DNA of 64,000 nucleotides from contig CAWIIB010000009.1 of NCBI GenBank assembly GCA_963836075.1, forward strand, positions 322,437 through 386,436, written 5' to 3'. This DNA is from an uncultured Acidobacteriota bacterium. GTDB taxonomy: Bacteria; Acidobacteriota; JAQAZP01. The notes under the pieces are model-generated. The model was not told where the DNA came from. It ran no database searches and saw only the letters and a program-made list of their open reading frames with translations. A program made the translations under genes and the position numbers. Shown in pieces: positions 1 through 64,000 of this stretch; positions within the stretch are counted from its first letter, which is position 1, and each line of letters opens with the position of its first letter.

Positions 1-942
1 GATGAAGATGGTGGCGATGATGGTCAGCACCTTCATCACCTCGTTCATCCGGTTGCTCACACTGGAGAGGTAGGTGTTCACGAGGTCCGAGCAGACCTCG
101 CGGTAGGCCTCGATCAGCTCGATGATCTGCACCGTGTGGTCCTGGCAGTCGCGCAGGAAGAGGCCGGTCTCCGGCGTGATCATCTCGTCCGCGTCCCGGA
201 TCATCGCGGCGAACATCTCGCGGTGCGGCCAGGCGTCCCGCCGCAGGGAGAGCAGCGCCCCCTTCATGCCGTGGATCTGGTGCGGCGCGCCCGGGTCCTG
301 CCCCCCCATCACGAGCTCTTCCAGCTGCTCCAGCGACTCGGCGGTACTCTCCAGCACCGGGAAGTAGCTGTCCACCACCGCGTCCAGCAGGGCGTAGAGC
401 AGGTAGTCCGCCGCGGATCCGCGGATCCGGCCCCGCCCCTTGCGCAGCCGCTCCCGGACCTGCTCGAAGCAGCCGATCGGTTCGGGGGTCAACGTCAGCA
501 CGAAGCCCTTGCCCAGCACCAGGCTCACCTGCCGCGTGTCGAAACCGTCGGGGGCCAGCGGGGCCCGGGCCACCACGAAGAGCTGGTCATGGTACGGTTC
601 CACCTTGGCCCGCTGCCCGAGGTTGACCACGTCTTCGAGCACCAGCGGGTGGATCCCGAACATCTGGCCCAGGTGGCGCAGCGAATCGAGGTCGCCCACC
701 CCCTCCACGTGAACCCAGACCGTGGGCCACTTCTCGCGGTAGGCCGTGATCGCCTCCACCGAGTCCACCCGGCTCTCGGCGAGGTCATCCGCGCTGTAAG
801 CCATCACCATGAGCTGCGACGCGGGCGCCGCCGGGTCGTGGACCAGCGTCCCCGGCGCCGCACCCGGTGCGGTCAGTTTGCGGACCTTCGACCTCCAACT
901 GCGTCCCTTTTTCGGCTTGTGATGTCCGGGCTCGGCGCTCAT
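1..942 (-). CDS. corA: Magnesium/cobalt transporter CorA. The 5' part is present (start ATG 942, RBS AAGGAGAA); the C-terminus runs off the window start.
   Basis: Reverse-complement translation gives MSAEPGHHKPKK...VEAITAYREKWPTVWVHVEG...FPVLESTAESLEQLEE... and, at the window edge, ...NEVMKVLTIIATIFI (the CorA TM1 region preceding the GMN motif). It is not in the ORF track because no stop lies within the window. Confidence 0.8.
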   Translation of the reverse strand, partial: MSAEPGHHKPKKGRSWRSKVRKLTAPGAAPGTLVHDPAAPASQLMVMAYSADDLAESRVDSVEAITAYREKWPTVWVHVEGVGDLDSLRHLGQMFGIHPLVLEDVVNLGQRAKVEPYHDQLFVVARAPLAPDGFDTRQVSLVLGKGFVLTLTPEPIGCFEQVRERLRKGRGRIRGSAADYLLYALLDAVVDSYFPVLESTAESLEQLEELVMGGQDPGAPHQIHGMKGALLSLRRDAWPHREMFAAMIRDADEMITPETGLFLRDCQDHTVQIIELIEAYREVCSDLVNTYLSSVSNRMNEVMKVLTIIATIFI

Positions 943-975
943 GTTCGGTTCTCCTTTGGGGCTACGGAGAAAATC

Positions 976-998
976 GGGGACAGTCCCCATTTTCTAAT
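976..998. promoter_or_regulatory. Perfect 6-1-6 palindrome GGGGAC-A-GTCCCC (976-988) followed by TTCTAAT (992-998). It lies 34-46 bp upstream of the corA start. Candidate operator.
   Basis: Inverted repeat seen directly. A near-identical copy (AGGGACAGTCCCC...TTCTAAT) occurs at 2482-2507, upstream of the MscS gene. Confidence 0.45.
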
Positions 999-2403
999 CA
1001 GAACTCACCACTCCGTCATCCGGCGGCCAGGCCAGCGAGTCGCTGATCGTCTCGATCTCGCCCTCGCTCATCGCCGGGAAAGGCATCCGCCCCTCGGCGC
1101 GCCATTTGGCCACATCCGCCTCGGCGGCACTGGTCCTTTCCCCGTCCAGGCCGCTGTCCTTGCCCAGATACGCCGTCTGGGAGGGGAAGGCGAATCCGCT
1201 GCCGCTCCTGGCCACGATGTCCATCATTCTCAGGTAGAGGTCCTCGCGCACTCCGAGAAACTCGTTCCAGTCGGAAGTCATCACGAAGGAGAAGATCTCG
1301 ATGTCCAGCGAAAACGCGCCGAAGCCGACGAAACGGACCCGCGCCGGTTCGTTGGTCACCATCGGGTGCGAGATGAGCAACCGGCGCAGTTCAGCCAGTA
1401 CCCAGCGCAGCTGGTCCGGGCTGGTCTCGTAGCGCAGGCCGATGGTGGTGATCAGCCGGACCCTGTCGCGCACGCCGAAGTTCTCGATCTGCAGTGACGA
1501 AAACTCCGCGTTGGGCACCGCGACCACCGTCCGGTCGAGGGTGCGGATGCGGGTGGAGCGAATTCCCACGTCTTCCACCGTGCCCATCTTGTCCCCGAAT
1601 TTGCAGAAGTCGCCCACCCTCACCGGCCGGTCGGTCACTACCATGATCCCGCCCAGCAGGTTCTCCAGTGTCTTTTGCGAAGCGAGGGCGATGGCCACGC
1701 CGCCGATGCCCAGGCCGGCCAGCAGGCTGGTCACCTGGAACCCCAGGTTGTGCAGGATGGTGATCGTGGCCAGGCCCAGCAGGGCCACCTTCAAGGCCCG
1801 GCGGCCCAGGACCACCAGGGAGAGCGCCGACTTCCGCTCCTCCTCCACGAGCCGCGCGGAGAGCACCCGGGAGTATGAATTCACCACCCAGAAGAGGATC
1901 CAGCAGGCCGCGGCCACACCGAGACCCTTCTCCAGCCCCCCCAGCGTTTTCTGGGCCGGCGGCGCCAGTAGCAGCGCCTGGCTGCCGGCGCTGAACAGGA
2001 CCACGGTGAACAGGAACCTGGCCGGGTGCCGGGACCCGGCGAGGAGCTCGTCATCGAAGAGGTTTTCAGTTCGCGCCACCACCTTGCGCAGCGAGCGCCT
2101 GATGATGCCGACGATGAACATCGCCAGGAAGTAGGCCACCACGGCCACCAGCAGCAGACCGATCCACTGCCAGAGCTGGATACGGAGGAAGACGATGTCG
2201 AAATAATGGGACGGCAGCCGGTCGGCGAGCAGGTCGTAGCCGACCTCGCCCTCCAGATGGGCCGTGCTCTCCGACACCGGCTCGGCCGGTTCCTGGGCCA
2301 GGGCCGGAACCGCCAGGCCGAAAAAGAGCAACGGGATGAGCAGAACCGGGACGAGCAGTGCAACCGCCGCTCGCCGGACTGCACCCGCCAGGAATGTAGA
2401 CAT
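994..2403 (-). CDS. Mechanosensitive ion channel, MscS family, with an N-terminal signal peptide/periplasmic domain.
   Basis: The 485-aa ORF 994..2451 has an internal start MSTFLAG at 2403 preceded by GGAGGA. The MscS beta-domain signature VRVGDFCKFGDKMGTVEDVGIRSTRIRTLDRTVVAVPNAEF is present, with TM helices upstream. Confidence 0.8.
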   Translation of the reverse strand: MSTFLAGAVRRAAVALLVPVLLIPLLFFGLAVPALAQEPAEPVSESTAHLEGEVGYDLLADRLPSHYFDIVFLRIQLWQWIGLLLVAVVAYFLAMFIVGIIRRSLRKVVARTENLFDDELLAGSRHPARFLFTVVLFSAGSQALLLAPPAQKTLGGLEKGLGVAAACWILFWVVNSYSRVLSARLVEEERKSALSLVVLGRRALKVALLGLATITILHNLGFQVTSLLAGLGIGGVAIALASQKTLENLLGGIMVVTDRPVRVGDFCKFGDKMGTVEDVGIRSTRIRTLDRTVVAVPNAEFSSLQIENFGVRDRVRLITTIGLRYETSPDQLRWVLAELRRLLISHPMVTNEPARVRFVGFGAFSLDIEIFSFVMTSDWNEFLGVREDLYLRMMDIVARSGSGFAFPSQTAYLGKDSGLDGERTSAAEADVAKWRAEGRMPFPAMSEGEIETISDSLAWPPDDGVVSSD

Positions 2404-2481
2404 GGATCGTTCCTCCATGGGATGTTGTATTCGGTACAAGAGATGCATCAAGAGTAGTCAAAAGCGGTGTGGGGTTCAAGC

Positions 2482-2507
2482 AGGGACAGTCCCCGGCTTC
2501 TTCTAAT
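2482..2507. promoter_or_regulatory. Second copy of the GGGACAGTCCCC palindrome + TTCTAAT motif, upstream of the MscS gene.
   Basis: AGGGACAGTCCCC at 2482-2494 and TTCTAAT at 2501-2507. It sits in the intergenic region between the divergent MscS and DUF2062 genes. Confidence 0.45.
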
Positions 2508-2536
2508 GATGGTATACTTCCGCGCTCCCGGCAAAG

Positions 2537-3130
2537 GTGAAACGGATGATTGACGACGTGCTGAAAACAGGCGGCAGGAAGCCCCACGGCAGGATAAGCC
2601 AGCTGTTGCGCAAGCTCTTCCGCTGGCTGCTGACCCTGCGCGGGTCACCAGAGTCGATCGGCCTCGGTGTGGCCATCGGTATCTTCGTCGCCTGCTCCCC
2701 GCTGCTCGGCATCCACGTCCTGATGGCCATCATCCTCTCCACCCTGCTGGGTGCCAACCGGCCGGCAGCCCTGGCCACCAGCTTCCTCAACAACCCGGCC
2801 ACCTTCGTCCCGATCTATGTCCTCGAATACTGGGTGGGCAGCCTGTTTTGGCCCGGCCCGCCGGTGGCCCGGGTCAAGCAGGTCCTGGGTCAGCTGCTGG
2901 ACCAGCTCACCAGCACCGGTTTCTTCCACATCCGCGACCACTTCACCGCGGTGTTCGAGCTGGGCTGGGACGTCTTCATCCCGATGATGATCGGCGGGAC
3001 ACTGCTCGGTCTCCTTGCCGGCGGTGCGGCCTATATCCCCACCGTAGCCCTGGTGCGCAAGCTGCGCTTGAAGCGTCAGAAGAAGCGGGAGAGGCAAGCA
3101 GCGGCCAGGGGCGACCAGCCATCCTCCTGA
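2537..3130 (+). CDS. DUF2062-like small membrane protein.
   Basis: 197-aa ORF with hydrophobic segments (GLGVAIGIFVACSPLLGIHVLMAIILSTLLG); the family recollection is from memory. A GC hairpin (GCCCGCG-TC-GCGGGC, about 3163-3178) follows, before the convergent gene. Confidence 0.5.
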   Translation: MKRMIDDVLKTGGRKPHGRISQLLRKLFRWLLTLRGSPESIGLGVAIGIFVACSPLLGIHVLMAIILSTLLGANRPAALATSFLNNPATFVPIYVLEYWVGSLFWPGPPVARVKQVLGQLLDQLTSTGFFHIRDHFTAVFELGWDVFIPMMIGGTLLGLLAGGAAYIPTVALVRKLRLKRQKKRERQAAARGDQPSS

Positions 3131-3197
3131 CAACAATACTGTCGCCCGGGAGACTGCCACGTCGCCCGCGTCGCGGGCTCCTCGCAGTGACAGCAGC

Positions 3198-4490
3198 CTA
3201 CTTCCTGACCCACTTCGCGATGCGGCGCACGGCCTCGATCACCTTGAAGCAATAGCGGTCGGTGAAGTCCCCGGGCAGTGGCGAGTCCAGGGGGTGCGTC
3301 TCGCTGGCCGCCAGGGCGCCGGCGCCGTCGAAGTCGACATAGGCCAGCCGGGCGGTGAGCTCCTTCTCCGGCCGGCCGAAGGCCACCCCGGGCAGTATCG
3401 CCACCCCGGTCTCCTCGAGGAGCAGCTGCTGCAGGCTCTCGCTGCCCTCCACCCCGCGCTGTTCCAGTTCGGCGGCCAGCGGCGTGAAGTCGGGGAAGAG
3501 GTAGAAGGCGCCAACCGGCGGGTGGACGCCGATTCCGGCACCGACAAGAATCCGAGTGCACTCATTGCCCAGGGCCGCCAAGATACGGCGCGCGTGCCAG
3601 AGGTAGCGCTCGATACGTACCCCGCCGAGGAAGGCCCGCACCGCGGCGTACTGCACCGGGGCGCAGACCGAGGTGTAGGTCTCGCTGGCCACCGCGGCCA
3701 TCGATTCCAGCAGCCAGTCGAGGTTGCGGGGGAAAGCGAAGGTGCCCAGCCGCCAGCCGCCGGCGCCGCACCACTTGGAGAGGCCCGAGCTGATGATCGT
3801 CCCCTCGGGGTAGTAGCGGGCCACCGACACGTGCTCGCCCCTGTGGTGCAGCTGGCCGTAGATCTCGTCGGAGAGGAGGATCACCTCGAAGCGCCGGGCC
3901 ACCTCGGCGATGGCCTTCAGTTCGTCGGCGCTGTAGGTTCCGCCCTCGGGGTTGCCGGGGTAGTTGAGGATCAGCATCCGCGGACGGAACTGGTCCTGCT
4001 CCTCTTCGCAGATCCGCTGGAACTGCTCGGCGGTCATCCGCCAGCGGTCCTCGAAGCGGGTCTGGACCAGGCGCACCTTCTTGCCCAGAATCGCCGCCTG
4101 GGGAACGTAGGTCACCCAGCAGGGAGCGGGGACGATCAACTCGCCGTAGAAAACCAGCTGGAGCAGGAAAAGCAGCTCCTTGGAGCCTGGGCCGATCAGA
4201 ATCTGTTCAGGCCTGGTATCCAGGTCGTCCTTGCGGCGGTGAAAGGAGGCCACCGCGGCGCGGAGGGCCGGCAGCCCTTTCACCGGCAGGTAGCTCTTCT
4301 CGTGGGCGTGGTTCTTCAACTCGTCCACCACCGGCTCCGGCACCGGGAAGGGGGACTGGCCCAGCCCCAGGCGGTAGACCGTGCGCCCCTCGTCCTCCAG
4401 GGCCCAGCTCCGCTCGTTGATCGCCAGGGTGGGCGACTGGTCGACGCCCCGCACATTCATGTTCAGGCTGACGTGTTTCATGATGTTCAC
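3198..4490 (-). CDS. PLP-dependent aminotransferase, class I/II (fold type I).
   Basis: 430 aa. LILNYPGNPEGGTY...SSGLSKWCGAGGWRLG (PLP-lysine motif S-x-SK...G-x-R-x-G). The length is typical of aspartate/aromatic aminotransferase-like enzymes. Confidence 0.75.
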   Translation of the reverse strand: MNIMKHVSLNMNVRGVDQSPTLAINERSWALEDEGRTVYRLGLGQSPFPVPEPVVDELKNHAHEKSYLPVKGLPALRAAVASFHRRKDDLDTRPEQILIGPGSKELLFLLQLVFYGELIVPAPCWVTYVPQAAILGKKVRLVQTRFEDRWRMTAEQFQRICEEEQDQFRPRMLILNYPGNPEGGTYSADELKAIAEVARRFEVILLSDEIYGQLHHRGEHVSVARYYPEGTIISSGLSKWCGAGGWRLGTFAFPRNLDWLLESMAAVASETYTSVCAPVQYAAVRAFLGGVRIERYLWHARRILAALGNECTRILVGAGIGVHPPVGAFYLFPDFTPLAAELEQRGVEGSESLQQLLLEETGVAILPGVAFGRPEKELTARLAYVDFDGAGALAASETHPLDSPLPGDFTDRYCFKVIEAVRRIAKWVRK

Positions 4491-4539
4491 CGTGAACCTC
4501 CTCCAGCAGGGAGCTGTGGATCCTGTTGGTCCTGGTCAA

Positions 4540-5292
4540 TCAGGGCCGGTCCGGTTCCCAGGTCATGGTCTCCAGGTGCCGGCGGAGCCTGGTTATGGTC
4601 CTGAACTTATTCAGGATCAGCGTTTTCTTCAGCCCGCAGCAGATATATTTCACCGCCGGGGGGTGTTTGGCGTAGTGCTTCGCTCCGCCCAGTGCGTCGT
4701 AGAAAACCCGCACCAGGTCAACGATGTCGGTCTTGCGGCAGTCGGCCCGGGAATGCTCCAGCCGGTAGAGGTCGATCAGCTTCAGGTCGAAGGCCAGGCC
4801 GAAACGGCTGACGATGATGTTGTCGTCGTGGATGTCGCCGTGGTACTCGCCCCGGCAGTGGATCTCTTCCACGCCCCGGGCCAGGTCGTAGAGCAGGCGC
4901 AGCCCGACAAATGGCGGTAACCGCCGGCCCGGCTGGCGGCGGACAAAGGACGAGAGCAGCTCGCCCTTGACGAACTCGGAGATGAAGGCGGTCACCGGCG
5001 TCCGCCGGAAGACCACCTTTTCCTCGGTGAAATACTGGACCAGGATCGGGCAGTCCTTGAGCTTGTGCAGTTTCTTGGCGCAGCGGCGGGAGGTCCGCTC
5101 GTTGACGTTCCGCTGGGGGTAGAAGAACTTGGCCGTCCGCTCGATCCCGGTGCGGATCTCGAGGATCTTGTAAACCTCGCCCTCCCAGCCGCCGCCGAGC
5201 CGGCGGATGACCCGGTACTTGCCGAGAAACTCCCGGCCGGCCGGAAAGTCGAAGGCGTCGATCTGTCTGGTTGCGGATCCCATACGGATCAC
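4540..5292 (-). CDS. Small protein-kinase-like protein (ePK fold; RIO/Bud32/Kdo-kinase-like size).
   Basis: 250 aa. Gly-rich loop LGGGWEGEVYKI, candidate VAIK-like lysine (TAKF), catalytic loop HGDIHDDNIIV. Confidence 0.5.
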   Translation of the reverse strand: MIRMGSATRQIDAFDFPAGREFLGKYRVIRRLGGGWEGEVYKILEIRTGIERTAKFFYPQRNVNERTSRRCAKKLHKLKDCPILVQYFTEEKVVFRRTPVTAFISEFVKGELLSSFVRRQPGRRLPPFVGLRLLYDLARGVEEIHCRGEYHGDIHDDNIIVSRFGLAFDLKLIDLYRLEHSRADCRKTDIVDLVRVFYDALGGAKHYAKHPPAVKYICCGLKKTLILNKFRTITRLRRHLETMTWEPDRP

Positions 5293-5314
5293 CGTTCCAC
5301 CTGGCTCGTTTAGA

Positions 5315-5929
5315 TCATTTCCTCTTCTCCAGCAGGAGCCGCAACTGCCTGAGGTTTCGTCTCCGTCTGAACTTTTGTACAGGCGAGACCCCGTTGCTGA
5401 CGAAACGGATGTCTTCGATGGAATAGAAGGCCCGAGGGTTGAAGTGTTTGATCTGGGCCACCACCCTGGGCAGGCTGCCCCTGTCGATCACTGAGTAGAT
5501 CACGTGCACCTTTCCCCGGCCCCCTTCGGCATCCACGCTGGTCACACTGAATTTCGACGACTTGAGAAAAGCGATCAGCTCCGAGGCGTCCTTGCGGGTG
5601 ATTATCCTGATCCCCACCGTGCCCACGGCAAGCTTCTCTTCCAGGATCATCCCGGTCCAGTTGCCCAGCGCAAAACCACCGGCATAAGCCAGGTAACAGA
5701 CCCAGTTGGTCAAGTTCTGCATGATCTGCCCGATGGCCAGCAACCAGATCAGCACCTCGAAAAATCCGAGCAGCGGGGCCAGCCCGCGCAACCCCCGGGA
5801 GACGAAGATCAGGCGGACCGTGCCGATGCTCACGTCGATCACCCGGGCCAGGGCGATGAGCAGGGGCAGCAACGCCCAGGTGTACAGGGGGGACTGCATG
5901 AACGGGACGGATGCGGTTGCTTCCATCAT
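5315..5929 (-). CDS. UPF0316/DUF2179-type small membrane protein.
   Basis: 204 aa. Three N-terminal hydrophobic helices followed by a soluble domain (GIRIITRKDASELIAFLKSSKFSVTSVDAEGGRGKVHVIYSVIDR) resembling the YitT C-terminal DUF2179. Family assignment is from memory. Confidence 0.45.
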   Translation of the reverse strand: MMEATASVPFMQSPLYTWALLPLLIALARVIDVSIGTVRLIFVSRGLRGLAPLLGFFEVLIWLLAIGQIMQNLTNWVCYLAYAGGFALGNWTGMILEEKLAVGTVGIRIITRKDASELIAFLKSSKFSVTSVDAEGGRGKVHVIYSVIDRGSLPRVVAQIKHFNPRAFYSIEDIRFVSNGVSPVQKFRRRRNLRQLRLLLEKRK

Positions 5930-6207
5930 CTGCTTCTTCTCTTTCTATATCTTTCCGGCAAGCCGGGATCATGATCCGGAGTGCAGCGGACCAAATGAGG
6001 CAAGCTCCGCCTCGAAACCCCTAGCACAGCAAGGGGCATGCCAGCAGGCCGGCGGCCCGGCTCATCTCTTTCAAGTGGTTCAGGTACTTTGGTTTCCGCG
6101 CAGCCCCGGTTTGCGCCAGGTGGCGGGCGCCGTCAGGTGGCGGTAAAAACCGGAACTAAATAGTCCGACAAAGCGGCCCGTCGGGGCCTGGAGCGGGATC
6201 GGCAGGC

Positions 6208-7647
6208 TCACCGGCCGTCACGGAAATCCTCCTTGCGCAGGCCGTGGCGCCGCATCTTCTCGTTAACCGACCGCGGGTCCATCCCGGCCAGCTTTGCCGT
6301 CTTCCCGATCCGCCCCCCGGTCCGCCGCAGCAGGCCGGCAATGTACCGCGCTTCCAGCCGGCTCACCGCTTCCCGCCGCACCTCGCGAAACGGCCGGTCG
6401 AGCCACTCGTCGGACAGCGGTTCCCCGCCGCCGGCGATCAACCCGTCGAGGTCGGTCCGCTTGCCACCCTCGGCCAATCCGCTGATCGACTGGGGCAGGT
6501 CGGCCAGCCGGATCTCGTCCCCCCGGCAGAGCAGCATGGCCCGCTCGATAATGTTCATCAGTTCGCGGACATTTCCCGGCCAGGCATACTCGCTGAGCGC
6601 CTCCAGCGCGGACGGCTCGATCCGCTCGATACGCCGTCCCACCCGGGGCAGGAAGTATTCGAGATAGCTCTCGGCCAGCACGGGGATGTCCTCCTTCCTC
6701 TCTCGCAGCGGCGGGATGGTCAGCGAGATCACGCTGAGCCGGAAGTAGAGGTCCTGGCGAAATCGCCTGGCCTGCACGTCATCATCCAGGTCGCGGTTGG
6801 TGGCCGCCACCACCCGCACGTCGATCTTCACCGGCTTCTCGCTGCCCACCCGCTGGATCTCGTGGTCCTGGAGCACCCGCAGCAGTTTGACCTGCAGGTG
6901 GACCGGCATCTCCCCCACCTCGTCGAGGAAGACGGTGCCCCGGTGGGCCATCTCGAACAGGCCGCGGCGCGCCCGGGTGGCCCCGGTGAAGGATCCCTCC
7001 TCGTGTCCGAACAGTTCGCTCTCCAGCAGGCTCTCGTGCAGTGCCCCGCAGTTCACCGCCACGAACGGCCCCCGGGTACGAGGCCCTTCGGCGTGTATCG
7101 CCCGGGCCAGCCGCTCCTTGCCGGCGCCGGTCTCGCCGAGGATCAGCAGTGACACGTCGCTCGGCGTCACCCGGCGCACCAGGTCGATGAAGGCGTCCAT
7201 CGCCGGGCTGGCCGAGATGAAATCGTTGAGCGTCGGCTGGGAGAGCGGGTGACGGATCATCAGCCCCTGCACGGTGTTCTCCTGCCGCTTGCTGAGCAGC
7301 GACTGCACCACCAGGGCGTGCTGTCCGGCCGGCAGGCCGGTGTAGAGCACGGCATCGCAACCGGCCGACATCAGCGACACCCGTTGTTCCGGGTCCTCCT
7401 CGTCCACCAGCACCGCCACCAGCGGAGAGTCGGGCAGCTCGCGGAAGAGGCGGATGGCGTCCACCGCCGGCTCGGGCACCAGCCCGATACTGACCATGAT
7501 CAGGTCGGCGTTCTCCCGCGACACCCGCTCCCAGAGCCGCTGCCGGCTGGGGATGCTCTCCACGATCACATCGGGAGCGGCGAGGGCATTGATCAACTCC
7601 TTCTTCAGGATCGGCCGGTCGACCACCAGAATCACCCTGGACAGCAT
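6208..7647 (-). CDS. Sigma-54-dependent transcriptional activator (NtrC-family bacterial enhancer-binding protein; receiver + AAA+ sigma-54 interaction + Fis-type HTH domains).
   Basis: 479 aa. Walker A GETGAGKE; the sigma-54 contact GAFTGA motif is present as GSFTGA (...ELFGHEEGSFTGA...); C-terminal HTH ...TAKLAGMDPRSVNEKMRRHGL. Confidence 0.85.
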   Translation of the reverse strand: MLSRVILVVDRPILKKELINALAAPDVIVESIPSRQRLWERVSRENADLIMVSIGLVPEPAVDAIRLFRELPDSPLVAVLVDEEDPEQRVSLMSAGCDAVLYTGLPAGQHALVVQSLLSKRQENTVQGLMIRHPLSQPTLNDFISASPAMDAFIDLVRRVTPSDVSLLILGETGAGKERLARAIHAEGPRTRGPFVAVNCGALHESLLESELFGHEEGSFTGATRARRGLFEMAHRGTVFLDEVGEMPVHLQVKLLRVLQDHEIQRVGSEKPVKIDVRVVAATNRDLDDDVQARRFRQDLYFRLSVISLTIPPLRERKEDIPVLAESYLEYFLPRVGRRIERIEPSALEALSEYAWPGNVRELMNIIERAMLLCRGDEIRLADLPQSISGLAEGGKRTDLDGLIAGGGEPLSDEWLDRPFREVRREAVSRLEARYIAGLLRRTGGRIGKTAKLAGMDPRSVNEKMRRHGLRKEDFRDGR

Positions 7648-7839
7648 CGGCTCCCCTCCTTTTCCCGTGAACGCATCAGTGCCCGCTGATATCAGAACAT
7701 TTTATTCCTATCTATCGGAACTAAAAAATCCTACCAGAACCGGACCGCGGTTGTCGAGCCAGTCGAGCGAACTGTTTAAGTTGTTCGATTTCTTTGACTA
7801 ACGGTTGCCGTCCTCGGGATCGGCAACTCGGGGGGAAGG

Positions 7840-7854
7840 TGGCACGCCGATTGC
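7840..7854 (+). promoter_or_regulatory. Sigma-54 (-24/-12) promoter TGGCAC-N5-TTGC, directed away from the divergent activator gene.
   Basis: tGGCACgccgaTTGCc matches the RpoN consensus with exact spacing. It lies about 115 bp upstream of the small Lys-rich ORF. Immediately upstream is an imperfect inverted repeat CGGTTGCCG-N11-CGGCAACTCG (7803-7830); further upstream is the palindrome CTGATATCAG (about 7685-7694). Confidence 0.5.
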
Positions 7855-7968
7855 CTCTACTCCGGTTGCGGGACGGGGAGTGCCGCGGTCGGGACTCGGG
7901 AGACGAGCTCTTCGGCGGCATACCGTCCGGCCGGCAAACTGATCGGAACGGGGCGAGGAGGCGAACCA

Positions 7969-8100
7969 GATGCCAAGGAAAAAAGTTCAGGGGAAAAAGA
8001 AGAAAATCACGACGGTGAAGACAGCTGCCACCAAAAAAGTCAAACCGGAAAAAATCAAGCAGGTCAAACCAAGAACGGCGGCCGCGCACCCCAAGGGATG
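7969..8100 (+). CDS. Candidate 43-aa lysine-rich small protein (MPRKKVQGKKKKITTVKTAATKKVKPEKIKQVKPRTAAAHPKG).
   Basis: ATG preceded by GGAGG at 7 nt. It is AT-richer and Lys-codon-rich in an otherwise GC-rich genome, and lies downstream of the sigma-54 promoter. It is below the ORF-track length cutoff, so I found it by reading the sequence. Confidence 0.35.
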
Positions 8101-8142
8101 AACGGCAGCCCGCCGGACGCGGGATTAAAAGGAGTCTGGAAA

Positions 8143-8652
8143 ATGAGATCACACACTGTTTCATCGGTGTTCGTCGCGTTGCTTTTTTTCATGCTGGCCC
8201 CGGCCTTCGTCCTGGCCCAGGCACCGGCCCGGGCGGGGGAGACGACGGCCATCGTGGCCTACGTCGTGGCCGAATACGACGGGGAGGAAAACCTCGTGGG
8301 GCTCGTACTGGAGGAGGAGCAGGGTGGGCTGTTCCGAGTGGTTCTCGATCAGCGGGGCCGGCAACTGGGGAGCGAGCTCGACGGTGAATGGGTTGAAGTG
8401 AGCGGCACCGTCGTCGAAAGGGACGGCGAAAGCTGGATGACGGTGAGCGGCTATTCCCTTCCGGCCCGGCAGGAAGAGGAGGACCAGTGGATCGAGGAGG
8501 AAGAGGTCGAAGACTGGAACGATCAGGTGGAACCATCTGATCAGGAAGAAGAGACGGAGGAGGGCTGGGAGGAGGATTCCTGGGAAGAGGAGGTGGAGGA
8601 AACTTCGCCCGAAGGTGACAATGAACCGGCTGACGAGCCCGACCTTTTCTGA
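8143..8652 (+). CDS. Secreted acidic protein of unknown function (signal peptide, Glu/Asp-rich C-terminus).
   Basis: MRSHTVSSVFVALLFFMLAPAFVLAQA has the shape of a signal peptide, and GGAG sits before the ATG at 8143. The C-terminal tail is EEEDQWIEEEEVEDWNDQVEPSDQEEETEEGWEEDSWEEEVEE. Confidence 0.5.
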   Translation: MRSHTVSSVFVALLFFMLAPAFVLAQAPARAGETTAIVAYVVAEYDGEENLVGLVLEEEQGGLFRVVLDQRGRQLGSELDGEWVEVSGTVVERDGESWMTVSGYSLPARQEEEDQWIEEEEVEDWNDQVEPSDQEEETEEGWEEDSWEEEVEETSPEGDNEPADEPDLF

Positions 8653-8675
8653 GTCGGAAATGAGAGAATTGCGGA

Positions 8676-9834
8676 ATGACTGAATCCAGAGAACCGGCGG
8701 TCCCGAAAACCGCACCCGGGGCCGCCGGCGACACCCCGGCGGACTCCCGACCTGGCGAAGCCGGGCCGGGGATACTGATGCTCGACGCGGCCACGGCGCA
8801 CTCGCCGGCCATCGCCGCCGAGTTTCAGCAGCAGACCCAGGTGGCGGCGAACACCGAAGCGCCGCTGGACGAGCGCCTGGAGGCCTACGAGGACATCTTC
8901 GACAGCGAGGTGGGCGACACTTCGCTGTCCCGCTCACGCAACATCGAACGCGAAGTGGGGCTGCGGCAGATCTACCTCAAGTTCGAGGGGGGCAACCCCA
9001 CCGGCACGCAAAAGGACCGCATCGCCTTTGCCCAGGCCATGGACGCCATGCGCCGCGGCTACGACGCGGTCACCGTGGCCACCTGCGGCAACTACGGGGC
9101 GGCCCTTGCCCTGGCCGCCACCATGGCCGGCCTGCGCTGCGTGGTCTACCTCCCCGAGGGGTTCCACACCCGGCGGGTGGTGGAGATGGAGCAGCACGGG
9201 GTCGGAGATCGTGCGGGTCAAGGGGGACTACGAGGCGGCGGTGGTCGCCTCGCAGGAGCGGGCGGTGAAGGACGAGATCTACGACGCCAACCCCGGCGGG
9301 GCCAACACCATGATCCAGCTCAAGGCCTATGGAGAGATCGCCTACGAGATCTACGACGAGCTGCGCGACGCGCCGGCGGTGGTGGCCGTCCCCGTTTCCA
9401 ACGGCACCACCCTCGCCGGGATCCACCGCGGGTTCGTCAGCCTCTACCGCCGGGGCAAGACCTCGCGGATCCCGCGGATGGTGGCCGGGTCGTCCCACGG
9501 CAAGAACCCCATCGTCCGGGCCTTTTTGAAGAACATGGCCAGTTGCGAGGACCTCGACCCCGGCCAGATCAGGGAGACGGCGGTCAACGAACCGCTGATC
9601 AACTGGCACGCCATCGACGGCGACCTGGCCCTGGATGTGATCCGCGACACCGGCGGCTGGGCCGCCGATGCCAGCGACAAAGCGATGCTCGCCTGTTCGC
9701 GCATGCTGCGCGAGCGGGAAGGGCTCAACGTGCTCCCCGCCTCCACCGCCGGCCTGATGGTGCTCATCGAGCGGCACAAGCGGGAAGCACTGCCCGGCGA
9801 CCGTTACGTGGTCGTCCTCACCGGAAGAAGGTAG
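8676..9834 (+). CDS. PLP-dependent enzyme of the tryptophan-synthase-beta/threonine-synthase fold. The reading frame is interrupted by a 1-nt insertion near 9200 (frameshift or sequencing error).
   Basis: LKFEGGNPTGTQKDR (PLP-lysine motif; compare threonine synthase NPTGSFKDR); VATCGNYGAALA. The frame switches from the 8676 frame to the 9028 frame at the GGGG run around 9197-9200. Confidence 0.6.
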
Positions 9835-9839
9835 GAGTG

Positions 9840-10952
9840 ATGAACAGTTTACCGGAAGGGAACGCAATCGTTTATTGCCAGGGCGCTTTTGGCACGCCCA
9901 ACGGCAAGACGGCCCACGGGCTGGTCCGCCGCACCGACCGCTACACGGTCCTCTCCGTGGTGGACGGCCGCCACGCCGGGCAGGACGCCGGCCAGCTGCT
10001 GGACGGTACCCCAAAAGGGATCCCGGTGCTCAAAAACATCGACGCGGCGCTGGCCCGGGCCGCTGCCGACGGCACACCGGCGACCCACCTGGTGATCGGC
10101 CTCGCCCCGGACGGCGGGCGCCTGACCCCGGCAGCCCGCACCGACGTGATGGCCGCCATCCGCCAGGGGCTCCACGTGGACTGCGGGCTGCACGACTTCC
10201 TCTCCGAGGACCCCGAGATCGCCGCCCTCGCCGGGCAGCACCAGGTGCGAGATCCGCGACGTGCGCAAGCCGCCGCCGATCAGCCGGCTGCACTTCTTCT
10301 CCGGCAAGATCGAGGAGGTCGACTCCCTGGTCATCGCCCTCCTCGGCACCGACTCGGCGGTGGGCAAGCGGACCACCGCCTGGCTTGCTGGTGGAAGCGC
10401 TGCGCCAGGCCGGGATCAGTGCCGAGCTGGTGGGCACCGGTCAGACAGCCTGGATGCAGGGGGTGCGCTTCGGCATCATCCTCGACTCGCTGGTCAACGA
10501 CTTCGTTTCCGGCGAGATCGAGCACGCCGTCTGGTCGGCCTGGAAGGAAGCCGCGCCCCGAGGTGATCGTCATCGAGGGGCAGGGCAGCCTGATGAACCC
10601 GGCCTACCCCGGCGGGTTCGAGATCCTCGCCGCCGGCCGGCCCGACGCGGTGGTCCTGCAGCACGCCCCGGCCCGGCGGGACTACGACGGTTTCCCCGGC
10701 TACCCGATTCAGGGCATCGGCAAACAGATCGAGGCGGTGGAGCTGATCTCCGGCAAACCGGTGGTCGCGGTCACCGTGAACCACGAGGGGCTGGACGAGG
10801 AGGGTGTGGCCGAGGCCTGCGGCTGGATCAAGAAAACCACCGGCCTGCCGGCCTGCGACGTGCTCACCGGCGGCGCCGGCCCCGTGGTCGAGGCGATCAT
10901 CGAGCAGATCGAACTGGCGGCCGCCGAAGAGGATGACGACGATGATGAGTAA
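9840..10952 (+). CDS. DUF1611-family protein. The reading frame is interrupted by three +1 frame jumps (about 10245, 10385, 10560).
   Basis: MNSLPEGNAIVYCQGAFGTPNGKTAHGLVRRTDRYTVLSVVD... continues across frames as ...RKPPPISRLHFFSGKIEEVDSLVIALLGTDSAVGKRTTAWL / LVEALRQAGISAELVGTGQTAWMQG... / EVIVIEGQGSLMNPAYPGGFEILAAGRPDAVVLQHAP... The family call is from memory of the DUF1611 N-terminal signature. Confidence 0.5.
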   Translation: MNSLPEGNAIVYCQGAFGTPNGKTAHGLVRRTDRYTVLSVVDGRHAGQDAGQLLDGTPKGIPVLKNIDAALARAAADGTPATHLVIGLAPDGGRLTPAARTDVMAAIRQGLHVDCGLHDFLSEDPEIAALAGQHQVRDPRRAQAAADQPAALLLRQDRGGRLPGHRPPRHRLGGGQADHRLACWWKRCARPGSVPSWWAPVRQPGCRGCASASSSTRWSTTSFPARSSTPSGRPGRKPRPEVIVIEGQGSLMNPAYPGGFEILAAGRPDAVVLQHAPARRDYDGFPGYPIQGIGKQIEAVELISGKPVVAVTVNHEGLDEEGVAEACGWIKKTTGLPACDVLTGGAGPVVEAIIEQIELAAAEEDDDDDE

Positions 10953-13326
10953 GCAGCCGGGCAGCGAAGGCAAACCGCTCGCGCCACTCCATACCCTGAG
11001 GCGGCTGGAAGTGGGTCCGGTGCGGGTGGAGCCGCAGCGGCTCATCGCGCCCTACCGGGTGGTCGGCGGCGGCGTGGAGGACGGATCTGGAACTGATCTA
11101 CCGCTACGAGGAGGAAGTCTTCATCCCCGATGACCCGTCCTCGCTCAACCTGGCCGGAATGATCGCCGCCCAGGTGGCCCTCAACTACGGCCTCTTCTGC
11201 GACGAGATCGTCTTCCACGGCCCCTTCGACCACCATGACCGCCGTTTCATCGAATCGATGGCGGCCAACACGGCCCGGGAGATCTATGTCAAGAAGTTCC
11301 TCCAGCCCAACCCCTTCCTCCGCGGGCCGGCAGCCTCGCTGCCAGTGGTGAAGCAGAAGAGCTACCTCCGGGCCCGGCTGGTCTTCCCCGACGCCCCGGA
11401 CCGTGAAGGGGCCCGGGCACCAAGTTACAGTACCGGCTGGGCCTCGGACCACGGGAAACACGCGGTGCTCTCCAGCGGCGGCAAGGACAGCCTGCTCAGC
11501 TTCGGCCTGCTCAACGAGATCGGCCGCGAGACCCACCCGATCTTCATCAACGAGTCGGGGCGCCACTGGTTCACCGCGCTCAACGCTTACCGGCACTTGG
11601 CAGGGAACGTTCCCGGCACGGCCCGGGTCTGGACCAACTCCGACCGGGTTTTCTCCTGGATGCTGCGGCACCTCCGCTTCATCCGGCCCGACTTCGCCAC
11701 GGTCCGCTCCGACGACTACCCGATCCGGCTCTGGACCGTGGCGGTCTTCCTCTTCGGCGCCCTGCCCCTGCTGCGCAAGCGGGGCATCGGCCGGCTGCTC
11801 ATCGGCGACGAGTTCGACACCACCCGGCGGCTCTCCTTCCAGGGAATCACCCACTACGACGGGCTCTACGACCAGAGCCGCTACTTCGACAACGCCCTGA
11901 CCCGCTACTTCCAGGCGCAAGGGCTGGGGGGTCAGCCAGTTCTCGGTGCTCCGGCCGCTCTCCGAGCTGCTGATCGAGAAGATCCTCGTCGAGCGCTATC
12001 CCGAGCTGCAGGCAGCACCAGGTCTCCTGCCACGCCGCCCACGCTGCGCGGGGACCGCGTCCTGCCCTGCGGCCGCTGCGAGAAGTGCCGCCGCATCGTC
12101 GGCATGCTCTCCGCCATCGGCGCCGACCCGGGCAACTGCGGGTACACGCCGCAACAGATCGAACAGGGGCTGGCGAGGTTCTCGGTGAAGAGCGTGCACC
12201 AGGAGAGCGACTGCGCCGAGCAGGCGCTCCACATGCTGGGAGAGCGGGGGTTGCTGGGCGGGACGGAGAAACCGGCCGTGACAACCCGGCCGCGGCCCGA
12301 GATGCTCAAGCTGCGCTTCGACCCCGAACGGTCGCCGATGGATGACATCCCGGTGGACCTCCGTGAGCCGCTCTACCGGCTCTTTCTTGAGCACGCCTCG
12401 GGGGCGGTGAGGCGCAGCGGGCGGGTCTGGCTGGACACCGATGCCCTCGACCCGCAGGAGCTGGGCAAGCCCTATCCCTTCGAGCACCGGCTGGCCGGAG
12501 GCAATGCTTCCGGCCGCCGGGCCAGCCGCAGGGCCGCTGACGGGGCCCCGAACCACATCCTGGCCGAGCTGAGCTGGCCCGCGGCCCAGCGAAGGCTGCG
12601 CGAAGTGGACGTGGCGCTGCTGCCGGTGGGGGCCATCGAGCAGCACGGGCCCCACCTGCCGCTGGACGTCGACGCCTGGGATGCCGACTATCTCTGCCGC
12701 CGGGTGGCCGAGAGCTGCTCCGCCCCGCGGCCGCTGGTCCTGCCCCTGGTGCCCTACGGCGTCTCCTACCACCACGACGACTTCAGCGGCACGCTGAGCA
12801 TCGGCCCGGACACGCTCTCCAGGCTGGTCTACGAGATCGGGATGAGCGCGGCGCGCAACGGGATCTCCAAGCTGGTGATCATCAACGGCCACGGCGGCAA
12901 CTCGCCGTCGCTGCACTTTGCCGCGCAGATGATCAACCGCGACGCGAGGATCTTCACCTGGTGGACACCGGGGAATCGAGCGACCACGACATCGACACCC
13001 TCACCGAGACGCCCAACGACGTCCACGCCGGGGAGGTGGAGACCAGCACCGCCCTGGCCACCCGCCCCGAGCTGGTGGACATGTCGGCGGCCCGCCGTTT
13101 CGTTCCCGAGTTCTCCAGCCGTTACCTCGACTTCACCTCCAAGCGGAGCGTCGGCTGGTATACCCGGGTGGCCCAGATCTCGCCCACCGGGGTCCTCGGC
13201 GACCCCACCGTGGCCAGCGCGGAGAAAGGCCGCAAGATATGGGACGTGATGGTGAAGAACCTGGTTGAGTTCGTCGAGGACATTCGCGAACTGAGCCTGG
13301 AAGAGATCTACCAGCGGCGCTACTGA
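10942..13326 (+). CDS. Multidomain fusion: N-terminal domain + PP-loop ATP pyrophosphatase (SGGKDS) + CGxCxxC zinc ribbon (QueC/TtcA-like) + C-terminal creatininase-family amidohydrolase. At least 4 frameshifts (about 11085, 11930, 12010, 12960).
   Basis: HAVLSSGGKDSLLSFGLLNE (PP-loop); PCGRCEKCRRIVGML (C-x2-C-x2-C, as in QueC CGECPAC); VALLPVGAIEQHGPHLPLDVD...INGHGGN...HAGEVETS (creatininase family). It overlaps the DUF1611 stop by 11 nt. Confidence 0.5.
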
Positions 13327-13349
13327 CCCGCGGCTGGAAAAGGAGCGAT

Positions 13350-14415
13350 ATGCGCATCACCGCAGTTGAGTCATGGCCCCATGCCCTGACCCTCGACGAA
13401 CCGTACACCATCGCCTACGAGACGGTGGACAAGGCGACCAACATATTTCTCCGCCTGGAGACCTCGACGGGGATCATTGGCTACGGCTGCGCAGCCCCCG
13501 ACGAGGCGGTGACCGGGGAGACGGAGGAGGAGGCGCTCACCGCGCTGCGCGAGGTCGCCGCGGCAACGCTGAAAGGCTCCGACCCGCTGCGGCATGCCCG
13601 GCTGATGGAGCTGCTGAAGAAGACGATGAGCGGCCGCCCGTCGGCGCTGGCCGCGGTGGACATGGCGCTGCACGACATTCTCGGCAAGGTCGCCGGCCTG
13701 CCGCTCTGGCGCCTGCTGGGCGGCTACCGTGACCGGATCCGGACCAGCATCACCATCGGCATCCTCCCGGTGGACGAGACGGTGGAGCGGGCGCTGGACT
13801 TCACCGCCCGCGGTTTCCGCTGCCTGAAGATCAAGGGCGGCCTCGACGTGGAGGAGGACGTCGACCCGGGTACTCGAGGTGCGCGAGGCCGTGGGCCCCG
13901 GTATCGAGCTGCGGTTCGACGCCAACCAGGGCTACTCGATGATCGACTCGCTGCACTTCGTCGACATGACCCGCTCGGCCAAGCTGGAGTTGATCGAACA
14001 GCCGACCCCGGTGGGCTCGCCCGACCTGCTGGGGCGGGTGGCCGGCCGGGTGCCGATCCCGGTGATGGCCGACGAGAGCCTGCTCACCCTGCGCGACGCC
14101 TTCCGCATCGCGCGCAACGACCTGGCCGACATGGTCAACATCAAGCTGATGAAGGTCGGCGGGATCGCCGAGGCGCTGCAGATCAATGCCGTGGCCCGCT
14201 CGGCGCGGCTGGAGGTGATGGTGGGCTGCATGGACGAAGCAGCCCTGGCCATCGCCGCCGGCCTGCACTTCGCCCTGGCCCGGCCCAACGTGATCTATGC
14301 CGACCTCGACGGCCACCTCGACCTGTCGGACGACCCGTCTGACGGGGCGGTGATCCTGAGAGACGGTACGCTGTTCCCCACCAACAGGCCGGGGCTGGGC
14401 TTTGACCTACCCTAG
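13350..14415 (+). CDS. Dipeptide epimerase (enolase superfamily, L-Ala-D/L-Glu epimerase-like). One frameshift near 13865.
   Basis: [52 protein letters not shown]...CLKIKGG... then, in the other frame, [19 protein letters not shown]...[13 protein letters not shown]...[10 protein letters not shown] (mandelate racemase/muconate-lactonizing-enzyme fold motifs). Confidence 0.65.
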
Positions 14416-16730
14416 AAGGGGAAGAAGACCGGCACCAGCACCACCATCAGGATCAGCAGGATGATGGTCAGCGGCGTGCCCACCTTGAGGTAGTCCGACA
14501 CCTTGTAGCCTCCTGCGCCCATCACCAGCAGGTTGGCCTTGTGCGAGAAGGGCGTCATGAAGGCCGCGGAGGTGGCCAGCGCCACCGCCATCATCACCGA
14601 CTGCTGGCTGATGCCCGCGTCCAGCGCGGCGGGCAGCACCACCGGAGCCATCAGCACCACCGCCGGGGCGCCGTCCAGGGCCTGGCTCAGGGCGCTGCCC
14701 AGCACCACCATTCCGGCCATGATCCCGTAGGGCCCCAGCGGCCCGGTCAGCGCGGTCACCGAGTCGGAGAGCAGTGCCGCCGCACCGGTGCGTTCGATGG
14801 CGATGCCCAGGGGCAGGATCGCGGCCACCAGGAAAACCGCCTTCCACTCCACCGAGCGGTAGGCCTCCTCCATGGTCACCGCTCCGAAGAGGGCCACCAG
14901 CGTGGCCGCGGTGAACGAGGCCACGTGTATCGGCATGTACCCGGTCACCACCATGGCGATCATCACCACCAGCGCGCCCACGGCCACCGGCGCCTTGCGG
15001 GTCCGGCGCTCCTCCTGGGCCGCCTGGGTCAGCACCACGTAGTCGGGGTGGGATCCCAACGCCCGGATCTGCTGCCAACTGCCCTGGACCAGCAGGGCGT
15101 CGCCCTCCCTGAGCCGCCGGCCGGCCAGCATGGTGTGGATCGCCTGCCCCTGGCTCCAGATGGCCAGCACCTGCAGCCCGGTCTTCTCGCGGAAGTTCAT
15201 TTCGGCCAGGGTCCTGCCCGCCGCCCGCGACCGTGGGGAAAGGGTCACCTCGACGATCCCCACGTCATCGGCCTGAATGCCGGAGCGGGTGATATCCCGC
15301 TCCAGCTGCACGTTGCCCAGGCTCACCAGCCGGCGGATCCGGTCGGTGTCTCCGGCCACCAGCAGCTGGTCCTCGGAGTGAATCCGCTCCAGCGGGGAAA
15401 CGGCCATCATCACCCGGTCCCCGCGGATGATCCCGGCCACGGTCAGGCCGTTCAGCTCGCCCAGGCGGGTCTCCCGCACCGTGGCCCCGGCCAGCGTCGA
15501 GCCGGAGTGCACCCGCAGCAGAAAGAGGTGCGACTTCAGTTCCCGCATGTCCGACTTGTCGAGGTGTGCCACCACCAGGTCGCCGGGGAACTCGGCCCCG
15601 TCCAGCTTCTCCGGCGCACCCACGGCAATGAGTTCGTCCCCCTCGCGGAAGGTCACCGCCGCCAGGTCGCTGTCGATCAACTCGCCATCCCGGCGGATAC
15701 CCACCACCTCCATGCCGTGACGGTCACGCAGGGTGAGGTCGCGCAGGGTCCGGCCGATGAAGCTCGAACCGGGGATAACGGCGGCCAGGATGCTGCGCAC
15801 GTAGCGGAACGCCTGGTCCAGGTCCTGCGGATCGGGCGCCGCCGGTGTCCGAAAGAGGTTTTGCACCTCGTCGTAAGCCCCCTCCACCAGCAGCACGTCG
15901 TTCTCCTCCAGCCGGGTGGCCGCCGTGGGGGTCAGGATCTTCTTGCCGCCCCGTTCGATGCTGACCACCTGCACCCCCAGGGTGTCGGTCAACTGCGCTT
16001 CACCGAGGGTCATTCCATCCAGGCCGGACCCGGGGAGCACGCGGATGGAGAAGAGCGACTCCTCGAGGTGGTAGACGCGGGTCAGGTCCACGGAGCGGGG
16101 GGCCCGGTCCGCGATGCCCTTGTCGGGGAGCAGCCAGCGGCCGATGGTGATCATGTAGAGGATCCCGCAGCCGAGCAGGATCGAGCCCATGGGCAGGAAG
16201 TCGAAGAGGGCGAAGGAGCCGAGGCCGCGGTCCCGCAGCATCTGGTCGGCGAGGATGTTGGGCGGGGTGCCCACCAGGGTCATGGTCCCGCCGAGGATGG
16301 CGCCGAAGGCCAGGGGGATGAAAAGCCGCGAGGGGCTGATCTCGGTCTTGCGGCAGATGCCGGCCACCGCCGGGAGCAGCACCGCCACGGCGGCGATGTT
16401 GTTCATGAAGGCCGAGAGCACGCCGCTGACCAGCATGATGGCGATGATCAGCGGCACCTCGCGGTTGCCGATCAGCTTGTGCACCCGCCCGGCGATGACG
16501 TCGGCCACCCCGGTGTGCAGCAGGGCCGCGCTGACAAAAAAGATCGAGAGCATGGTGATCACCGCCGGCGAGGCGAAACCGGTGAACGCCTCGGCCGGGG
16601 TGACGAAACCGGCCAGGGTGAGGATCACCAGGCCGATGAAGGCGGTCAGTTCCACCGGCAGCTTCTCGGTGAAGAAGAGCGCCGCCATCCCGGTGACCAG
16701 GACAAAAAGAAAGCCGATTTCCAGTGTCAT
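14412..16730 (-). CDS. SLC13/DASS-type anion permease with central tandem TrkA-C (RCK_C) regulatory domains.
   Basis: 772 aa. Permease halves at both ends (GTPPNIL...) and repeated TrkA-C-like segments in the middle (…[11 protein letters not shown]…VVSIERGGK…). Confidence 0.7.
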
Positions 16731-16767
16731 GTGCGCTGCTCCATAACCACCTCCCGCCCCTGGCGAT

Positions 16768-19722
16768 TCAGAGCGTGGCCATCTCCGAGTTGTCGAAGTT
16801 GCGGCGGTAGAACTCCATGTACTGCACCTTGCGCTCCAGGGCCCTGATCACCGTACGGCTGAAGTTGACCCCGGTGAACTTCTGCGCGCTGCCCAGCCCG
16901 CCGGGGCTGAAGACGTTGATCTCCATCAGCTTGTCACCGACGATGTCCAGGCCCACCAGGAACATCCCGTCCTGGACGATCTTCGGCCGCACGATCTCCA
17001 CGATGCGCAGCGCCTCATCGTCCACTTCGGCCGCGGCCAGCTTGCCGCCGGCGTGGATGTTCGAGCGCATGTCGCCCCCGGTGCGCACCCGGCGGAAAGC
17101 GGCATACTTGCCCTTTTCGCGCAGCGGCTGCCCGTTCATCAGGAAGAGCCGCATGTCCCCCTGCTCCGCCGCCGGCAGGTACTCCTGGGCGATGACGTAG
17201 CCGTCGCGGCTCACCGCGTCGATCATCTGGTTCAGGTTCGGCACGTCGTCCGGCCGGACGAGGAAGACGCTCTGCCCGCCCGAGCCCTGGAGCGGCTTGA
17301 GCACGATGGTCCCGCCCTGTTCCTTGGCAAAGGCCTTGATCTCCGAGCGGTCGCGGGTGATCAGGGTCTGCGGCCGCACCTCCTCGGGGAACATCTGGAA
17401 GTACATCTTGCTCTCGGCCTTGGACAGGCCGTTGGGGTCGTTGACCACGATCACCCCGTGGCGCATGGCCAGCCGGCCGAAGAGGATCCCGGCGCTGGCC
17501 GCCCAGGGGCGGGACATGGCGTCGGTGGAGGGATCGTTGCGCAGCATCAGCACGTCCAGGTCGTCCACGGTGATCCGCTTCTTCACCGCAGCCTTCCCTT
17601 GCAGGTCCTTGAGGTAGGTTTCGCTGTTCTTGTATTTCTTCTTCGGCACGCTGGTGGCCCGGGCGCGGATCTGCTCGTCCGGGTCGTAGGCCAGGTCGCC
17701 CACCCCGATGACCCACGACTCGTGCCCCATGTTGATCGCCGCCACCGCCAGCCGGCTGGTGGTGTACCCGCTCTGCTCGGTCATCACGTCGTTTACGACA
17801 AATCCGATTTTCATTATTTTCGTCCTTTCCACGAGGTCGGTTACCGAAAGCCCGCCAGCCAACCTGGCCAGGCGGGAGGCGGTATCCGGCCGGTTCATAA
17901 ACTCAGGCGTCAGCGGCGGCTCGTGCAGCACGCGCCGCAGGGTCAGTTCCTTGATGATCGGTATGTGCTCGGTGGCGATCTTGCCGATGAACAGCGGTCC
18001 CAGCTCGCCGCCGCCGGCCAGGTGGTCCAGCAGTTCCGCCAGGCCGCGGAGATAGATGGCGTCCTTGCTCAGCCCGCCGCCGCGGTGCACCCGCATCACC
18101 AGGGTGAAGGCGGCGCGCTGCTCGATCTTCTGCTCGTCGCGGATCGTGCGGAAGTTCTCGACAAAGCTCGCGCCATCCACCATCTGCTTCACCGCCAGCA
18201 CCCGGGCGGCCAGCAGGCGCAGCCGCGGCCGGCTCAACCCGCCCACCAGGTATTCGGCCAGCACGGCCAGGCCCTCCTGCAGCGCCTCGTACCCGGCCAG
18301 ACCGGCGCTGAGCAGCCGCAACGGCTGGGACCGGCCGTTGAACCAGGTCAGCGAGTGGGTGCCGATCTCGTGCTGCAGCAGCGCCTCGGCCCGCCGCACC
18401 GGGATACTGCTCCCCGCGCCCACCATCAGCGAACCGCGGGAAACCATCAGGCCGCTGCCCATGTCCCGGCGGATCTCCACCCCGGCCTTGAACCCGGACC
18501 ACTTCCCGCGGTAACGGGCGATCTCCTCCCGGGCCAGGCCGGCAAACGCTTCCGCCGCCAGCCGGCCGCCCCCGGCATCATCCCGCGCCCGCGGGGGGAA
18601 CCGCTGCAGGATCTCGTCGGCCATGGCGCCCAGTTCGTCGCTCACCCTGCCGTAGATCTGCAGCCCCCCGTAGAGGAAACGCGGGGTGCCGAGGTCGCAG
18701 AGCATGGTGATCTGCCGGTCCAGCTCGTCCTGCTTCTGGCGGAAGATGCGGGCCAGCGTCGGGTCCTCCACCCGCTCCAGCGCGATGGCGTAAAGCCGGC
18801 GCTTGAGCGCCGACGGGTCCACCGGCACCGGCCGGTAGCGGAAGAGCGGCGCCCGCTGGAACCGGCCGCGCCGGAACACGTTCCACGCCTGGGCGGCATT
18901 GACCGGAGTGGCCTGGATCAGCAGGTCGAACTGCTCGGCCACTTCGGCCAGCAGCCGGTCCACCTGCCAGACCGCCTTGACCACCGCGTTCCGGCCCAGC
19001 ACGTGGAAGTGCCGGGGACGGTGGGAGGTGCAGGCGCGGCTGAACTCGAAGAAGGTGCGCTGCAGCGCCCGGCTCAGCTGGCGCCGCAGGGCGCGGAGCA
19101 CCAGCGGGTACTCCAGTCCGCTCACCGGGTCGCGGTAGACCGGGTTGATCTCGAGGACCAACTGGCTGCAGTTCAGTTCCGCGGCGTCGGCCGCGGGGAT
19201 CAGCGGGGCGAGACGACCCGCTGAGACAGATCGCGAACGAATAACCTCCACCTGGGCCCGGCGTTTCTGCAGACGGACCAGACGCAGCGACTTTTCCAGG
19301 ACAGCCACCGGGCCGTCGATGCTTTCGTCGCGCGGGGCGCGGAGCCGAAAAGCCGGCACCGGCCCTTCATCGGGGCCGAGACCGAAGCGGTCAGCGGGTA
19401 CGGCCCGGACTTCCAGCACCAGAAAGGCGCCGAACAACGGGCCGACGGTCCGCACCACCTGCCCGGCCAGGGCGGCCAGCCCCGGCCGTTGGCGGGTCAG
19501 GGTTGAGCCGATGAGGTAGGAGGCCTCGGTGGTCACCAGCTTCTCCGTCCCCTGGTCCGCTCCCATTTTTGGCTGGCGGTAGAGGCAGAGAAAGGGCAAC
19601 TGGCGGTCGACGTGCAAGCGCCCGCCTTCGGGCAGGCTCCGGCGGACCTGCTTGTTGGCGGCCAGACGCAGGCCCACCTGGGTAACCAGCCGGTCGGTGA
19701 TGGTTGTCTGCCTGGGGACCAT
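16768..19722 (-). CDS. Fusion protein. N-terminal DUF1704/MATCAP-like zinc metallopeptidase (HExxH and QEGLA motifs). C-terminal GshB-type ATP-grasp ligase (glutathione-synthetase family).
   Basis: 984 aa. LLQHEIGTHSLTWFNG (HExxH); YEALQEGLAVLAEYLVGG (QEGLA). The C-terminal 350 aa from MKIGFVVNDVMTEQ... to ...GLDIVGDKLMEINVFSPGGLG is prokaryotic GshB-like. An internal RBS+ATG (GAAAGGACGAAAATAATG) sits at the domain junction, yet the frame is continuous. Confidence 0.7.
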   Translation of the reverse strand: MVPRQTTITDRLVTQVGLRLAANKQVRRSLPEGGRLHVDRQLPFLCLYRQPKMGADQGTEKLVTTEASYLIGSTLTRQRPGLAALAGQVVRTVGPLFGAFLVLEVRAVPADRFGLGPDEGPVPAFRLRAPRDESIDGPVAVLEKSLRLVRLQKRRAQVEVIRSRSVSAGRLAPLIPAADAAELNCSQLVLEINPVYRDPVSGLEYPLVLRALRRQLSRALQRTFFEFSRACTSHRPRHFHVLGRNAVVKAVWQVDRLLAEVAEQFDLLIQATPVNAAQAWNVFRRGRFQRAPLFRYRPVPVDPSALKRRLYAIALERVEDPTLARIFRQKQDELDRQITMLCDLGTPRFLYGGLQIYGRVSDELGAMADEILQRFPPRARDDAGGGRLAAEAFAGLAREEIARYRGKWSGFKAGVEIRRDMGSGLMVSRGSLMVGAGSSIPVRRAEALLQHEIGTHSLTWFNGRSQPLRLLSAGLAGYEALQEGLAVLAEYLVGGLSRPRLRLLAARVLAVKQMVDGASFVENFRTIRDEQKIEQRAAFTLVMRVHRGGGLSKDAIYLRGLAELLDHLAGGGELGPLFIGKIATEHIPIIKELTLRRVLHEPPLTPEFMNRPDTASRLARLAGGLSVTDLVERTKIMKIGFVVNDVMTEQSGYTTSRLAVAAINMGHESWVIGVGDLAYDPDEQIRARATSVPKKKYKNSETYLKDLQGKAAVKKRITVDDLDVLMLRNDPSTDAMSRPWAASAGILFGRLAMRHGVIVVNDPNGLSKAESKMYFQMFPEEVRPQTLITRDRSEIKAFAKEQGGTIVLKPLQGSGGQSVFLVRPDDVPNLNQMIDAVSRDGYVIAQEYLPAAEQGDMRLFLMNGQPLREKGKYAAFRRVRTGGDMRSNIHAGGKLAAAEVDDEALRIVEIVRPKIVQDGMFLVGLDIVGDKLMEINVFSPGGLGSAQKFTGVNFSRTVIRALERKVQYMEFYRRNFDNSEMATL

Positions 19723-19726
19723 GGAT

Positions 19727-20512
19727 CTACATCCGCTCCAGTTCTTCGATCACGCCGGGAACGGTGGAGCGCAGGGCGTCGCCCACCGCGGCCAGCAGGG
19801 CCGGGTCAGGCACGCCGGTCCACTCGTCCATGAAGAACTTCTTGAATTCGATGGCGATGGAGCAGCCGGTGCGGGGGAAGGTTTCGTGGACCCAGCCGGA
19901 GAACCTGGCGCCGCGGAACTTCACGTTCTCCCGCACGTCGAGCGGGCCGCCGGGGAAAGGGTAGGCCCGCAGATCGGCGATGAAGCGCTCCACCACCGGC
20001 GCCCAGAAGCGGCGGTCCATGCTGCCGGTTCCCAGGTTGACCTGGGGGTTTCCGGCCGGATCTTCCGGTTCGGCGCCGGGGCCGCCCCGGCGGTGGTTGT
20101 AGCTGTGCAGGTCGAAGACCATGAACCGGCCGTGCTGCCGCGCCATCTCCGAGAAGAGCTGTTCCATCGCCCGGTAAAACGCATCGTAACCGGCGAGGGA
20201 CCGCTGGGCCACGTCGGCCGGCAGCTCACCCTTCCAGACCTTGAGGCCCCAGGCGTCCTCGGGCGTGCGGTAGACCGCCTTGCCCCGGGGCCGGTTGAGG
20301 TCCACCTCGAAGCGCGAGTGGCGCCCGATGACCCGCGTGGGGCAGATGGCGGTCCACTGGCCGGTGAAGGGGTCTTCCTCCCGCAGGCGGTCCGCCTCGG
20401 GAAGGTTCATCACCTGCTCCACCTCGGGTCGCAGCTCGTGGCCGTCATGGACCGCCGCGGCGGCCACCGGCCCCTTGCCCTGTTCCAGTGTCCAGATCGT
20501 ACTCGTCATATC
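19727..20512 (-). CDS. N-formylglutamate amidohydrolase (FGase)-family protein.
   Basis: MTSTIWTLEQG...RPEVEQVMNLPEADRLREEDPFTG...VFDLHSYNHRR is FGase-like. Its stop lies 4 nt from the start of the MATCAP-GshB gene. Confidence 0.6.
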   Translation of the reverse strand, partial: DMTSTIWTLEQGKGPVAAAAVHDGHELRPEVEQVMNLPEADRLREEDPFTGQWTAICPTRVIGRHSRFEVDLNRPRGKAVYRTPEDAWGLKVWKGELPADVAQRSLAGYDAFYRAMEQLFSEMARQHGRFMVFDLHSYNHRRGGPGAEPEDPAGNPQVNLGTGSMDRRFWAPVVERFIADLRAYPFPGGPLDVRENVKFRGARFSGWVHETFPRTGCSIAIEFKKFFMDEWTGVPDPALLAAVGDALRSTVPGVIEELERM

Positions 20513-20719
20513 AACACCCTCAGCCGGCAGACGTCGTTGCTGCGACCACCGACAGTTCACCGGTGCAGCGGAACGTCACCGGTGGATTTGATTCCCTGGT
20601 TCAGATGTCTGCCGGGACAGCGAAAGGTAATCCGCGAAATGCACGGACTCTAATACTGTAACACGCCGGGAGAATGCAATAAAAAAGTAGCGTTTGATCG
20701 AGGGGCCGGGGCCCGGCTC

Positions 20720-21712
20720 TCACGGCCCCCAGCGGGCGCGGAAACCGCGGGTGTCGGTGTGAACGAAGGGGCCGTGGCTGCGGTTCTTTTTGTAGCGCCC
20801 CAGGCCGCCGGTAAACGGCTCGTACCACGGCTTGCCGAACATGCCGTCGATGATGTCGTAAACCACCGCCGCGTCACGGTAATCGACCGTCCCGTCACCG
20901 TTGAGATCGTCCATATCGCCGTCGGCCGGCTGCTCGTCGATGTAGATATCGGCGGCGTCGCCCCAGAGGTGGCGGCTGTATTCGACGTTGCCGATGTCGC
21001 GGTTGTACGCCGGTGTGCGGTAGCCGCTGAGGATGGCAAAGGTCCGGGCCGGGTACCCCGCCTCGTTCACCGCCTCGAGGACCAGTTCCAGTTTGAGCAG
21101 CAGCCTCACGCGGAGCGCCACGTATTTCGGGTATCCCCCGGCCTGCTTGCAGAGAAACTGCTTCAAGCGGAAATGCGGCGCGATCAGCGTCTCGGCGTTT
21201 GCCGGGGTCACCTCCACCAGGCCCGCCGGCGCCCGGTAGATCGGGAGCCGGCGCAGGGGGATCGACGGATACTCGCCGATGCGGTAGCCGTTGAGCGTGC
21301 CGTTCTTCACCCGGGACAGCGGCGCCATCACAAAGGCGTTGAGCCGCATCTGCCTGCCGGAGGGCGAACCGGTGATCCTGACCCGCACCAGGCCGGGCCG
21401 CCCACCAGGGGTCCAGCGCCACTTCCGGCCCGACACTGTTTCCACCCGCCCGCTTTCCGCCTCCAGAGTGTAACCGTCGCCATCGCCGGCATCGAGCACT
21501 TCGAAGACGGTGGGCGTCCCGGGCATCACGTAGACACCGAACACCCGGTACGGTATCCGCTCGTCACCCACGGAAACGGTGAACCCGGCCCGTTCGGCGG
21601 AGAACGGTGGGCGGTCGGCAGCCGCAGCGCCGCAGGCGGCGCAGGCCGCCATGATTGCTGCAATGACCAGCAGCGCCGCGGGCCGCCCGCTGCGGCACGG
21701 GATGCCGCTCAT
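20720..21712 (-). CDS. Peptidase M15 family lipoprotein (YcbK/MepK-like, DUF882-type).
   Basis: Lipoprotein signal LLVIAAIMAACAAC. C-terminal ...RTPAYNRDIGNVEYSRHLWGDAADIYI... matches the M15/DUF882 metal-binding region. It overlaps the upstream ldtD-like gene by 4 nt. Confidence 0.65.
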   Translation of the reverse strand: MSGIPCRSGRPAALLVIAAIMAACAACGAAAADRPPFSAERAGFTVSVGDERIPYRVFGVYVMPGTPTVFEVLDAGDGDGYTLEAESGRVETVSGRKWRWTPGGRPGLVRVRITGSPSGRQMRLNAFVMAPLSRVKNGTLNGYRIGEYPSIPLRRLPIYRAPAGLVEVTPANAETLIAPHFRLKQFLCKQAGGYPKYVALRVRLLLKLELVLEAVNEAGYPARTFAILSGYRTPAYNRDIGNVEYSRHLWGDAADIYIDEQPADGDMDDLNGDGTVDYRDAAVVYDIIDGMFGKPWYEPFTGGLGRYKKNRSHGPFVHTDTRGFRARWGP

Positions 21713-23385
21713 CGGCCGGCACCGGCGGCGATGACCGGCGGCTCGGCCATCGCCTCGTTCAGCGCGCCGTCCCGGTCGTAGATGTCCCGGCGAAACTGGA
21801 TCTCGCCGTTCTCCTCGGCCCAGGCGGTCCAGTAGAGCAGGTGCACCGGGATCGGCCGGGGCAGGGTCACCGTCTGTTCGCGTCCCGAGGCCACGGCCGC
21901 GGCGATCTTGCCGCGGTCCCAGGCGGGATCTTCGGCCAGCAGGTATACCGCCAGCTCCAGCGGCTTTTCGGTGCGGATGCAGCCGGAGCTGAAATCCCGC
22001 TGGGGCTGCGAAAAGAGCTCCCGCGTGGGCGTGTCGTGAATGTAGACATTGAACTTGTTGGGGAACATGAATTTCACCTGGCCCAGCGCGTTGAGCGGGC
22101 CCGGCTCCTGCCGCAGCCGGTAGGGGAACCGCTCGCGGTCCAAAGCCTTCCAGTCCACGCCGGCGGGGTCGATCTCGCGGGCGTCGGCGCCCCAGCCCTG
22201 GAAAACCTTGATCCCCATCCGGGCGAAGTAGGTCGGGTCCTTGAGGATCTCGGGCAGCTTGTCCTGCACGGCAAGGTTGTGCGGGACGTTCCAGGAGGGG
22301 CTGAACACCAGGTAGGTCATCAGGGAGCTGAACACCGGAGTCCGGCGGAAAGGCCGGCCGACGATGGCCCTCATGTTGAGTGCCGACCGGTTGTCCTGCA
22401 CCACGTCCAGCTCGAAGTTGGCGATGTTGACCAGGATGTGGCGCCGGCCCAGGTCCTTGGGCAGCCAGCGCCAGCGCTCCATGTTGGCCAGCAGTTGTTC
22501 GACACGCTGCTTCGCCGGCACGTTGAGCGCCTCGATGCTCTTCGGCCCGACGACGCCGTCGGCGGCCAGGCCGTGCCGCCGCTGGAACCGCCGCACCGCT
22601 TCGGCCAGGATATCGTCGAAAACCTCGCCCCCGGCCGACCCGGCATCGAGATCGCCCGACGCGGCCAGCCGGGCGGAAAGCAGTCTGACCCGCTCGCCGG
22701 TGTCCCCGGCTTCCAGCTTTTCCCCGCCGGGCACCGGCGCCCAGCCCCCCGCGGCGTGCAGTGCACGGTAGCGGGCCAGCGCCTGCCGCATGCAGCCGTA
22801 CCCGTCGTGGGCTGGACGCAGGCCGTCAAGGGCGGCTTCGATCCCGGTCCCCTCAAGGGCGTTTTCCAGCACATCGGCCAAATCCCCCTCACGGCGGCTG
22901 GCGTGCCACTGGGGGTCCACCGTCTCCGGGTCGAGACGCCCGGAGAGCAGGTGAGAGCCACAGACCAGGAACGCATCGCTGAGCAGGAGGTCCAGGTCGG
23001 CCAGCCGGCCGAGGCTGAACGGTTTCCCCGCATCCCGGTTCGCCTTCACCTCCTCCAGGACCTGGACGATTCCGGCCAGGTGGTAATCCGACGGGTTGAG
23101 CCCGTCAGCGGACAGACCGCGGATCGCGGCCACCATCGCCTCGGCCCGCGGTCCCGGCCCCGCCTCACCGGACCAGGCCGGCCGGAAGCCTCGACGTTCG
23201 TAAAACACCGGCAATACCCGGCTGGCATGAACCCGCTCGCCGTTGACCTCTATTCGCGGCGGCACTCCCGCCGCCTCGATCCGTGTTCGGATATGTTCAT
23301 CCAGCCGTTCAACCAGCAACCGGGCATGGGCTGGAACAGAGGCAAGGGCGACCAGCACGGTGATCAGCGTGAGCCGGCGCATCAT
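21709..23385 (-). CDS. L,D-transpeptidase of the YcbB/LdtD type (PG-binding + YkuD domains).
   Basis: Signal peptide MMRRLTLITVLVALASVPAHA. The peptidoglycan-binding repeat RFQRRHGLAADGVVGPKSIEAL. The YkuD catalytic region ...HDTPTRELFSQPQRDFSSGCIRTEKPLELA. Confidence 0.75.
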   Translation of the reverse strand: MMRRLTLITVLVALASVPAHARLLVERLDEHIRTRIEAAGVPPRIEVNGERVHASRVLPVFYERRGFRPAWSGEAGPGPRAEAMVAAIRGLSADGLNPSDYHLAGIVQVLEEVKANRDAGKPFSLGRLADLDLLLSDAFLVCGSHLLSGRLDPETVDPQWHASRREGDLADVLENALEGTGIEAALDGLRPAHDGYGCMRQALARYRALHAAGGWAPVPGGEKLEAGDTGERVRLLSARLAASGDLDAGSAGGEVFDDILAEAVRRFQRRHGLAADGVVGPKSIEALNVPAKQRVEQLLANMERWRWLPKDLGRRHILVNIANFELDVVQDNRSALNMRAIVGRPFRRTPVFSSLMTYLVFSPSWNVPHNLAVQDKLPEILKDPTYFARMGIKVFQGWGADAREIDPAGVDWKALDRERFPYRLRQEPGPLNALGQVKFMFPNKFNVYIHDTPTRELFSQPQRDFSSGCIRTEKPLELAVYLLAEDPAWDRGKIAAAVASGREQTVTLPRPIPVHLLYWTAWAEENGEIQFRRDIYDRDGALNEAMAEPPVIAAGAGR

Positions 23386-24072
23386 GGGGTGTCCTGTTCA
23401 GTGGCCTCGACAACCACCGCCACCGCCACGTCGGGCCACTGCCCCCCCAGGGGCTGGATCGACGGCGGGGCGATGATCTTGCAGAAAATGGTCGTGGACT
23501 CGCGAATCGTCCCGAGATAGACCGGCGTGGTGAGCAGAGTGGTGTTGCTGTCGCCGCCGCTTTCCGCCGCGCGCACCCGGACCGTTGCCGGGGAAACGCG
23601 AACCTCCCCCATCAGCAGACCCTCGGGCAGGGTGCCCACCAGCTGCGGCTGTATCCGGTATTCCTGTTCGCGGATCTCGTTCAGGGTCACCTCGAACGAC
23701 GGCGGGATCGGCTTCGAGCAGGCTGATCCCCCGGGGCAGCGAAACGTTATCCTCGGTGATCACCACCGTCTGTGTCCCGGGCAGGGCGCCGGACAGGTCC
23801 ACTCTCACCTGCAGACGGAAGGGGTCGAGCCGTTCCAGCTCGCTCAGCGGGCCGGCCAGGCGCAGCAGGGCATCGACCCGTTTCTCGCCGCCCAAGCCGA
23901 GGTGGGAAGGCAGGGAGACGTACTCGACGGGTGCTGAAATCACCCGTTCCCGCACCTCGTATTGCCGGTACACCACCGCGGACCAGAAAAAAATCGCCAG
24001 GACCAGCGGGATGATCAGCGACAGGGCGACACTTCGCGTCCCGCCCTCGGCAGTTCGGACCGGCAGGATGAC
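23382..24072 (-). CDS. YbbR/CdaR-like protein with a 1-nt frameshift near 23705. The boundary with cdaA is ambiguous: there is no stop between them in this frame.
   Basis: TM helix LSLIIPLVLAIFFWSAVV, then YbbR-like repeats (...QVRVDLSGALPGTQTVVITEDNVSLPRGISLLE / EVTLNEIREQEYRIQPQLVGTLPEGLLMGEVRVSPATVRVRAAES...). Confidence 0.45.
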
Positions 24073-24074
24073 CA

Positions 24075-24843
24075 GCGACCGCTGCCAGTGGGCGATGAGC
24101 TCCTCCTCGAAGACTTCCCGGCTCTCGATCACCCGGCCCCGGCCGCCGCTGAACAGCATCACCGTCCCCCGTTCTTCGGAAACCACCGCCACCAGGGCAT
24201 CGGTCACCTCGGTCAGACCGGCGGCGGCGTGGTGCCGGGTCCCCAGGGTCTCGGGGAGCAGGTTCGACCGCGACATGGGGAGCCGGACACCCAGCGCGGC
24301 CAGCCGGCCGTCCTCCACGATCACCGCCCCGTCGTGACCGGGGGAGTGGACCTCGAAAATACTCTGCAGCAGCGTCAGGCTGGGCTGGCCGTCCACCGGG
24401 TGCCCGCCGTGAACCCACTCGGCGATCGACTCGCGGCCCGGCATAACCAGCAGCGCCCCCACCCGATCGCCGGCCAGGGCGAAGGCGGTTTCAGCGAGGG
24501 TCCCGGCCAGGCCGCCGCCCGGTCCGCTCCGGCGCTGGCGGTGCAGCGAGGCGGCCCGCTCGAAGATCTTGCGGATTTCGGGCTGGAAAATGACGATCAG
24601 GGCCACCAGGGCCACCGGGCTGAGGTTGGAAAAGATCCACTCCAGCCCGCGCAGCTGGAGCAGGCTGGCCAGGAAGAACACCGCCGCGGTGAGCAGAATC
24701 CCGGCGAGGATCTTCCAGGTCCCCAGCCGGCGCAATGTCCGGTAGGCGATGAAAAGGGCCAGGGTGATCAGCAGGATGTCGAGGACTTCGCGCCAGCCGA
24801 AGACTTCGAAGAACGTGCGCATTGAGAGGATCGTTGATTCCAT
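24075..24843 (-). CDS. cdaA: Diadenylate cyclase CdaA (c-di-AMP synthase), membrane-anchored.
   Basis: Three N-terminal TM helices (MESTILSMRTFFEVFGWREVLDILLITLALFIAY...). The DAC domain motifs DGAVIV and GTRHHAAAGLTE (RHR-type). Confidence 0.7.
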
Positions 24844-24982
24844 GGTCACCACTGAACGGGCAGTCCGGCCCCTGCACCCTGCCTGCACCATGATATTGAA
24901 ATCGACACAATCGAAGCATCGCCCCGGTCACAGATCACTATAGACGTGATCTGCAGGGGATAACAAGGGACTGGAACTCCTG

Positions 24983-25666
24983 TCACATCCCCTTCCCCGC
25001 CACTCCCCTCACCCACTCGACCCAGCCGTCGAACCCTTCGCCGGTCTGGGCCGACAGTTCGGCCAGCGGGATCGCGCCGTTGATCTTTCGCAAGTTGGCC
25101 CGGGCGGCATCCAGATCGAACTTCAGGTGGGGCAACAGGTCTGTCTTGCTCAGCACCGCCAGGTCCGAGACCCGGAAGGCGAGGGGATACTTGAGCGGCT
25201 TCTCCTCCCCCTCGGTCACCGAAAGCACGGCCACCCGGGCGGTCTGCCCCAGGTCGAACTCGGCGGGGCAGACCAGGTTGCCCACGTTCTCGATGAAGAG
25301 GAGGTCGAGGTCTGAAAGTGAAATCCGGTCCAGCGCCTGCTTCAGCGTGCCGGCCTCGAGGTGGCAGGCGCCGCCGAACCCCTCGGTCTGGATCTGGACC
25401 GTGGGGACGCCGAACCGGGAGATGCGCTCGGCGTCACAGGAGGTGGCGATGTCGGCGGCGATCACGCCGACCCGCAAGGTCGCGCCCAGCCGTGAGATGG
25501 TCTCCTCGATCAGCGCCGTCTTTCCCGAACCGGGGCTGCCGATCACATCGATGACGCAGACCCCCGCCTCGGCGAAACGCCGGCGGTTCTCCTCAGCCAA
25601 CCGGTCGTTGGCCTGCAGAATGCTGGTCACCACGCTGTATTTTCCGGGGCCTGCCTCATCCCTCAT
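24983..25666 (-). CDS. hypB: [NiFe]-hydrogenase nickel-incorporation GTPase HypB.
   Basis: GSPGSGKTALIEETI (P-loop) ... ENVGNLVCPAEFDLG ... LSKTDLL. Confidence 0.85.
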   Translation of the reverse strand: MRDEAGPGKYSVVTSILQANDRLAEENRRRFAEAGVCVIDVIGSPGSGKTALIEETISRLGATLRVGVIAADIATSCDAERISRFGVPTVQIQTEGFGGACHLEAGTLKQALDRISLSDLDLLFIENVGNLVCPAEFDLGQTARVAVLSVTEGEEKPLKYPLAFRVSDLAVLSKTDLLPHLKFDLDAARANLRKINGAIPLAELSAQTGEGFDGWVEWVRGVAGKGM

Positions 25667-26011
25667 CTAGTCCACCTCCACGGCGAAAAGCTCCAGCTCC
25701 CGGCCGCTGACCAGCTCCAGGTCGGGCGACCCGCAGCCGGAGCAGAGAAAACAGGGTTCCTCGATTTCAACACTGATCCCGCAGGCCCTGCACGTGCCCC
25801 GGACCGGCACCATGGTGATCTCCAGGGAACTGCCGGCAAGCGGGGTATCTTCCGCCAGGACACCATAGAGAAACTTCAGGTTGTCCGGCACCACCGCGGT
25901 GAGCCGGCCCACGCGGACGGAGACGGTCTCCACCCGGCCGGCGATCTTCCCTCCGGCCAACTGCTGTTCAACCGCCTTGATGATGCTGAGCGCGATGGAG
26001 GCTTCGTGCAT
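25667..26011 (-). CDS. hypA: Hydrogenase nickel insertion protein HypA.
   Basis: MHEASIALSII...; zinc site CRACG...CSGCGS. Confidence 0.85.
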   Translation of the reverse strand: MHEASIALSIIKAVEQQLAGGKIAGRVETVSVRVGRLTAVVPDNLKFLYGVLAEDTPLAGSSLEITMVPVRGTCRACGISVEIEEPCFLCSGCGSPDLELVSGRELELFAVEVD

Positions 26012-27006
26012 CAGCAGATCCTCGGCAACTGGGCGCCCCTGAGGGGGATCAGGGGCCGCCGGCCGCCGATGGCGGTTTCCAGCACCACACCGGCCGGACC
26101 GCTGTCCACCTCGCCGATCAGGGCGGCGCCCTCGCCCCGCGGGTGACCCCGCAGGAGTCCGAGCCCTGCTTCAGCCTGGTCGGCCGGCACCACGGCGACC
26201 AGCCTTCCCTCGCAGGCCACGTAGAGCGGGTCGAGGCCCAGCAGGTCGCAGGCCGCCGACACCTCGCGCCGCAGCGGGATGGCGGTTTGCCGGACCCGCA
26301 TCCCCACACCGGACGCGTCGGCCAGGTCGATCAGCGCGGTGGCCAGGCCGCCCCGGGTGGGGTCGCGCATGCACCTCGCTCCCGGCACGGCGTCAAGCAG
26401 GGCGCCGGCCAGGTCGGCCAGCGGCTGGCAGTCGCTCTCCAGGCGGCCGGCGAGCCCGAACCCTTCACGGGCCGCCATCACCGCCACGCCATGGTCACCC
26501 ACCGGCCCGCTGACCAGCACCGCATCGCCGGGACGGCAGGCCGCAGCCGACAGGCTGCGGCCCGGGGGTACCAGGCCCAGGCCGCTGGTGTTGATGAAGA
26601 TCCCGTCCGCCTCCCCGCGGCCCACCACCTTGGTGTCCCCGCTGACCACGGCCACCCCGGCCTCCCGGGCGGTGCGCCCCATGGAGGCCACGATCCGTTC
26701 CAGGTCGCCGATGGAGAAACCTTCCTCGATGATGAACGCCGCGGTGAGCCAGCGCGGTTCGGCACCGGCCACGGCCAGATCGTTCACCGTCCCGGCCACG
26801 GCGAGCCGGCCGATGTCCCCCCCGGGGAAGAAAACCGGGCGCACCACGAAGGAATCGGTGGTCAGCGCCACCCGCTCGGCCCCCGTCACCGTGGCTGCGT
26901 CCTCCAGCACCGCCGGCGCCCCGAGATGTTCGAGGAAAAGGCCGCGCACCAGCTCAGCGGTGGCCGCCCCCCCCTCGCCATGATCCAGGAGGATGATCCC
27001 GCTCAT
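26011..27006 (-). CDS. hypE: Hydrogenase maturation protein HypE.
   Basis: 331 aa, AIR-synthase-like fold, HypE-typical C-terminus ...PRIC. Confidence 0.85.
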   Translation of the reverse strand: MSGIILLDHGEGGAATAELVRGLFLEHLGAPAVLEDAATVTGAERVALTTDSFVVRPVFFPGGDIGRLAVAGTVNDLAVAGAEPRWLTAAFIIEEGFSIGDLERIVASMGRTAREAGVAVVSGDTKVVGRGEADGIFINTSGLGLVPPGRSLSAAACRPGDAVLVSGPVGDHGVAVMAAREGFGLAGRLESDCQPLADLAGALLDAVPGARCMRDPTRGGLATALIDLADASGVGMRVRQTAIPLRREVSAACDLLGLDPLYVACEGRLVAVVPADQAEAGLGLLRGHPRGEGAALIGEVDSGPAGVVLETAIGGRRPLIPLRGAQLPRIC

Positions 27007-28094
27007 TGGACTCCTCGCCGCTCGTATCGATACCAGGCCGCACAGGCCCCCTCGCTGGAAACCATGCAGGGGCCCACCGGCCCCAGCGGGTCGCAGGTCT
27101 CTGCGAAGAGCGGGCAGTCGGGCGGGACGATCTTCCCCTTCAGCACGTCGCCGCAGGCGCAGCCCGGCGGCAGGTCCGCCGTCTCCTCCAGCTCCACCGG
27201 CAGGCGCGTCCCGGCGTCGAAGCCGGCATACTCCCCGTTCAGCTCGAGGCCCGAGCCGGGAATGGTCCCCAGGCCGCGCCAGGCGGCGTCGCAGCTCTGC
27301 AGCACCGCCGCCGTGACCTCGCGGGCCGCCGGGTTGCCTTCCGGCCGCACCGCCCGGCGGTACTGGATCTCCACCTCGGCCCGCTGCTCGGCCCGCTGGC
27401 GGAGCAGCATGGCGATCCCCTCGAGGATGTCCAGCCCCTCGAAACCGGTGACCACCGAGGGGATGCGGTATTCGGCGGCGATCGGCTCGTAGGGCCGGCT
27501 GCCGATGATGGCACTGACGTGGCCGGGGAGAATGAACCCGTCGATGGCCGTTTCCTCGTCTTCCAGCAGGGCTTCCATCGCCGGCGGAATCAGCTTGAAG
27601 GCCGGCATGACGAGGAAGTTCTCCACCCCCGATTTTTTGGCCTGCTGCAGGGTGGCCGCCACGGTGGGGCTGGTGGTCTCGAAACCGATGCCGAAGAAGA
27701 CCACCAGGCGCTCCGGCTCGGCCCGGGCCGCCCCCAGCGCCTCCATCGCCGAGTAGACCAGCCGCACGTCGCGACCGGCGGCGCGCTCCTGCTCCAGCGA
27801 GGAGGAGGAGCCGGGCACCCGCAGCATGTCGCCGAAGGTGGTCACGGTCACCCTGTCGAGGCGCCCCATGGCGATCACCTGGTCCACCGCGGAGCAGGGG
27901 GTGACACAGACCGGGCAGCCGGGACCGGAGAGCAGCCGGAGGTTTTCGGGCAGCCGGGCGCGGAGGCCCAGCCGGCAGATCGCCATGGTGTGGGTACCGC
28001 AGAGCTCCATCAGGTTGACCGGCCCCCGGGCCAGCGACCCGATCTCACCGAACAGCTCTTCGGCCCGGCCGCGCAGGGCCGCTTGACCGCTCAT
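27003..28094 (-). CDS. hypD: Hydrogenase maturation protein HypD.
   Basis: ATG at 28094 overlaps hypC by 4 nt. CGTH, GPGCPVCV, ...CPLF... HypD motifs. The ORF-track extension up to 28352 is out-of-frame overlap with hypC. Confidence 0.85.
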   Translation of the reverse strand: MSGQAALRGRAEELFGEIGSLARGPVNLMELCGTHTMAICRLGLRARLPENLRLLSGPGCPVCVTPCSAVDQVIAMGRLDRVTVTTFGDMLRVPGSSSSLEQERAAGRDVRLVYSAMEALGAARAEPERLVVFFGIGFETTSPTVAATLQQAKKSGVENFLVMPAFKLIPPAMEALLEDEETAIDGFILPGHVSAIIGSRPYEPIAAEYRIPSVVTGFEGLDILEGIAMLLRQRAEQRAEVEIQYRRAVRPEGNPAAREVTAAVLQSCDAAWRGLGTIPGSGLELNGEYAGFDAGTRLPVELEETADLPPGCACGDVLKGKIVPPDCPLFAETCDPLGPVGPCMVSSEGACAAWYRYERRGVQ

Positions 28095-28336
28095 CCCTCC
28101 GCCCCTTTGCCAGAGCCATCCGCCGTTCCGAACGCCTCGCCGAGCAGGGCCAGCGTCTCCTCCGCCTCCTCCCGGTCGAGGACCTGGATCGCGAACCCGG
28201 CATGGGTCAGAACGTACTGGCCCACTTCCACTGCGGAGAGGAGCTGGATGTGGACCGTGCGCTCGGTGCCGCCGAAGTCGACCCTGGCGGTCTCCCCCTC
28301 GATCCGGATCACCTTCCCTGGTACTGCGAGACACAT
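28091..28336 (-). CDS. hypC: Hydrogenase assembly chaperone HypC.
   Basis: N-terminal MCLAVPGKVI (the MC(L/I)(A/G)(I/V)P signature), 81 aa. Confidence 0.85.
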   Translation of the reverse strand: MCLAVPGKVIRIEGETARVDFGGTERTVHIQLLSAVEVGQYVLTHAGFAIQVLDREEAEETLALLGEAFGTADGSGKGAEG

Positions 28337-28348
28337 TTGCCGCTCCGT

Positions 28349-30700
28349 TCACTCCGCCGCACGGCCGCCGGCCGCCGCCCCGGCAATCATTGCCTGGCCC
28401 AGGGCCAGCCCGCCGTCATTCACCGGGATCAGGCCCGGCGGAACCACGCTGAATCGGGACGACTCCAGCGCTTCGGTGGTCAGGCGGGTCAGGATTCTGT
28501 TCTGGAACACGCCCCCACAGAGTACCACAGTCGAAGGGCCGCCGCCTTCCCTGATCAGGCGGCAGGCCCCGGCCAGGGCTGCGGCCAGGGCCCGGTGAAA
28601 GGCCAGGGCCAACCCCGCCCGGTCCTCGCCCTCGAGCAGGCCGCGGACCAGCCCGGCCAGCAGGGGTTCGGGGTCGAGGATCACCTTGCCCTCTTTTTCG
28701 GCCACCTCGATCCCGAGCCAGCTCTGATCACCGGTTCCGGCCTGACCGGCCAGCTGCTCCAGCTCGATGGCCGCCTGGCCCTGGTAGGTCACGCTGTCCC
28801 GCACACCGAGGATCGCCGCCGCCGCGTCGAACAGGCGGCCGGCGCTGGAGGTGAGCGGCGTATTGAAGCCCCGCTCCACCATTCGGCGGATCACCCCGGC
28901 CTCGCCGGGGGCGGCACGGCTCCGGAGGCCGAGCCCGCTTTCCTCGGCCCAGGGCGCCAGCAGCTGGAGCCAGGCCAGGGCCAGGGCCAGGGGCCGGCGG
29001 ATCGCCCGGTCGCCGCCGGGGAGCGGCAGGGGCCTGAAGTGGCCGGCCCGGGTGTAGCCCGCGGCGGAGCCGACCAGCAGTTCCCCGCCCCAGACAGTCC
29101 CGTCCGGGCCCCAGCCGCTGCCGTCGAGCACCAGGCCCAGGGCCTGCCCTTCGAGCCCGGCCGCGGTCATCGCTGAAACCAGGTGCGCGTGGTGGTGCTG
29201 GACCGGGACGGCGCGGCGGCCGCTGCCGGACAGCCGCTGGGCCAGGCGGGTGGTGAGCAGATCGGGGTGCAGGTCGTGGGCCACCAGTTCGGGCTCCAGG
29301 CGCAGCCAGCGGCCGAAACGTCCGATCGACTCCTCGAGAAAGGCCAGCGTTTCGAGGTTGTCCACGTCGCCGATGTGCTGGGAGAGAAAAGCCCGACGGC
29401 CGGTGGCGAGGACAAAGACGGTGCCGGTCATTGCGCCCAGGGCCAGGACCGGGCGGACCGGGCGGGGCAGCTCCAGCGGCAGCGGTACGAACCCCCGGGA
29501 GCGGCGCAGGAGCACCAGCCGCTCCCCGGACATCATCCCCACCGAGTCGTCACAGCGGTTGGCCACCGGCCGGTCATGGACCAGCAAGGCGTCGGCGATC
29601 CGTCCCAGCTTATCCAGCGCTTCTCCGTTGTCGGTGACGATCGGCTCTTCGGAGATGTTGCCGCTGGTCATCACCAGGCAGGGTGGTGAGTCTTGATCAA
29701 AGAGCAGCCGGTGCAGCGGCGTGTAGGGCAGCATCACTCCGAGGTGCTGCTGCCCCGGCATGACGAGGGGAGAGATGGGCGCCAGGCCGCGGCCAGGGGA
29801 TTCCCGCAGGCGGAGCAGCAGGATCGGCCGGCGCGGCCCGGCCAGCTCGGCCAGTTCCCCCGGCGAGACCGCGCAATACCCTTCGGCCACCGCGCGGTCG
29901 CGGCACATCACGGCCAGGGGCTTGTGCGGCCGGCCCTTGCGCTTGCGCAGCAGGGCCACCGCGCTGCCGTCAGCGGCATCGCAGGCGAGGTGGAAGCCGC
30001 CGAGCCCCTTCACCGCAACGATCCTGCCCGCGGTGAGGAGCACCCGGGCCTCGGCCAACCCCCGTTCACGCCCGGCGAGAATCGAGCCGTCAGGAGCGAG
30101 CAGCGAGAGCTCCGGCCCGCAGTCCGGGCAGGCATTGGGCTCGGCGTGGAACCGCCGGTCCCCCGGGTCGCGGTATTCCGCCGCGCAGGCCGGGCAGAGG
30201 GTGAAGCGGCCCATGGTGGTCCGCTCCCGGTCGTAGGGCACGGACTGCACCACGGTGAACCGCGGGCCGCAGTTGGTGCAGTTGATGAAGGGGTGGCCGA
30301 AGCGGCGATCCCCCGGGTCTTCCAGCTCGCCCAGGCAGTCGGGGCAGAGCGAAACATCGGGGCTGATCAGGGCCGCCTGGTCCCCGTCCGGGGCGCTCTC
30401 TTGCACCACAAACGATCGGGCGCTCCCCGGAGGGGCCTCTTCGACGAGCACGTCCGAGACCCGGGCCAGCGGCGGCGCCTCTTCGCGCAGGGCCGCCAGC
30501 AGCGCCTCCACCTCCTCGGGCCCGCCCTCGGCGTCGATCTCCACGCCCCCGGTGCTGTTGCGCACCGACCCGGCCAGCCCCAGCCGCCGGGCCGCCCGGT
30601 AGACGAAGGGGCGAAATCCCACCCCCTGAACCAGTCCGGTGACCCGGATCAGAATCCGCTGACTGGTCTCTTTGGCCATCTCCTCCCTCATCCCGGTCAC
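28349..30700 (-). CDS. hypF: Carbamoyltransferase HypF (acylphosphatase + 2 Zn fingers + YrdC + Kae1-like).
   Basis: 783 aa. ...VQGVGFRPFVYR... (acylphosphatase). CPDCL...CTNCGPR and CPACA...CPDCGP (zinc fingers). The alternative start is ATG 30679 with GGAGGA. Confidence 0.85.
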   Translation of the reverse strand: MTGMREEMAKETSQRILIRVTGLVQGVGFRPFVYRAARRLGLAGSVRNSTGGVEIDAEGGPEEVEALLAALREEAPPLARVSDVLVEEAPPGSARSFVVQESAPDGDQAALISPDVSLCPDCLGELEDPGDRRFGHPFINCTNCGPRFTVVQSVPYDRERTTMGRFTLCPACAAEYRDPGDRRFHAEPNACPDCGPELSLLAPDGSILAGRERGLAEARVLLTAGRIVAVKGLGGFHLACDAADGSAVALLRKRKGRPHKPLAVMCRDRAVAEGYCAVSPGELAELAGPRRPILLLRLRESPGRGLAPISPLVMPGQQHLGVMLPYTPLHRLLFDQDSPPCLVMTSGNISEEPIVTDNGEALDKLGRIADALLVHDRPVANRCDDSVGMMSGERLVLLRRSRGFVPLPLELPRPVRPVLALGAMTGTVFVLATGRRAFLSQHIGDVDNLETLAFLEESIGRFGRWLRLEPELVAHDLHPDLLTTRLAQRLSGSGRRAVPVQHHHAHLVSAMTAAGLEGQALGLVLDGSGWGPDGTVWGGELLVGSAAGYTRAGHFRPLPLPGGDRAIRRPLALALAWLQLLAPWAEESGLGLRSRAAPGEAGVIRRMVERGFNTPLTSSAGRLFDAAAAILGVRDSVTYQGQAAIELEQLAGQAGTGDQSWLGIEVAEKEGKVILDPEPLLAGLVRGLLEGEDRAGLALAFHRALAAALAGACRLIREGGGPSTVVLCGGVFQNRILTRLTTEALESSRFSVVPPGLIPVNDGGLALGQAMIAGAAAGGRAAE

Positions 30701-30707
30701 GACAGAA

Positions 30708-30720
30708 CTGCCGTCGGCAG
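30708..30720. promoter_or_regulatory. Perfect palindrome CTGCCG-T-CGGCAG in the hypF/hoxE divergent intergenic region. Candidate operator or 5'-UTR hairpin.
   Basis: Seen directly. It lies 8-29 nt upstream of the alternative hypF starts. Confidence 0.3.
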
Positions 30721-30952
30721 ATTTTATTACGGATTGACAAGGACGGGTAGAACGATCGTCAACAGAATCCTAATCCGCCCGAAAAGCGGCTGTTCGACCT
30801 CACTCCTATTGAACCCCGTAACTATTCGGTGGATAATACCTTGAAGCCAACAACCGAAATTGAATCGACTCTTCTTGACCATGAAACGGGAAGCCACTAT
30901 TGCTTGCGGGATTCGTGACAACAATCCCGGAAGTCCATAGTAGGAAGCACCG

Positions 30953-31450
30953 ATGATCATCGACTACGCCAAGCCCGCGCCGCCCTCCGACGACAAACGG
31001 TGGAAGATGGTCCAGGCCGAGATGCGCAAGTACGGCCACTCGCACGACGCGCTGATCCAGGCGCTGCACGCCGTGCAGAGCGCCTTCGGCTACCTCGACC
31101 CGGGCGCCCTGGGCTTCGTCGCCGCCTCGCTGCGCGTCCCGTTGAGCCGGGTCTACGGCGTGGCCACCTTCTACCACTACTTCACCATGAAGCCGCGGGG
31201 GCGGCACACCTGCGTGATCTGCACCGGCACGGCCTGCTACATCAAGGGCGTGCCCGAGCTGCTGGCGGCACTGAAAGAGACCTACGACATCGGCCTCGGC
31301 GAGACCAGCGAGGACGACAACCTCTCCCTGCTCTCCGCCCGCTGCGTCGGCGCCTGCGGCCTCGCGCCGGTGGCGGTGATCGACGGCGAGGCGGTGGGCA
31401 AGCTGACCCCGGAGCACTTGCTGCTCACGCTGGAGGAGGTGATCGGATGA
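30953..31450 (+). CDS. hoxE: NAD-reducing hydrogenase diaphorase subunit HoxE (NuoE-like 2Fe-2S thioredoxin-like).
   Basis: VCTGTACYIKG...CVGACGLAPV (NuoE-type cysteine pattern). Confidence 0.8.
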   Translation: MIIDYAKPAPPSDDKRWKMVQAEMRKYGHSHDALIQALHAVQSAFGYLDPGALGFVAASLRVPLSRVYGVATFYHYFTMKPRGRHTCVICTGTACYIKGVPELLAALKETYDIGLGETSEDDNLSLLSARCVGACGLAPVAVIDGEAVGKLTPEHLLLTLEEVIG

Positions 31451-33078
31451 TCTTCGACCAACTCGAAGAGCTGGGGCGGACGGCCGTCGAGGAGGAGCAG
31501 GCGGCGGAGCACTGCATCAACGTCTGCGTCGCCGCGGGCTGTGTCTCCTCGGGCAGCGACCAGCTGCTCGAGCAGCTGAAGGCGGAGGTCGCTTCCCGCG
31601 GCCTCGAGGGCAAGGTGCTGGTCAAGGGCGTGGGCTGCATGGGCCCCTGCGCCGGAGGCCCGGTGGTGCGCGTGGCCTCCGAGGAGATCCTCTACGAGAA
31701 CGTCCAGCCAGAGGATGCCCGCTCGATCATGGACCAGCTGGGCAAGGGGCCCATCGAGCGGCTGGCCGTCTCCACCGACCGGCCCTTCTTCAGTCGCCAG
31801 GAGCAGATCGTCACGCAAAACTGCGGCGTGATCGACCCCGAGCGCCTCGACGACGCCGTGGCCCACGGCGCCTACTCGGCGCTGGCCAAAGTGCTCAGCG
31901 AGATGACCTCGCTGGAGGTCATCGACCAGGTGATCCGCAGCGGCCTCAGGGGCCGCGGCGGCGCCGGCTATCCCACCGGCCTCAAGTGGAGCACGGTGGC
32001 CAAGGCCGGCGGCGAGAAGAAGTACATCGTCTGCAACGCCGACGAGGGCGACCCCGGGGCCTTCATGGACCGCTCGGTGCTGGAGAGCGACCCGCACCGG
32101 GTGCTGGAGGGGATGGCCATCGCCGCGGTGGCCACCGACGCCCAGGAGGGCATCATCTACATTCGGGCCGAATACCCGCTGGCTATCGACCGGCTGAAGA
32201 AGGCGATCCGCCAGGCCGAGCGAGCCGGGGTGCTGGGCAAGAACGTGCTCGGGGCGATGCACGAGTTCCACGTGCAGATCCGCCTCGGCGCCGGGGCCTT
32301 CGTCTGCGGCGAGGAGACGGCGCTGCTGGCCTCCATCGAGGGCAAGCGGGGCAGCCCGCGGCCGCGGCCGCCCTACCCCGCCGAGTCGGGCCTCTGGGGG
32401 AAGTCGACGCTGATCAACAACGTGGAGACCTTCGCCAACATCCCGGCGATCATCACCAACGGCGCCGACTGGTTCGCCGGCATCGGCACCGAGAAGAGCA
32501 AGGGGACCAAGGTCTTCGCCCTGGCCGGCAAGGTGAAGAACACCGGCCTCATCGAGGTGCCCATGGGCACACCCCTGCGCGACATCGTCTTCGAGATCGG
32601 CGGCGGCATCCCCGACGGCCACAGCTTCAAAGCGGTGCAGACCGGCGGGCCTTCGGGGGGCTGCATCTCCGCCGAGAACCTCGACAGCCCGGTGGACTAC
32701 GAGAGCCTCGCCGAGCTGGGCTCGATCATGGGCTCGGGCGGGATCATCGTCCTCGACGAGACCTCGAGCATGGTCGACGTGGCGCGCTACTTCATGGACT
32801 TCTCCATGGATGAGTCCTGCGGCAAGTGCGTGCCCTGCCGGGTGGGCACGGTGCAGCTCCACGATCTGCTGGAGAAGTTTTTGCGCAAGGAGGCCGGCCC
32901 GCGCGACCTCAGGCTGCTCGAGGAGCTCTGCGACACGATGCAGACCTGCAGCCTCTGCGGCCTGGGACAGGCGGCGCCCAACCCGGTGCTCTCCACCCTG
33001 CGCTACTTCCGCAACGAGTACGAGGAGCTGATGGCCCAACAGCCGGCGACGACGGCCGGCGGGGAGGATAAGTCATGA
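31447..33078 (+). CDS. hoxF: Diaphorase subunit HoxF (NuoF-like; NAD(H)- and FMN-binding, 4Fe-4S).
   Basis: ATGA overlap with hoxE. GRGGAGYPTGLKW, CGEETALLASIEG, ESCGKCVPCRVG motifs. Confidence 0.85.
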   Translation: MIFDQLEELGRTAVEEEQAAEHCINVCVAAGCVSSGSDQLLEQLKAEVASRGLEGKVLVKGVGCMGPCAGGPVVRVASEEILYENVQPEDARSIMDQLGKGPIERLAVSTDRPFFSRQEQIVTQNCGVIDPERLDDAVAHGAYSALAKVLSEMTSLEVIDQVIRSGLRGRGGAGYPTGLKWSTVAKAGGEKKYIVCNADEGDPGAFMDRSVLESDPHRVLEGMAIAAVATDAQEGIIYIRAEYPLAIDRLKKAIRQAERAGVLGKNVLGAMHEFHVQIRLGAGAFVCGEETALLASIEGKRGSPRPRPPYPAESGLWGKSTLINNVETFANIPAIITNGADWFAGIGTEKSKGTKVFALAGKVKNTGLIEVPMGTPLRDIVFEIGGGIPDGHSFKAVQTGGPSGGCISAENLDSPVDYESLAELGSIMGSGGIIVLDETSSMVDVARYFMDFSMDESCGKCVPCRVGTVQLHDLLEKFLRKEAGPRDLRLLEELCDTMQTCSLCGLGQAAPNPVLSTLRYFRNEYEELMAQQPATTAGGEDKS

Positions 33079-33800
33079 GCCCGCAGACCGTCCGCATCAA
33101 GACGCTGACCATCGACGGCCGCCAGGTGGGCGCGGCGCACAACGAGACGATCCTCCAGGTGGCCCAGGAAAACGGCATCTGGATCCCGACCCTCTGCTAC
33201 CTCGAGGGCCTGACCCCGGCGGGCGCCTGCCGGCTCTGCCTCGTCGAGGTGGCCGGCCAGCGGCGGCCGATCCCCGCCTGCACCACCGAGGTCTACGAGG
33301 GGATGGAGGTCACCACCCAGTCGGAGAAACTGAAGCACTACCGCAAGGTGATCATGGAGCTGATCTTCTCCGAGCGGCACCACGTCTGCGCCGTCTGCGT
33401 CTCCAACCACCACTGCGAGCTGCAGGAGCTGGCTCACCGCCTCGGCGTGGACCACATCCGCTTCCCGCACCTCAACAAGGCCTGGAAGGTTGACGCCTCC
33501 CACGACCGCTACGTTCAGGACGACAACCGCTGCGTCCTCTGCGGCCGCTGCGTCCGCGTCTGCGGCGAGATCGAGGGCGCCCACACCATGGGCTTCGACG
33601 GCCGCGGGATCAACACCTGCATCATCACCGACCTGCGCCAGCCCTGGGGCGAATCCCAGACCTGCACCCGCTGCGGCAAGTGTGTGCACGTCTGTCCCAC
33701 CGGGGCGCTGATCGAGCAGGGCAGGAGCGTGGCGGAGCAGACCAAGCGCTCGCAGTTCATGCCCTACCTGACGATGATGCGCGAGGAGGACAAGAAATGA
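33075..33800 (+). CDS. hoxU: Diaphorase subunit HoxU (NuoG N-terminal-like 2Fe-2S/4Fe-4S ferredoxin).
   Basis: IPTLCYLEGLTPAGACRLCLVEV..., CVLCGRCVRVCGEIEG, CTRCGKCVHVCPTGAL. Confidence 0.8.
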   Translation: MSPQTVRIKTLTIDGRQVGAAHNETILQVAQENGIWIPTLCYLEGLTPAGACRLCLVEVAGQRRPIPACTTEVYEGMEVTTQSEKLKHYRKVIMELIFSERHHVCAVCVSNHHCELQELAHRLGVDHIRFPHLNKAWKVDASHDRYVQDDNRCVLCGRCVRVCGEIEGAHTMGFDGRGINTCIITDLRQPWGESQTCTRCGKCVHVCPTGALIEQGRSVAEQTKRSQFMPYLTMMREEDKK

Positions 33801-34330
33801 GCAGGCCCCGGCTCGCCACCATCTGGCTCGACGGCTGCTCCGGCTGCCACATGTCGTTCCTCGACATCGACGAGCGGCTCCTCGAGCTGGCCGGCCGCGC
33901 CGACCTGGTCTACAGCCCGCTGGTCGACGCCAAGGAGTACCCCGAGAACGTGGACATCGTCCTGGTCGAGGGCTCGGTCTCCACCGACGAGGACGAGGAG
34001 AAACTCCGCCTGGTGCGCAGCCGCACCAAAACGCTGATCTCCTTCGGCGACTGCGCGGTGACCGGCAACGTGCCGGCGATGCGGAACCCTTTCGGCCCCG
34101 GGAAGACATTGGAACAGTCGTACCTGGAGAACACGGACCAGAATCCGGCGATCCCCGCCGAAGGGCTGCCCACGCTGCTCGAACTGGTCAAACCGGTACA
34201 CGAGGTGGTCGATGTGGATGTCTATTTGCCTGGCTGCCCGCCGCCGGCGGACGCCATCTGGTATGTGCTGACGGAGTTGCTGGAGGGCCGCACGCCCGAT
34301 CCTCTCACGATGACCCGGTTCGGAAAGTGA
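33797..34330 (+). CDS. hoxY: [NiFe] hydrogenase small subunit HoxY.
   Basis: ATIWLDGCSGCHMSFLD...FGDCAVTGN...LPGCPP. Confidence 0.8.
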   Translation: MSRPRLATIWLDGCSGCHMSFLDIDERLLELAGRADLVYSPLVDAKEYPENVDIVLVEGSVSTDEDEEKLRLVRSRTKTLISFGDCAVTGNVPAMRNPFGPGKTLEQSYLENTDQNPAIPAEGLPTLLELVKPVHEVVDVDVYLPGCPPPADAIWYVLTELLEGRTPDPLTMTRFGK

Positions 34331-34340
34331 GGCTGCGATC

Positions 34341-35765
34341 ATGTCACGAAAGATCACCATCGACCCGATCACGCGCATCGAGGGACACGCCCGCATCACC
34401 CTCCACCTCGACGACGACGGCATCGTCGAGCAGGCGCTGTTCCACGTAACGCAGTTCCGCGGCTTCGAAACGTTCGTCCAGGGGCGGCCGTTCTACGAGA
34501 TGCCCTCGCTGATGGCCCGTACCTGCGGCATCTGCCCGGTGGCCCACCTGATCGCCGGGGCCAAGGCCTGCGACGACCTGTTCGCAGTGCAGATCCCGAA
34601 AGCCGCACGCAATTTGAGGCGGGTGATGAACCTGGCCCAGATCCTCCAGTCGCACGCGCTGAGCTTCTTCCACCTGTCGAGCCCCGACCTGCTGTTCGGC
34701 ATGGACGGCGACCCGGCAAAACGGAACATCCTCGGCATTTTCGAGGAGAACCCGCAACTGGCCAGGGACGGCATTCGACTGCGGCAGATCGGCCAGACGA
34801 TCATCGAGTCGCTCGGCGGCAAACGGATTCATCCGTCGTGGGTGGTGCCCGGCGGCGTGAACGAACCGCTTTCCGAAGAGCACCGCGGCAGCATTCTCGC
34901 CTCGATGCCCGAAGCGATGGAAATCGCCGGCCGGACGCTCGACTGGTTCAAGGGGCGGGTGAAGGACTTCGAAGCCGAGATCCGCACCTTTGGCAATTTC
35001 CCCAGCCTCTACATGGGCCTGGTGGACGGCAAGGGGAACCTCGAGCATTACGACGGCACCCTCCGCATCGTCGATGCCGCCGGCAACATCATCGTCGACC
35101 GGCACGACACCCTGCGCTACGAAGAACTGGTGGGCGAGGCCGTGGAGCCCTGGACCTACATGAAATTCCCCTACTACAAACCACTGGGCTACCCCAAGGG
35201 GATGTACCGCGTGGGGCCGCTGGCCCGGCTCAACGTGGTCAACCGCTGTGGGACAGACCGGGCGGACAAGGAGCTGGAGATTTTCCGCTCGCTGGAAAAG
35301 GGCCCGGTGTCCAGCTCGTTCCACTACCATTGGGCGCGGCTGATCGAGATCCTCTTTTGCATCGAGCGGACACAGCAGTTGCTCGACGATCCGGAAATCC
35401 TCTCCCGTCACGTGCGGGCCGAGGCCAAACCGAACAGCTTCGACGGCATCGGCGTCACCGAGGCCCCGCGGGGCACACTTTTCCACCACTACAAGATCGA
35501 CGAGCAGGGGCTGGTCACCTGGGCCAACTTCATCATCGCCACCGGCAACAACAACCTGGCGATGAACCGCTCGATCCTCCAGGTGGCCAAGAACCATGTG
35601 GACGGCAACAACCTCTCCGAGGGCATGCTCAACCGTGTGGAGGCGGTGATCCGCGCCTACGACCCGTGCCTCAGCTGCTCGACCCATGCCTCGGGTCAAA
35701 TGGCGCTGAAGATCGAGCTGCTGGACCCGGAAGGGACCGTCGTCGACCGGCTGATTCGCGATTAG
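34341..35765 (+). CDS. hoxH: [NiFe] hydrogenase large subunit HoxH.
   Basis: ITRIEGHARI... N-terminal RxCGxC (ARTCGICPVAH) and C-terminal DPCLSCSTH nickel-binding motifs. Confidence 0.85.
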   Translation: MSRKITIDPITRIEGHARITLHLDDDGIVEQALFHVTQFRGFETFVQGRPFYEMPSLMARTCGICPVAHLIAGAKACDDLFAVQIPKAARNLRRVMNLAQILQSHALSFFHLSSPDLLFGMDGDPAKRNILGIFEENPQLARDGIRLRQIGQTIIESLGGKRIHPSWVVPGGVNEPLSEEHRGSILASMPEAMEIAGRTLDWFKGRVKDFEAEIRTFGNFPSLYMGLVDGKGNLEHYDGTLRIVDAAGNIIVDRHDTLRYEELVGEAVEPWTYMKFPYYKPLGYPKGMYRVGPLARLNVVNRCGTDRADKELEIFRSLEKGPVSSSFHYHWARLIEILFCIERTQQLLDDPEILSRHVRAEAKPNSFDGIGVTEAPRGTLFHHYKIDEQGLVTWANFIIATGNNNLAMNRSILQVAKNHVDGNNLSEGMLNRVEAVIRAYDPCLSCSTHASGQMALKIELLDPEGTVVDRLIRD

Positions 35766-35779
35766 GGCGGGCGTGGCCT

Positions 35780-36251
35780 ATGGCACGAATCCTGATCATC
35801 GGAATCGGCAATCCCCTGAGGGAGGACGACGCAGTGGGCCGGCTGGCCGCCCGGCAACTCGCCAGCCGCTATGCCGGCGATGAGCGGGTCACCGCGATCG
35901 ATTGTCACCAGTTGACCCCTGAACTGGCCGAGTCCGTGGCCGGGTCAGACCTGGTGCTCTTTCTCGACGCGGCACGAGCCGGTGAACCCGGCCGGCTGTC
36001 GAAAACGGAAGTGGCGCCTTCCGTCAGTGCCGGCTGCCGCGATCCCCACGACCTCACACCGCAGGATCTCCTCGCCGTCGCCCAAGCGCCTTTTCGGTGG
36101 CGCGCCCCGGGCCCTGCTGCTCACCGTTACCGGCCGGCTGTTCGGTCTCGGCGAGGGGCTCAGCCGGGAGGCGGGGCGGGGAGTGGATCGGCTGGTGGAA
36201 AGCGCTGCCGGCATTATTTCCGGGTTCGGCCATGGCGAAGCCCCCGGGTGA
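35780..36251 (+). CDS. hoxW: Hydrogenase maturation endopeptidase (HoxW/HycI family). 1-nt indel frameshift near 36085.
   Basis: MARILIIGIGNPLREDDAVGRLAA... continues in the other frame as ...LFGGAPRALLLTVTGRLFGLGEGLS... Confidence 0.65.
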
Positions 36252-36256
36252 CCGGC

Positions 36257-37192
36257 CTACCCCTCCGACGCCCGTGCCCCCGGCTTCCCCTCCCTGGCGT
36301 TGTCGTAAAAACGCTGGGTGGGGTAGGCGAAATCAACGTCGTCACACTCCCCGAAAGCGGCGAGGATATCCTCCCAGATCGTTCCGGCGGACGATCTGCG
36401 TTTGCGTGGTTCGCAGAGGTAGCGCAGGGTCAGGGTCACGCCGATATCGGCCACCGAGGTCCAGACGATGGGTGTGAGATATTCAAAGAAGATCAGGTAT
36501 TTCTTTGCCGCCCGGCGGATCTCCCGCTTCGCGTGCTCGGTCTTCACCGCCGTGTGCCGCTCGCCGATCTCCTGGATCAGCTGCTTCGCCTTCTGCCAGT
36601 CGCTCTCGAAGGTCACGGTCACCGCGATCTCGTTCCAGATGATGTTGAACCCCTGGGTAAAATTGGAGAGCGACTGCTTGAAAACCCAGCCGTTGGGGAT
36701 ATGGATGATCCGGCCGGTGCTCTGGTCGGCATCGACCCAGTTGCCGATCTCCAGCAGGGTGAACTGGAACAGCCTGACGTCGATCACGTCGCCGGCGTGG
36801 CCGTTGATGTCCACCCGGTCCCCCACCTCGAACGGCTTGCGCACGACGATGAAAATCCAGCCGGCAAAATTGGCCAGCAGGTCCTGCAGGGCAATGGCCA
36901 GCCCGGCGCTGAAGATGGCGAGATAAGCGGCGAGACCGGTCTGCTGACCCAGCCAGACCCGCCAGAGGGTGATGAACAGGGCAAAGCCAAGGAGATATTT
37001 GACCGTCTTGAGAAAGATGTACTGCCGGGTGATCTCCTGGTGGCCGTGGCGGACCGCGTAGCCGATGACCCAGCGCAGCAGCATGTAGGCCAGGATGGCG
37101 ATGATGGAGAAGACAAACTTCTGCTGCAGCTGGACACTGAGCCCAAGCGCTTCGGAGACGCCAAGCGACAAGTCATCGAGTGTCTGATGCAT
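36257..37192 (-). CDS. Mechanosensitive ion channel, MscS family (small type).
   Basis: …GLAIALQDLLANFAGWIFIVVRKPFEVGDRVDINGHAGDVIDVRLFQFTLLEIGNW... (the MscS TM3/beta-domain signature). Confidence 0.8.
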   Translation of the reverse strand: MHQTLDDLSLGVSEALGLSVQLQQKFVFSIIAILAYMLLRWVIGYAVRHGHQEITRQYIFLKTVKYLLGFALFITLWRVWLGQQTGLAAYLAIFSAGLAIALQDLLANFAGWIFIVVRKPFEVGDRVDINGHAGDVIDVRLFQFTLLEIGNWVDADQSTGRIIHIPNGWVFKQSLSNFTQGFNIIWNEIAVTVTFESDWQKAKQLIQEIGERHTAVKTEHAKREIRRAAKKYLIFFEYLTPIVWTSVADIGVTLTLRYLCEPRKRRSSAGTIWEDILAAFGECDDVDFAYPTQRFYDNAREGKPGARASEG

Positions 37193-37376
37193 TGAACGAG
37201 ACCTCGGTTCACTATAGACAACTTGATGCCCGAAAGACAAGGACCGCCGTCGACGGCAAACGCTGGAGACCGAATGCCGGGCGGATCAAATGGCGGCTAC
37301 CGGCAATGGGAGAGCCGTCTTGTGGGAGGCAGAAAACCAGAGGCAGTGTCACATCGTGATGAGGAAAGGAATCCGT

Positions 37377-39086
37377 TCACTTGGGGAGTTCGATCTCGAA
37401 CGATGTGCCTTTGCCCACCCGGCTGGATACGTGGATCGTGCCCCCCAGCGAGGTGACGATCCCGTGGCTGATGGAAAGCCCCAACCCGGTACCTTTGCCG
37501 ACTTCCTTGGTCGTGAAGAACGGTTGGAAAATTTTCGGGAGGACGTCCGCTTCAATTCCGCGGCCGGTATCGGAAATGATGACGCTGACAGTTTCGCTGT
37601 TCTCATGCGAGGAGATCGTGATGCGCCCGTCCTTGCCGATGGCGTCCCTTGCGTTTCGAAGAAGATTGATGAAAACCTGCTTTATCTTTTCCGCATCCGT
37701 CTCGATCGCGGGCAATTGATCATCCGTCTCGATCCTTATCTCGATGTTTTCCAGGGTGAACTCCTTCTGGATCAGCTCGACGGCGTCCCGCACCACCTCA
37801 TTGATCCGGTGGGTTTCGATCCGGGTTTCGTGATGCCTTGAGAACCCCAGCAGCTTCTGCGTGATGCCCCGGCAGCGGCGGATCTCCTGCTTGATCGACT
37901 CCATCCGCTGCTGAAACTCGTCCTGGTTGAATTCCTGGCCGAAGGCAGGGTCGAGGGTGTCCTCCATCACGCCGATCTCCGAGAACATCACTGCCAGTGG
38001 ATTGTTGATCTCGTGGGCCACGCCGGCGGCCATCTCGCCCATCGTCGAGAGCTTACCCGCCTTGATCAGGTGGTCGATCAGCCTGGCACGGTCCCGTTCG
38101 GCCCTCGCGTAGCGCCTGAGCAGCGTCTGTGTCGAGAGCACCGAGATCACGACGATGACCAGCGCACTCAGGGCAAGGATAACCAGGACCACCCGCGTGG
38201 TCGATCGGACCGGCAGGTTGGCCACGGCCAGGTCCTGCATCACGACCAGCGTCCAGTCGGTGGTCTGCATCCTCGACCAGGCGACCAGGTACGATTCATT
38301 TCCCGACTGGGTTTTTCCCACTCCCCGGCTCTCGGACAATGCCGGAAGGGATACCAGGGGCAAAAAGACATTGTTGCACAACTCCGGCGGCCCGCACTGG
38401 CAAACGCCCTCACTGTTCACAATCAGGGCCCTTGCCCCCTCGATGACCTGCACGTCGTTGACCAGCTGGTTGAAACGGACCGGGTTGATGGTGATGCGCA
38501 GGAAGCGGACGTGTGCGGCGGTGGAAATCCGGTGGGCCACGATGAAGTGTGGTTCGTTACGATACCCGAGGTAGACATCGCTGACAAACAGATCTTTCTC
38601 GGTTGTGGACAGGACGCGAAACCAGTTTTCCTCGCTGTAGTTCCTCCCCTCGAGGGACGGGAACGGCCCGGCGTACCGCGAATGCGTGCCGTCCTCGTCG
38701 AAGAGCCCGATATCCAGAATCGTCTCGTCCATGCTCTGCAACAACCCGAGCAGGTTGATCATGTCCTGGTGGGAGGGGTACGCATCCAGGTCGATGATGC
38801 TTGAGATGCTCCTCAGTGCATTGGTCTTGTTGGTGAGGATCTGATCGATGGCGGTCTGCCGGCCCTTGGCGATGGTTTGCAGCAGGAGCTCCGAACGGGC
38901 CTCTAGGGTGTTGGTGAACTGGTGGCGCAGGTAGAACGCCAGCAGGAAGAGGGGGACCAGGGACACGATGAGCAGCCGGACCAGGACCCGGTTCCGCAGC
39001 CCGTTCAGCGTTTGTGAGTGGGGCGCGAAAATCTCGTCCGGCCTGTCCTTCACCGGATCGGCGGCGGATCGTTGCTGCCTGTCCAT
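37377..39086 (-). CDS. Sensor histidine kinase with a periplasmic Cache-like domain.
   Basis: Two TM helices flank a periplasmic domain of about 250 aa. H-box HEINNPLAVM. The HATPase N, G1 and G2 boxes (LLRNARDA...DTGRGI...GTGLGLSI). Confidence 0.8.
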   Translation of the reverse strand: MDRQQRSAADPVKDRPDEIFAPHSQTLNGLRNRVLVRLLIVSLVPLFLLAFYLRHQFTNTLEARSELLLQTIAKGRQTAIDQILTNKTNALRSISSIIDLDAYPSHQDMINLLGLLQSMDETILDIGLFDEDGTHSRYAGPFPSLEGRNYSEENWFRVLSTTEKDLFVSDVYLGYRNEPHFIVAHRISTAAHVRFLRITINPVRFNQLVNDVQVIEGARALIVNSEGVCQCGPPELCNNVFLPLVSLPALSESRGVGKTQSGNESYLVAWSRMQTTDWTLVVMQDLAVANLPVRSTTRVVLVILALSALVIVVISVLSTQTLLRRYARAERDRARLIDHLIKAGKLSTMGEMAAGVAHEINNPLAVMFSEIGVMEDTLDPAFGQEFNQDEFQQRMESIKQEIRRCRGITQKLLGFSRHHETRIETHRINEVVRDAVELIQKEFTLENIEIRIETDDQLPAIETDAEKIKQVFINLLRNARDAIGKDGRITISSHENSETVSVIISDTGRGIEADVLPKIFQPFFTTKEVGKGTGLGLSISHGIVTSLGGTIHVSSRVGKGTSFEIELPK

Positions 39087-39153
39087 ATGGTCACCTGCTG
39101 GATGATCTTCCCTGTCCAGGGCCCCTGGCCGAGACCGAGACCGGCGCTCCGGC

Positions 39154-39642
39154 TCAGTCGCTCTCCTTGTCCAGCTTTCGCAGTTCCTCGAGCAGCGCCA
39201 GCGGGCTGTACCTGGTGGCCTTGTCCAGCAGTGCCTGCACCCCCGCTGCTTTTTGTTCCTTGCGGGCGATGATGCGCTTGGCGTAGGCCTGCGACAGGAC
39301 GGAGATCAGTTCATCGAGCTCGCACGGCTTTTGCAGGTATTCGTAAGCCCCTTCACGCGTCATTTTTTTGGCCGAATCGAGAGAGCCGTGGCCGGTCAGG
39401 ACCACGACCTCCATGCGGGGATGCTGCTGCTTGATTCGCCGCAACAGTTCCTCGCCGTCCATTCCGGGCATCTTCAGGTCGATGAGCGCCACATCGAATT
39501 TCTGGTTCTGAGTCGCCTCCAGGGCATCTTCCCCCCGGGTGAATGGAAAAACCTCGATGTTCCGGACCTCGAGCCTCCTCGTTGTCGCGTTGAGAAATTT
39601 CTTCTCGTCGTCAACGAACAGCAACCGAATCTTTTCACTCAT
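39154..39642 (-). CDS. Single-domain response regulator (receiver only, with a short C-terminal coiled tail).
   Basis: LLFVDDE...DVALIDLKMPGMDG...VVVLTGHGS. Strong RBS AAGGAAGGAG. Confidence 0.75.
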   Translation of the reverse strand: MSEKIRLLFVDDEKKFLNATTRRLEVRNIEVFPFTRGEDALEATQNQKFDVALIDLKMPGMDGEELLRRIKQQHPRMEVVVLTGHGSLDSAKKMTREGAYEYLQKPCELDELISVLSQAYAKRIIARKEQKAAGVQALLDKATRYSPLALLEELRKLDKESD

Positions 39643-39675
39643 CGCACAACTCCTTCCTTTCAGTTTCCTCACGCT

Positions 39676-41703
39676 TCATACGGCCGGGAACCCCACCCAG
39701 GGCCAGTATACGAGGAAGAGCCAGAACCAGAGCACAGCCATTGAGATGAGAAAAACGGCCGTGCCGTGCCTGGCAAAGTCGCCCAGGGAGATCAACTGCT
39801 TCCCCGTTTCGGGGTCTTTGGCTACCGCGTAAATGATCGCGTTGTTCGGCGTGCCGATGATCAGAATGTGGGCGAAGGACGAGGCGAAGGCGGTGGCAAA
39901 ACCGATCATCCACGGGTGCGTGCCGGAAATCACCGCCATCGGGGTGGTGATCGGACCGATGGCGGAAACCGTCGCGCCGTCGCTCATGAAATTGGTCAGT
40001 ACGCCGGTGAGGATGCTGCAGGCTATGGCCAGCCCCGTGCCCGAGCCCATCGACTCCGGCAGCAGCTCGAGGAAACCGGCGGCGATCCAGAGGCCGGCCC
40101 CGGTGACCGCCAGCCCCTTGCCCATGGCCGTCGCGCCCGCATAGAGGGCGACCACGTCCCAGTGGATGTGGCTGACGTCGCGCCAGCGGGTGATGCGGAG
40201 CATGGACATCAGCACGAGGCCCAGCAAAACAGGCCCGGCCATGCCGAAGGTGCTGGAGAGAAAAACCCAGCCGAGGATCACCAGCACCAGGATGCCGGCC
40301 ATCAGATACTCCTCGAGGAGCATCGGCCCGAGGCGCTTCGATTCGGTTTTGACGATCTCGGCCACGTTCAGATTCTTCACTTTTATCTTCTTCCTGAAAA
40401 CGAGGAAGAAATAGAGGCCCACTGCCAGGGCGGCGACCGGAACAAAGGGCAAGCCGTATTTCATCCATTGACCGTAGGAGGGAGCATTGCCGTAATCCAT
40501 CATGATGCCCAGCATGACCGCGTTTCGCCCGCCGGCGCTTGGCGACCCCGGCCCGCCCAGGTTTCCGATAAAGGTCACGATGAGGATCAGGGTGATGGCC
40601 AGGCTCCGGTCTTCATCGATCCCGGCGGATTTGATCGAAACCGCGTAGACCGCCACCATGATCGGCGCGATGAAGGCGACCAGGGCGTGCTCGGAGACGA
40701 ACGAGGCACTCACCGCCAGCAGCGGGCAAAAGAGGAAAACGAACCGCCGCAGGCTGCTGGACATCCCAAGCAGCAGGACACCGATCCGTTTGTCCAGGCC
40801 CGTTTTGGCGATCCCCACGGACAGCGCCAGCACACCGAAAATGAACAGCACCGAATCCTTGGCAAATGCCTTGGCCACCATCTCGGGAGGCATGATGCGG
40901 AACCAGTACATTACCACGCCGACCAGGATCGCCGTGAATCCGACTGGAATCGCGCCGGTGGCCCAGAAAAACGCGGCGAGGAACAGCAGCGCCACCATGA
41001 CCTTGGCCTTGAATGCCGCAAAGGTCACCGGGTCCCCCCCATCATACCCTCTCATGAAGTCGGTATACTTCCCGTAGTAATCCGAAATCGTTTGTCCCGC
41101 GGCCATCTTCTTGTATTCGGCGTAACCGCTGATCGGGTCAGCAAGATCCCCGCTCTTGACTGTTCCCAGCAGGTCGAGCATCGACCGCGGCGGCGGGAGA
41201 AGGATGATGAGGAAGAATATGAACAACCCGACAAGAATGAACAGCGGGCGGTAATTGCTGACGCCGATCAACCGTGTTTTCAAGCCGGGCTTCTTCTCCG
41301 GGATCTCGTCCTCACGGATCAGCACACCCACGCGGTGCCGCCTGGCAGCTTCGATCTCATGGAGCAGTTCCTCGAACTCCACCGGCTTCTCGAGGTAGGA
41401 ATAGGCGTCGAGCTTTCCGGTGACCGTAGCGGACTGGAAGGACGCATGTCCGGTCAGGATGATGACCTGGCTCGACGGGCTGTATTTCTTGATCGCCTTG
41501 AGGGTCTCTTCGCCGCTCATGCCCGGCATCTTCAAATCGAGAAGAATGACTTCGTACTCATGCTGGCGAACCATGGCGATCGCGTCGTCACCGCGTTCGA
41601 CCTCGTGAACCTTGTACCCCCGTTTTTCGAGGCGGAGTTTCGTGTTTTCCCTGAACTTCCGTTCGTCCTCCACCATCAGAACATCGACATGCTTGTCCGG
41701 CAT
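39676..41703 (-). CDS. Receiver (REC) domain fused N-terminally to a CitMHS/ArsB-NhaD-type anion permease.
   Basis: VLMVEDE...ILLDLKMPGMSG...VIILTGHAS (REC, about 125 aa), followed by 12 or more TM segments typical of the CitMHS/SLC13-like permease fold. Confidence 0.7.
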   Translation of the reverse strand: MPDKHVDVLMVEDERKFRENTKLRLEKRGYKVHEVERGDDAIAMVRQHEYEVILLDLKMPGMSGEETLKAIKKYSPSSQVIILTGHASFQSATVTGKLDAYSYLEKPVEFEELLHEIEAARRHRVGVLIREDEIPEKKPGLKTRLIGVSNYRPLFILVGLFIFFLIILLPPPRSMLDLLGTVKSGDLADPISGYAEYKKMAAGQTISDYYGKYTDFMRGYDGGDPVTFAAFKAKVMVALLFLAAFFWATGAIPVGFTAILVGVVMYWFRIMPPEMVAKAFAKDSVLFIFGVLALSVGIAKTGLDKRIGVLLLGMSSSLRRFVFLFCPLLAVSASFVSEHALVAFIAPIMVAVYAVSIKSAGIDEDRSLAITLILIVTFIGNLGGPGSPSAGGRNAVMLGIMMDYGNAPSYGQWMKYGLPFVPVAALAVGLYFFLVFRKKIKVKNLNVAEIVKTESKRLGPMLLEEYLMAGILVLVILGWVFLSSTFGMAGPVLLGLVLMSMLRITRWRDVSHIHWDVVALYAGATAMGKGLAVTGAGLWIAAGFLELLPESMGSGTGLAIACSILTGVLTNFMSDGATVSAIGPITTPMAVISGTHPWMIGFATAFASSFAHILIIGTPNNAIIYAVAKDPETGKQLISLGDFARHGTAVFLISMAVLWFWLFLVYWPWVGFPAV

Positions 41704-42058
41704 TTAACACTCCCGGGCACCCCTTTGCGGACCCAACCAGAATTATCGACGGGACGGAATCCAACTTTGGGCATTATTCTCGTAAACACCTCTACGATCA
41801 AGGGATTTCGCAGAAGCAGATCAAGTTAAAATTCCGCTGTCCAGGCTGGCCGGCGGGCCTGGAGCGGAAAGCCGTCATTGACTTCATCGAACGCTCTCCG
41901 GTACATTTTCCACCAGCAGACTGATTCCGATCACGCTTGAGGCCATCCGATCAGGCACACTGCCGCAAAGGAACGAGAACTCCGTTGGGGCTCAAATCAC
42001 GAACCTGGAAATCATTGATCCCGGCCGGCCGGGTGACAGTCACCAGAGAGGAGCCGCG

Positions 42059-43108
42059 ATGTTTGTCCTGATCGTTATAGTCGCCGTCACCATCCTCGTC
42101 TCGTCCAGTTGCTCGCTGTTCGAGTCGGTCCTGTACACCACCCGCATGGGCACCCTGGAAGCGTCGAAGAGCGAGGGCCGGCGGCAGCGGCTGGCCGCCT
42201 CCATGCTCGAGATGAAACGCAACATCTCCGGGCCCATCGCCGCCATCCTGATCCTCAACACCATCGCCAACACCGCCGGGGCCACCATGGCCGGCGCCTG
42301 GGCGGACAAGGTGCTCGGCGTGGGGATGGTCCCCCTCTTCTCGATCCTCTTCACCTTTGCCATCCTGTTTTTTGCAGAAATCTTTCCCAAAACTGCGGGG
42401 GCGGTGTACTGGCGCACCCTCTGGCCGGGCATCGTCCGGCCGCTGACCGCCATGCGCTACCTCCTCTCGCCGCTGATCTGGGTCACGGAAAAGGCGACCT
42501 CGCTGATCACCCGCGGCCAGAAGTCACAGCACATCACCGAGAAGGAGATTCTCGCCGTCATCCGCTGGGGCGAAACCGAAGGGGAAATATCGAATCTCGA
42601 GAGCCTCATCGTCCACAACATCATCGGGCTCGAGGACAAACAGGTTGAGGACATCATGACGCCGCGGACGGTGATGTTCAGCCTGCCCGAGACCGCGCTG
42701 GTGGAAGACGTCCGCGAGGAGGCCAGCGAACGGGGGTTCACCCGCATACCGCTATACCGCGACGACCGCGAGCGGATTACCGGCTACGTGATGATCCACG
42801 ATCTCAACTCGCACCAGGCATGCAGCAAGCAAGGGGTGACGCTGGCCGAACTGGCCCGCCCGATGGGCTTTATCGACCAGGGGACCAACTGCCTCAAGCT
42901 CCTGGCCCGCTTCCTCCGCACCCGGCGCCACGTGTCGGTGGTGAAAGACACCTATGGCGGCGTGGCCGGCCTGGTCACCCTCGAGGACCTGCTGGAAACC
43001 ATGCTCGGGACGGAGATTGTGGACGAGCGGGACGAGGTGGCCGACCTGCAGAAACTGGCCCGGCGTAAAATGCGAAGGGGTCCCGCCGAAAAGGACGGAG
43101 GAGGCTGA
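42059..43108 (+). CDS. CNNM/CorC-HlyC family transporter (DUF21 + CBS pair).
   Basis: N-terminal 4-TM DUF21 (…AEIFPKTAG…). CBS pair …VEDIMTPRTVMF… / …VVKDTYGGVAGLVTLEDLLE…. Confidence 0.75.
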   Translation: MFVLIVIVAVTILVSSSCSLFESVLYTTRMGTLEASKSEGRRQRLAASMLEMKRNISGPIAAILILNTIANTAGATMAGAWADKVLGVGMVPLFSILFTFAILFFAEIFPKTAGAVYWRTLWPGIVRPLTAMRYLLSPLIWVTEKATSLITRGQKSQHITEKEILAVIRWGETEGEISNLESLIVHNIIGLEDKQVEDIMTPRTVMFSLPETALVEDVREEASERGFTRIPLYRDDRERITGYVMIHDLNSHQACSKQGVTLAELARPMGFIDQGTNCLKLLARFLRTRRHVSVVKDTYGGVAGLVTLEDLLETMLGTEIVDERDEVADLQKLARRKMRRGPAEKDGGG

Positions 43109-43110
43109 TT

Positions 43111-44352
43111 ATGACCATCTGGCTCTGGGTCGGATTTGTCGTCTTCGTGCTGTTCCTGCTGGCCCTGGACCTGGGGGTGTTCAACCGCAAGGCCCACGTG
43201 GTCTCCGCCGGCGAGGCGCTGGGCTGGACGGCCCTCTGGGTCGCGCTGGCGCTGCTCTTCAACGTCGCGATCTACTACCTCTATGAGAATCACTGGCTCG
43301 GAGTGGGCCTCGAGATTGGCCATTCGCTCGGGGGGCGGCAGGCGGCCCTGCAGTTCTTCACCGGCTACCTCATCGAGAAGTCGCTGAGCCTCGACAACAT
43401 CTTCGTCATCGCGCTCATCTTCACCTACTTCAGTGTGCCCCTGCGGCACCAGCACCGGCTGCTCTTCTGGGGCGTGCTCGGCGCACTGGTCCTTCGCGGG
43501 CTGATGATCGTCGCCGGCGTGGCGCTGATCAGCCGCTTCAGCTGGATGATCTACGTTTTCGGCGGCCTGCTGCTGGTGACCGCGGTGAAGATGCTGGTGG
43601 CCCGCCATGACAACCTGGCAACGGAAAACAACCCGCTGGTCCGGCTGACCCGCCGCTTCTACCCGGTCACCGACGACATCGAGAGCGGGAGGTTTTTCAC
43701 CAGGGTTGACGGGCGCAGGGCCGTTACGCCGCTTTTTCTCGCCCTGATGGTGATCGAGAGCACCGACATCCTCTTCGCCGTGGACTCCATCCCCGCCATC
43801 TTCGCCGTCACCCGGGACCCGTTTATCATTTTCACGTCCAATGTCTTCGCCATCCTCGGGCTGCGCTCGCTCTACTTCGTCCTCGCCGCGGCCCTGGAGC
43901 GGTTCCGCTACCTCAAGATGAGCCTGGCCTTCATCCTCGCCTTCGTGGGCGTGAAAATGATTCTCGCCCACCACCACCCCATTCCGACGATGATCTCGCT
44001 GGCGGTGATCGCCGGGATCCTACTTGTCGGGATCGCCGCATCAATGCTTCACGGCCACCGGGACACGGCGGCCCTGGTCTCGCCCGTGGTCGAAGAAATG
44101 GAGCAGATCCTGCGCTTGACCGTCCGGCGCGCGAAACGCGTGATCATCCTGGTGGTGGGGAGCACGGTGATCCTCCTCGGCGCGGCGCTGCTGGTGCTGC
44201 CCGGCCCGGGCCTGCTGGTGATCTTCTTCGGCATTTCTCTTCTGGCCACCGAGTTTTTCTGGGCCCGGCGGCTCCTGCGCAGGGTGCGCCGGGAGACATC
44301 GAGGCTGGCGAAGGCGTCAAAGCGGACGCTGGGTATGGGGGACGATGGTTGA
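43111..44352 (+). CDS. TerC-family membrane protein fused to a C-terminal PGPGW domain.
   Basis: LSLDNIFVIALIF and DSIPAIFAVT (TerC repeats). C-terminal ...LVLPGPGLLVIFFGISLLATEFFWAR (PGPGW). Confidence 0.7.
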   Translation: MTIWLWVGFVVFVLFLLALDLGVFNRKAHVVSAGEALGWTALWVALALLFNVAIYYLYENHWLGVGLEIGHSLGGRQAALQFFTGYLIEKSLSLDNIFVIALIFTYFSVPLRHQHRLLFWGVLGALVLRGLMIVAGVALISRFSWMIYVFGGLLLVTAVKMLVARHDNLATENNPLVRLTRRFYPVTDDIESGRFFTRVDGRRAVTPLFLALMVIESTDILFAVDSIPAIFAVTRDPFIIFTSNVFAILGLRSLYFVLAAALERFRYLKMSLAFILAFVGVKMILAHHHPIPTMISLAVIAGILLVGIAASMLHGHRDTAALVSPVVEEMEQILRLTVRRAKRVIILVVGSTVILLGAALLVLPGPGLLVIFFGISLLATEFFWARRLLRRVRRETSRLAKASKRTLGMGDDG

Positions 44353-44450
44353 GTCATGTTGCCTCGATCCGGCCGGATAGACTATCCTTTCTTCGTCTCA
44401 TTCCCCTCTAAAAGGAAGAACCACCCCGGGGTCAACGAAGGGCCACCGAC

Positions 44451-46664
44451 ATGACAGTCAATGCCAAGACCCGGACTCTGGGCACCTTTCTCGGTGTGTT
44501 CACACCGACCATGCTGACCATCCTCGGCGTAATCATGTATCTGCGCTTCGGCTGGCTGGTGGGTCACCTCGGTCTGCTCCGCGCCCTGCTGGCCGTCTGC
44601 CTGGCCAACATCATCACCCTGGTCACCACGCTCTCCTTTTCCGCCGTGGCCACCAACACCCGCGTCGGGGCCGGCGGGGCCTACTTCATCATCTCCCGCA
44701 GCCTGGGCCTGGAGCTGGGCGGGGCGATCGGCTTCCCCCTCTTCCTCTCCCAGGCCTTTTCGGTCACGCTCTACGCCTACGGCCTGGCCGAATCGCTGCG
44801 GCTCTTCTGGCCGGCCCTGCCGCTGCAGCTGGCGGTGCTGGTGATCATCGCCGTGGTGGCCGCCCTGGCCCTGGTGGGCGCCGAAGCGGCGCTGAAGTCG
44901 CAGCTCCCGCTGATGGTCTTCATCGCGGTGTCCATCGGCGCCTTTGCCGCCGGCGCCATCCTTCGGGCGCCCGGGGCCAGCATCCCGATCACTCCCCCAT
45001 CGGGCGAGGTGCCTTTCTGGGCCGGTTTTGCCGTGTTCTTTCCCGCGGTGACCGGGGTGATGGCCGGCCTTGGCCTCTCCGGGGATCTGAAGGACCCGGA
45101 ACGCTCCATTCCGCGGGGTTCTCTGCTCGCCGTGCTCACCGGGTTCGCGGTCTACCTCATCATTCCCGTCCTGCTGGTGATCGGCGCCACCCCCGATGAA
45201 CTGCGCACCAACCCCATGATCTGGTCAAAGGTGGCGCCGCTGGGTCCCTGGCTGATCTTTCCCGGACTCTGGGGCGCCATCTTCTCCTCGGCCGTGGCCT
45301 CGATGCTCGGCGCGCCGCGAACCCTCCAGGCCCTGTCCCGGGACCGGCTGATCCCCCGCTTCTTCGGTCTGCGCACCGGCGACTGGCGGGAGCTGGCGCC
45401 GGGGTTCGCCCTTTCGGTGATCATCGCCCTTTCCGCCGTCTTGCTCGGGGACCTCAACGCCGTGGCCACGGTGGTCACCATCTTTTTCATCACGGTCTAC
45501 GGCACGCTGAACATCGTCGCCGCCGCGGAATCGCTGAGCGGCGACCCGTCCTGGCGCCCCACGCTGCGGGTGCCCTGGCCGGTCAGCCTGGCCGGCGGCC
45601 TGGCCTGCGTGGCGGTGATGTTCCTGATCAGCCCGCTGGCCGGCATCCTCGCCGTCTTTGCCGAACTGTGCCTCTGGCTGCTGCTGACCCGCCGGGAGCG
45701 GGCCGAGACCTGGGGGGACGCCCGCCGCGGGATCTACGAATCGCTGATCCGCAAGGCGCTGCTGCAGCTGGCCAAGCGCCCGGTGAGCGCCCGGAACTGG
45801 CGGCCCCACGTGCTGGTCTTCATCTCCGACCCGCTGCTCGGGCTGGACCTGATCCGCTTCGCCGGCTGGTTCAGCCAGGGGCGCGGCCTGGTCACCGCCT
45901 GCGAGCTGCTGGTGGGCGACCTGGAGGACGAGGACCTGGACCTGGAGGGCCGCCGGCAGCGGATCAACGACATCCTCCGCCAGGAAGGCCTGGTGGCCTT
46001 TGCCGAGGTGGACGTGGTGCGCAGCGTCCTGGACGGCATCACCGGCGTTTCCCAGGCCAACGGCATGGCCGGTCTGCAGAGCAACACGGTGCTCCTCGGC
46101 TGGCCCGAAGACCGCGCGCTGCTGATCGAGTTCCTGCACACCATGAACCGGTTGGAACGGCTGCACAAGTCGCTGATCATCGGGCGGATCGAGCCTCGTC
46201 ACCTCTACCCCCGGATGGGGGTCGAGCGCACGATCCATGTCTGGTGGAGCGGGCTGGAGCGCAACGGCGATCTGATGCTGCTGCTGGCCCACCTGCTCAC
46301 CCGAAACCCGGTCTGGCGCCGGGCCAAGGTCCGGGTGATGAGCGTGGCGTCGAACGAACTGATGAAGACCGAGACCGAACGCCACCTGGCCCGCCTGATC
46401 CCCGAGATCAAGATCGATGCCGAGCCGCACGTGATCATCAAACCCCCGGACACCCGCGTCCGCGACGTGGTCCACAAAGAGAGCGCGGATGCGGAGGTGG
46501 TCTTTTTCGGGCTCAACACTCCTGACGAGGGGAAGGAAGCGGAATATGCCGAACGGCTGGAGGAGCTGGCCGGGAAACTGCCCACCGTGTTCTTCGTCAA
46601 GAACTCGAGCCTGTTCATCGGTGACCTGATCAGCCCGAGCAATGACGAGAACGGAGACTCCTGA
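44451..46664 (+). CDS. SLC12-family cation-chloride cotransporter homolog (APC superfamily 12-TM core + large cytoplasmic C-terminal domain).
   Basis: 737 aa. N-terminal permease MLTILGVIMYLRFGWLVGHLG... C-terminal soluble domain of about 280 aa, as in bacterial NKCC/KCC homologs. Confidence 0.6.
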   Translation: MTVNAKTRTLGTFLGVFTPTMLTILGVIMYLRFGWLVGHLGLLRALLAVCLANIITLVTTLSFSAVATNTRVGAGGAYFIISRSLGLELGGAIGFPLFLSQAFSVTLYAYGLAESLRLFWPALPLQLAVLVIIAVVAALALVGAEAALKSQLPLMVFIAVSIGAFAAGAILRAPGASIPITPPSGEVPFWAGFAVFFPAVTGVMAGLGLSGDLKDPERSIPRGSLLAVLTGFAVYLIIPVLLVIGATPDELRTNPMIWSKVAPLGPWLIFPGLWGAIFSSAVASMLGAPRTLQALSRDRLIPRFFGLRTGDWRELAPGFALSVIIALSAVLLGDLNAVATVVTIFFITVYGTLNIVAAAESLSGDPSWRPTLRVPWPVSLAGGLACVAVMFLISPLAGILAVFAELCLWLLLTRRERAETWGDARRGIYESLIRKALLQLAKRPVSARNWRPHVLVFISDPLLGLDLIRFAGWFSQGRGLVTACELLVGDLEDEDLDLEGRRQRINDILRQEGLVAFAEVDVVRSVLDGITGVSQANGMAGLQSNTVLLGWPEDRALLIEFLHTMNRLERLHKSLIIGRIEPRHLYPRMGVERTIHVWWSGLERNGDLMLLLAHLLTRNPVWRRAKVRVMSVASNELMKTETERHLARLIPEIKIDAEPHVIIKPPDTRVRDVVHKESADAEVVFFGLNTPDEGKEAEYAERLEELAGKLPTVFFVKNSSLFIGDLISPSNDENGDS

Positions 46665-46878
46665 ACCACGACCGGTCCATTTTTCTCCGGGACCGGCGGG
46701 ATATTCCACTGTAGGCGATGGAAGATACCGATGATGATCGACGAGACCAAACCCGCGCCAGGAGAAAATGCATTAGCACCGTGAAACCGTTCCAGAGCCA
46801 GAGTGTCGGCGCTTCCCTCGCCTCCCCTGCACCGTGATAAAATGCCGGACAGACCAGTCAAAACAAGGGGGACCTGAC

Positions 46879-49446
46879 ATGATTCATTCGGTAAAGACCT
46901 TCCGGGTGCAGCCGGCACTCCCCGACCCGGTCAAGGGGCTGGTTGAGATCGCCTACAACCTGCACTGGACCTGGCGCAAGGAAACGGTGGAACTGTTCCG
47001 CCGCCTCGACCGGGAGGCGTGGGAGACGTCGGGGCACAACCCGGTGCTGATGCTGGGGACGATGGATCAGCAGCGGCTCGACCGGCTCCCCGAAGACAAT
47101 GGCTTCATGGCTCACCTGGAGCGGGTCCACACCTACCTGCAGGGCTACCTCGAGGCTGAAACCTGGTACGAAAAACAGCACGGCAAACCGGCTGCGCCGC
47201 TGGTCGCCTATTTCTCCATGGAGTTCGGCCTCACCGACTGCCTGCCGATCTACTCGGGGGGCCTGGGCATCCTGGCCGGCGATCACCTGAAATCGGCTTC
47301 CGAGCTCGGCGTGCCGCTGGCCGGGGTGGGGTTGATGTATCGCCAGGGCTACTTCCAGCAGTACCTCAACGAGGACGGCTGGCAGCAGGAGTTCTACCCG
47401 GACAACGACTTCTACAACCTTCCGGTGCGGCTGGAGACCGGGGCCGACGGCGCCCCGGTCACCGTGGCGGTGCCGCTGGCCGACCGGGAAGTACACTGCC
47501 GGATCTGGCGCGCCGACGTGGGCCGGGTCCCGCTCTACCTTCTCGACACCGGCTTTCCGGCCAACAGCCCCGCCGACCGCAAGATCACGCTCCAGCTCTA
47601 TGGCGGGGACCAGGAAGCAAGGATCCAGCAGGAGATCGTCCTCGGCATCGGCGGGATGCGCGCCCTGCGGCAGCTCGGCGTCTGCCCCACCGTCTGCCAC
47701 ATGAACGAGGGCCACTCCGGGTTTCTCGCCCTGGAAAGGATCCTGCACCGCCGGGAGACCCTGAAGCTGAGCAACTGGGAGGCGTCGGAGCTGACCGGAT
47801 GCGGCACGCTGTTCACCACCCACACCCCCGTCCCGGCGGGGATCGACGAGTTTCCCCGGGAGCTGATGACCCGCTACTTCAAGCGCTTCTTCCCCGAGGA
47901 CCCCGATACGCTGGAGAGCTTTCTCTCCTGGGGCCGGCTGCACCGGCGGGCCAACCCCGACGAGCCGTTCAACATGGCGATCATGGCTCTGCGCTTCGCC
48001 GACTTCGCCAACGGCGTCAGCCGGCTCCACGGCCGGGTTTCGCGTAAGATGTGGCAACTGCTCTGGCCCGGGGTCCCCGAGGAGGAGGTCCCCATCGACC
48101 ACGTGACCAACGGCGTGCACATCAACTCCTGGATCTCCTCCGACATGGCCGGGCTTTTCGACCGCTACCTCGGCCCGGACTGGGAGCAGAAACCGGCGGA
48201 CCAGGAGATCTGGGCCGGGGTGGACGGGATCCCCGACGAGGAGCTGTGGCGGACCCACGAACGCCGCAGGGAGCGGCTGGTGGCCTTCACCCGGCGGCGG
48301 CTGCGCGAGCAGCTCCAGCGGCGCGGCGCACCGGCCCCGGAGATCGAGGCCGCCGGCGGCGCCCTGAATCACGACGCGTTGACCATCGGCTTCGCCCGCC
48401 GCTTCGCCACCTACAAGCGGGCCACACTGCTCCTGGAAGACGAAGCGCGGCTCTCGGCGCTGCTGCGCGACGAGGAGCGGCCGCTGCAGATCATCTTCGC
48501 CGGGAAGGCGCACCCCCGGGACGATGAAGGGAAGAACCTCATCCGGCGGATCATCGCCTTCGCCCGCAAGGACGCGATCCGCCGCCGGGTGGTGTTTCTC
48601 GAAAACTACGACATGAACGTGGCCCGCTACCTGGTCCAGGGGGTCGATGTCTGGCTCAACACCCCCCGGCGCCCCCTGGAGGCCTCGGGAACCTCGGGGA
48701 TGAAGGTCTGCGCCAACGGCGGTCTGAACCTGAGCATCCTCGACGGCTGGTGGGACGAGGGCTACGCCCCCTCCCGCGGCTGGTCCATTGGCCTGGGCGA
48801 GGAGTACGACGAATGGAAACAGCAGGATGCCGTGGAGAGCCGGTCGCTGTTCCACATCCTGGAAAGCGAACTGCTGCCGCTGTTCTACGAGCGGGGCACC
48901 GACGGGCTCCCCCGGCGCTGGCTGGCCAAGGTCAAAGCATCGATGCGGGAGCTCTCCCCGGCGTTCAGCGCCAACCGGATGGTCCGCGAGTATACCGAGC
49001 GGTTCTACGTGCCGGCGCAGGAACGCTGGCGCCGGATGGAGGTGGACAACGCACAGCCGGCACGGGACTTCGCCGCCTGGCGGGTGAGGGTGACCAAGGC
49101 CTGGGACGGGGTCAGAGTGGCTGGGGTCCAGGTTGATACACCGACGGAGATCGCGGTTGGAACCGAGCTCCGGGTGACCGCCGAAGTGGAGTTGGGCCAA
49201 CTCACCCCCGCCGACGTGGCGGTGGAAATCTACACCGGAAGCGTCGACAGCGAAGAGCAGATCGGATCCGGGACTGCCGTCGCCATGGCGGACCAGGGAC
49301 AGGGGAAACCCGGAACCTGGGGCTATGCCGGGACCATCGCCTGCACCGACACCGGGCTGCGGGGGCTCTCGGTGCGGATCCTGCCGCACCACGAGATGAT
49401 GGCCGGCAAGCACGACCTGGGGCTGATCCGCTGGGCCGACGCCTGA
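46879..49446 (+). CDS. glgP: Alpha-glucan (glycogen) phosphorylase, DUF3417 + GT35 type.
   Basis: N-terminal DUF3417 (…LVEIAYNLHWTWRKETVELFRRLD…). …EFGLTDCLPIYSGGLGILAGDHLKSASELGVPL…. PLP site …GTSGMKVCANGGLNLSILDGWW…. Confidence 0.85.
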   Translation: MIHSVKTFRVQPALPDPVKGLVEIAYNLHWTWRKETVELFRRLDREAWETSGHNPVLMLGTMDQQRLDRLPEDNGFMAHLERVHTYLQGYLEAETWYEKQHGKPAAPLVAYFSMEFGLTDCLPIYSGGLGILAGDHLKSASELGVPLAGVGLMYRQGYFQQYLNEDGWQQEFYPDNDFYNLPVRLETGADGAPVTVAVPLADREVHCRIWRADVGRVPLYLLDTGFPANSPADRKITLQLYGGDQEARIQQEIVLGIGGMRALRQLGVCPTVCHMNEGHSGFLALERILHRRETLKLSNWEASELTGCGTLFTTHTPVPAGIDEFPRELMTRYFKRFFPEDPDTLESFLSWGRLHRRANPDEPFNMAIMALRFADFANGVSRLHGRVSRKMWQLLWPGVPEEEVPIDHVTNGVHINSWISSDMAGLFDRYLGPDWEQKPADQEIWAGVDGIPDEELWRTHERRRERLVAFTRRRLREQLQRRGAPAPEIEAAGGALNHDALTIGFARRFATYKRATLLLEDEARLSALLRDEERPLQIIFAGKAHPRDDEGKNLIRRIIAFARKDAIRRRVVFLENYDMNVARYLVQGVDVWLNTPRRPLEASGTSGMKVCANGGLNLSILDGWWDEGYAPSRGWSIGLGEEYDEWKQQDAVESRSLFHILESELLPLFYERGTDGLPRRWLAKVKASMRELSPAFSANRMVREYTERFYVPAQERWRRMEVDNAQPARDFAAWRVRVTKAWDGVRVAGVQVDTPTEIAVGTELRVTAEVELGQLTPADVAVEIYTGSVDSEEQIGSGTAVAMADQGQGKPGTWGYAGTIACTDTGLRGLSVRILPHHEMMAGKHDLGLIRWADA

Positions 49447-49515
49447 CCCGGCCATTCACTGCCCGCCGGGGGAAGAGCTTACCAACACGAATAGCCCCGG
49501 GCAATGTGGACTGTT

Positions 49516-49599
49516 TGAAAATGTTGCAAGCCGCGGGTTACTTTCGTGCCCCATTCGTCATTAGTCGGAATGAGGGAACGGCCGCAAAGCGGCGGTCTG
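49516..49599 (+). promoter_or_regulatory. Copy B of an approximately 80-nt conserved upstream element. It contains a GGAAC-N16-TCTG sigmaE/ECF-like -35/-10 candidate at 49575-49599.
   Basis: TGAAAATGTT...CGGGTTACTTTCGTGCC..TCGTCATTAGTCGG..TGAGGGAAC..AGCGGCGG aligns closely with 57433-57514. It sits in the 225-bp gap between glgP and the YPYWY-repeat gene. Confidence 0.4.
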
Positions 49600-49670
49600 C
49601 TTTTCCGCCTTGATGAGCTTGAGTCTCATCTTCCCGGGCACCGCGCCCGGAAGCCCAGGAGAAAAGAGCG

Positions 49671-51224
49671 ATGATAAAATATGTGATGGGAATTCTGTTT
49701 CTCGCCTTGTTGCCCGTTTTCCCGCCGGCCCTGGCGGAAGATGTCCCGCCCCCGGCGGCCGGGGAAAGCGGCGACCTCCAGCTTCTGGAGGATGTCATCT
49801 ACCAGGACCAACAAGCCGTCGAGGCGCTGTCGCTCTACCCCCGGGAGGTTCGGGAGGCGATCTTCATCGTCGCGGCCAGCCCGGACGGCGTGGTGCGCGC
49901 CACCGGCATCCAGGCCCGGTCCAGCGCCAGCTTCGCCGGTCTGCTCTCCGATCTTTCCCAGGAGGAACAGAAGTCGTTCTGGGATCTCAGCCGCTACCCC
50001 GGCCTGATCGACCAGCTGGTGGCCGGCGGGGGGAAGTCGGCCGACGAGATCACCGCCATACTCGTCTCCTGGCCGAATGAGATCCGCGAGGCGGCGCGGT
50101 CATGTGCCGCCACCCATTTTTCCATCCTGGTCCAGGTTCGGCAGTTGAGGACCGCCGCCGAGCAGGCGTTCGATGCGGCCATCGCGGACTATCCAGCCGA
50201 GACCCGGGACGCCTACCGGATGCTGGTCGGCATGCCCGAGGTCTTCACCCTGCTCAACGAGAACATGTCGATGACCGTGCTGGTGGGAAGTCTCTACCGC
50301 CAGGACCCGGAGGCCCTGAAGGCCAGGATCGAGGAGCTGGGCCTGGAAGCGGCACGTAAGAACGCCGAGGCGCTGGAAGACTGGAAAAGGGAGCTGGCGG
50401 AAAACCCCGAGGCGCTCGAGGAACTGAAGGCCTCGGCCGAAGACTTTGCCGTGGAATACGGGGCCGATGCCGAAACCGTTTCCCAGCCGGTTTCCCAGAC
50501 CCGGGTCAACGTGGTCATCGAGCCCTACCCCTACTGGTACGGCTATCCCTACTGGTACCCGTATCCCTACTGGTATCCCTACCCCTACTGGTACTATTGG
50601 GGTTACTACTACGGCCCGGGCGACGCGATCGTCATCTGGGGCCCCCCGTCCTACTACTATACCTGGTGGTACTACCGCTATCCGTCTCACCACTACCGTT
50701 ATCCGCACCTCTCCGATTCGTTTCTCCGGCATCACCAGCGGCACCGGGATGTGAAGAACGGCTTCAACGACGTGGTGGGCCGGTGGAAATCGGACACCGG
50801 ACAGCGCATGGGCCCGGACTGGATGAAGGATGACGGACGCCGCGCCGAGCGTCTCAAGGAATACGGGCGGTTCGAGCGTGACTACAGCGCGGAATCCCGC
50901 GGCATCGCGGGGAGATCGATGTCCCGCAGCGACTACCTGAAGACCAACGGCGGCCGCTACCCGGACCTGCAGACACCGGCCGGCCAGGAGCGGCAGGGCC
51001 TCGGCAGCCGCCAACCCCCGACCGGGTTTCAGGGCGGGCCACCCGAAAGCAGGCTGGATACTCCGCCGCCTCCCCCCGGACCACCGGGGGATGGACGGGT
51101 GGTCATCACCAAGCCCAACGAGGCGCAGAAACTCAACGGGGCCAAGGACCATCACAAGAGCGGGTGGGACAGGAAACCCGGATCGAAACCACCGGCGAGC
51201 CCCCCGGCCGGCCGCCGGCGCTGA
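49671..51224 (+). CDS. Secreted protein with an extreme aromatic repeat (YPYWY)n and a Gly/Pro/Arg-rich tail. Possibly DUF3300-like.
   Basis: Signal peptide MIKYVMGILFLALLPVFPPALA. ...EPYPYWYGYPYWYPYPYWYPYPYWYYWGYYYGP...YYYTWWYYRYPSHHYRYP... The DUF3300 resemblance is from memory only. Confidence 0.55.
   Translation: MIKYVMGILFLALLPVFPPALAEDVPPPAAGESGDLQLLEDVIYQDQQAVEALSLYPREVREAIFIVAASPDGVVRATGIQARSSASFAGLLSDLSQEEQKSFWDLSRYPGLIDQLVAGGGKSADEITAILVSWPNEIREAARSCAATHFSILVQVRQLRTAAEQAFDAAIADYPAETRDAYRMLVGMPEVFTLLNENMSMTVLVGSLYRQDPEALKARIEELGLEAARKNAEALEDWKRELAENPEALEELKASAEDFAVEYGADAETVSQPVSQTRVNVVIEPYPYWYGYPYWYPYPYWYPYPYWYYWGYYYGPGDAIVIWGPPSYYYTWWYYRYPSHHYRYPHLSDSFLRHHQRHRDVKNGFNDVVGRWKSDTGQRMGPDWMKDDGRRAERLKEYGRFERDYSAESRGIAGRSMSRSDYLKTNGGRYPDLQTPAGQERQGLGSRQPPTGFQGGPPESRLDTPPPPPGPPGDGRVVITKPNEAQKLNGAKDHHKSGWDRKPGSKPPASPPAGRRR
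50524..50596 (+). repeat. In-frame tandem nucleotide repeat (15-18-nt units) encoding the YPYWY motif.
   Basis: tacccctactggtac / ggctatccctactggtac / ccgtatccctactggtat / ccctacccctactggtac, seen directly. Coding repeat, not CRISPR. Confidence 0.8.
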
Positions 51225-51261
51225 ATCACCGACCGAACCAGGATCATTGGAGGATTGACGG

Positions 51262-51849
51262 ATGAAAAAAACGATAGTGACTGCCGTAGCAGTGCTGGCG
51301 ATGATCAGCCTCGGCGCCTGCGCCACCCGCACGGTGCAGCGGGTGGACGAAACGCAGCAGGTCGATCTCAGCGGCCGCTGGAACGACACCGATTCACGGC
51401 TGGTGGCCGAGGAGATGATCAGCGACAGCCTCACCCGGGTCTGGATCACCGACTTTGCCGAGGCCAAGGGCAGAAAACCGACGGTGATCGTCGGCCTGGT
51501 GGGGAACAAGACCCACGAACTGATCAATACCGAAACCTTTACCAAGGACCTCGAGCGGGCTTTCATCAACTCGGGCAAGGTCAAGGTGGTCCAGGCCGCG
51601 GGCACCCGGGACGAACTGCGGGGCGAGCGGGCCGACCAGCAGAAATACGCATCCCCGGAAACGATGAAGAACTGGGGGCGGGAGAAGGGGGCCGACTTCA
51701 TGCTCCAGGGGACGGTGAACAGCATCGTCGACGAGTACAAGAAGGACAAGGTGGTCTACTACCAGGTCGACCTGGAGCTGTCCGACCTGGAATCCAACGA
51801 GAAGGTCTGGATCGGCGACAAGAAGATCAAGAAGCTGGTCAAGAACTGA
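51262..51849 (+). CDS. Lipoprotein, LpoB-like (penicillin-binding-protein activator family).
   Basis: Lipobox MISLGAC. Size and the ...KPTVIVGLVGNKT...FMLQGTVNSI... pattern are reminiscent of LpoB/TolB-N-like lipoproteins (from memory). Confidence 0.45.
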   Translation: MKKTIVTAVAVLAMISLGACATRTVQRVDETQQVDLSGRWNDTDSRLVAEEMISDSLTRVWITDFAEAKGRKPTVIVGLVGNKTHELINTETFTKDLERAFINSGKVKVVQAAGTRDELRGERADQQKYASPETMKNWGREKGADFMLQGTVNSIVDEYKKDKVVYYQVDLELSDLESNEKVWIGDKKIKKLVKN

Positions 51850-51925
51850 TCGATGCGCTTGACACCGATTCAACGCGCGGTTCCCGGCACCCTGACGGCC
51901 GGGGCCGCCAACGAACAGGCAGACC

Positions 51926-53351
51926 CATGTCGCTGAACCGTTTGGCCGTGACCGACCTCTCCCTTTTCGCGGCAACCGTCTGCCTGGTCCTGCTCGCTCC
52001 GGCCTGCGCCACCTACTACCAGAAGAACATCGGTTTCCACGAAGCGTTCGTCAAAGGCGACGTGGAGGAGGCCGCGCGGATCCTGGAAAAAGACAAGGGC
52101 GCGGCCAAAGACCGTAACCGGCTGCTCTTCTTCCTGCAGAAGGGCGTGGTGTTGCAGATGCTGCGCGACTACCCGGGGAGCAACGATTTCTTCGAGCAGG
52201 CCTACCTCTTCACCGAGGACGTCCAGCGCAACTACGGGGCCGAGGCCCTGGGCCTGCTCTCCAACCCGCAGGTCACGCCCTACCGCGGCGAAGACTTCGA
52301 GGTGGTCCAGATCCACTACTACAAGGCGCTCAACCACCTCTTCCAGGGGCGCTACGAAGAAGCCCAGGTGGAGTGCCGGCGGATCGACATCAAGCTCAAC
52401 CAGTTCAACGACCGCTATGAAAAGCGGAAGAACCGCTACAAGCGGGACGCCTTTGCGCGAAACCTGATGGGGATCATATTTGAGGCCGCGGGGGACGTGA
52501 ACAACGCCTTTGTCTCCTACCGCAACGCCTACGAGGCCTACCAGGAGGACTACGGGCCGAATTTCGGCGTGCCGACCCCGCTGCAGCTGAAGAAAGACCT
52601 GCTGCGCACGGCGTATCTCAACGGTTTCTCCGACGAGCTGCAGAAATATCAGTCCCTGTTCGGAATGACCCACGAACCGCGGGAGTCTCCGGGCGGGGAG
52701 CTGGTCTTCTTCTGGAACAACGGGCTGGGCCCGGTGAAGGACGAGTGGAGCGTCAACTTCTTCATCGTCAGGGGCCGGGGCGGCCTGGTGACCTTTGTCA
52801 ACGAAGAGCTGAAGCTGGCCCTCCCCTTCCCGCTGGGCGGTTCAGGATCGGGGTCCACGGATCTCGGCGACCTGAAATTCGTCAGGGTCGCCTTTCCCAA
52901 GTACCTGGTGCGCAAGCCCTACTACCGGACAGCGGAACTGGTGGCGGGCGGAAAGACCTTTCCGTTGGAAACAGGCCAGGACCTGAACGAAATCGCCTTA
53001 AAAACGTTGGAAGATCGGATGATCAGGGAGCTTGCCAAGTCACTGCTCCGGCTGGCGGTCAAACAGGCGGCGGAGCAGGCAGTGCGGAATAAGAACGAGA
53101 ATCTGGGCGCCCTGCTCTCCATCGCCCAGGCAATCTCGGAAAAGGCGGACACCCGGAACTGGCAAACCCTGCCCTACAGTATTTCCTATGCCCGGGTGCC
53201 GCTGCCCGCCGGCCAGAGCACGGTGAGCTTCAAGGCCTGGTCACCGAAAGAGAGCCAGGTCTACACGTCCGATTTCCAGTTCGACGGCCAGCCCGGGGTC
53301 AGTCAATTCTACCTGTTTCACAATCTGGAGAGTCTTCCCCTGGGTCAATAG
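51926..53351 (+). CDS. Lipoprotein with TPR-like helical repeats, unknown function.
   Basis: Lipobox LLAPACA. Helical repeat content (…EEAQVECRRIDIKL…AFVSYRNAYEAYQ…). Starts 75 nt after the LpoB-like gene. Confidence 0.45.
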
Positions 53352-53359
53352 AGGTGGCG

Positions 53360-54679
53360 TCAAAATCCGTAGGCGATTCCCAGACCGAAATAGTCGACGG
53401 TCAGATTGTAGAACTGGCCGTGGGGCATGTGCCCGTCGTAGTATTCGAGCAGCAGCTCGATGGAGTGGGCGTCCGAATAGGGGCTGCGGAAGCGCAGCCC
53501 GGCCTTGAGGTTGAAATCGAGGTCCCAGTCCGTTTCCTCCCACACCTTGAAACCCATGCCGGCCACCACCCGCGCCGTGCGCCAGCCGATGGGCGAGCCG
53601 CGGAAGTCGACCCCCCATTGGTACTGCTGCCATCCCAGCGGCGTGTCCGAGTGAAAGATGCCGGTGCCGCCGCCATAGAACCGCAGAAAGCGGATCTCCC
53701 GCGATACGAGTAGTTCCGCCGCCTCGTAGCTGAGGTTGATCCGTTTCTCGATTTTTCCCGGCTGCGGGTAAAGCAGGTACTCGTCGCCAAGATGAGAGGA
53801 CTGGTGATACGCCCGGAGCCGAGCGGACCATTTTCCTTCCCGCCAGGACAGCGGGAACCCGACGATGAAATCCGAATTGATCAGGTCCATTGAAGGGGCG
53901 TCGAGGTTGAAGAGCGAAAACACCGCGCCACTGATGCCCAGCTGAATACCGTCCCCCTCTCTCCTCGCCGGCCGCCGCAGCAGGCCGAAATCCATTCCGA
54001 AGCCCACCGAGGCCATGTTGAAATAGCCGTATTCGCTGTCGTATCGCTGCCAGGTAGTGTGAAATCTCGGCTGCTTCTGGTCGGCCAGCGGCGGGAAGAA
54101 CAGGTGCCCGGAAGGGAAATGGACCGTCTTGCGATCCGGCGGCGTTTCGGCCCACTCGAGCCAGGACTGCCAGCGGCCCGTTCCCTGGGCAGGAGCGCTC
54201 TCCGCCTCCGGCAGCGGTTCCGGGGGCATGATTTCCAGCCTGTTCGTCACCTCGGCCACGCCGGCAAAGGAAATCACCGTCGCGACGAGCCGATCGGCAA
54301 GTTCAACGCTTGGGACAGCACCGGTGAGTGTGACCTCCCCATCGCGAACCGTGACCTCGACCTGCTCCGCATCGAGGCCGTGGGCGAAGAGGAGCCATCC
54401 CTCGATGAACCCGCGCAGGTGCTCGTCATCCGGTGACGGCTGAGCGTCGCTCATTTCGGCATCGGCGGGACCGGCGGCCAGGAGTGCCGGGAAGAAATAG
54501 ATAAGCACACAGGACAGTATGATGAGACCCAATAGCCGCACAAAGACCGACCCGGGAACCATGGCCCGGCCAAAGCAGGGGCCGCCGGTTAGCGGGGTGC
54601 ATGATGACAGGTTGTTCAGTGCGTCGAGCATCGGCACCGTCCACCGTTCAGGCCACGATTTGATCGGCGCTCTCGGCAC
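53360..54679 (-). CDS. BON-domain + DUF1207-type outer-membrane protein.
   Basis: BON-like segment VTLTGAVPSVELADRLVATVISFAGVAEVTNRLEI. C-terminal beta-rich region ending ...GLGIAYGF (typical OMP terminal aromatic). The start is uncertain (GTG 54679 or an internal ATG). Confidence 0.5.
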   Translation of the reverse strand: MPRAPIKSWPERWTVPMLDALNNLSSCTPLTGGPCFGRAMVPGSVFVRLLGLIILSCVLIYFFPALLAAGPADAEMSDAQPSPDDEHLRGFIEGWLLFAHGLDAEQVEVTVRDGEVTLTGAVPSVELADRLVATVISFAGVAEVTNRLEIMPPEPLPEAESAPAQGTGRWQSWLEWAETPPDRKTVHFPSGHLFFPPLADQKQPRFHTTWQRYDSEYGYFNMASVGFGMDFGLLRRPARREGDGIQLGISGAVFSLFNLDAPSMDLINSDFIVGFPLSWREGKWSARLRAYHQSSHLGDEYLLYPQPGKIEKRINLSYEAAELLVSREIRFLRFYGGGTGIFHSDTPLGWQQYQWGVDFRGSPIGWRTARVVAGMGFKVWEETDWDLDFNLKAGLRFRSPYSDAHSIELLLEYYDGHMPHGQFYNLTVDYFGLGIAYGF

Positions 54680-54714
54680 CGATCCTTTTGAGGTGCTTCC
54701 GGTCGGGCGGCCGG

Positions 54715-55598
54715 TCAGTTCCGGACCGGCAGTCGGACCCTGACCTGGTTTCCGGGGGGTGTGAATTCCAGCGTCAGTGTGGCGGTGGCCATCAGCACCC
54801 CTCGCCCGTGGGTGTCGAACATCCTGGATTTGTCCAGCTTCATGTACCGCCGGAAATCGAATCCGGGACCTTCATCCCTTATTTTCACCTCCAGCAGGCG
54901 GTCGCGGCGCCGGACATTGATTGAGACCTTTTTCCTGCTGAATTCCGCCTGGGCCAATCGCCTGCGCCGTTCCTCGGTCAGCTTGCCCTCGGCCAGCAGG
55001 CGCCCCTTGTCCTCGTAGCCGATCCCCAGGTTGCCGTGCTCGATGGCGTTGACCAGCAGCTCCAACAGTCCGACACAGGCATCCGGGGTGCCGGCGGCGG
55101 AAGCGAGATGGACGGCGAGCAGTTCGGCTTCCCGGATCGTTTTCACATGGAAGGTCCCCGCCTCGAGGAGCCGGAAGGCATCCTGCGTCTCCTCGACCTT
55201 CTCGGCGAGCTTCCGTTTCAGCTCCAGGCTCTGGACCGCGGCCCGAATAATGGCCTCCAACTGTGGTTCATCAAACGGTTTGGTCAGAAAGTAATAAGCG
55301 CCGAATTCGATGGCCTTCCTGATGTTCTCGGGGGCGAACTCCGCCGAGTGCACCACGATTTCCACATCAGCCAGCGCCGGCTGATCTTTCATCCAGCCCA
55401 GCAGTTCCATCCCGTCAGCATCGGGCAGGATCCAGTCCATCAGTACGGCGGCAATGTCCGGGCCCTGCCGCCCCACGATTTCCCGGACCTGCTTTCCCGT
55501 CGACGCCGTTTCAAACCGGTAGTCATCATCCTCGAGCATGGACCGCAGGAGGTCGCCTTCGACGGGTTCATCGTCCACGATGAGAATGGTCAGCACGG
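54715..55598 (-). CDS. Response-regulator receiver fused to a GHKL (HATPase, RsbW-like) domain.
   Basis: GTG start with GGAGG. ILIVDDEP...VLMDWILPDADG (REC). ...LLELLVNAIEHGN...IRDEGPGFD...GRGV (N, G1, G2 boxes). Confidence 0.6.
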
Positions 55599-56444
55599 CT
55601 CTTCCTCCTGGTCGGAGAAAATGATGACCGAATCGATCAGCCTGGCGTTGGGCACGCTCCAGGATCCGCCCTCGCCGGTAAACGTCGTCTCCACCGGGCC
55701 AACCTGTTTCACCCGGCCGCGCCGTCCTTCCACCTCGACCCCGGCGCCCACGATGAGACTGCGCCGGAGATAGTGGCCGGCCAGCAAGCCCCGCACGATA
55801 TCCCGCGAGCCGAAGGCGAAGGCCCACCCCATCCCGATGCTGGCCGAGACCACGATCGCCGTGAAGACCATAATGAGGATCTGCGTGTCGATACCCAGCT
55901 GTTCGAGAGCCACGACGCCCACCATGATAACAATCATAATCTTGGCGGTCGTGCCCAACTGTTTGGCAAAGACCAGGTTGGCCGTGGCCGCGCCGGAAGC
56001 GACGAGATTACCGGCGAACTGGGCCAGCAGGACGCCGATGACGATCACCAGCACCGCACCGATCACGCTGGGCAGGAACTGGATCAGACGGTCGATGGTC
56101 ACGGTCACCGCGGATAGACCGAGGATCTCGGCCGCGGAAAGGAGAAAGGTCAGCATCAGGGTCCAGAAGAGGAGGCGCCCGATGATCGCCGAGGGAGTTT
56201 TATCGATGCCGGCGGTGTGGAGCATTTCCCTGATCCCGATCCGCTCCGAAACACGGTCAAATCCGAAACGGTCGAGCAGGCCCCGCGCCGCCGACTCCAC
56301 CAGCCTGGAAACGCCCCAGCCGGCGACGAGGACGAACACGGTCCCGAAAACACTGGGCAGGAAGGCGGCAACGGTGCTGCCGAGTTCGGAGAGCCAGGAG
56401 ATCAGGATTGTCTGCCAGGCGCTGAAGTTCAGCAGTTCATTCAT
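55590..56444 (-). CDS. MscS-like small channel with conserved-TM-helix (PF05552-type) repeats and a degenerate beta-domain.
   Basis: Repeated ...LPSVIGAVLVIVIGVLLA.. helices. C-terminal ...GAGVEVEGRRGRVKQVGPVETTF...SVPNARLIDSVI. Confidence 0.55.
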   Translation of the reverse strand: MNELLNFSAWQTILISWLSELGSTVAAFLPSVFGTVFVLVAGWGVSRLVESAARGLLDRFGFDRVSERIGIREMLHTAGIDKTPSAIIGRLLFWTLMLTFLLSAAEILGLSAVTVTIDRLIQFLPSVIGAVLVIVIGVLLAQFAGNLVASGAATANLVFAKQLGTTAKIMIVIMVGVVALEQLGIDTQILIMVFTAIVVSASIGMGWAFAFGSRDIVRGLLAGHYLRRSLIVGAGVEVEGRRGRVKQVGPVETTFTGEGGSWSVPNARLIDSVIIFSDQEEEPC

Positions 56445-56676
56445 GGTTCTCCTCCTCGATTACAAAAACACCACTGTAGAACAGGCCAAGGAGCGGTACG
56501 CAGCAACCCAGGACGAAAACCGATGAAAAGAATTCGAGAAGATCCCTCCCGGTGACCTCTGCATGGACACGTGCCATCGTCTGCCTGTAGAGGTCGGGAC
56601 GGGGAGCGGGTATGTGGTCATCGAGCCTGGAGAAAAATCTTCCGGCCTCTTCCTCGAGAACTGCTTTCTCGTCCAT
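56437..56676 (-). CDS. Putative anti-sigma factor (small, C-terminal single TM).
   Basis: 80 aa, starts 16 nt after the ECF sigma stop. C-terminal hydrophobic segment FFSSVFVLGCCVPLLGLFYSGVFV. Confidence 0.45.
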   Translation of the reverse strand: MDEKAVLEEEAGRFFSRLDDHIPAPRPDLYRQTMARVHAEVTGRDLLEFFSSVFVLGCCVPLLGLFYSGVFVIEEENHE

Positions 56677-56692
56677 TTCGTCTCCACTCCTT

Positions 56693-57289
56693 TCAGTCCG
56701 CTGGTTCCTCATCATCGAGCGCCGGGGCCGCTGTGCCGGGCCCGCCGGCGGCATGTTGCCGCAGCTGCTCGACGGCCCGCACCACCCGCATTTTCACTGC
56801 CGACTCCTTCATCCCCAGAACGTCGGCTATTTCGGCGTATCCCCACCCTTCGGAAAAACGCATCACCACCGCCACCCGTGTCTCGGGTGCAAGAACGTCC
56901 ATCATCTTTTCCAGCGTCAAGCGATCCTCGTTGTTCGACTCCCGGTTGCCGGCCCAACGGCCGCCCTGGTCCTCGAATGCGCCCCGGCGGCGCTGCTCCT
57001 GGTGACGGCGCCGCAGAACAAGCCGGCAGGCATTGATCACGATCGTATTCAGCCAATGCTCAAACGGCTTCTCGAAACGGAAGCGGGGAAGTGAGCGAAA
57101 GACGCTGAGGAAGCTGTCCTGGACCACGTCCTCGGCGTCCTCCCTGGTGCGCAGGATCCGGTAGGCCCGGCGGTAGACCCGGGCCTGGTGCCGCGTAACC
57201 AGGGCGTCGAAGGCAGCGGTGGCGTAGGGCAACTCCTTCTGCGCCCGTTCGACGAGTGCCCGATCAGCATCTGTGGTGTGATCGCTCAC
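56693..57289 (-). CDS. ECF-type RNA polymerase sigma factor (sigma-70 regions 2 and 4).
   Basis: ...AFDALVTRHQARVYRRAYRILRTREDAEDVVQDSFLSVFRSL... (region 2). ...RVAVVMRFSEGWGYAEIADVLGMKESAVKMRVVRA (region 4 HTH). Confidence 0.75.
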   Translation of the reverse strand: MSDHTTDADRALVERAQKELPYATAAFDALVTRHQARVYRRAYRILRTREDAEDVVQDSFLSVFRSLPRFRFEKPFEHWLNTIVINACRLVLRRRHQEQRRRGAFEDQGGRWAGNRESNNEDRLTLEKMMDVLAPETRVAVVMRFSEGWGYAEIADVLGMKESAVKMRVVRAVEQLRQHAAGGPGTAAPALDDEEPAD

Positions 57290-57432
57290 GTCTCTCCGCG
57301 GGTTTCCCTCCGCCGAGCGGCCGTTAAAGTTGTCATCCACTACAGTAAAAGCAGGCCAGGGCGGAAAACGTCACATAACACCGGACTTCGCGTCGCGGCC
57401 TTGAACCGAAGCACGCCGCCATTGGACAACCT

Positions 57433-57514
57433 GAAAACAAATTCCACTCCCGGGGTTACTTTCTTGTCCGGTCCGTCATTAGTCAGGTGAGGGAAGCATG
57501 CCGGATAGCGGCTG
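57433..57514 (+). promoter_or_regulatory. Copy A of the approximately 80-nt conserved element, in the divergent region between the ECF sigma operon and the OMP gene.
   Basis: TGAAAACAAATTCC..CGGGGTTACTTTCTTGTCC..TCCGTCATTAGTCAGG.TGAGGGAAG..AGCGGCTG. More than 75% identical to 49516-49599 over about 80 nt. Confidence 0.4.
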
Positions 57515-57671
57515 CGCACCCGTGGATTAAAACATGCAGACAAAAGCACAGTCAAACGTGGGATCCGCCTGTGAAGAGGTGATCACCGGTGATCCCAGTC
57601 AAGGAGCGTTCTGCTCCGACCGGTAGTGGTGAACTGCACGCAATGCGACCTGGAGTCGCAAAAAAGGAGAA

Positions 57672-59285
57672 TTGCTGATGAAGAGCAACACGAATCGGAC
57701 CAAGCGGTATCTCAATTTAGCGACCACCCTGGTCCTACTGCTCCTGTTCCCGGGTATGACCCCGGTGCTGCAGGCAGGGGAGGACTCGGATTTCTACAAA
57801 TGGACCGCACCCTCGGTGGAGGATCAGCTGGCCGCCGACCAGACCCCCGTCCCGACAGATGCGGGCGCGATTTTCGTCCCGGCGATGACCGACGGGAACG
57901 ATGAGCCCCTGGTTCTCGTGTTCCAGAACGAGCAGAAAGTGGCTTCGGGCAAGACCGGGGCGAGGATTATCGTCAGCCCCGGCGCCTGCGACATCCGTGT
58001 GGGCTCAGGTGCGGTTAAGCAGATGATGACCTATGGGGTCGAAGTGGCCGCAGGCGAAACAACCGTCGTGGACTGCACCTGGGGCGGCCTGAAGGTCAGT
58101 GTCGTTGACGAGAACAACATCCCCCATCGGGGTACATACGAGGTCATCCGCGCGGAGGGCCGGGAGCTCTTCGGCATCGGCTACGGCGCCGACACCCTGC
58201 AGGCCGAGCCGCTGGGCACCTGGCTGCTCGGTCCCGGCCTCTACCGCATCGTCCGCACCGGTGAGACCTACCGGGCCAGAGAGGATTTCGCCACCGTGGT
58301 TCTCCCCGAGGGCGGGCTGGTCCACTTCAAACTGGTCATCAACCCCGACACCGGCGAATTTCGTGGCGCCGGCGTGGCCCTGCCTGACGAACTGGGAATC
58401 GTGGATGAGGCGGTGAGCAACTGGGCCAAATCGATGACCCTCGGCGTGGCGGCGTCCCTCAGCGACTCGTCCGATGTGGTCGGATCTCCGAACCAGTCCA
58501 GCTACTCGGGAGTCGGATACTTCGACACCTATCTGACCTACAAGAACGGACCCCATTTCGGATCCGCCATCCTGGAACTGGAGGAGGGTTTCCTGAGGGT
58601 CGACCCGGAAACCAGCGAGTCCCTGCCGACGCAGAAAACCCAGGACCGGTTGCGTGCCGACCTCCTCTACACCTGGTTTGTCAAGGAGTGGGTCGGCCCC
58701 TATGCTCGCGCCGGGTTACTGACCAACATCTTTCCCTCGGAAACCCTGACCACCGAGGACCAGTTCATCGCTTACAACCGGCTTGACGGTACCAGAGACG
58801 TTATCTTCGTTCCGGCGAACAACAACTACCGGACGTCGGACAGCTTCGGCAACCTGCGGTTCCGCGAGGGTGTGGGCGCCAACTTCCGCCTCTTCAGAAA
58901 CCAGCACGTCACCCTGAACTGGCGGCTCGGCGTCGGACTGAGACAAAACGTGTTCAACGGCCTGTATGTCAACGAGGACGATGCGGCAACCGAAGAGATC
59001 GACCTCTACCAGGTGGACAGCTTCAACCAGGAGGGTCTCGAGACCACCATCACCGGGAACGTGCGGATCACCCGGTATCTCTCGTATATCACCGACCTGG
59101 AAGTGTTCGCCGATTTCTCCGACATGGGCGAGCCGACCGTTGACTGGCGTAACAATCTCAGCCTGCGCCTGACGCGGTATCTGTCGCTGGACTACGTGCT
59201 CGACATTCTCAGGTTCCCGCAGGTTGTGGACCAGACCCAGACGAGCCAGAGCCTGCTGCTGCGGTTCTCGTTCGACATTATCTAA
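57672..59285 (+). CDS. Secreted beta-rich protein, probably an outer-membrane beta-barrel, unknown function.
   Basis: Signal peptide ...TLVLLLLFPGMTPVLQAG. Alternating hydrophobic patterns. C-terminal ...LLLRFSFDII. Confidence 0.5.
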   Translation: MLMKSNTNRTKRYLNLATTLVLLLLFPGMTPVLQAGEDSDFYKWTAPSVEDQLAADQTPVPTDAGAIFVPAMTDGNDEPLVLVFQNEQKVASGKTGARIIVSPGACDIRVGSGAVKQMMTYGVEVAAGETTVVDCTWGGLKVSVVDENNIPHRGTYEVIRAEGRELFGIGYGADTLQAEPLGTWLLGPGLYRIVRTGETYRAREDFATVVLPEGGLVHFKLVINPDTGEFRGAGVALPDELGIVDEAVSNWAKSMTLGVAASLSDSSDVVGSPNQSSYSGVGYFDTYLTYKNGPHFGSAILELEEGFLRVDPETSESLPTQKTQDRLRADLLYTWFVKEWVGPYARAGLLTNIFPSETLTTEDQFIAYNRLDGTRDVIFVPANNNYRTSDSFGNLRFREGVGANFRLFRNQHVTLNWRLGVGLRQNVFNGLYVNEDDAATEEIDLYQVDSFNQEGLETTITGNVRITRYLSYITDLEVFADFSDMGEPTVDWRNNLSLRLTRYLSLDYVLDILRFPQVVDQTQTSQSLLLRFSFDII

Positions 59286-59400
59286 GCCGATGGCTGATGA
59301 CTGCCGGTCGGCGGAGCGGCAACGCTTCCCGTCCGGCGGCTCGGTCGGCCGGTTGTGACCGGGTGCAGCCGGGATGATTACTGATAAGGGGGAAAAAATC

Positions 59401-60879
59401 ATGAATGAAATTATCAATCTGCTGAAAGAATCGGTTGGCGGATACCTTCCGCAACTGCTCGGCGCCGTGGCCATTCTGGTCGTCGGCTGGCTGATGGCCC
59501 TGGTCATTGCCGGGGCGATCCGTGGGTTAGTAAGGCGCACCGGGATAGACGACAAACTGGTCACCTGGTTTGGCGAGGAAAAATCGGGCGGCAAGGCGCC
59601 GGATTTCGCCGTCGGCATCGGCCGGGGCGTGTTCTGGTTGATCATGATCCTGGTATTGACTGCCGTCCTGCAGGTCCTCGACCTGACCCTGACCACGGCC
59701 CCGCTGAACAATTTCCTGTCCCAGGTTTTCCAGTTCCTGCCCCAGCTCGTGGGGGCGGCCGTGCTGGCCCTCATCGCCTGGATCACCGCGGTCACCCTGC
59801 GGCTGCTGCTGAGCAAGGCGCTGAAGGCGGCAAAGGTGGATGAAAAAATCTGGCGCCAGCTGAGCGACGGGGAACCGTCCGGGCAGGTGTCGCGGACCAT
59901 CGCCGATGCCGCGTACTGGCTGGTGCTGCTGCTCTTCCTGCCGGCCGTGCTGGGTGCCCTGAAGTTGCAGGGCCTTCTCCAGCCGGTGCAGGGCATGATG
60001 AACAGGATTCTCGGCTTTCTGCCGAACCTGCTCGCCGCCGCCCTGATCGCCCTGGTCGGCTGGTTCGTGGCCCGCCTGGTCCGGCGGATTGTGGAAAACC
60101 TGGCGGGAACGGCCGGCGGGGATCGGCTCGGTCAACAGATCGGACTGCCGCAGCTGTCCCGGATCATCGGCCTGGTGGTCTACATCCTGATCCTCGTTCC
60201 GGTGCTCATCGCCGCACTCAACGCCCTGGCGCTGGAGGCGGTCACCCGGCCGGCCAGCCTGATGCTGACCAAGATCCTCGCCGCCTTCCCGTCCATCTTT
60301 GCCGCCGCGGTGGTCGTCCTGATCGCCTACGCGGTGGGGCGGCTGGTTTCCGGACTGGTCACCGAACTGCTCACCGGCATCGGGTTCAATACCATCCTGG
60401 TCCGGCTGGGCATCGGCCGGGAACCGGAGGAGGGTCGGCGTACGCCGTCCGAGATCGTCGGCTACCTGGCACTGGTGGCGATCATGCTCTTTGGCGCTCT
60501 CGAAGCCTCCGGTCTGCTGGGCTTCGAAGTCCTCTCGGACCTGACGACCGATGCCACCGTGTTCGGCGGGCACATTCTCGTGGGGCTGGTTATTTTCGGG
60601 ATCGGTCTCTACCTGGCCAACCTGGCCGCTGAGGCCATCCAGTCCAGCGGTGTGGCGCAGTCCCGTCTTCTCTCCGTCACCGCCCGTATGGCCATCCTGG
60701 TCCTGGCCGGCGCCATGTCGCTGCGGCACATGGGCCTGGCCGACGAGATTGTCAGTCTGGCCTTTGCCCTGATCGTCGGCGCCGTGGCGGTGGCCGCAGC
60801 TGTGGCCTTCGGCATCGGCGGCCGGGACCTTGCCGCGAAGAAGCTGGCCCAGTGGTTCAAGGAAAAACCATCGGTTTGA
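59401..60879 (+). CDS. Membrane protein with four conserved-TM-helix (MscS-associated PF05552-like) repeats, no beta-domain.
   Basis: Four repeats of ...LP.L.GA...L..GW..A....R (e.g. LPQLLGAVAILVVGWLMALVIAGAIRGLV; LPQLVGAAVLALIAWITAVTLRLLL; LPNLLAAALIALVGWFVARLVRRIV). Confidence 0.5.
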   Translation: MNEIINLLKESVGGYLPQLLGAVAILVVGWLMALVIAGAIRGLVRRTGIDDKLVTWFGEEKSGGKAPDFAVGIGRGVFWLIMILVLTAVLQVLDLTLTTAPLNNFLSQVFQFLPQLVGAAVLALIAWITAVTLRLLLSKALKAAKVDEKIWRQLSDGEPSGQVSRTIADAAYWLVLLLFLPAVLGALKLQGLLQPVQGMMNRILGFLPNLLAAALIALVGWFVARLVRRIVENLAGTAGGDRLGQQIGLPQLSRIIGLVVYILILVPVLIAALNALALEAVTRPASLMLTKILAAFPSIFAAAVVVLIAYAVGRLVSGLVTELLTGIGFNTILVRLGIGREPEEGRRTPSEIVGYLALVAIMLFGALEASGLLGFEVLSDLTTDATVFGGHILVGLVIFGIGLYLANLAAEAIQSSGVAQSRLLSVTARMAILVLAGAMSLRHMGLADEIVSLAFALIVGAVAVAAAVAFGIGGRDLAAKKLAQWFKEKPSV

Positions 60880-61017
60880 ACCGGTAGCGACGGGCGGGAT
60901 CCTCAGGAATGCCGAGGCTCCCGCCCCGAAGCGCCAATCACCACAGAGCCCGGGTTCAACCGATTAACCCGCGGTGCAGTATCGCCGCATAGATGGAGTA
61001 TCGAAAGGTAGCAAAAA

Positions 61018-62063
61018 TGAAAATCGGATTCGTCGTCAACGACATTATGACCGAACAAAGCGGGTACACCACCAGCCGGCTGGCAGTGGCCGCGATCAAC
61101 ATGGGCCACGAATCGTGGGTCATCGGGGTGGGCGACCTGGCCTACGACCCGGACGAGAACATCCGCGCCCGGGCCACCGGCGTGCCGAAGAAAAAGTACC
61201 AGAACAGCGTGGCCTACCTCAAGGACCTGCAGGGGAAAAACGCGGTGAAAGAGCGGATCACCGTCGACGACCTCGACGTGCTGATGCTGCGCAACGATCC
61301 CTCAAACGATGCGGTGAACCGGCCCTGGGCCACCTCCGCCGGGATCCTCTTCGGCCGGCTGGCCATGCGCCACGGGGTGATCGTGGTCAACGACCCCAAC
61401 GGCCTGTCCAAGGCCGAGAGCAAGATGTATTTCCAGATGTTCCCCGAGGAGGTGCGGCCGCAGACCCTGATCACCCGCGACCGCTCGGAGATCAAGGCTT
61501 TCGCCAAAGACCAGGGCGGGACCATCGTGCTCAAGCCGCTGCAGGGCTCGGGCGGGCAGAGCGTCTTCCTCATCCGGCCGGACGACGTGCCGAACATGAA
61601 CCAGATGATCGACGCGGTGAGCCGCGACGGCTACGTCATCGCCCAGGCCTACCTGCCGGCGGCGGAACAGGGTGACATGCGGCTCTTCCTGATGAACGGC
61701 CAGCCGCTGCGCGAGAAGGGAAAATACGCCGCCTTCCGCCGGGTGCGCACCGGGGGCGACATGCGCTCGAACATCCACGCCGGTGGCAAGCTGGCCGCGG
61801 CGGTGGTGGACGAAGAAGCGCTGCGCATCGTCGAGATCGTGCGGCCGAAGATCGTCCAGGACGGGATGTTCCTGGTGGGCCTGGACATCGTCGGTGACAA
61901 GCTGATGGAGATCAACGTCTTCAGCCCCGGCGGGCTGGGCAGCGCGCAGAAGTTCACCGGGGTCAACTTCAGCCGTACGGTGATCAGGGCCCTGGAGCGC
62001 AAGGTGCAGTACATGGAGTTCTACCGCCGCAACTTCGACAACGCGGAAATGGCCACTTTGTAA
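61018..62063 (+). CDS. Stand-alone GshB-type ATP-grasp ligase (glutathione-synthetase family). Paralog of the C-terminal domain of the 16768-19722 fusion.
   Basis: About 94% aa identity to the fusion's ATP-grasp domain. RBS GAAAGG upstream of the ATG. GshB C-terminal motifs ...MRLFLMNGQPL...GGDMRSNIHAGG...GLDIVGDKLMEINVFSPGG. Confidence 0.75.
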
Positions 62064-62342
62064 GCTGCACCGGCTGCATCTTGCCGAAACAAAGTGCTAA
62101 TCTGCTTGCGCGCCTGCGGACCGATTGACAGGCAGGTTATTATTTACGGAGCAGACAAGCAATATATTATGACAAAAAACTTACACTCCCGGCAGCTGAA
62201 CGCAATCCGGAATCCGGTTTGAATGTACCCGTCGGGACCCTGGCTTCGCGGACGAGCGGACCAGACCGCTCTGTGTGCCGCACTTCCCAGGCCTGCCGGC
62301 CAGGAAGAAGGGTGGGGTGCAGACCGCTAACGGAGGTGTCCG

Positions 62343-63170
62343 ATGGAATTTGAAAACTGGAGCTCGGCCCTGAAGAACATGGCGGAACAGCTCTGGAACG
62401 GCTTTCTGGCATACCTGCCGCAATTGGCCCTCGTCATCGTATTGCTGCTGGCCGGGTGGGCCCTGGGCCGGCTGGCCCGCAGGCTGGTCAGCAGGCTCAT
62501 TCTGCGTCACGCCCGCGGCCGAAAAGGGCCCGCCATGGAGCAGGCGCTGCAAGAATCCGGGGTGGACCGGATGGCCGCCGAGATTTTCGGGCGGATCGCT
62601 TTCTGGTTCGTGCTGATCTTCTTCGCCGCCCTGGCCGGAGAAGTTCTCGGACTGGCCGTGGTTTCCCGTGGTCTCGCCGTGCTGATCCTCTACCTGCCAC
62701 GCGTACTGGCCGCGGGGCTGATCGCCTTCGCCGGTCTGCTGATGAGCAACCTGGCCCGGGACGCGGTGATGACGCTGAGCAGTTCGAACCGTTTCAGTGG
62801 GAAGGTTCCGGCACAACTGGTCCGCTACGCCATCCTGCTGCTCACCACCGTCGTGGCCCTGGATCAGATCGGGATCGACAGCACGCTGCTGATCCTGGCC
62901 ACGGGAATCGTGCTTGCCGCGCTGCTGGGCAGCGCGACGCTCGCCGTCGGTCTCGGCGCGCGGACCGAGGTGGGCAATATCATCGCCCTGCACTATCTGG
63001 CCAAGTCCTATTCGGTGGGCCAGCGAATCCGGATCGGGGATGTGGAAGGCCGCATCGTGGAGCTCGGCACCACCGGAGTGGTCCTGGACACCGCACAGGG
63101 ACGGACAACCATCCCCGGCAAGGAATTCAGCACGCGCAGCTCCTGTCTGCTCGACGAGACGGCGCCATGA
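62343..63170 (+). CDS. MscS-like small channel (paralog of 55590-56444).
   Basis: TM-helix repeats plus C-terminal ...GQRIRIGDVEGRIVELGTTGVVLDTAQGRTTIPGKEF (MscS beta-domain-like). Confidence 0.55.
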   Translation: MEFENWSSALKNMAEQLWNGFLAYLPQLALVIVLLLAGWALGRLARRLVSRLILRHARGRKGPAMEQALQESGVDRMAAEIFGRIAFWFVLIFFAALAGEVLGLAVVSRGLAVLILYLPRVLAAGLIAFAGLLMSNLARDAVMTLSSSNRFSGKVPAQLVRYAILLLTTVVALDQIGIDSTLLILATGIVLAALLGSATLAVGLGARTEVGNIIALHYLAKSYSVGQRIRIGDVEGRIVELGTTGVVLDTAQGRTTIPGKEFSTRSSCLLDETAP

Positions 63171-64000
63171 AAATCGAAAACACCTTGTCGAATCTCTACC
63201 TGGAGAGCCATCCGGATGACGCGGCGCGGGCCCTGGAAGGCCTTCCGCTGGAGCAGGCTGCCGCACTTCTCGAGACCGCACCGGCCGCAGCCGCCTCAAA
63301 GGCGCTGGATCGGATGGAACCGGCAAGGTCGGTGGAACTGCTGAAGCTGTTTTCCACGGCTCGTGTCGGTGAAATTCTCGAGATTCTGCCCCCCGAATCG
63401 GCGGTTCAGCTGATGCTCAGGCTGGAGCCGGAGGAGCGCGAGCTGCTGCTCGGCAGCGCGTCGGAAGCCACGGCCGACCGGCTGCGGCGACTGCTCACCT
63501 ATCCCGAAGACAGTGCCGGCCGGCTGATGGATCCGCGGGTGATGGCTTTTCCCGAGGATCTCGAGGTCGCCGAGGCGGTGCGCCGGCTCCGCCGCCACAA
63601 TCACCAGCTTCGCTACTACCTCTACGTTACCGACCCGGAGCACAGGCTGATCGGCGTGCTCTCCCTGCGTGAACTGATGGCCGCTCCGCCGGACGAACGC
63701 CTGGCGCCACGGTTTCGCCGGCCGGTGACCCGGCTCAGCGTCAGGGATACCCGCTCGACAGTCCTGCAGCACCCCGGGTGGTTGAAGTACCATGCGCTCC
63801 CGGTGACCGGCGGTTCAGGGATCCTGGTCGGCGTCTTGCGCTACAAGACCTTACGGAAGCTGGAAGGCGAAACAGCAACCACACGGCCTTCCGATCTCAT
63901 CGGATTGGGGTCGGCGCTGGGCGAAGCCTGGGTCGGCATATCCGGACTGCTGTTCGACGGGTTTGCCGGATCCCTGCACGGGAGCCGCGAATTCAGGGCC
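63167..64000 (+). CDS. mgtE: Magnesium transporter MgtE (N-terminal MgtE_N + CBS domains present; the C-terminal membrane part lies beyond the window).
   Basis: ATGA overlap with the upstream gene. ...AALLETAPAAAASKALDRMEPARSVELLKLFSTARVGEILEILPPESAVQLMLRLEPEER... is MgtE_N-like. ...HRLIGVLSLRELMAA... is CBS. Confidence 0.7.
   Translation, partial: MKIENTLSNLYLESHPDDAARALEGLPLEQAAALLETAPAAAASKALDRMEPARSVELLKLFSTARVGEILEILPPESAVQLMLRLEPEERELLLGSASEATADRLRRLLTYPEDSAGRLMDPRVMAFPEDLEVAEAVRRLRRHNHQLRYYLYVTDPEHRLIGVLSLRELMAAPPDERLAPRFRRPVTRLSVRDTRSTVLQHPGWLKYHALPVTGGSGILVGVLRYKTLRKLEGETATTRPSDLIGLGSALGEAWVGISGLLFDGFAGSLHGSREFRA

Follow-up and report, generated by a model that had tools for sequence, protein, structure and literature searches.

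Four adjacent, co-oriented genes coding for a PLP enzyme, a DUF1611 protein, a large fusion protein and an enolase-superfamily epimerase form a real enzyme operon in the window (the whole stretch of DNA analysed, 64 kb in length), and the co-occurrence of these four genes in other genomes goes far beyond chance. Its likely task is to make or reshape a small amino-acid amide or dipeptide. We give about an even chance to an amino-acid-derived small-molecule pathway in which a core trio (PLP enzyme, DUF1611 protein and a QueC-like module) received a creatininase-family domain and an epimerase, and in which the enzymes act stepwise as outlined below; its substrates, the order of its steps and its physiological role are all what we infer, whereas domain identities, predicted fold, catalytic motifs, synteny, fusions and the sigma-54 promoter are what the analysis shows. 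The operon is laid out as follows.

8676-9834, plus strand: g1, ThrC-like fold-type-II PLP enzyme, about 385 aa after frame repair
8994-9020, plus strand: NPTGTQKDR segment of g1 with the PLP lysine
9840-10952, plus strand: g2, DUF1611 protein, about 369 aa after frame repair, with a Rossmann-like N domain and a P-loop domain (GTDSAVGKRTT at 10345-10377)
10942-13326, plus strand: g3, fusion protein of about 800 aa
10942-12493, plus strand: N-terminal module of g3, about 520 aa
11174-11200: LNYGLF motif in the first domain of the g3 N-module, a domain of about 170 aa
11471-11491 and 11549-11569: SGGKDS and NESGRHW of the predicted QueC-fold PP-loop ATP-pyrophosphatase domain of g3
12019-12042 and 12065-12094: SCHAAH and PCGRCEKC, with the Zn-site cysteines of g3, in a module that ends with a C-terminal subdomain of about 120 aa
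12494-12559 (approximate): low-complexity linker of g3 between the N-module and the creatininase domain
12560-13326, plus strand: C-terminal creatininase-family metallo-amidohydrolase domain of g3, with EQHGPHLPLDVD at 12638-12673, NGHGGN at 12881-12901 and HAGEVETS at 13024-13047
13350-14415, plus strand: g4, enolase-superfamily dipeptide epimerase, about 354 aa after frame repair
13821-13841: KxK of g4
13915-14082: metal ligands D/E/D of g4
14137-14163: second Lys of g4
14296-14316: DxD of g4 (ADLDG)

A gap of 5 nt separates g1 from g2, g2 and g3 overlap by 11 nt and 23 nt lie between g3 and g4, in agreement with the tight packing that an earlier note on this DNA had described. The five domain assignments proposed there also stand, the QueC-type fold and the four-Cys Zn site by way of motifs and structure prediction, while the domain ahead of the PP-loop measures about 170 aa and not 140. 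None of the four genes is an intact open reading frame in the window. DNA alignment with the closest intact relative (L001, 84% nucleotide identity) places ten frameshifting indels from 9204 to 13864: single-nucleotide insertions at 9204 in g1, at 10251, 10384 and 10554 in g2, at 11917, 12016 and 12044 in the N-module of g3 and at 13864 in g4, together with a change of -2 at 11078 in the N-module and of -1 at 12959 in the creatininase domain. The earlier note does not state that every gene in the cluster is frameshifted.

These indels are probably sequence errors in the genome record because the repaired proteins bear no sign of decay. Once the indels are removed no internal stop codon is left, dN/dS against L001 is 0.13-0.26 for the four genes and 0.12-0.21 for flanking genes, and the repaired g3 carries two private changes at 402 otherwise invariant columns where intact homologues carry three to six. 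Bacterial gene decay is biased towards deletions, whereas eight of the ten events are one-nucleotide insertions. That we are looking at true pseudogenes of a recently lost pathway, and not at a mis-sequenced functional operon, is rather unlikely, even if the indels are crowded within 4.7 kb and strike all four genes although open reading frames are intact in the flanking genes and the rest of the window, and even if the indels lie outside homopolymer runs and leave a frameshifted 696-aa frame that is identical to a protein of the public record. As for the fusion, it is no artefact of frameshift-joined genes, a doubt that had been raised at the outset, since intact reading frames of 797-802 aa occur in L001, in L002 and in about 100 further entries listed.

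The order PALP-DUF1611-fusion-MR_MLE recurs in about 60 of the 80 genomes, from more than ten phyla, that were sampled for synteny, so that the expected co-conservation of the four genes is borne out. Each protein is 57-76% identical to its L001 counterpart, and the family extends to at least 566 genome matches and over 3000 database proteins. Most carriers are bacteria of sediments, and the cultured delta proteobacterium NaphS2 (L026) has an intact copy. Genes beyond the four vary between loci, and some Desulfobacterales (L049, L059, L074, L077, L079 and L080) have only the PALP gene and the fusion nearby. Members that are only about 30% identical still keep the neighbourhood: PALP-DUF1611-module is found in L091 and L092, DUF1611-module in L093 and L090, which have archaeal-type neighbour genes, and DUF1611 is fused to the module in a Rosetta-stone protein (P0127). 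In L088 and L089 a GNAT acetyltransferase stands in place of DUF1611, which fits an acyltransferase role for the partner of the module. Because divergent relatives, archaeal ones included, retain the pair, the core appears to be DUF1611 beside the QueC-like module, often with PALP; the earlier note had centred the cluster on the fusion and its flanks, and L090-L093 shift this centre to PALP, DUF1611 and the QueC-like module. The creatininase domain and the epimerase are later additions of the bacterial subfamily, and the creatininase step is a tailoring step, since N-module-only forms of 524-551 aa exist inside otherwise identical clusters and one variant has a methyltransferase instead of the creatininase domain.

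After frame repair, g1 matches Pfam PALP at 1e-55 and its closest PDB relatives are threonine synthases (3e-27). It scores 424 bits with the NCBIfam model NF004996 (PRK06381), named 'threonine synthase', for a cut-off of 266, and 114 with TIGR00260 (thrC), for which the cut-off is 167; four other ThrC models are likewise below cut-off. The ThrC active site comprises an S-T-G-N-T-S loop and an R-x-E-G-Q-K-T phosphate-binding segment. Aligned to Aquifex ThrC, g1 has T-C-G-N-F-G in the loop and non-identical residues opposite R-I-E-G-Q-K-T. In view of the one 'threonine synthase' model that it passes, g1 may play a plain ThrC role. The repaired g2 matches Pfam DUF1611 (3e-63) and DUF1611_N (2e-24), has 2g0t, 2obn and 7xrj as PDB relatives, and reaches 150.9 bits with the NCBIfam DgcN model (NF041892), well below its cut-off of 480. 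The acyltransferase activity proposed for g2 is extrapolated from a different DUF1611 subfamily, and its P-loop domain could belong to a kinase or ligase instead. The pairing of DUF1611 with an enolase-type epimerase, presented in the earlier note as a recurrent one, has a characterised precedent in the DgcN/DgcA pathway of D-glutamate, which consists of a DUF1611 N-acetyltransferase and an enolase-type N-acetyl-D-Glu racemase (PMC12363236).

No HMM assigns the N-module of g3 to QueC or any other PP-loop family: the Pfam QueC profile (PF06508) gives 14.6 bits for a cut-off of 22 (E 0.024) over the Zn-ribbon only, 3 of 19 divergent members match it at E<=1, and PDB profile matches to the PP-loop proteins MJ0690 and TtuA stay at E ~0.4-0.7. 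The PP-loop assignment thus lacks HMM support and draws its strength from motifs and structure prediction. The module has the PP-loop SGGxDS, the four-Cys Zn site and, in its predicted structure, the QueC fold; SGGKDS and the four cysteines are kept down to 27% identity, and the structure is predicted with confidence (pLDDT 88.8) and has Cap9 and QatC as closest structural relatives. Taken together, motifs and model support a QueC fold of the PP-loop ATP pyrophosphatase type. No fold match was identified for the ~170-aa N-terminal domain of g3. The assignment of the C-terminal domain to the creatininase family is confirmed by a full-length match after frame repair (Pfam Creatininase, PF02633, 7e-71, 238.8 bits against 31.3, profile positions 1-238 of 238, residues 543-781) and by matches to PDB creatininases at ~1e-20. 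The nearest NCBIfam model is that of MftE (TIGR03964, 157.4 for a cut-off of 172), and the creatininase equivalog (TIGR04448) gives 103.5 for a cut-off of 235. Structure prediction of the full-length g3, from which the earlier note had expected to learn how the domains are juxtaposed, gives a disordered linker and no reliable juxtaposition. The coupled ring-opening and amidation suggested there for the fusion is therefore weakened, all the more so because the creatininase domain is dispensable.

The repaired g4 matches Pfam MR_MLE_N and MR_MLE_C, and its PDB matches are the dipeptide epimerases 3rit (1e-71), 3jva (3e-66) and YkfB (1e-64). Its KxK, second Lys, D/E/D and DxD align with 3RIT, 3JVA and YkfB and are 90-100% conserved in 55 orthologues. 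The DxD motif binds the free N-terminus of the dipeptide. Scores with the NCBIfam models NF041118 (223.7, cut-off 500) and NF011708 (91.8, cut-off 343) are below the thresholds. L-Ala-D/L-Glu, the type of substrate first suggested for g4, is ruled out because the Arg that binds the side chain in YkfB (Arg24) is replaced by a conserved Glu (EPYTIAYET).

Upstream of the operon, the window contains the following features.

4540-5292, minus strand: small kinase-like protein (Pfam)
5315-5929, minus strand: DUF5698/DUF2179 membrane protein (Pfam)
6208-7647, minus strand: sigma-54 enhancer-binding protein, 479 aa, intact, divergently transcribed
7840-7854, plus strand: sigma-54 promoter consensus TGGCACgccgaTTGC (-24/-12), upstream of the operon
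7970-8101, plus strand: putative Lys-rich ORF of 43 aa, 3' of the sigma-54 promoter, read from the sequence
8143-8652, plus strand: secreted, very acidic small protein with a signal peptide and a D/E-rich tail, immediately upstream of g1

The enhancer-binding protein (Pfam Sigma54_activat 9e-69, AAA_lid_14 and HTH_8) has homologues that adjoin the cluster in 13 loci and is the probable regulator of the operon in this lineage. The sigma-54 consensus is the sole exact match in the 64-kb window, where 0.22 are expected by chance, and 16 of 67 loci likewise carry it ahead of their PALP gene. The small acidic protein has no Pfam match; tblastn aligns it with 43% identity to a protein at the equivalent position in L001, and L001, L023, L024, L026 and L031 all have an acidic small protein ahead of the cluster. 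In about 18 of 80 loci the cluster has a DUF2179-containing membrane protein (YitT-type or DUF5698-type) as a neighbour, often just downstream in the same orientation; the kinase-like protein and the DUF5698/DUF2179 protein are recurrent neighbours that may form a transporter or accessory pair, whose link to the cluster is weak. Terminator-like sites are not above chance, and no riboswitch or conserved leader that would name a ligand was found at the cluster.

No description of the cluster was found in the literature searched, consistent with the impression in the earlier note that the combination is not a described pathway. In the pathway that we favour, the PLP enzyme would make or modify an amino acid by beta- or gamma-replacement or by elimination, and the DUF1611 protein would then acylate it, blocking the alpha-amine as DgcN does, or else O-acylate a hydroxy amino acid and so enable the PLP enzyme. 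The QueC-like module would adenylate a carboxylate (ATP to AMP and PPi) and couple it to an amine, possibly that of ammonia or of a second amino acid, or one within the same molecule, a chemistry of the kind done by QueC, Cap9 and QatC. The creatininase domain would subsequently hydrolyse an amide, the simplest case being removal of the acyl protecting group, unless it opens or closes a five-membered ring. The epimerase, finally, would invert the C-terminal residue of a product whose N-terminal ammonium is free and whose side chain is probably cationic. That the pathway serves stress or osmotic adaptation is no more than our guess from context.

The same enzymes might serve salvage of D-amino acids or peptidoglycan-derived peptides, by an extended 'irreversible racemisation' route of the DgcN/DgcA kind: DUF1611 would N-acetylate a D-amino acid or its amide, the enolase-type enzyme would racemise the N-acyl compound, the creatininase domain would deacetylate it, and the PLP enzyme and ATP-dependent module would process the product, for instance by deaminating it or handling an amide. 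In sediment, the habitat of most carriers, D-amino acids from necromass are a major resource. A DUF1611 protein next to an enolase-type racemase is exactly the combination known as DgcN/DgcA (PMC12363236), an amidohydrolase domain is at hand, and the window encodes an M15 peptidase and an L,D-transpeptidase 6-9 kb downstream. We hold this route to be unlikely given that g2 and g4 are far under the DgcN and DgcA cut-offs (151/480 and 155/400), that the DxD of g4 argues against an N-acetyl substrate, that the core in distant relatives comes without racemase and amidohydrolase, and that no conserved amino-acid or peptide uptake transporter accompanies the cluster.

The QueC-like module could also be a MurL-type epimerase that drives one-way stereoinversion with ATP. 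It would adenylate an N-acyl amino acid or peptide at the alpha-carboxylate, and the activated species would cyclise to an easily racemised, oxazolone-like five-membered ring for the creatininase domain to hydrolyse. MurL, in which no domains are recognised, is an epimerase that depends on ATP and is thought to act via an adenylate (PMC8788868). Its model (NF041275) is the sole NCBIfam model matched repeatedly, in 9 of 19 divergent members (best E 2e-5) and always around the helix and the Zn-ribbon; almost without exception an acyltransferase-like protein accompanies the module and would be a source of the N-acyl group for an oxazolone, and creatininase opens a five-membered ring. The similarity, however, spans some 70 residues (model positions ~262-335 only) at 20-23 bits for a cut-off of 700, the enolase-type epimerase of the same operon would be partly redundant, and N-module-only forms would be left without the proposed ring hydrolase, which makes this mechanism very unlikely in our judgement. 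Modification of a protein or ribosomal peptide, in which the module would attach a carboxylate to an amine of a protein, with the MftE-like domain trimming a peptide and the small upstream ORFs as substrates, we regard as scarcely credible. Cap9 and QatC, the closest structural relatives, do act on proteins, the nearest hydrolase model is the peptide-processing MftE, and small ORFs (Lys-rich; acidic and secreted) precede g1 here and in some relatives; against this, such ORFs occur in only about 5-7 of 80 loci, the families of the other three enzymes have free amino acids or dipeptides as substrates, defence-system models are unmatched save for a faint PP-loop match, and no conserved radical-SAM or other RiPP machinery is present.

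A proposal that goes further, and that we deem quite unlikely as a whole, is the following: the PALP-DUF1611-QueC-like trio, which occurs in bacteria and in contigs with archaeal-type genes, would be an unrecognised ancient pathway in which a new branch of the QueC fold adenylates an amino acid protected by an acyl group and couples it to an amine, the fused branch would make a D-residue-containing, probably cationic dipeptide or amino-acid amide used as a stress or osmotic solute by anaerobic sediment bacteria of more than ten phyla, and the fold family may explain MurL, so far a domain-less ATP-dependent epimerase. As for the cluster in general, identities of 57-76% among sediment bacteria, mostly uncultured, of more than ten phyla point to strong selection or repeated transfer of its pathway. 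This pathway would add to the QueC/PP-loop fold a new functional branch that current HMMs do not see, would make the QueC-like module a second genomic partner of DUF1611 next to DgcA, and might assign MurL to a fold family; names of the PGAP type ('threonine synthase', 'creatininase family protein', 'dipeptide epimerase') would hide it. With an intact copy in culture, NaphS2 makes the question directly testable.

Among known systems, DgcN/DgcA has the same two families side by side in one operon, and its acylate-invert-deacylate logic could apply to the cluster; apart from the low equivalog scores, the cluster differs by the dipeptide-type DxD of g4, by three further catalytic domains and by the partner of DUF1611 in distant relatives, which is the QueC-like module and not a racemase. 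The enolase-superfamily dipeptide epimerases (YkfB/YcjG, 3RIT of M. capsulatus and 3JVA of E. faecalis) share catalytic and metal residues and DxD with g4, which departs from them by having Glu at the position where YkfB holds the Glu side chain with an Arg and by falling under all NCBIfam equivalog cut-offs. QueC is a single domain of about 220 aa in queD/queE/queF context, whereas the module, of about 520 aa, has extra N- and C-terminal domains, and no annotated recurrent neighbour cluster corresponds to a que gene. Unlike QueC, Cap9 and QatC, the module continues into a creatininase domain and is accompanied by a PLP enzyme and DUF1611. Nor does the cluster have the defence gene context of Cap9 (type IV CBASS) and QatC (QatABCD): PADLOC returned only a faint QueC match (E 0.007) for one of the four proteins, and no CD-NTase or QatABD partner was found among the cluster neighbours. 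MftE and creatininase have their characteristic metal-ligand motifs in common with the g3 domain, which differs from them by its fusion to an ATP-pyrophosphatase module and by the absence of mycofactocin genes. MurL, the only characterised family with recurrent, weak similarity to the N-module, requires ATP and presumably has as its target the carboxylate on the last residue of an acylated dipeptide; it is a protein of about 447 aa without creatininase domain, and the cluster has neither a MurD2 partner nor cell-wall gene context. The D-cycloserine pathway employs an acyltransferase (DcsE), a PLP enzyme for beta-replacement (DcsD), a racemase (DcsC) and ATP-dependent ring closure (DcsG), and ArgA/ArgB/ArgE follow a protect-activate-deprotect logic. 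Although these enzymes are non-homologous to ours save for the PLP fold, and no hydroxyurea or arginine-pathway genes accompany the operon, the D-cycloserine pathway offers, as an analogy only, an equal set of activities in one cluster: acyl transfer, PLP-dependent replacement, stereoinversion and ATP-dependent formation of a C-N bond.

Four co-oriented genes, g1 to g4, form a compact cluster in the window, with a divergent gene for a sigma-54 enhancer-binding activator ahead of it:

8676-14415, forward strand: the four co-oriented genes g1 to g4
8676-9834, forward strand: g1, ThrC-like PLP enzyme (PALP)
9840-10952, forward strand: g2, DUF1611 protein, after a 5-nt gap from g1
10942-13326, forward strand: g3, QueC-like/creatininase fusion, overlapping g2 by 11 nt
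13350-14415, forward strand: g4, enolase-type dipeptide epimerase (MR_MLE), after a 23-nt gap from g3
6208-7647, divergent: sigma-54 activator gene

None of the four genes has an intact ORF in the window (0/4). DNA alignment with L001, the closest intact relative (84% nucleotide identity), places +1 insertions at 9204, 10251, 10384, 10554, 11917, 12016, 12044 and 13864, along with deletions of 2 nt at 11078 and 1 nt at 12959, that is, ten frameshifting indels in 4.7 kb, all within 9204-13864, and the other 59 kb appear clean. The insertion triplets 10251/10384/10554 and 11917/12016/12044 each bring the original frame back. Because of these indels a mechanical ORF list gives chimeric ORFs of 758 and 696 aa; the frames were repaired by hand and the repairs verified by tblastn with the L001 proteins. 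The 696-aa chimera (11159-13249) is identical to a public protein on a 3.5-Mb contig, and the indels therefore belong to the deposited record. Flanking genes agree in length with those of L001, and the remainder of the window holds ordinary intact ORFs of 200-870 aa. Recent pseudogenisation of g1-g4 in the source genome is one way to read such a stretch, but the genes show no signs of decay once the indels are removed: internal stop codons are absent, dN/dS against L001 is 0.13-0.26 for the repaired genes and 0.12-0.21 for three flanking genes, and of 402 otherwise invariant columns, 2 carry a private substitution in repaired g3 (3-6 in intact homologues). Moreover, insertions make up 8 of the 10 events, the reverse of what decay would leave, since gene decay in bacteria is biased towards deletions. 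A locally poor stretch of assembly is thus probably at the origin of the frameshifts, a likelier cause than pseudogenisation, which we consider unlikely.

The fusion in g3 is no product of frameshift-joined genes, a doubt that the earlier note had raised, since intact fusions are abundant in relatives (802 aa in L001, 797 aa in the homologous locus L002, and many more). With the repaired N-terminal 519 aa of g3 as query, 3039 proteins were retrieved; among the 120 matches listed, about 100 are 750-840 aa long and carry PF02633 (62-81% identity), and about a dozen, of 524-551 aa, are devoid of it. These shorter forms sit in otherwise identical clusters (L084, L085), and past the stop codon in L084 a vestige of the creatininase C-terminus can still be recognised, from which it follows that they came from domain loss. 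Two further architectures were found: DUF1611 fused to the N-terminal module (P0127, 855 aa) and the module fused to a SAM methyltransferase that replaces the creatininase (P0126, 825 aa).

Residues 543-781 of g3 cover the creatininase-family domain in full (Pfam 7e-71, profile 1-238/238); among NCBIfam models, that of the mycofactocin peptidase MftE comes closest (157 bits vs a cut-off of 172). The first ~520 residues, hereafter the module, have no significant Pfam or NCBIfam match, and the best hits in a PDB profile search, the PP-loop proteins MJ0690 and TtuA, reach only E ~0.4-0.7. An AlphaFold2 model of P0048, a natural stand-alone homologue of 524 aa, was built with high confidence from an 86-sequence alignment (pLDDT 88.8, pTM 0.89), and Foldseek ranks QatC and QueC top with it. 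The SGGKDS motif and four cysteines (C...PCGxCxKC) are kept in family members down to 27% identity, which, together with the predicted fold, bears out the QueC-like PP-loop with Zn motif proposed from the sequence. Only ~170-180 residues can be aligned with QueC; for the N-terminal domain (~170 aa) and the C-terminal subdomain (~120 aa) of the module no match was identified. The model of full-length g3 is unreliable on the arrangement of the two halves because of its pLDDT of 75 (pTM 0.62) and the disordered linker 524-542.

At least 566 genomes, counted as one per species, carry the fusion, and the order PALP-DUF1611-fusion-MR_MLE is found in about 60 of the best 80 of these loci, so that the four genes noted together in the window do prove to be co-conserved across relatives. 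Most exceptions among the best 80 are contigs ending inside the cluster; a few Desulfobacterales loci have only PALP and the fusion nearby. According to record titles, carriers belong to Desulfobacterales, Syntrophobacterales, Desulfatiglandales, Gemmatimonadota, Acidobacteriota, Aminicenantes, Calditrichaceae, Ignavibacteria, Phycisphaerae, Zixiibacteriota, Latescibacterota, Krumholzibacteriota, Chitinivibrionia, Deferribacteres and Woeseiaceae; the sole culture among them, delta proteobacterium NaphS2, has an intact copy (L026). The family is compact, since a profile search of 1.8 billion representatives gave only 589 matches. Divergent members (~30% identical) retain the neighbourhood: PALP-DUF1611-module in L091 and L092, DUF1611-module in L093 (only a truncated ORF upstream) and in L090 (archaeal-type neighbour genes), and in L088 and L089 a GNAT acetyltransferase that adjoins the module in place of DUF1611. 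The conserved core therefore comprises the QueC-like module, the PLP enzyme and DUF1611, to which the bacterial branch represented in the window has added a creatininase domain and an epimerase.

As for the partners of the fusion, g1 is a fold-type-II PLP enzyme (PALP 1e-55) whose nearest solved structures are threonine synthases (3e-27). It scores above the cut-off of the NCBIfam model NF004996 'threonine synthase' (424 vs 266) but below those of TIGR00260 and four other ThrC models, and alignment to Aquifex ThrC reveals no conservation of the substrate loop and the R-x-EGQKT segment, both presumably functional in ThrC. Both DUF1611 domains are present in g2, which is similar to the structural-genomics proteins 2g0t and 2obn and also to 7xrj, and which reaches 151 bits on the DgcN model (cut-off 480). 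The dipeptide epimerase g4 belongs to the enolase superfamily (3RIT 1e-71; also 3JVA and YkfB), and its KxK pair, second catalytic Lys, D/E/D metal ligands and DxD motif are present and conserved in 55 orthologues. Where an Arg of YkfB holds the Glu side chain, g4 has a conserved Glu, hence its substrate is not L-Ala-D/L-Glu; judging from this residue, the substrate may have a cationic side chain, with Lys, Orn, Arg or diaminobutyrate as the expected favourites for the C-terminal residue.

The sole exact sigma-54 consensus in the 64-kb window, TGGCACgccgaTTGC (7840-7854), lies between the activator gene and the operon. Two small ORFs (7970-8652) separate it from g1, the first Lys-rich (43 aa) and the second coding for a secreted protein with an extremely acidic tail; small acidic proteins of this kind stand ahead of the cluster in L001, L023, L024, L026 and L031. 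A homologous activator adjoins the cluster in 13 loci, and a sigma-54 consensus stands upstream of PALP in 16 of 67; other lineages have sigma-70-like promoters. Comparison of 37 upstream regions by k-mers and by eye gave no shared motif, only these lineage-specific promoters. Terminator-like sites inside the operon are in no excess over chance, and Rfam at the gathering threshold found no relevant riboswitch or leader in the window and six loci.

Beyond the four genes, each recurrent neighbour occurs in less than about 15% of loci: DUF2179 membrane proteins (~18 loci overall, frequently immediately downstream), agmatinase (7), CorA (7), MgtE (5), ADC (4), CANSDC (4), KamA with GNAT-HDAC (4), as well as GroEL and a DHH/DHHA1 protein. 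Genes of polyamine metabolism immediately precede the cluster in several Desulfobacterota (L001, 28-2634; L003/L024, 1290-6417), among them arginine decarboxylase, agmatinase, a deoxyhypusine-synthase-like gene and carboxy(nor)spermidine dehydrogenase and decarboxylase. Lysine 2,3-aminomutase is directly beside the cluster in L085 (268-5536), with two D-Ala-D-Ala-ligase-like ATP-grasp genes, a GNAT and an M20 peptidase, and in L005, L014, L040 and L074 with a GNAT-deacetylase fusion, which suggests beta-lysine-type chemistry. Immediately downstream of the cluster in L084 (5695-8517) are a RimB-like protease, a 7TM-transglutaminase and a RimK-like ATP-grasp, then a DUF5698/DUF2179 membrane protein. 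In the window, the gene for a CitMHS-type transporter with four inserted TrkA_C (RCK_C) domains (14412-16730, reverse strand) converges on g4, with a 4-nt overlap at the g4 stop codon. Beside it (16768-20560, reverse strand), a 984-aa protein joins a MATCAP (DUF1704) carboxypeptidase-like domain to a glutathione-synthetase/RimK-type ATP-grasp domain, and an N-formylglutamate amidohydrolase-family gene follows; the pair may be another system, close to the cluster, that modifies peptides or amides. An M15 peptidase, a YkuD L,D-transpeptidase with a PG-binding domain and the diadenylate cyclase CdaA follow in a row (20720-24891, reverse strand); elsewhere in the window are a Na_sulph_symp/CitMHS transporter whose N-terminus bears a response-regulator receiver domain, an unusual architecture (39676-41703, reverse strand), an SLC12-type cation-chloride transporter (44451-46664) and MscS (994-2451). 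With the row from M15 to CdaA, SLC12 and MscS, the window takes on an osmotic/c-di-AMP character, and MscS, the TrkA_C transporter, CdaA and SLC12 are compatible with a stress or osmotic role. Since no single neighbour exceeds about 15% of loci, we keep the polyamine, beta-lysine, Mg2+ and osmotic themes only as a weak contextual hint.

Every domain of the cluster belongs to a known superfamily. Literature searches on DUF1611 with creatininase, creatininase with QueC, and creatininase with threonine synthase and epimerase returned nothing relevant, in line with the earlier note, which had not recognised the combination as a described pathway. Undescribed in the literature searched are the predicted three-domain QueC-fold module, matched by no HMM, its fusion to creatininase, its near-constant pairing with DUF1611 and a ThrC-like enzyme, and the complete operon. 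The cluster matters for its breadth and conservation, and current annotation pipelines would bury it under generic names.

One may wonder whether the cluster is a Dgc-like salvage route for D-amino acids or muropeptides, for which DgcN/DgcA provide a precedent and which would suit the sediment habitat of the carriers; the sub-threshold scores, the DxD motif of g4 and a conserved core devoid of racemase make it doubtful. The module might also act as an ATP-driven epimerase of the MurL type, the sole characterised family that it matches repeatedly (9 of 19 members, best E 2e-5 over ~70 residues). No recognised domains are present in MurL, which is an ATP-dependent epimerase (PMC8788868). We consider this possibility quite improbable. 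Modification of a protein or peptide, at which Cap9, QatC and MftE hint, is very improbable, given that small upstream ORFs are rare, that the remaining enzymes come from families with free amino acids or dipeptides as substrates and that PADLOC returned nothing beyond a faint PP-loop match; a defence role was rejected after the same scan.

We favour a small-molecule pathway leading to an amino-acid amide or dipeptide, with a probability of about 0.5 for the roles that follow. Folds, catalytic motifs, fusions and synteny are shown by the analysis, and from them we infer all the steps. The PLP enzyme would supply or modify an amino acid. QueC, Cap9 and QatC adenylate a carboxylate and then pass it to ammonia or an amine, and by analogy the module would do likewise. 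Its near-constant partner DUF1611 belongs to the family of the N-acetyltransferase DgcN (PMC12363236), and the presence of DUF1611 or a GNAT beside the module points to acylation of the substrate ahead of the ATP-dependent step. Hydrolysis of an amide would then fall to the creatininase/MftE-type domain, in the simplest case to take off the acyl group; this agrees with the domain being dispensable and with other tailoring domains standing in for it. The DxD motif of the epimerase requires a free N-terminal ammonium, in keeping with a step that would follow deacylation and use a dipeptide-like product. This specific order of steps is tentative and rather unlikely to hold as a whole. Alternatively, DUF1611 could O-acylate a hydroxy amino acid for PLP-dependent replacement, by analogy with the biosynthesis of cysteine, methionine and D-cycloserine.

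Follow-up and report, generated by a model that had tools for sequence, protein, structure and literature searches.

The open reading frame (ORF) of 984 residues described here is, as judged from DNA alignment with related loci, the product of a single inserted base, which joins the second and third genes of a conserved three-gene module. The module is a widespread, unstudied bacterial trio of one peptide ligase and two peptide-cutting enzymes, and comprises an N-formylglutamate-amidohydrolase (FGase) family gene, a DUF1704/MATCAP-type peptidase gene and a PRK12458-type ATP-grasp ligase gene. We favor, with a probability of about 55%, a reading in which an acidic tail or a glutamate-containing peptide would be extended and trimmed back by the trio in an ATP-driven cycle tied to ion and osmotic homeostasis, with the 984-residue ORF representing the one-base junction of its last two genes. 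An earlier sequence-only reading of the window (the whole 64-kb stretch of DNA that was analyzed) was partly confirmed in what it observed and partly supported in how it interpreted it.

Gene layout

The three co-directional minus-strand ORFs of that reading are present where it had placed them, and the stop codon of the FGase gene is separated from the next ATG by 4 nt, as it had claimed. The features discussed below are as follows.

20513..20719, minus strand: upstream intergenic region, read directly from the sequence
19727..20512, minus strand: FGase-family amidohydrolase of 261 aa, with its ATG at 20512 (Pfam PF05013)
16768..19722, minus strand: 984-aa ORF (peptidase and ligase), open throughout without internal stop
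19018..19722, minus strand: FGase-like N-terminal domain of the 'DUF1704' protein, aa 1-235 (degenerate motifs, fold matches)
17863..18960, minus strand: MATCAP/DUF1704 gluzincin peptidase domain, aa 255-620 (Pfam PF08014, motifs, Foldseek)
17812..17830, minus strand: peptidase-ligase junction, GGAAAGGACGAAAATAATG (DNA alignment with L001, L002 and L004)
16768..17814, minus strand: PRK12458-type ATP-grasp ligase, 348 aa from the internal ATG (profile NF009110)
14412..16730, minus strand: CitMHS/DASS permease of 772 aa with four TrkA_C domains (Pfam)

The intergenic region holds a GC-rich hairpin and T-run that terminates the M15-peptidase gene lying upstream. After it comes an AT-rich stretch (TTGCAT ... 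TACAGTATTA), a possible promoter. A consensus promoter scan of the region upstream of the operon returned no match, sigma-70 and terminator scans gave no informative result, and no sigma-54 motif was found there. Rfam likewise yielded no match, and no riboswitch, around the operon, whether in the window or in the 8 related loci scanned. In this lineage cdaA, which encodes c-di-AMP synthase, is found just upstream.

A module of constant order

Profile searches for DUF1704/MATCAP, GSH-S_N/GSH-S_ATP and FGase matched all of these families, and the neighborhood survey proposed by the sequence-only reading found DUF1704 together with ATP-grasp and FGase genes, in constant order, in some 72 of the 80 loci surveyed. 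The trio occurs in at least 592 species genomes of many phyla (Planctomycetota, Chloroflexota, Acidobacteriota, Gemmatimonadota, Myxococcota, Bacteroidota and others), and also on replicons of Sinorhizobium (pSymB), Aminobacter and Shinella. The peptidase and ligase genes overlap by stop and start codon (-4, ATGA) in 39 of the roughly 72 loci with a downstream ligase, which suggests translational coupling; this overlap and the constant gene order bear out the proposal of a dedicated, tightly coupled system. Neither a conserved candidate substrate gene in the neighborhood of the module nor a regulator of the module was found.

Fusions of other parts of the module exist. FGase is fused to the ligase in P0175 and to DUF1704 in P0245 and L048, the last being the only true same-frame FGase-DUF1704 fusion among suspect clustered ORFs, while Photobacterium carries an intact FGase fused to MATCAP with the ligase adjoining. 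Such pairwise fusions suggest that the three proteins probably work in contact.

One inserted base

The single ORF that joins DUF1704 to a GshB-type ATP-grasp domain was described correctly, with Pfam domains on both of its halves. In the DNA alignment with L001, L002 and L004, an extra T at 17816 merges the peptidase frame with the ligase frame and leaves the ancestral TGA out of frame; removing this T in silico restores ACG AAA AAA TGA (T-K-K-stop), which is the ending of L001. The internal Shine-Dalgarno sequence GGAAAGGA (17823-17830) and the ligase ATG (17812-17814) both survive within the long ORF. They had been noticed as a hint that the ligase may be made separately, and they are real, being the ancestral start of a stand-alone ligase gene. 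Unfused homologs consist of a peptidase of about 636 aa and a ligase of 348 aa encoded by two genes, usually with the ATGA overlap, and all of the 120 best homologs (120/120) are 595-692 aa long, spanning about 64% of the 984-residue query. No DUF1704-ligase fusion occurs among the 150 top-ranking hits in a search of 1.84 billion cluster representatives, nor in 85 related loci, nor in any of the roughly 72 loci with a downstream ligase. Apparent fusions in L025, L050, L055 and L084 were over-extended ORFs in GC-rich DNA and were rejected.

The proposal of a writer and an eraser fused by design does not hold up: this DUF1704-ligase fusion is the only one found in these searches, and it differs from the unfused state by a single inserted T. 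The extra T may have arisen by recent mutation, or may be an error of sequencing. That it is real, and that the cell makes a genuine bifunctional enzyme (a 108-kDa peptidase-ligase, with free ligase also started at the internal ATG) in which the joining of writer and eraser is adaptive, is possible, though we rate it somewhat below an even chance. The open frame and the pairwise fusions of other module parts speak for it, and the lengths of neighboring genes equal those in relatives, so that the assembly is not obviously noisy at this locus. However, the fusion would be a single case among thousands of homologs, created by one base at an ATGA overlap without a linker; relatives at 73-84% identity keep peptidase and ligase unfused, and an assembly error is equally possible. 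As a one-base event the fusion itself matters less, and serves mainly as a hint that both proteins can function adjacently.

The peptidase and its N-terminal domain

The peptidase matches PF08014 over aa 283-620 (E = 1.4e-87, 294.5 bits against a gathering cut-off of 27). Its HEIGTH (18355-18372, aa 451-456) and QEGLA (18265-18279, aa 482-486) motifs, which had been taken for an intact zinc-peptidase site, align exactly with the catalytic HEIGTH and EEGLA of human MATCAP (7z5g), although the label HExxH needs correction, as HEIGTH is HExxxH, with the atypical spacing of MATCAP and DPP-III. In MATCAP, the HExxxH motif (H280/E281/H285) provides metal ligands and the catalytic Glu, and the EEG motif a third metal ligand (PMC10499314). 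On these motifs, the active site of the peptidase is intact. Foldseek placed 7z5g and 7z6s at the top of the matches to the predicted model (pLDDT 86; E = 7e-9, target-normalized TM 0.67-0.71), and the fold also matches M32 carboxypeptidases. The score against TIGR02421, the NCBIfam hypothetical equivalog named 'QEGLA motif protein', falls marginally below the cut-off (335.3 bits against 338.65), and a Photobacterium member scores 448. Note that a short-form QEGLA protein of Pseudoalteromonas (426 aa) is solitary, without a ligase, and was excluded from inference.

Residues 1-235 of the peptidase protein form a separate FGase-like domain that the sequence-only reading overlooked. This domain keeps GRLHVDRQLP (against SRFEVDLNRP in the stand-alone FGase) and LEINP (against IEFKK), and its fold matches FGase, M14 and PghP. 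The HDGHE segment is absent and DLHS is replaced with LEVRA. We take HDGHE and DLHS to be the metal-binding motifs of the FGase family, and their loss makes the domain a probable pseudo-enzyme, degenerate and non-catalytic.

The ligase

The ligase carries GSH-S_N (aa 637-766) and GSH-S_ATP (aa 772-948, E = 3.4e-50). Alignment with E. coli GshB (1gsa; E = 8e-38, about 35% identity) recovers equivalents of K160, R210, R225, D273, E281 and N283 and the GGxxRxNxxAGG flexible loop. In the E. coli enzyme these residues act in ATP/Mg binding and catalysis; with both domains present and the catalytic residues kept, the description of the protein as a GshB-type ATP-grasp ligase holds. It scores 491.4 bits against the cut-off of 408 of the PRK12458 subfamily profile (NF009110), which the QEGLA-adjacent ligases of Photobacterium, Aminobacter and L010 also exceed, and lies below the cut-offs of the GshB equivalogs (NF003573, 214.7 against 272; TIGR01380, 201.5 against 299.05) and of the RimK equivalog, although similarity to the RimK family is present. 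Across phyla, the ligase is the most conserved protein of the module, with a median identity of 69.5% against 47.5% for the peptidase.

The sequence-only reading had itself named ordinary GshB as one of the outcomes that would speak against its interpretation. Glutathione synthesis by the ATP-grasp half, with unrelated neighbors, would agree with the name 'glutathione synthetase' that RefSeq gives to orthologs, with the identity to E. coli GshB and with the conserved flexible loop. It is nevertheless highly improbable: the protein lies below both GshB equivalogs and above the PRK12458 cut-off, across phyla its gene stays in one operon with those of two hydrolases, some lineages hold 2-3 tandem ligase paralogs, and no gshA was found among the window ORFs scanned, a subset of the ORFs in the 64 kb.

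The stand-alone FGase and the permease

Assignment of the first gene to the N-formylglutamate amidohydrolase family was upheld by PF05013 (73.3 bits against 28.9, E = 4e-20) and by the presence of HDGHE, SRFEVDLNRP, DLHS and IEFKK. Orthologs of 260 aa occupy the equivalent position in L001, L002 and L004. Identity with HutG was considered and rejected, since the gene scores 21.3 bits against the TIGR02017 cut-off of 278.75 and has no hut genes among its neighbors; only the broad family PF05013 applies.

The permease begins 37 nt downstream of the ligase stop. Matches to CitMHS (305 bits), Na_sulph_symp (52 bits) and four central TrkA_C (RCK_C) domains in Pfam, and a score below the DASS/SLC13 cut-off of TIGR00785 (119.9 bits against 198.6), make it a permease of the ion-transporter superfamily with RCK_C domains. 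The gene and domains that had been described after the ligase are there, but the suggested coupling to transport is lineage-specific: the permease recurs in the equivalent position in L001 and L004 (91-93% identity) and L027 (39%), is absent from most other loci, and is an accessory gene outside the conserved module. Genes with ties to peptide or D-Glu metabolism (MR_MLE, creatininase-like, DUF1611, YkuD and M15) also lie nearby and are conserved in the closest relatives only.

The DASS/CitMHS anion permease within the operon and these neighboring genes would fit a catabolic or salvage route. In it, an acidic peptide or N-acyl-glutamate compound would enter through the permease and be degraded by the two hydrolases, and the ligase would activate a fragment anew or put it back to use, much as murein peptides are recycled. 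We regard this route as very unlikely, given that neither the permease nor the peptide and D-Glu neighbors are conserved beyond the closest relatives, and that a ligase that spends ATP and is the best conserved of the three proteins does not fit easily into pure catabolism.

Ion and osmotic context

The neighborhood of the module is rich in MscS channels and in transporters of Mg2+ and K+/Cl-. Genes for MscS, CorA, MgtE, CNNM/CorC, cation-chloride or CitMHS-TrkA_C proteins lie within 8 kb in 26 of the 57 long loci (46%), an enrichment judged against a rough expectation from general knowledge. The peptidase and ligase genes are even separated by MgtE in L026 and by MscS in L044, and sigma-54 activators neighbor the module in 10 loci. 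In Photobacterium damselae, a 'GshB' gene is up 38-fold and the adjacent QEGLA gene up 27-fold at 1% relative to 3% NaCl, and that transcriptome also shows RimK up 52-fold at the lower salinity (PMC10308900). This induced pair is apparently the module described here, an assignment that draws on annotation and on synteny with Photobacterium sp. GJ3 rather than on sequence comparison. From gene context, to which the nearby cdaA gene belongs, and this one transcriptome, the module appears linked to salt and ion balance.

A proposed build-and-trim cycle

In the cycle that we favor, the ligase would spend ATP on activating a carboxylate of a glutamate-containing acceptor as acyl-phosphate and would then add an amino acid, in the manner of GshB and RimK, and the MATCAP-like domain would take one or more C-terminal residues off the product. 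The dead FGase-like domain, with a conserved R/D/R motif that presumably binds carboxylate, may hold the glutamyl part of the substrate or dock the active FGase, and the stand-alone FGase would cleave the N-acyl- or gamma-glutamyl amide that is left over. The net effect would be the building and dismantling of a small peptide or oligomer that contains glutamate (an acidic protein tail is less likely), perhaps tuning the pool of free glutamate that serves as counter-ion for K+ and Mg2+.

Several points run against parts of this scheme. A ligase co-expressed with hydrolases of the same bond seems futile unless regulated, the ion-transporter genes accompany fewer than half of the long loci, and the very high conservation of the ligase is easier to reconcile with a conserved macromolecule as substrate than with a metabolite.

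The trio may alternatively carry out reversible protein tagging, with the ligase adding glutamate or another residue to the C-terminus of a conserved housekeeping protein, the peptidase erasing it and the FGase recycling by-products. The only characterized enzymes of the MATCAP family trim acidic protein tails and also deglutamylate (PMC10499314), RimK is co-induced with the pair at low salt (PMC10308900), and the similarity of the ligase to RimK and its conservation relative to the peptidase are as expected of an enzyme facing a conserved macromolecule. We consider tagging unlikely, however, as the neighborhood offers no conserved candidate substrate gene, GshB (the closest characterized relative of the ligase) and the FGase family use small molecules, and neighboring transporters of anions and other ions suit metabolites better.

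In the limited collection of literature searched, we found no biochemical study, substrate or product of any bacterial member, no bacterial function of DUF1704/QEGLA/TIGR02421/PA3697 proteins, and no mention of MATCAP and ATP-grasp together. Work on the CDC123 ATP-grasp and on Klebsiella CfmP proved irrelevant to the module; that of Iyer et al. in 2009 on amidoligases may discuss its neighborhood. Database names are misleading ('glutathione synthetase', 'N-formylglutamate amidohydrolase', 'flavohemoglobin expression-modulating protein'). The ligase of the module has been taken for GshB in at least one study. Tractable hosts such as Sinorhizobium meliloti (pSymB) and Photobacterium carry the trio, and its substrate might turn out to be a new glutamate-based peptide, or point to a new protein modification, in salt and magnesium homeostasis.

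Comparison with known systems

The N-terminal domain of the peptidase is alike in fold to FGase/HutG, the poly-gamma-glutamate hydrolases PghP/YndL and M14 carboxypeptidases, and the stand-alone gene keeps the FGase motifs. Unlike HutG, the latter scores below the equivalog cut-off and has no hut genes around it, and the N-terminal domain lacks HDGHE and DLHS. With GshB and RimK the ligase shares the ATP-grasp fold, GSH-S_N and GSH-S_ATP, the ATP/Mg residues and the glycine-rich loop; it differs in belonging to a separate PRK12458 subfamily, in its operon with two hydrolases and in its tandem paralogs in some lineages. The cyanophycin system (CphA/CphB/CphZ) offers an analogy, as there too an ATP-grasp ligase is encoded with peptidases that dismantle its product, with a link to amino-acid pools. 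Gamma-glutamyl peptides are reported to take part in the osmoadaptation of E. coli (McLaggan et al. in 1990). In the module, unlike in either of these, other enzyme families are at work, and the link to salinity comes from gene context and one RNA-seq study.

A further comparison is with the eukaryotic tubulin carboxypeptidases MATCAP/TMCP (KIAA0895L, KIAA0895), which have PF08014, the positions of HExxxH and (E/Q)EG and the fold in common with the bacterial peptidase. [quoted passage not shown] By analogy, MATCAP and TTL/TTLL would share with the module the logic of an ATP-grasp ligase and a carboxypeptidase acting on acidic C-termini. The pairing of TTL with MATCAP drawn by the sequence-only reading stays at this level, because the bacterial ligase belongs to the GshB/RimK branch and not to TTL; the peptidase also bears an extra FGase-like domain and the module has a third enzyme. 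No tubulin context is present for this peptidase, and bacteria carrying the module are not, to our knowledge, users of tubulin tails. On a broader and quite unlikely view, the trio would be an ancient salinity-responsive write-and-erase system, in which the ligase and a MATCAP-type carboxypeptidase, with help from FGase-like modules, lengthen and shorten an acidic C-terminal tail or oligo-glutamyl compound in a reversible way to tune the balance of K+, Mg2+ and glutamate, with eukaryotic MATCAP descending from it and writer and eraser forming one polypeptide here. The module is the natural bacterial setting of the MATCAP family, whose sole known function is the trimming of tubulin tails, and the identity of its substrate would reveal the role of this family before eukaryotes.

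Gene organization of the operon

The operon consists of three co-directional open reading frames (ORFs), read from the FGase to the permease:

19727-20560, minus strand: FGase ORF; the ATG at 20512 is the most likely true start, giving 261 aa
16768-19722, minus strand: MATCAP/DUF1704 peptidase plus ligase ORF, 984 aa
14412-16730, minus strand: permease ORF, 772 aa

Pfam searches matched the first ORF to FGase (PF05013), placed a MATCAP/DUF1704 domain (PF08014) at aa 283-620 of the 984-aa ORF (E = 1.4e-87) with GSH-S_N and GSH-S_ATP following at aa 637-948, and recovered CitMHS, Na_sulph_symp and four TrkA_C domains in the permease. Spacers of 4 nt and 37 nt precede and follow the 984-aa ORF, respectively. 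Pfam and coordinates thus agree with the three ORFs, domains and 4-nt gap described in the sequence-only reading. Among the related loci surveyed, the permease lies within the operon in L001, L004 and L027 only, which makes it a lineage-specific accessory.

Genes flanking the operon in the window

20720-24891, minus strand: M15-type peptidase, YkuD L,D-transpeptidase with a PG-binding domain, and cdaA, on the upstream side of the operon
8676-10952, plus strand: 758-aa ORF with a partial PLP-enzyme (PALP) match and DUF1611 N and C domains
11159-13249, plus strand: 696-aa ORF with a creatininase domain confined to its C-terminal third
13350-14342, plus strand: enolase-superfamily (MR_MLE) gene, next after the creatininase-type ORF

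L001 and L002 share the M15, YkuD and cdaA arrangement. In L004, a gene-free stretch of about 0.3 kb separates cdaA from the FGase gene downstream of it, and an MR_MLE gene and a long creatininase protein are likewise found near the trio of FGase, peptidase and ligase genes.

Origin of the peptidase-ligase fusion

The sequence-only reading had described a putative writer and eraser as fused here. A search of 5.8 billion clustered proteins yielded 3276 homologues, the best 120 of which are all 595-692 aa long and cover about 64% of the query, the peptidase part only. HMMER, run filter-free against 1.84 billion cluster representatives, gave 6803 matches. Of the best 150 none holds both halves, and a fused homologue would have scored above all of these. 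In the closest relatives by identity (L001, 84%; L002, 82%; L004, 73%) the same operon carries separate peptidase (634-636 aa) and ligase (348 aa) genes, and in L001 and L004 the same 772-aa permease comes after the ligase. Alignment of the junction DNA (L001, ...ACA AAA AAA TGA; window, ...ACG AAA ATA ATG A) revealed an extra T at 17816 that carries the peptidase frame into the ligase frame, with loss of the stop. In 80 further loci, obtained by scanning a single genome for each species, no fusion occurred among the approximately 72 with a downstream ligase, and in 39 of these the stop codon overlaps the start codon (ATGA, GTGA or TTGA). The ligase Shine-Dalgarno sequence (GGAAAGGA) falls in the final codons of the peptidase gene, and relatives have kept it. 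The internal ribosome-binding site and ATG, previously taken as a hint of additional separate ligase synthesis, are indeed present and represent the ancestral ligase start.

Genes around the junction match those of relatives in length, and the assembly thus shows no obvious sign of errors at this place; the odds that the T is a real mutation or an error are about equal. With the best homologues and the surveyed loci unfused and the window differing by one T, a fusion by design is not supported; a genuine adaptive fusion in this organism is a less favored rival explanation. The fusion is an ordinary single-base event, possibly an error, and not a conserved architecture.

The peptidase and its N-terminal domain

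HEIGTH and QEGLA line up with HEIGTH and EEGLA, respectively, in the catalytic site of human MATCAP. The motif had been described as HExxH; it is HExxxH, the unusual spacing that characterizes MATCAP/TMCP enzymes and DPP III (PMC10499314). When the AlphaFold2 model of the peptidase (pLDDT 86) was compared with PDB structures, MATCAP 7z5g ranked first (E = 7e-9; target-normalized TM 0.67-0.71) and M32 gluzincin carboxypeptidases came next. Sequence, motif and fold all place the peptidase in the MATCAP family; activity on tubulin is unlikely.

The MATCAP domain is preceded by an FGase-like domain (aa 1-235). In a global alignment, this domain retains GRLHVDRQLP (corresponding to SRFEVDLNRP) and LEINP (corresponding to IEFKK), and the HDGHE segment is absent. 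LEVRA stands in place of DLHS, the family consensus being vEiWs. HDGHE and DLHS can be read, by analogy with PghP/M14, as metal-binding motifs, and the domain is probably catalytically dead. It could nevertheless have a role in binding a ligand with a carboxylate or in docking the active FGase.

A short-form QEGLA protein of 426 aa, with neither an FGase-like domain nor a neighboring ligase, is encoded on a Pseudoalteromonas sp. HL-AS1 plasmid (L090, 5986-7266). Its gene adjoins betIBA/BCCT osmoprotectant genes, a further, if loose, connection of the family to osmotic physiology.

Identity of the ligase and the FGase

The ligase scores 491 against the PRK12458 subfamily cut-off of 408, and compared with E. 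coli GshB its ATP/Mg residues and its flexible loop are conserved. By curated thresholds it is not GshB, as both GshB equivalog cut-offs were missed (215 against 272; 202 against 299), and an ordinary GshB is an unlikely rival explanation. Across 54 loci, median pairwise identity was 69.5% for the ligase, 55.2% for the FGase and 47.5% for DUF1704, and the ligase exceeded the peptidase in every pair compared. This extreme ligase conservation favors another rival, in which ligase and peptidase serve protein C-terminal tagging in the manner of RimK/TTL. Furthermore, in several loci of Planctomycetota and Gemmatimonadota the DUF1704 gene is followed by two or three full-length PRK12458 paralogs in tandem, which hints at stepwise additions or several substrates:

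L010, 9899-13131: tandem ligase paralogs
L036, L049 and L051: three copies each
L009 and L044: two copies each

The FGase scored 21 bits against the 279 of the HutG equivalog, which rejects HutG and supports broad family membership only. No hut genes were present among the window genes neighboring the trio.

Conservation of the trio

The neighborhood survey proposed in the sequence-only reading, for co-occurrence of FGase and ATP-grasp genes with DUF1704, showed that almost every locus covered has the genes in the order FGase, DUF1704, ATP-grasp. The loci come from Planctomycetota, Chloroflexota, Acidobacteriota, Gemmatimonadota, Poribacteria, Myxococcota, Calditrichota, Ignavibacteria, Bacteroidota, Actinomycetota and Proteobacteria. 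Sinorhizobium pSymB and replicons of Aminobacter and Shinella carry the trio as well, and the one-genome-per-species scan matched at least 592 species genomes. The module is real, widespread and mis-annotated. Pairwise fusions of its parts, sporadic or regular, argue in 'Rosetta-stone' fashion that the three activities act together:

P0175 (a homologous protein): FGase-ligase fusion, 624 aa
P0245 (a homologous protein): FGase-DUF1704 fusion, 843 aa
L048, 7203-9878: FGase-DUF1704 fusion, 891 aa
L091 (Photobacterium sp. GJ3), 5098-7095: intact FGase-MATCAP fusion, 665 aa

In the GJ3 fusion the FGase domain is intact (HHGGRLRPE, DIHS), and the gene overlaps the end of the PRK12458 ligase gene.

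Ion and osmotic context

Clustering of all neighboring ORFs of the related loci revealed as recurrent neighbors sigma-54 activators and ion channels or transporters, namely three MscS groups, CorA, MgtE, CNNM/CorC, prokaryotic cation-chloride cotransporters and CitMHS-TrkA_C permeases. At least one of these channels or transporters lies within 8 kb in 26 of the 57 loci of at least 12 kb (MscS in 21, a Mg2+ transporter in 17). A typical genome devotes roughly 0.3% of its genes to these families, and against this rough expectation the enrichment appears large. In two loci an ion channel or transporter gene of the same orientation separates the DUF1704 gene from the ligase gene:

L026, 5767-7161: mgtE
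L044, 9874-13365: large mscS-family gene

In the lineage of the window, cdaA, which encodes the c-di-AMP synthase, is found a short distance upstream of the operon, and the window holds an SLC12-type cation-chloride cotransporter gene (44451-46664, plus strand). A strong local AT skew (-0.25 in 44001-46000) coincides with the latter, and a lower-GC stretch (36-44 kb; GC 0.59-0.63 versus 0.66-0.72 elsewhere) precedes it.

The salinity response of Photobacterium damselae is evidence independent of gene context. At 1% versus 3% NaCl, the adjacent genes annotated as GshB (A0J47_RS17020) and QEGLA protein (RS17025) were up 38-fold and 27-fold, and RimK 52-fold (PMC10308900). This highly salt-regulated 'GshB' of chromosome II was treated as glutathione synthetase (PMC10308900, Table 2); its location beside the QEGLA gene points instead to the PRK12458 ligase of the trio. 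From the Photobacterium sp. GJ3 locus, we infer that RS17020/RS17025 are the PRK12458/QEGLA pair.

Other features of the window

24983-35765: hydrogenase maturation genes (HypB-like, HypE, HypD, HypF), adjoining a NuoF-like diaphorase and a NiFe hydrogenase large subunit
39676-41703, minus strand: 675-aa ORF with an N-terminal response-regulator receiver domain and a DASS/CitMHS transporter, adjoining a dCache histidine kinase (37377-39086)
46858-49455, minus strand: 865-aa ORF
33003-34109, minus strand: 368-aa ORF

The first looks like a bidirectional (Hox-type) hydrogenase cluster. The receiver-transporter architecture is unusual, and phosphorylation might directly gate the permease. The 865-aa and 368-aa ORFs had no Pfam match at E <= 1e-5; an ORF of similar length lies opposite the former (46834-49446), and either strand is possibly coding.

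Possible function and comparison with known systems

Gene arrangement, motifs, folds and conservation pattern are direct observations; the chemistry proposed here is conditional. The ligase would add an amino acid, in an ATP-dependent, GshB/RimK-type reaction, to a carboxylate of a Glu-containing acceptor, the MATCAP-like domain would take off the C-terminal residue(s), and the FGase would cleave the remaining N-acyl- or gamma-glutamyl amide, with the dead FGase domain serving in recognition or assembly. Overall, a peptide or oligomer containing Glu would be built up and broken down under regulation, in connection with salinity and K+/Mg2+ balance. Alternatively, the trio could represent a catabolic or salvage route.

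No paper naming MATCAP and ATP-grasp together was found in the literature searched. The trio resembles the ligase/peptidase pairs TTL-MATCAP, RimK and cyanophycin synthetase-cyanophycinase, but it differs from them in being a distinct, uncharacterized set of parts.

Follow-up and report, generated by a model that had tools for sequence, protein, structure and literature searches.

Two copies, A and B, of a GshB-like ATP-grasp ligase gene lie in inverse orientation within the window (the whole 64-kb stretch of DNA analysed here), and comparison with related sequences indicates that these are old paralogues that have very probably been kept alike by repeated, patchy gene conversion. A repeat search of the window returns one long inverted pair (16775-17818 / 61013-62056; 1044 nt, 93% complementary), with arms separated by 43,194 nt; the next-longest of the remaining repeats span just 40-50 nt, at 62-84% identity. 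The arms coincide with a pair of ORFs from one family (NF009110, the PRK12458 ‘glutathione synthetase’ subfamily):

16768..17814, minus strand: copy A, GshB-like ATP-grasp ligase CDS (1047 nt; NF009110 491 bits, residues 637-984; Pfam GSH-S_N, GSH-S_ATP, RimK)
61017..62063, plus strand: copy B, stand-alone 348-aa GshB-like ligase gene (NF009110 488 bits)

Codon-by-codon alignment of the two CDSs (A, 17814->16768; B, 61017->62063; 1047 nt each) contains no indels and reveals 71 nt mismatches (93.2% identity) and 19 amino acid differences; the protein identity, 94.5%, agrees with the ~94% given in the original prediction, and the predicted inverted gshB-like duplication, with its copies 43 kb apart, is confirmed by both the repeat search and this alignment. 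The ligase is present in exactly two copies with homology confined to the gene, as befits concerted evolution: the similarity extends from ~17 nt 5′ of the ATG to the stop codon. An omega of ~0.16 marks A and B as real paralogues of the ligase, both functional. The copy B protein has an exact match on record (P0241), on a 3,516,849-nt contig.

A mosaic of identity along the ligase gene

Identity between the copies varies from segment to segment: 87.5% over CDS nt 1-321, 98.8% over nt 322-483, 93.1% over nt 484-816, 100% over the 210 nt from 817 to 1026 and 71% in the last 21 nt. Synonymous divergence (dS) in the first four of these is 0.39, 0.05, 0.24 and 0. Self-alignment, which might have revealed uniform divergence, instead gives this patchy 71-100% pattern, laid out in the window as follows:

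16789..16998, minus strand: 210-nt identical tract of copy A (CDS nt 817-1026, 0 differences to B)
61833..62042, plus strand: the same tract in copy B (CDS nt 817-1026)
17333..17494, minus strand: second near-identical tract of copy A (CDS ~nt 321-482, 1 mismatch; B counterpart 61337-61498)
17494..17814, minus strand: diverged 5′ third of copy A (CDS nt 1-321, 87.5% identity, dS 0.39; ‘alpha’ haplotype)
61017-61337, plus strand: diverged 5′ third of copy B (‘beta’ haplotype)
16768..16788, minus strand: last 21 nt of the copy A CDS (6 mismatches to B, including S343A and TGA vs TAA)

The 5′ third was expected to be the most diverged, and it is: its 321 nt hold 40 of the 71 nucleotide and 12 of the 19 amino acid differences, the divergence is mostly synonymous (dS 0.39, omega 0.19) and the longest perfect A/B run is 45 nt. 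An identical 3′ stretch, also anticipated, exists, only it measures 210 nt instead of ~160 and is not terminal; the last 145 amino acids differ at four positions (E211A, E263V, D266E, S343A) and not at three. The clean tract at ~nt 321-482 comes in addition to the 3′ stretch described earlier.

Could such a pattern arise by chance? Under uniform placement of 71 mismatches, the longest identical run has P ~1e-5. The 210-nt tract comprises 30 consecutive concordant variable sites, which yields P=3.5e-5 when the permutation is restricted to the 196 sites at which five homologues vary; the same test finds no comparable concordant run in any other homologue pair. By these measures the mosaic structure is beyond chance and is not explained by site constraint.

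Relatives and the origin of the duplicate

The neighbourhoods of the two copies, which bear on the age and the source of the duplicate, contain:

14412..16730, minus strand: CitMHS/TrkA-C transporter gene, downstream (exterior) neighbour of copy A, conserved in relatives
17815..19722, minus strand: MATCAP/DUF1704/QEGLA-type metallopeptidase part of a fused ORF, 636 aa (PF08014 294.5 bits, E=1.4e-87)
17815..17820, minus strand: fusion junction, AAAATA followed by ATG, 1 nt longer than in relatives (T at 17816 within an A run)
19727..20560, minus strand: FGase-family (N-formylglutamate amidohydrolase-like) gene, the first of a conserved three-gene cluster
59374..60879, plus strand: mechanosensitive-channel gene, upstream (interior) neighbour of copy B
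61000..61016, plus strand: upstream relic ATCGAAAGGTAGCAAAA, where ATC GAA AGG TAG translates as ‘..I E R stop’ and resembles the MATCAP 3′ end ‘..L(I/V)ERK stop’
62343..63170, plus strand: mechanosensitive-channel-like gene, downstream (exterior) neighbour of copy B

Copy A, originally taken for a separate gene, makes up the last 348 aa of a 984-aa ORF (16768-19722). The FGase-MATCAP-ligase operon to which it belongs is conserved across many phyla; NF009110-type ligases are nearly always third in this cluster, often as 2-3 tandem paralogues. The ribosome-binding context predicted to be common to both copies (GAAAGG and an A-rich spacer) is real; before copy A these letters are coding sequence of the upstream gene, and before copy B they fall in the relic, which also serves as a ribosome-binding site. 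At the corresponding position of a related metagenome contig, L075, ATCGAAAGGAAACTG precedes the ATG of the B-locus ligase. Copy B, as its relic of the MATCAP 3′ end indicates, is derived from the conserved operon.

How old is the duplication? The comparison sequences are metagenome contigs or MAGs, among which ‘species’ are operational labels. The B locus (channel gene, ligase, channel gene) recurs, its neighbours unchanged, in L041, a related MAG, and in L075; the A locus likewise keeps its flanking genes in L060, L062, L063, L076 and L077. Because L041 and L075 have this B locus, the duplication is older than the species split: by the evidence of gene order it predates the separation of the window organism from at least two related populations. 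The flank genes of L041 and L075 differ from those of the window at 24-27% of fourfold sites, and flanking-gene fourfold divergence between species is 0.21-0.28, vs 0.118 between A and B and 0% within the 210-nt tract. An A/B divergence below the age of the duplication, with both loci present in other species, argues for concerted evolution. Orthologues vary within the tract (5 differences from it in L075, 14 in L063, 20 in L062 and ~19 in L076), so nucleotide-level constraint does not account for its identity.

The phylogenetic signal shifts along the gene, and 5′-third haplotypes do not follow loci across species. With A1 and B1 denoting the window copies and A2 and B2 those of the related MAG, CDS nt 15, 184, 194, 196, 235 and 297 have one state in B1, B2 and A2 (the beta haplotype) and the other in A1, the L075 B-locus copy (L075-B), A3 and A4 (the alpha haplotype; metagenome contigs). 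A2 retains A-type states at nt 96, 177, 301, 315 and 316, and species-specific states common to both paralogues occur at nt 165, 282, 391 and 399, the last two within the second near-identical tract. The 3′ end follows the locus: TTGTAA in B1 and L075, CTCTGA in A1, L062 and L076, and ...CCCTTTAA in L063. Both contigs of the short-read MAG break off within the ligase gene (CDS nt 423 and 759), which is what near-identical repeats would lead one to expect; the comparison with this closest relative covers partial copies (A2, 423 nt; B2, 759 nt) and ends before the 3′ tract. A chimeric contig (e.g., L075, 2 kb) could mimic haplotype/locus discordance.

Conversion weighed against other explanations

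The original prediction of recent gene conversion between the paralogues gains support from the old duplication, the unconstrained tract, the fall of dS from 0.39 to 0 and the discordance of haplotypes and loci. Could B instead have been newly copied from A, with relaxed or positive selection driving rapid divergence of its 5′ third? In favour are the 93% identity of the copies, the clustering of their differences in the N-terminal substrate-binding domain and the E211A change of copy B, at a site occupied by Glu in 32/32 distant homologues. A recent duplication is, however, contradicted by L041 and L075, in which the ligase has the same B-locus neighbours, with flanks ~25% diverged at fourfold sites; the divergence of the 5′ third is mostly synonymous, and the beta residues Q62, V65, A66 and E79 are found in the related MAG at its A locus as well, all of which leaves this reading extremely improbable. 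An embedded element (RNA structure, overlapping ORF or codon usage) that holds the tract identical would be in keeping with a GC3 of 0.91 and a protein 80-84% identical in amino acids across phyla, but it can scarcely be credited: related sequences vary at 30 sites of the tract and orthologues differ at 5-20, while A1 equals B1. Mis-mapped reads might have produced the 210-nt identity, or the extra T, at loci that are themselves real; the copies are known from a single assembly, and short-read polishing can homogenise paralogues. Such an artefact is nonetheless very unlikely, as it is unlikely for the two loci themselves, given that the window lies on a 3.5-Mb contig, with unique flanks at each copy, that independent assemblies of relatives show similar patchy sharing, that the breaks of the short-read MAG inside the gene point to real long identical stretches there and that the junction change is a T inserted in an A run, not a change in homopolymer length.

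Two further processes could move sequence between copies. Part of the mosaic may stem from imported related DNA, by allelic replacement at A or B: A1 differs from L075-B at 44 nt (fourfold 0.109), less than the 0.24-0.26 between the L075 flanks and the window (an estimate based on 116 fourfold sites of a 2-kb contig), and is closer to it than to its own orthologues A3 and A4. This closeness hints at exchange between populations, beyond intragenomic conversion alone; import, however, leaves the identity of A1 and B1 over 210 nt and the likeness of A2 and B2 in the related MAG unexplained, and is unlikely as an account of part of the mosaic, being a possible contributor to conversion and not a replacement for it. 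Alternatively, crossovers that invert the 43-kb segment, perhaps back and forth, might swap pieces reciprocally. One-kb inverted repeats are able to support inversion, and conversion and inversion of the tuf genes are linked (Hughes 2000, as cited in a passage of PMC6735719). The predicted capacity of these repeats to flip the segment is mechanistically reasonable but finds no support in the junctions and the GC skew. The A junction (ligase-CitMHS) is identical in layout in L062, L063 and L076, as is the B junction in L075, and the alternative orientation is not seen at either junction in relatives; no contig joins MATCAP-ligase-msc275 or msc501-ligase-CitMHS; and the skew is ~-0.02 in both the left flank and the segment, with the same sign inside and outside and no discontinuity. 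As one crossover, moreover, does not render copies identical, reciprocal exchange is a highly improbable source of the mosaic.

Gene conversion between old paralogues would have proceeded as follows. Copy A occupies the ancestral position, third in the FGase - MATCAP-like peptidase - ligase operon; a piece extending from the last few codons of the MATCAP-like peptidase through the ligase stop codon would have been copied and inserted, inverted, between two mechanosensitive-channel genes. Repeated non-reciprocal homologous recombination (RecA-type gene conversion, by break or gap repair) would later have exchanged sequence both ways, in several lineages independently of one another. The latest event in the window genome may have homogenised at least 210 nt (CDS nt 817-1026), and an earlier or separate one CDS nt 322-483. 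Because a tract needs homology on either side, the ends of the homology would be converted least, and the 5′ third may now be too mismatched for efficient recombination; this edge effect and mismatch barrier could explain why old locus-linked differences persist in the 5′ third and in the final 21 nt.

The ligase system, its fusion and known parallels

The best-known counterparts of this pair are tufA and tufB of Salmonella enterica and E. coli (Abdulkarim & Hughes 1996; Hughes 2000; Paulsson et al. 2017, PMC5485169; Brandis et al. 2019, PMC6735719). These, too, are ~1.1-kb paralogues that share one chromosome in inverse orientation; their homology ends at the gene bounds and could in principle invert the DNA in between. 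They evolve in concert by homologous recombination, in gene-limited tracts of hundreds of nt with the ends converted least, conversion frequency at position n scaling as n(N-n) (PMC5485169). Unlike the tuf genes, which are 762 kb apart and have 12 differences (1%), the ligase copies are 43 kb apart and have 71 (6.8%); the ligase is not a highly expressed translation gene, and one copy sits in an operon, fused to its upstream neighbour. While tufA/tufB have been studied experimentally, the ligase pair is known from comparison alone, and no inversion has been seen.

What does the ligase ligate? Both copies match NF009110 (cut-off 408) over profile positions 1-349 of 349, with 491.4 bits for A and 487.7 for B, and both fail the GshB equivalogs NF003573 (A, 214.7 < 272; B, 212.2) and TIGR01380 (A, 201.5 < 299.05; B, 199.5); the substrate is probably other than gamma-Glu-Cys and Gly. 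By sequence, the nearest solved structure is that of E. coli GshB (PDB 1GSA/1GSH/2GLT; E=4.2e-37, residues 78-331), which has the same Pfam domains, GSH-S_N and GSH-S_ATP; in contrast to it, the ligase belongs to the PRK12458 subfamily, below both equivalog cut-offs, and is nearly always the third gene of an FGase-MATCAP-ligase cluster. The peptidase part far exceeds the PF08014 (MATCAP) gathering score of 27, contains HEIGTH (HExxxH) and QEGLA motifs in its translation and falls just under the TIGR02421 cut-off (335.3 vs 338.65 bits); a phmmer search found no solved structure matching it.

Eukaryotic MATCAP/TMCP1-TMCP2 metallocarboxypeptidases are paired with the ATP-grasp tubulin ligases TTL/TTLL (PMC10499314). 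The upstream domain here is a strong PF08014 member with HExxxH, and the genetic coupling of a peptidase to an ATP-grasp amino-acid ligase recalls the logic of tubulin tyrosination and glutamylation. Unlike in eukaryotes, the host is a bacterium without tubulin, the ligase is GshB/RimK-like, not TTL-like, and the peptidase is extended N-terminally by 250 aa and has an FGase partner. The glutathionylspermidine synthetase/amidase of E. coli, Gss, joins an ATP-dependent ligase to a hydrolase able to undo the ligation in one polypeptide, as the 984-aa MATCAP-ligase ORF would; the Gss hydrolase is a CHAP amidase whose domains are unrelated to MATCAP, and the MATCAP-ligase fusion, unlike Gss, depends on a single inserted nucleotide and is confined to one genome.

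The extra T at 17816 lets the peptidase frame continue into the ligase frame, fusing copy A to the MATCAP-like gene in this genome alone. The window junction reads ACGAAAATAATG, as compared with ACAAAAAAATGA in L062, ACGCGCAAATGA in L063, AAATAAAAATG in L060 and AAAAAGAAATGA in L077, where the stop overlaps the ATG. None of the 120 best homologue matches (595-692 aa, 60-65% coverage) is a MATCAP-ligase fusion, nor is a fused junction found among the 25 read in relatives, all 25 of which have a stop in the MATCAP frame. The operon is surrounded by genes for CdaA, several MscS-type channels, CitMHS/TrkA-C, CNNM, TerC, SLC12 and BON proteins, and its counterparts in Photobacterium respond to low salt with a 27-38-fold induction.

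Does the fusion matter? A speculative and rather doubtful proposal is that the 984-aa ORF is genuine and expressed, with a MATCAP-type carboxypeptidase and a GshB/RimK-type ATP-grasp ligase joined in a single chain, the ‘eraser’ and ‘writer’ of an FGase-MATCAP-ligase system that would add a C-terminal amino acid to a peptide or protein and remove it again, with free copy B supplying unfused ligase; a tie to osmotic or ionic homeostasis is suggested by the channel and transporter genes around the operon and by the low-salt induction in Photobacterium. Concerted evolution of the tufA/tufB kind is an ordinary, well-known process, here unusually well documented and concerning an uncharacterised ligase/peptidase system; the new point is the 1-nt in-frame fusion of copy A to the MATCAP-like gene. 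If the proposal is true, a three-gene writer/eraser system would span phyla, and a free copy B maintained by conversion would make the fusion tolerable and give the duplicate a function.

The ligase pair and its uneven identity

Compared with itself, the window contains one long repeat, an inverted pair (16775-17818 / 61013-62056) of 1044 nt that is 93% complementary, with 43,194 nt between the arms; all other repeats are weak and span 40-50 nt. This bears out the original prediction of an inverted ligase duplication of about 1.04 kb, 43 kb apart. Two ORFs from a single family (copies A and B) form the arms; their similarity begins ~17 nt 5' of the ATG and ends at the stop codon. Their coding sequences align with zero indels and 71 mismatches (93.2% identity), corresponding to 19 amino-acid differences (94.5%).

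Coding sequences of the two copies and A-B identity along them
17814->16768, minus strand, 1047 nt: copy A
61017->62063, plus strand, 1047 nt: copy B
CDS nt 1-321: 40 mismatches, 87.5% identity
CDS nt 322-483: 2 mismatches, 98.8% identity
CDS nt 484-816: 23 mismatches, 93.1% identity
CDS nt 817-1026: 0 mismatches, 100% identity
CDS nt 1027-1047: 6 mismatches, 71% identity

Identity is uneven along the repeat, as expected, and the 5' third is the diverged part (40 of the 71 mismatches). The identical block, foreseen as ~160 nt at the 3' end, exists, but it covers 210 nt and lies inside the gene; the very 3' end ranks with the most diverged stretches, and the last 145 residues differ at four positions, not three.

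Is this mosaic more than chance or constraint? If the 71 mismatches are placed at random, a clean 210-nt run has a P of about 1e-5. To take out the effect of invariant, selected sites, a second run test used only the 196 positions at which five full-length homologs vary: A and B are concordant at 30 variable sites in a row (nt 825-1011; P=3.5e-5), and no other homolog pair has a comparable run in this test. The ligase of L075, a metagenome contig with the B locus, differs from the 210-nt tract at 5 sites, and the A-type ligases of relatives differ at 14 (L063), 20 (L062), and about 19 (L076); judged from these sequences, the tract is free to vary. The A-B dS in successive segments is 0.39, 0.05, 0.24, and 0, and the overall omega is 0.16 (both Nei-Gojobori); thus, both copies are under purifying selection.

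Conversion between the copies

The closest genome, an Acidobacteriota MAG (MAG_302_bin-08), carries both loci: its A contig (L060) is syntenic with the window from 24871 to 17392 and breaks off inside the ligase at CDS nt 423, and its B contig (L041) shares synteny with 56693-60926 and copy B, up to a break at CDS nt 759. L075 has the order msc501'-ligase-msc275', named for the channel genes 5' and 3' of copy B, and A-type loci with the same flanks are found on L062 and L065-L074, L063, L076, and L077. A search with the msc501 protein gave >62% identity only for the window itself and one related MAG, and further B loci were found neither by a metagenome scan with this protein nor with a 29-nt exact-match anchor placed where the downstream msc gene starts. 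In flanking genes, the fourfold-site divergence of the window from these populations is 21-28%, with values as high as 46% for L063, as against only 11.8% between A and B inside the window. Since the duplication predates the species split, A-B divergence without exchange should equal or exceed that of orthologous flanks; it is half that of the flanks overall and zero across the 210 nt.

The first 321 nt of the CDS exist as two haplotypes, alpha in window copy A and beta in window copy B. At nt 15, 184, 194, 196, 235, and 297, one state is shared by window copy B (B1) and both partial copies of the related MAG (B2 and A2), and the other by window copy A (A1), the L075 copy, and two A-locus orthologs of relatives (A3 and A4); A2 still has A-type states at nt 96, 177, 301, 315, and 316. 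Sites 165, 282, 391, and 399 are species-specific, common to both paralogs of each genome, and the final nucleotides follow the locus (CTCTGA in A1, L062, and L076; TTGTAA in B1 and L075). The simplest reading of these sequences is that ancestral A-type and B-type genes were overwritten patch by patch; overwriting would have run from B to A in the related MAG, from A to B in the L075 population, and in one direction or the other across the 210-nt tract of the window, with conversion apparently going in both directions among sister lineages, although the haplotype comparison is built on metagenome assemblies, in which a chimeric contig could fake part of the pattern. Nucleotide distances (A1-L075, 44; A1-B1, 71; B1-L075, 71; A1-A3, 90; A1-A4, 109) are in line with this reading. 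They also place A1 nearer to the L075 ligase than the L075 flanks would predict, and thus exchange between populations may contribute as well. Recent conversion between the paralogs, the core of the original prediction, is upheld by the significant mosaic, the 11.8% vs 21-28% fourfold divergence, and haplotypes that do not follow loci.

How would one copy overwrite the other? In the experimentally studied pair tufA and tufB, each 1185 nt long and inversely oriented, homologous recombination drives concerted evolution (PMC5485169; PMC6735719); conversion tracts do not extend past the gene, and the frequency of conversion at position n scales as n(N-n) (PMC5485169), so that it is lowest at gene ends. 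The window pair shows this pattern: both ends of homology are the most diverged parts. The longest perfect A/B run in the 5' third is now 45 nt, and such short runs would further suppress recombination there. From this likeness to tufA/tufB, the diverged ends, and the mismatch-rich 5' third of the pair, we infer that RecA-type break or gap repair, with the other copy as the template, is the most likely mechanism. N-terminal subfunctionalization, considered as the cause of the diverged 5' third, is weakened by the presence of beta residues at the A locus of the related MAG and by the mainly synonymous divergence.

Farther along the gene, codon 211 lies in the AQEYLP motif, which we take to lie within the ATP-grasp nucleotide-binding hinge. 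Copy A has Glu at this codon, as do three related sequences and 32 of the 32 distant homologs; copy B (61647-61649) and its L041 ortholog have Ala, which may be a functional difference of the B lineage spared by conversion.

Short-read contigs of the relatives repeatedly begin or end inside the ligase gene (L041 and L060, and also L076, which starts at nt 743), as happens in de Bruijn assembly when paralogs are near-identical; the bin of the related MAG lacks the 3' parts of both its ligase copies.

Operon origin of copy B and the MATCAP-ligase fusion

Copies A and B score 491 and 488 bits against the PRK12458 "glutathione synthetase" subfamily profile (cut-off 408), which makes them members of that subfamily, and carry the Pfam domains GSH-S_N, GSH-S_ATP, and RimK; among solved structures, E. 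coli GshB is the closest (E=4e-37), followed by RimK. The ligase is GshB-like, yet it falls below both true-GshB equivalog cut-offs.

Genes around the two copies
19727-20560: FGase-family gene, upstream of the 984-aa ORF
16768-19722: 984-aa ORF, of which copy A forms the last 348 residues
14412-16730: CitMHS/TrkA-C transporter gene, downstream of the 984-aa ORF
59374-60879 and 62343-63170: mechanosensitive-channel genes on either side of copy B, which stands alone

In 61 loci surveyed in species-representative genomes from many phyla, the ligase nearly always occupies the third position in an FGase-MATCAP-ligase cluster, and one or two tandem, far more diverged paralogs often come after it. 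In the surveyed loci, the MATCAP gene ends in "...L(I/V)ERK..*", its stop usually overlapping the ligase ATG (ATGA). At 61000-61011, ahead of copy B, the sequence reads ATC GAA AGG TAG ("I E R stop"), and the ligase ATG of L075 follows ATCGAAAGGAAACTG. The sequence 5' of copy B is a relic of the MATCAP 3' end that doubles as a ribosome-binding site; copy B is thus a dispersed duplicate of the operon gene, and the left breakpoint of the duplication lies a few codons inside MATCAP.

A consensus scan around copy B found one weak promoter-like site 3' of the gene and no terminator. Among the folded intergenic regions, only the one after msc501 has a GC-rich hairpin: GGGCGGGAUCC...GGCUCCCGCCC (60892-60926), directly 3' of the stop codon, kept in the window, L041, and L075, and lacking a U-tail. 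It could act as a terminator-like or REP-like element between msc501 and copy B.

Clusters with two or three tandem ligases occur in Phycisphaerae, other Planctomycetota, and Scalindua/Brocadiaceae (L001, L003, L004 at 8943-12182, L011, L051-L053, and L058; 54-74% identity to the query). These tandem ligases, at that level of identity, give no sign of homogenization; their arrangement suggests sequential or different ligation steps.

Within the 984-aa ORF, residues 283-620 match MATCAP/DUF1704 (PF08014; E=1.4e-87) and contain HEIGTH and QEGLA motifs; TIGR02421 ("QEGLA motif protein") scores 335 bits, below its cut-off of 338.65, and phmmer found no PDB match to this part, despite the strong Pfam match. 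How did peptidase and ligase come to share a frame?

MATCAP-ligase junctions in the window and in relatives
L062: ...GTGGAAAGGACAAAAAAATGA, separate genes, stop overlaps ATG
L063: ...ACGCGCAAATGA, separate genes, stop overlaps ATG
L077: ...AAAAAGAAATGA, separate genes, stop overlaps ATG
L060: ...AAATAAAAATG, separate genes
Window, 17815-17820: GTGGAAAGGACGAAAATAATG, one nucleotide longer, T at 17816 in an A run

Every relative examined has a stop codon at the junction; in the window, the extra T lets the MATCAP frame run into the ligase frame. The 984-aa product is on record for the 3.5-Mb source contig (P0245), and none of the 120 best database matches is a fused MATCAP-ligase. A homopolymer sequencing error was considered as the cause of the fused frame and is less likely, since the A run is interrupted by a T. 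Copy B must be older than the fusion, since it occurs where A is unfused. The internal GAAAGG-N9-ATG of copy A is intact, and a free ligase might therefore still be made from it; copy B encodes an unfused ligase in any case.

The intervening segment and the wider meaning

The segment between the copies contains the hyp/hox clusters (a hypBAE..F / hoxFU..H block), as had been noted, along with genes for a histidine kinase, a receiver-transporter fusion, CNNM, TerC, SLC12, glycogen phosphorylase, BON/DUF1207, an ECF sigma factor, and more msc proteins. A crossover between A and B would invert these 43 kb, as originally proposed, but the relatives' junctions and GC skew give no sign of a past inversion: the ligase-CitMHS junction is unchanged in L062, L063, and L076, the msc501-ligase-msc275 arrangement is unchanged in L075, and no recombinant junction was found among the relatives' contigs. 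GC and AT skew, a weak test, do not break across the segment (GC skew is about -0.02 left of A and inside).

The hyp/hox block (24871-36254; 11.4 kb) comprises hypB, hypA, hypE, hypF, and a bidirectional-type NiFe hydrogenase (HoxF-like, HoxU-like, and large subunit). It is absent from exactly this position in two related populations (L060, L062, and L072), in which the CdaA-side and MscS-side genes lie 85-126 nt apart. A single ORF at 39676-41703 joins a response-regulator receiver domain to a Na_sulph_symp/CitMHS transporter, an unusual fusion; it adjoins a dCache histidine kinase (37377-39086), and this region is absent at the corresponding place in L060.

The neighborhood (14412-63170) is dense in osmotic and ion-homeostasis genes: CitMHS/TrkA-C, CNNM/CBS, TerC, an SLC12-type cotransporter, BON/DUF1207, CdaA (by synteny with L062), and at least four MscS-type or msc genes (36257-37240, about 55650-56450, 59374-60879, and 62343-63170). 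Several unrelated phyla likewise have msc-like genes beside the ligase cluster (L005, L016, L018, L021, and L059). RNA-seq of Photobacterium damselae at 1% vs 3% NaCl revealed that adjacent genes for GshB (RS17020) and a QEGLA-motif protein (RS17025) are up 38-fold and 27-fold, and RimK 52-fold (PMC10308900, Table 2); the authors treat RS17020 as an ordinary glutathione synthetase. This low-salt induction fits the osmotic and ion-homeostasis genes around the copies in the window. A literature search on DUF1704, TIGR02421, and MATCAP with bacteria or ATP-grasp found no study of the bacterial FGase-MATCAP-ligase cluster. Eukaryotic MATCAP members are tubulin-tail carboxypeptidases/deglutamylases, which act opposite ATP-grasp ligases (PMC10499314); the partner peptidase in the window is a bona fide Pfam MATCAP-family member.

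The pair is a new instance of a known process, concerted evolution of inverted paralogs by gene conversion, in a gene family for which it had gone unnoted; in principle, little is new here, the mechanism being well established from tuf genes, rRNA operons, and pilin loci. Among genes other than the customary models, the pair is still a clean natural example, inverted, moderately diverged (7%), and only 43 kb apart: a single alignment displays the old ends linked to each locus, the 5' third rich in mismatches, and the fresh tracts in the interior. Short-read assemblies break at such pairs, as in the related MAG, which stops within the ligase on both contigs, and orthology and dating analyses can be misled by them. 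While the conversion finding as stated is modest, its context is the more interesting by-product: conversion has acted on the ligase gene of a very widespread, unstudied FGase-MATCAP-ATP-grasp cluster, the natural ligase-peptidase fusion ORF and the salt-related neighborhood offer handles on its function, and the fusion and the uncharacterized cluster are the parts worth following.
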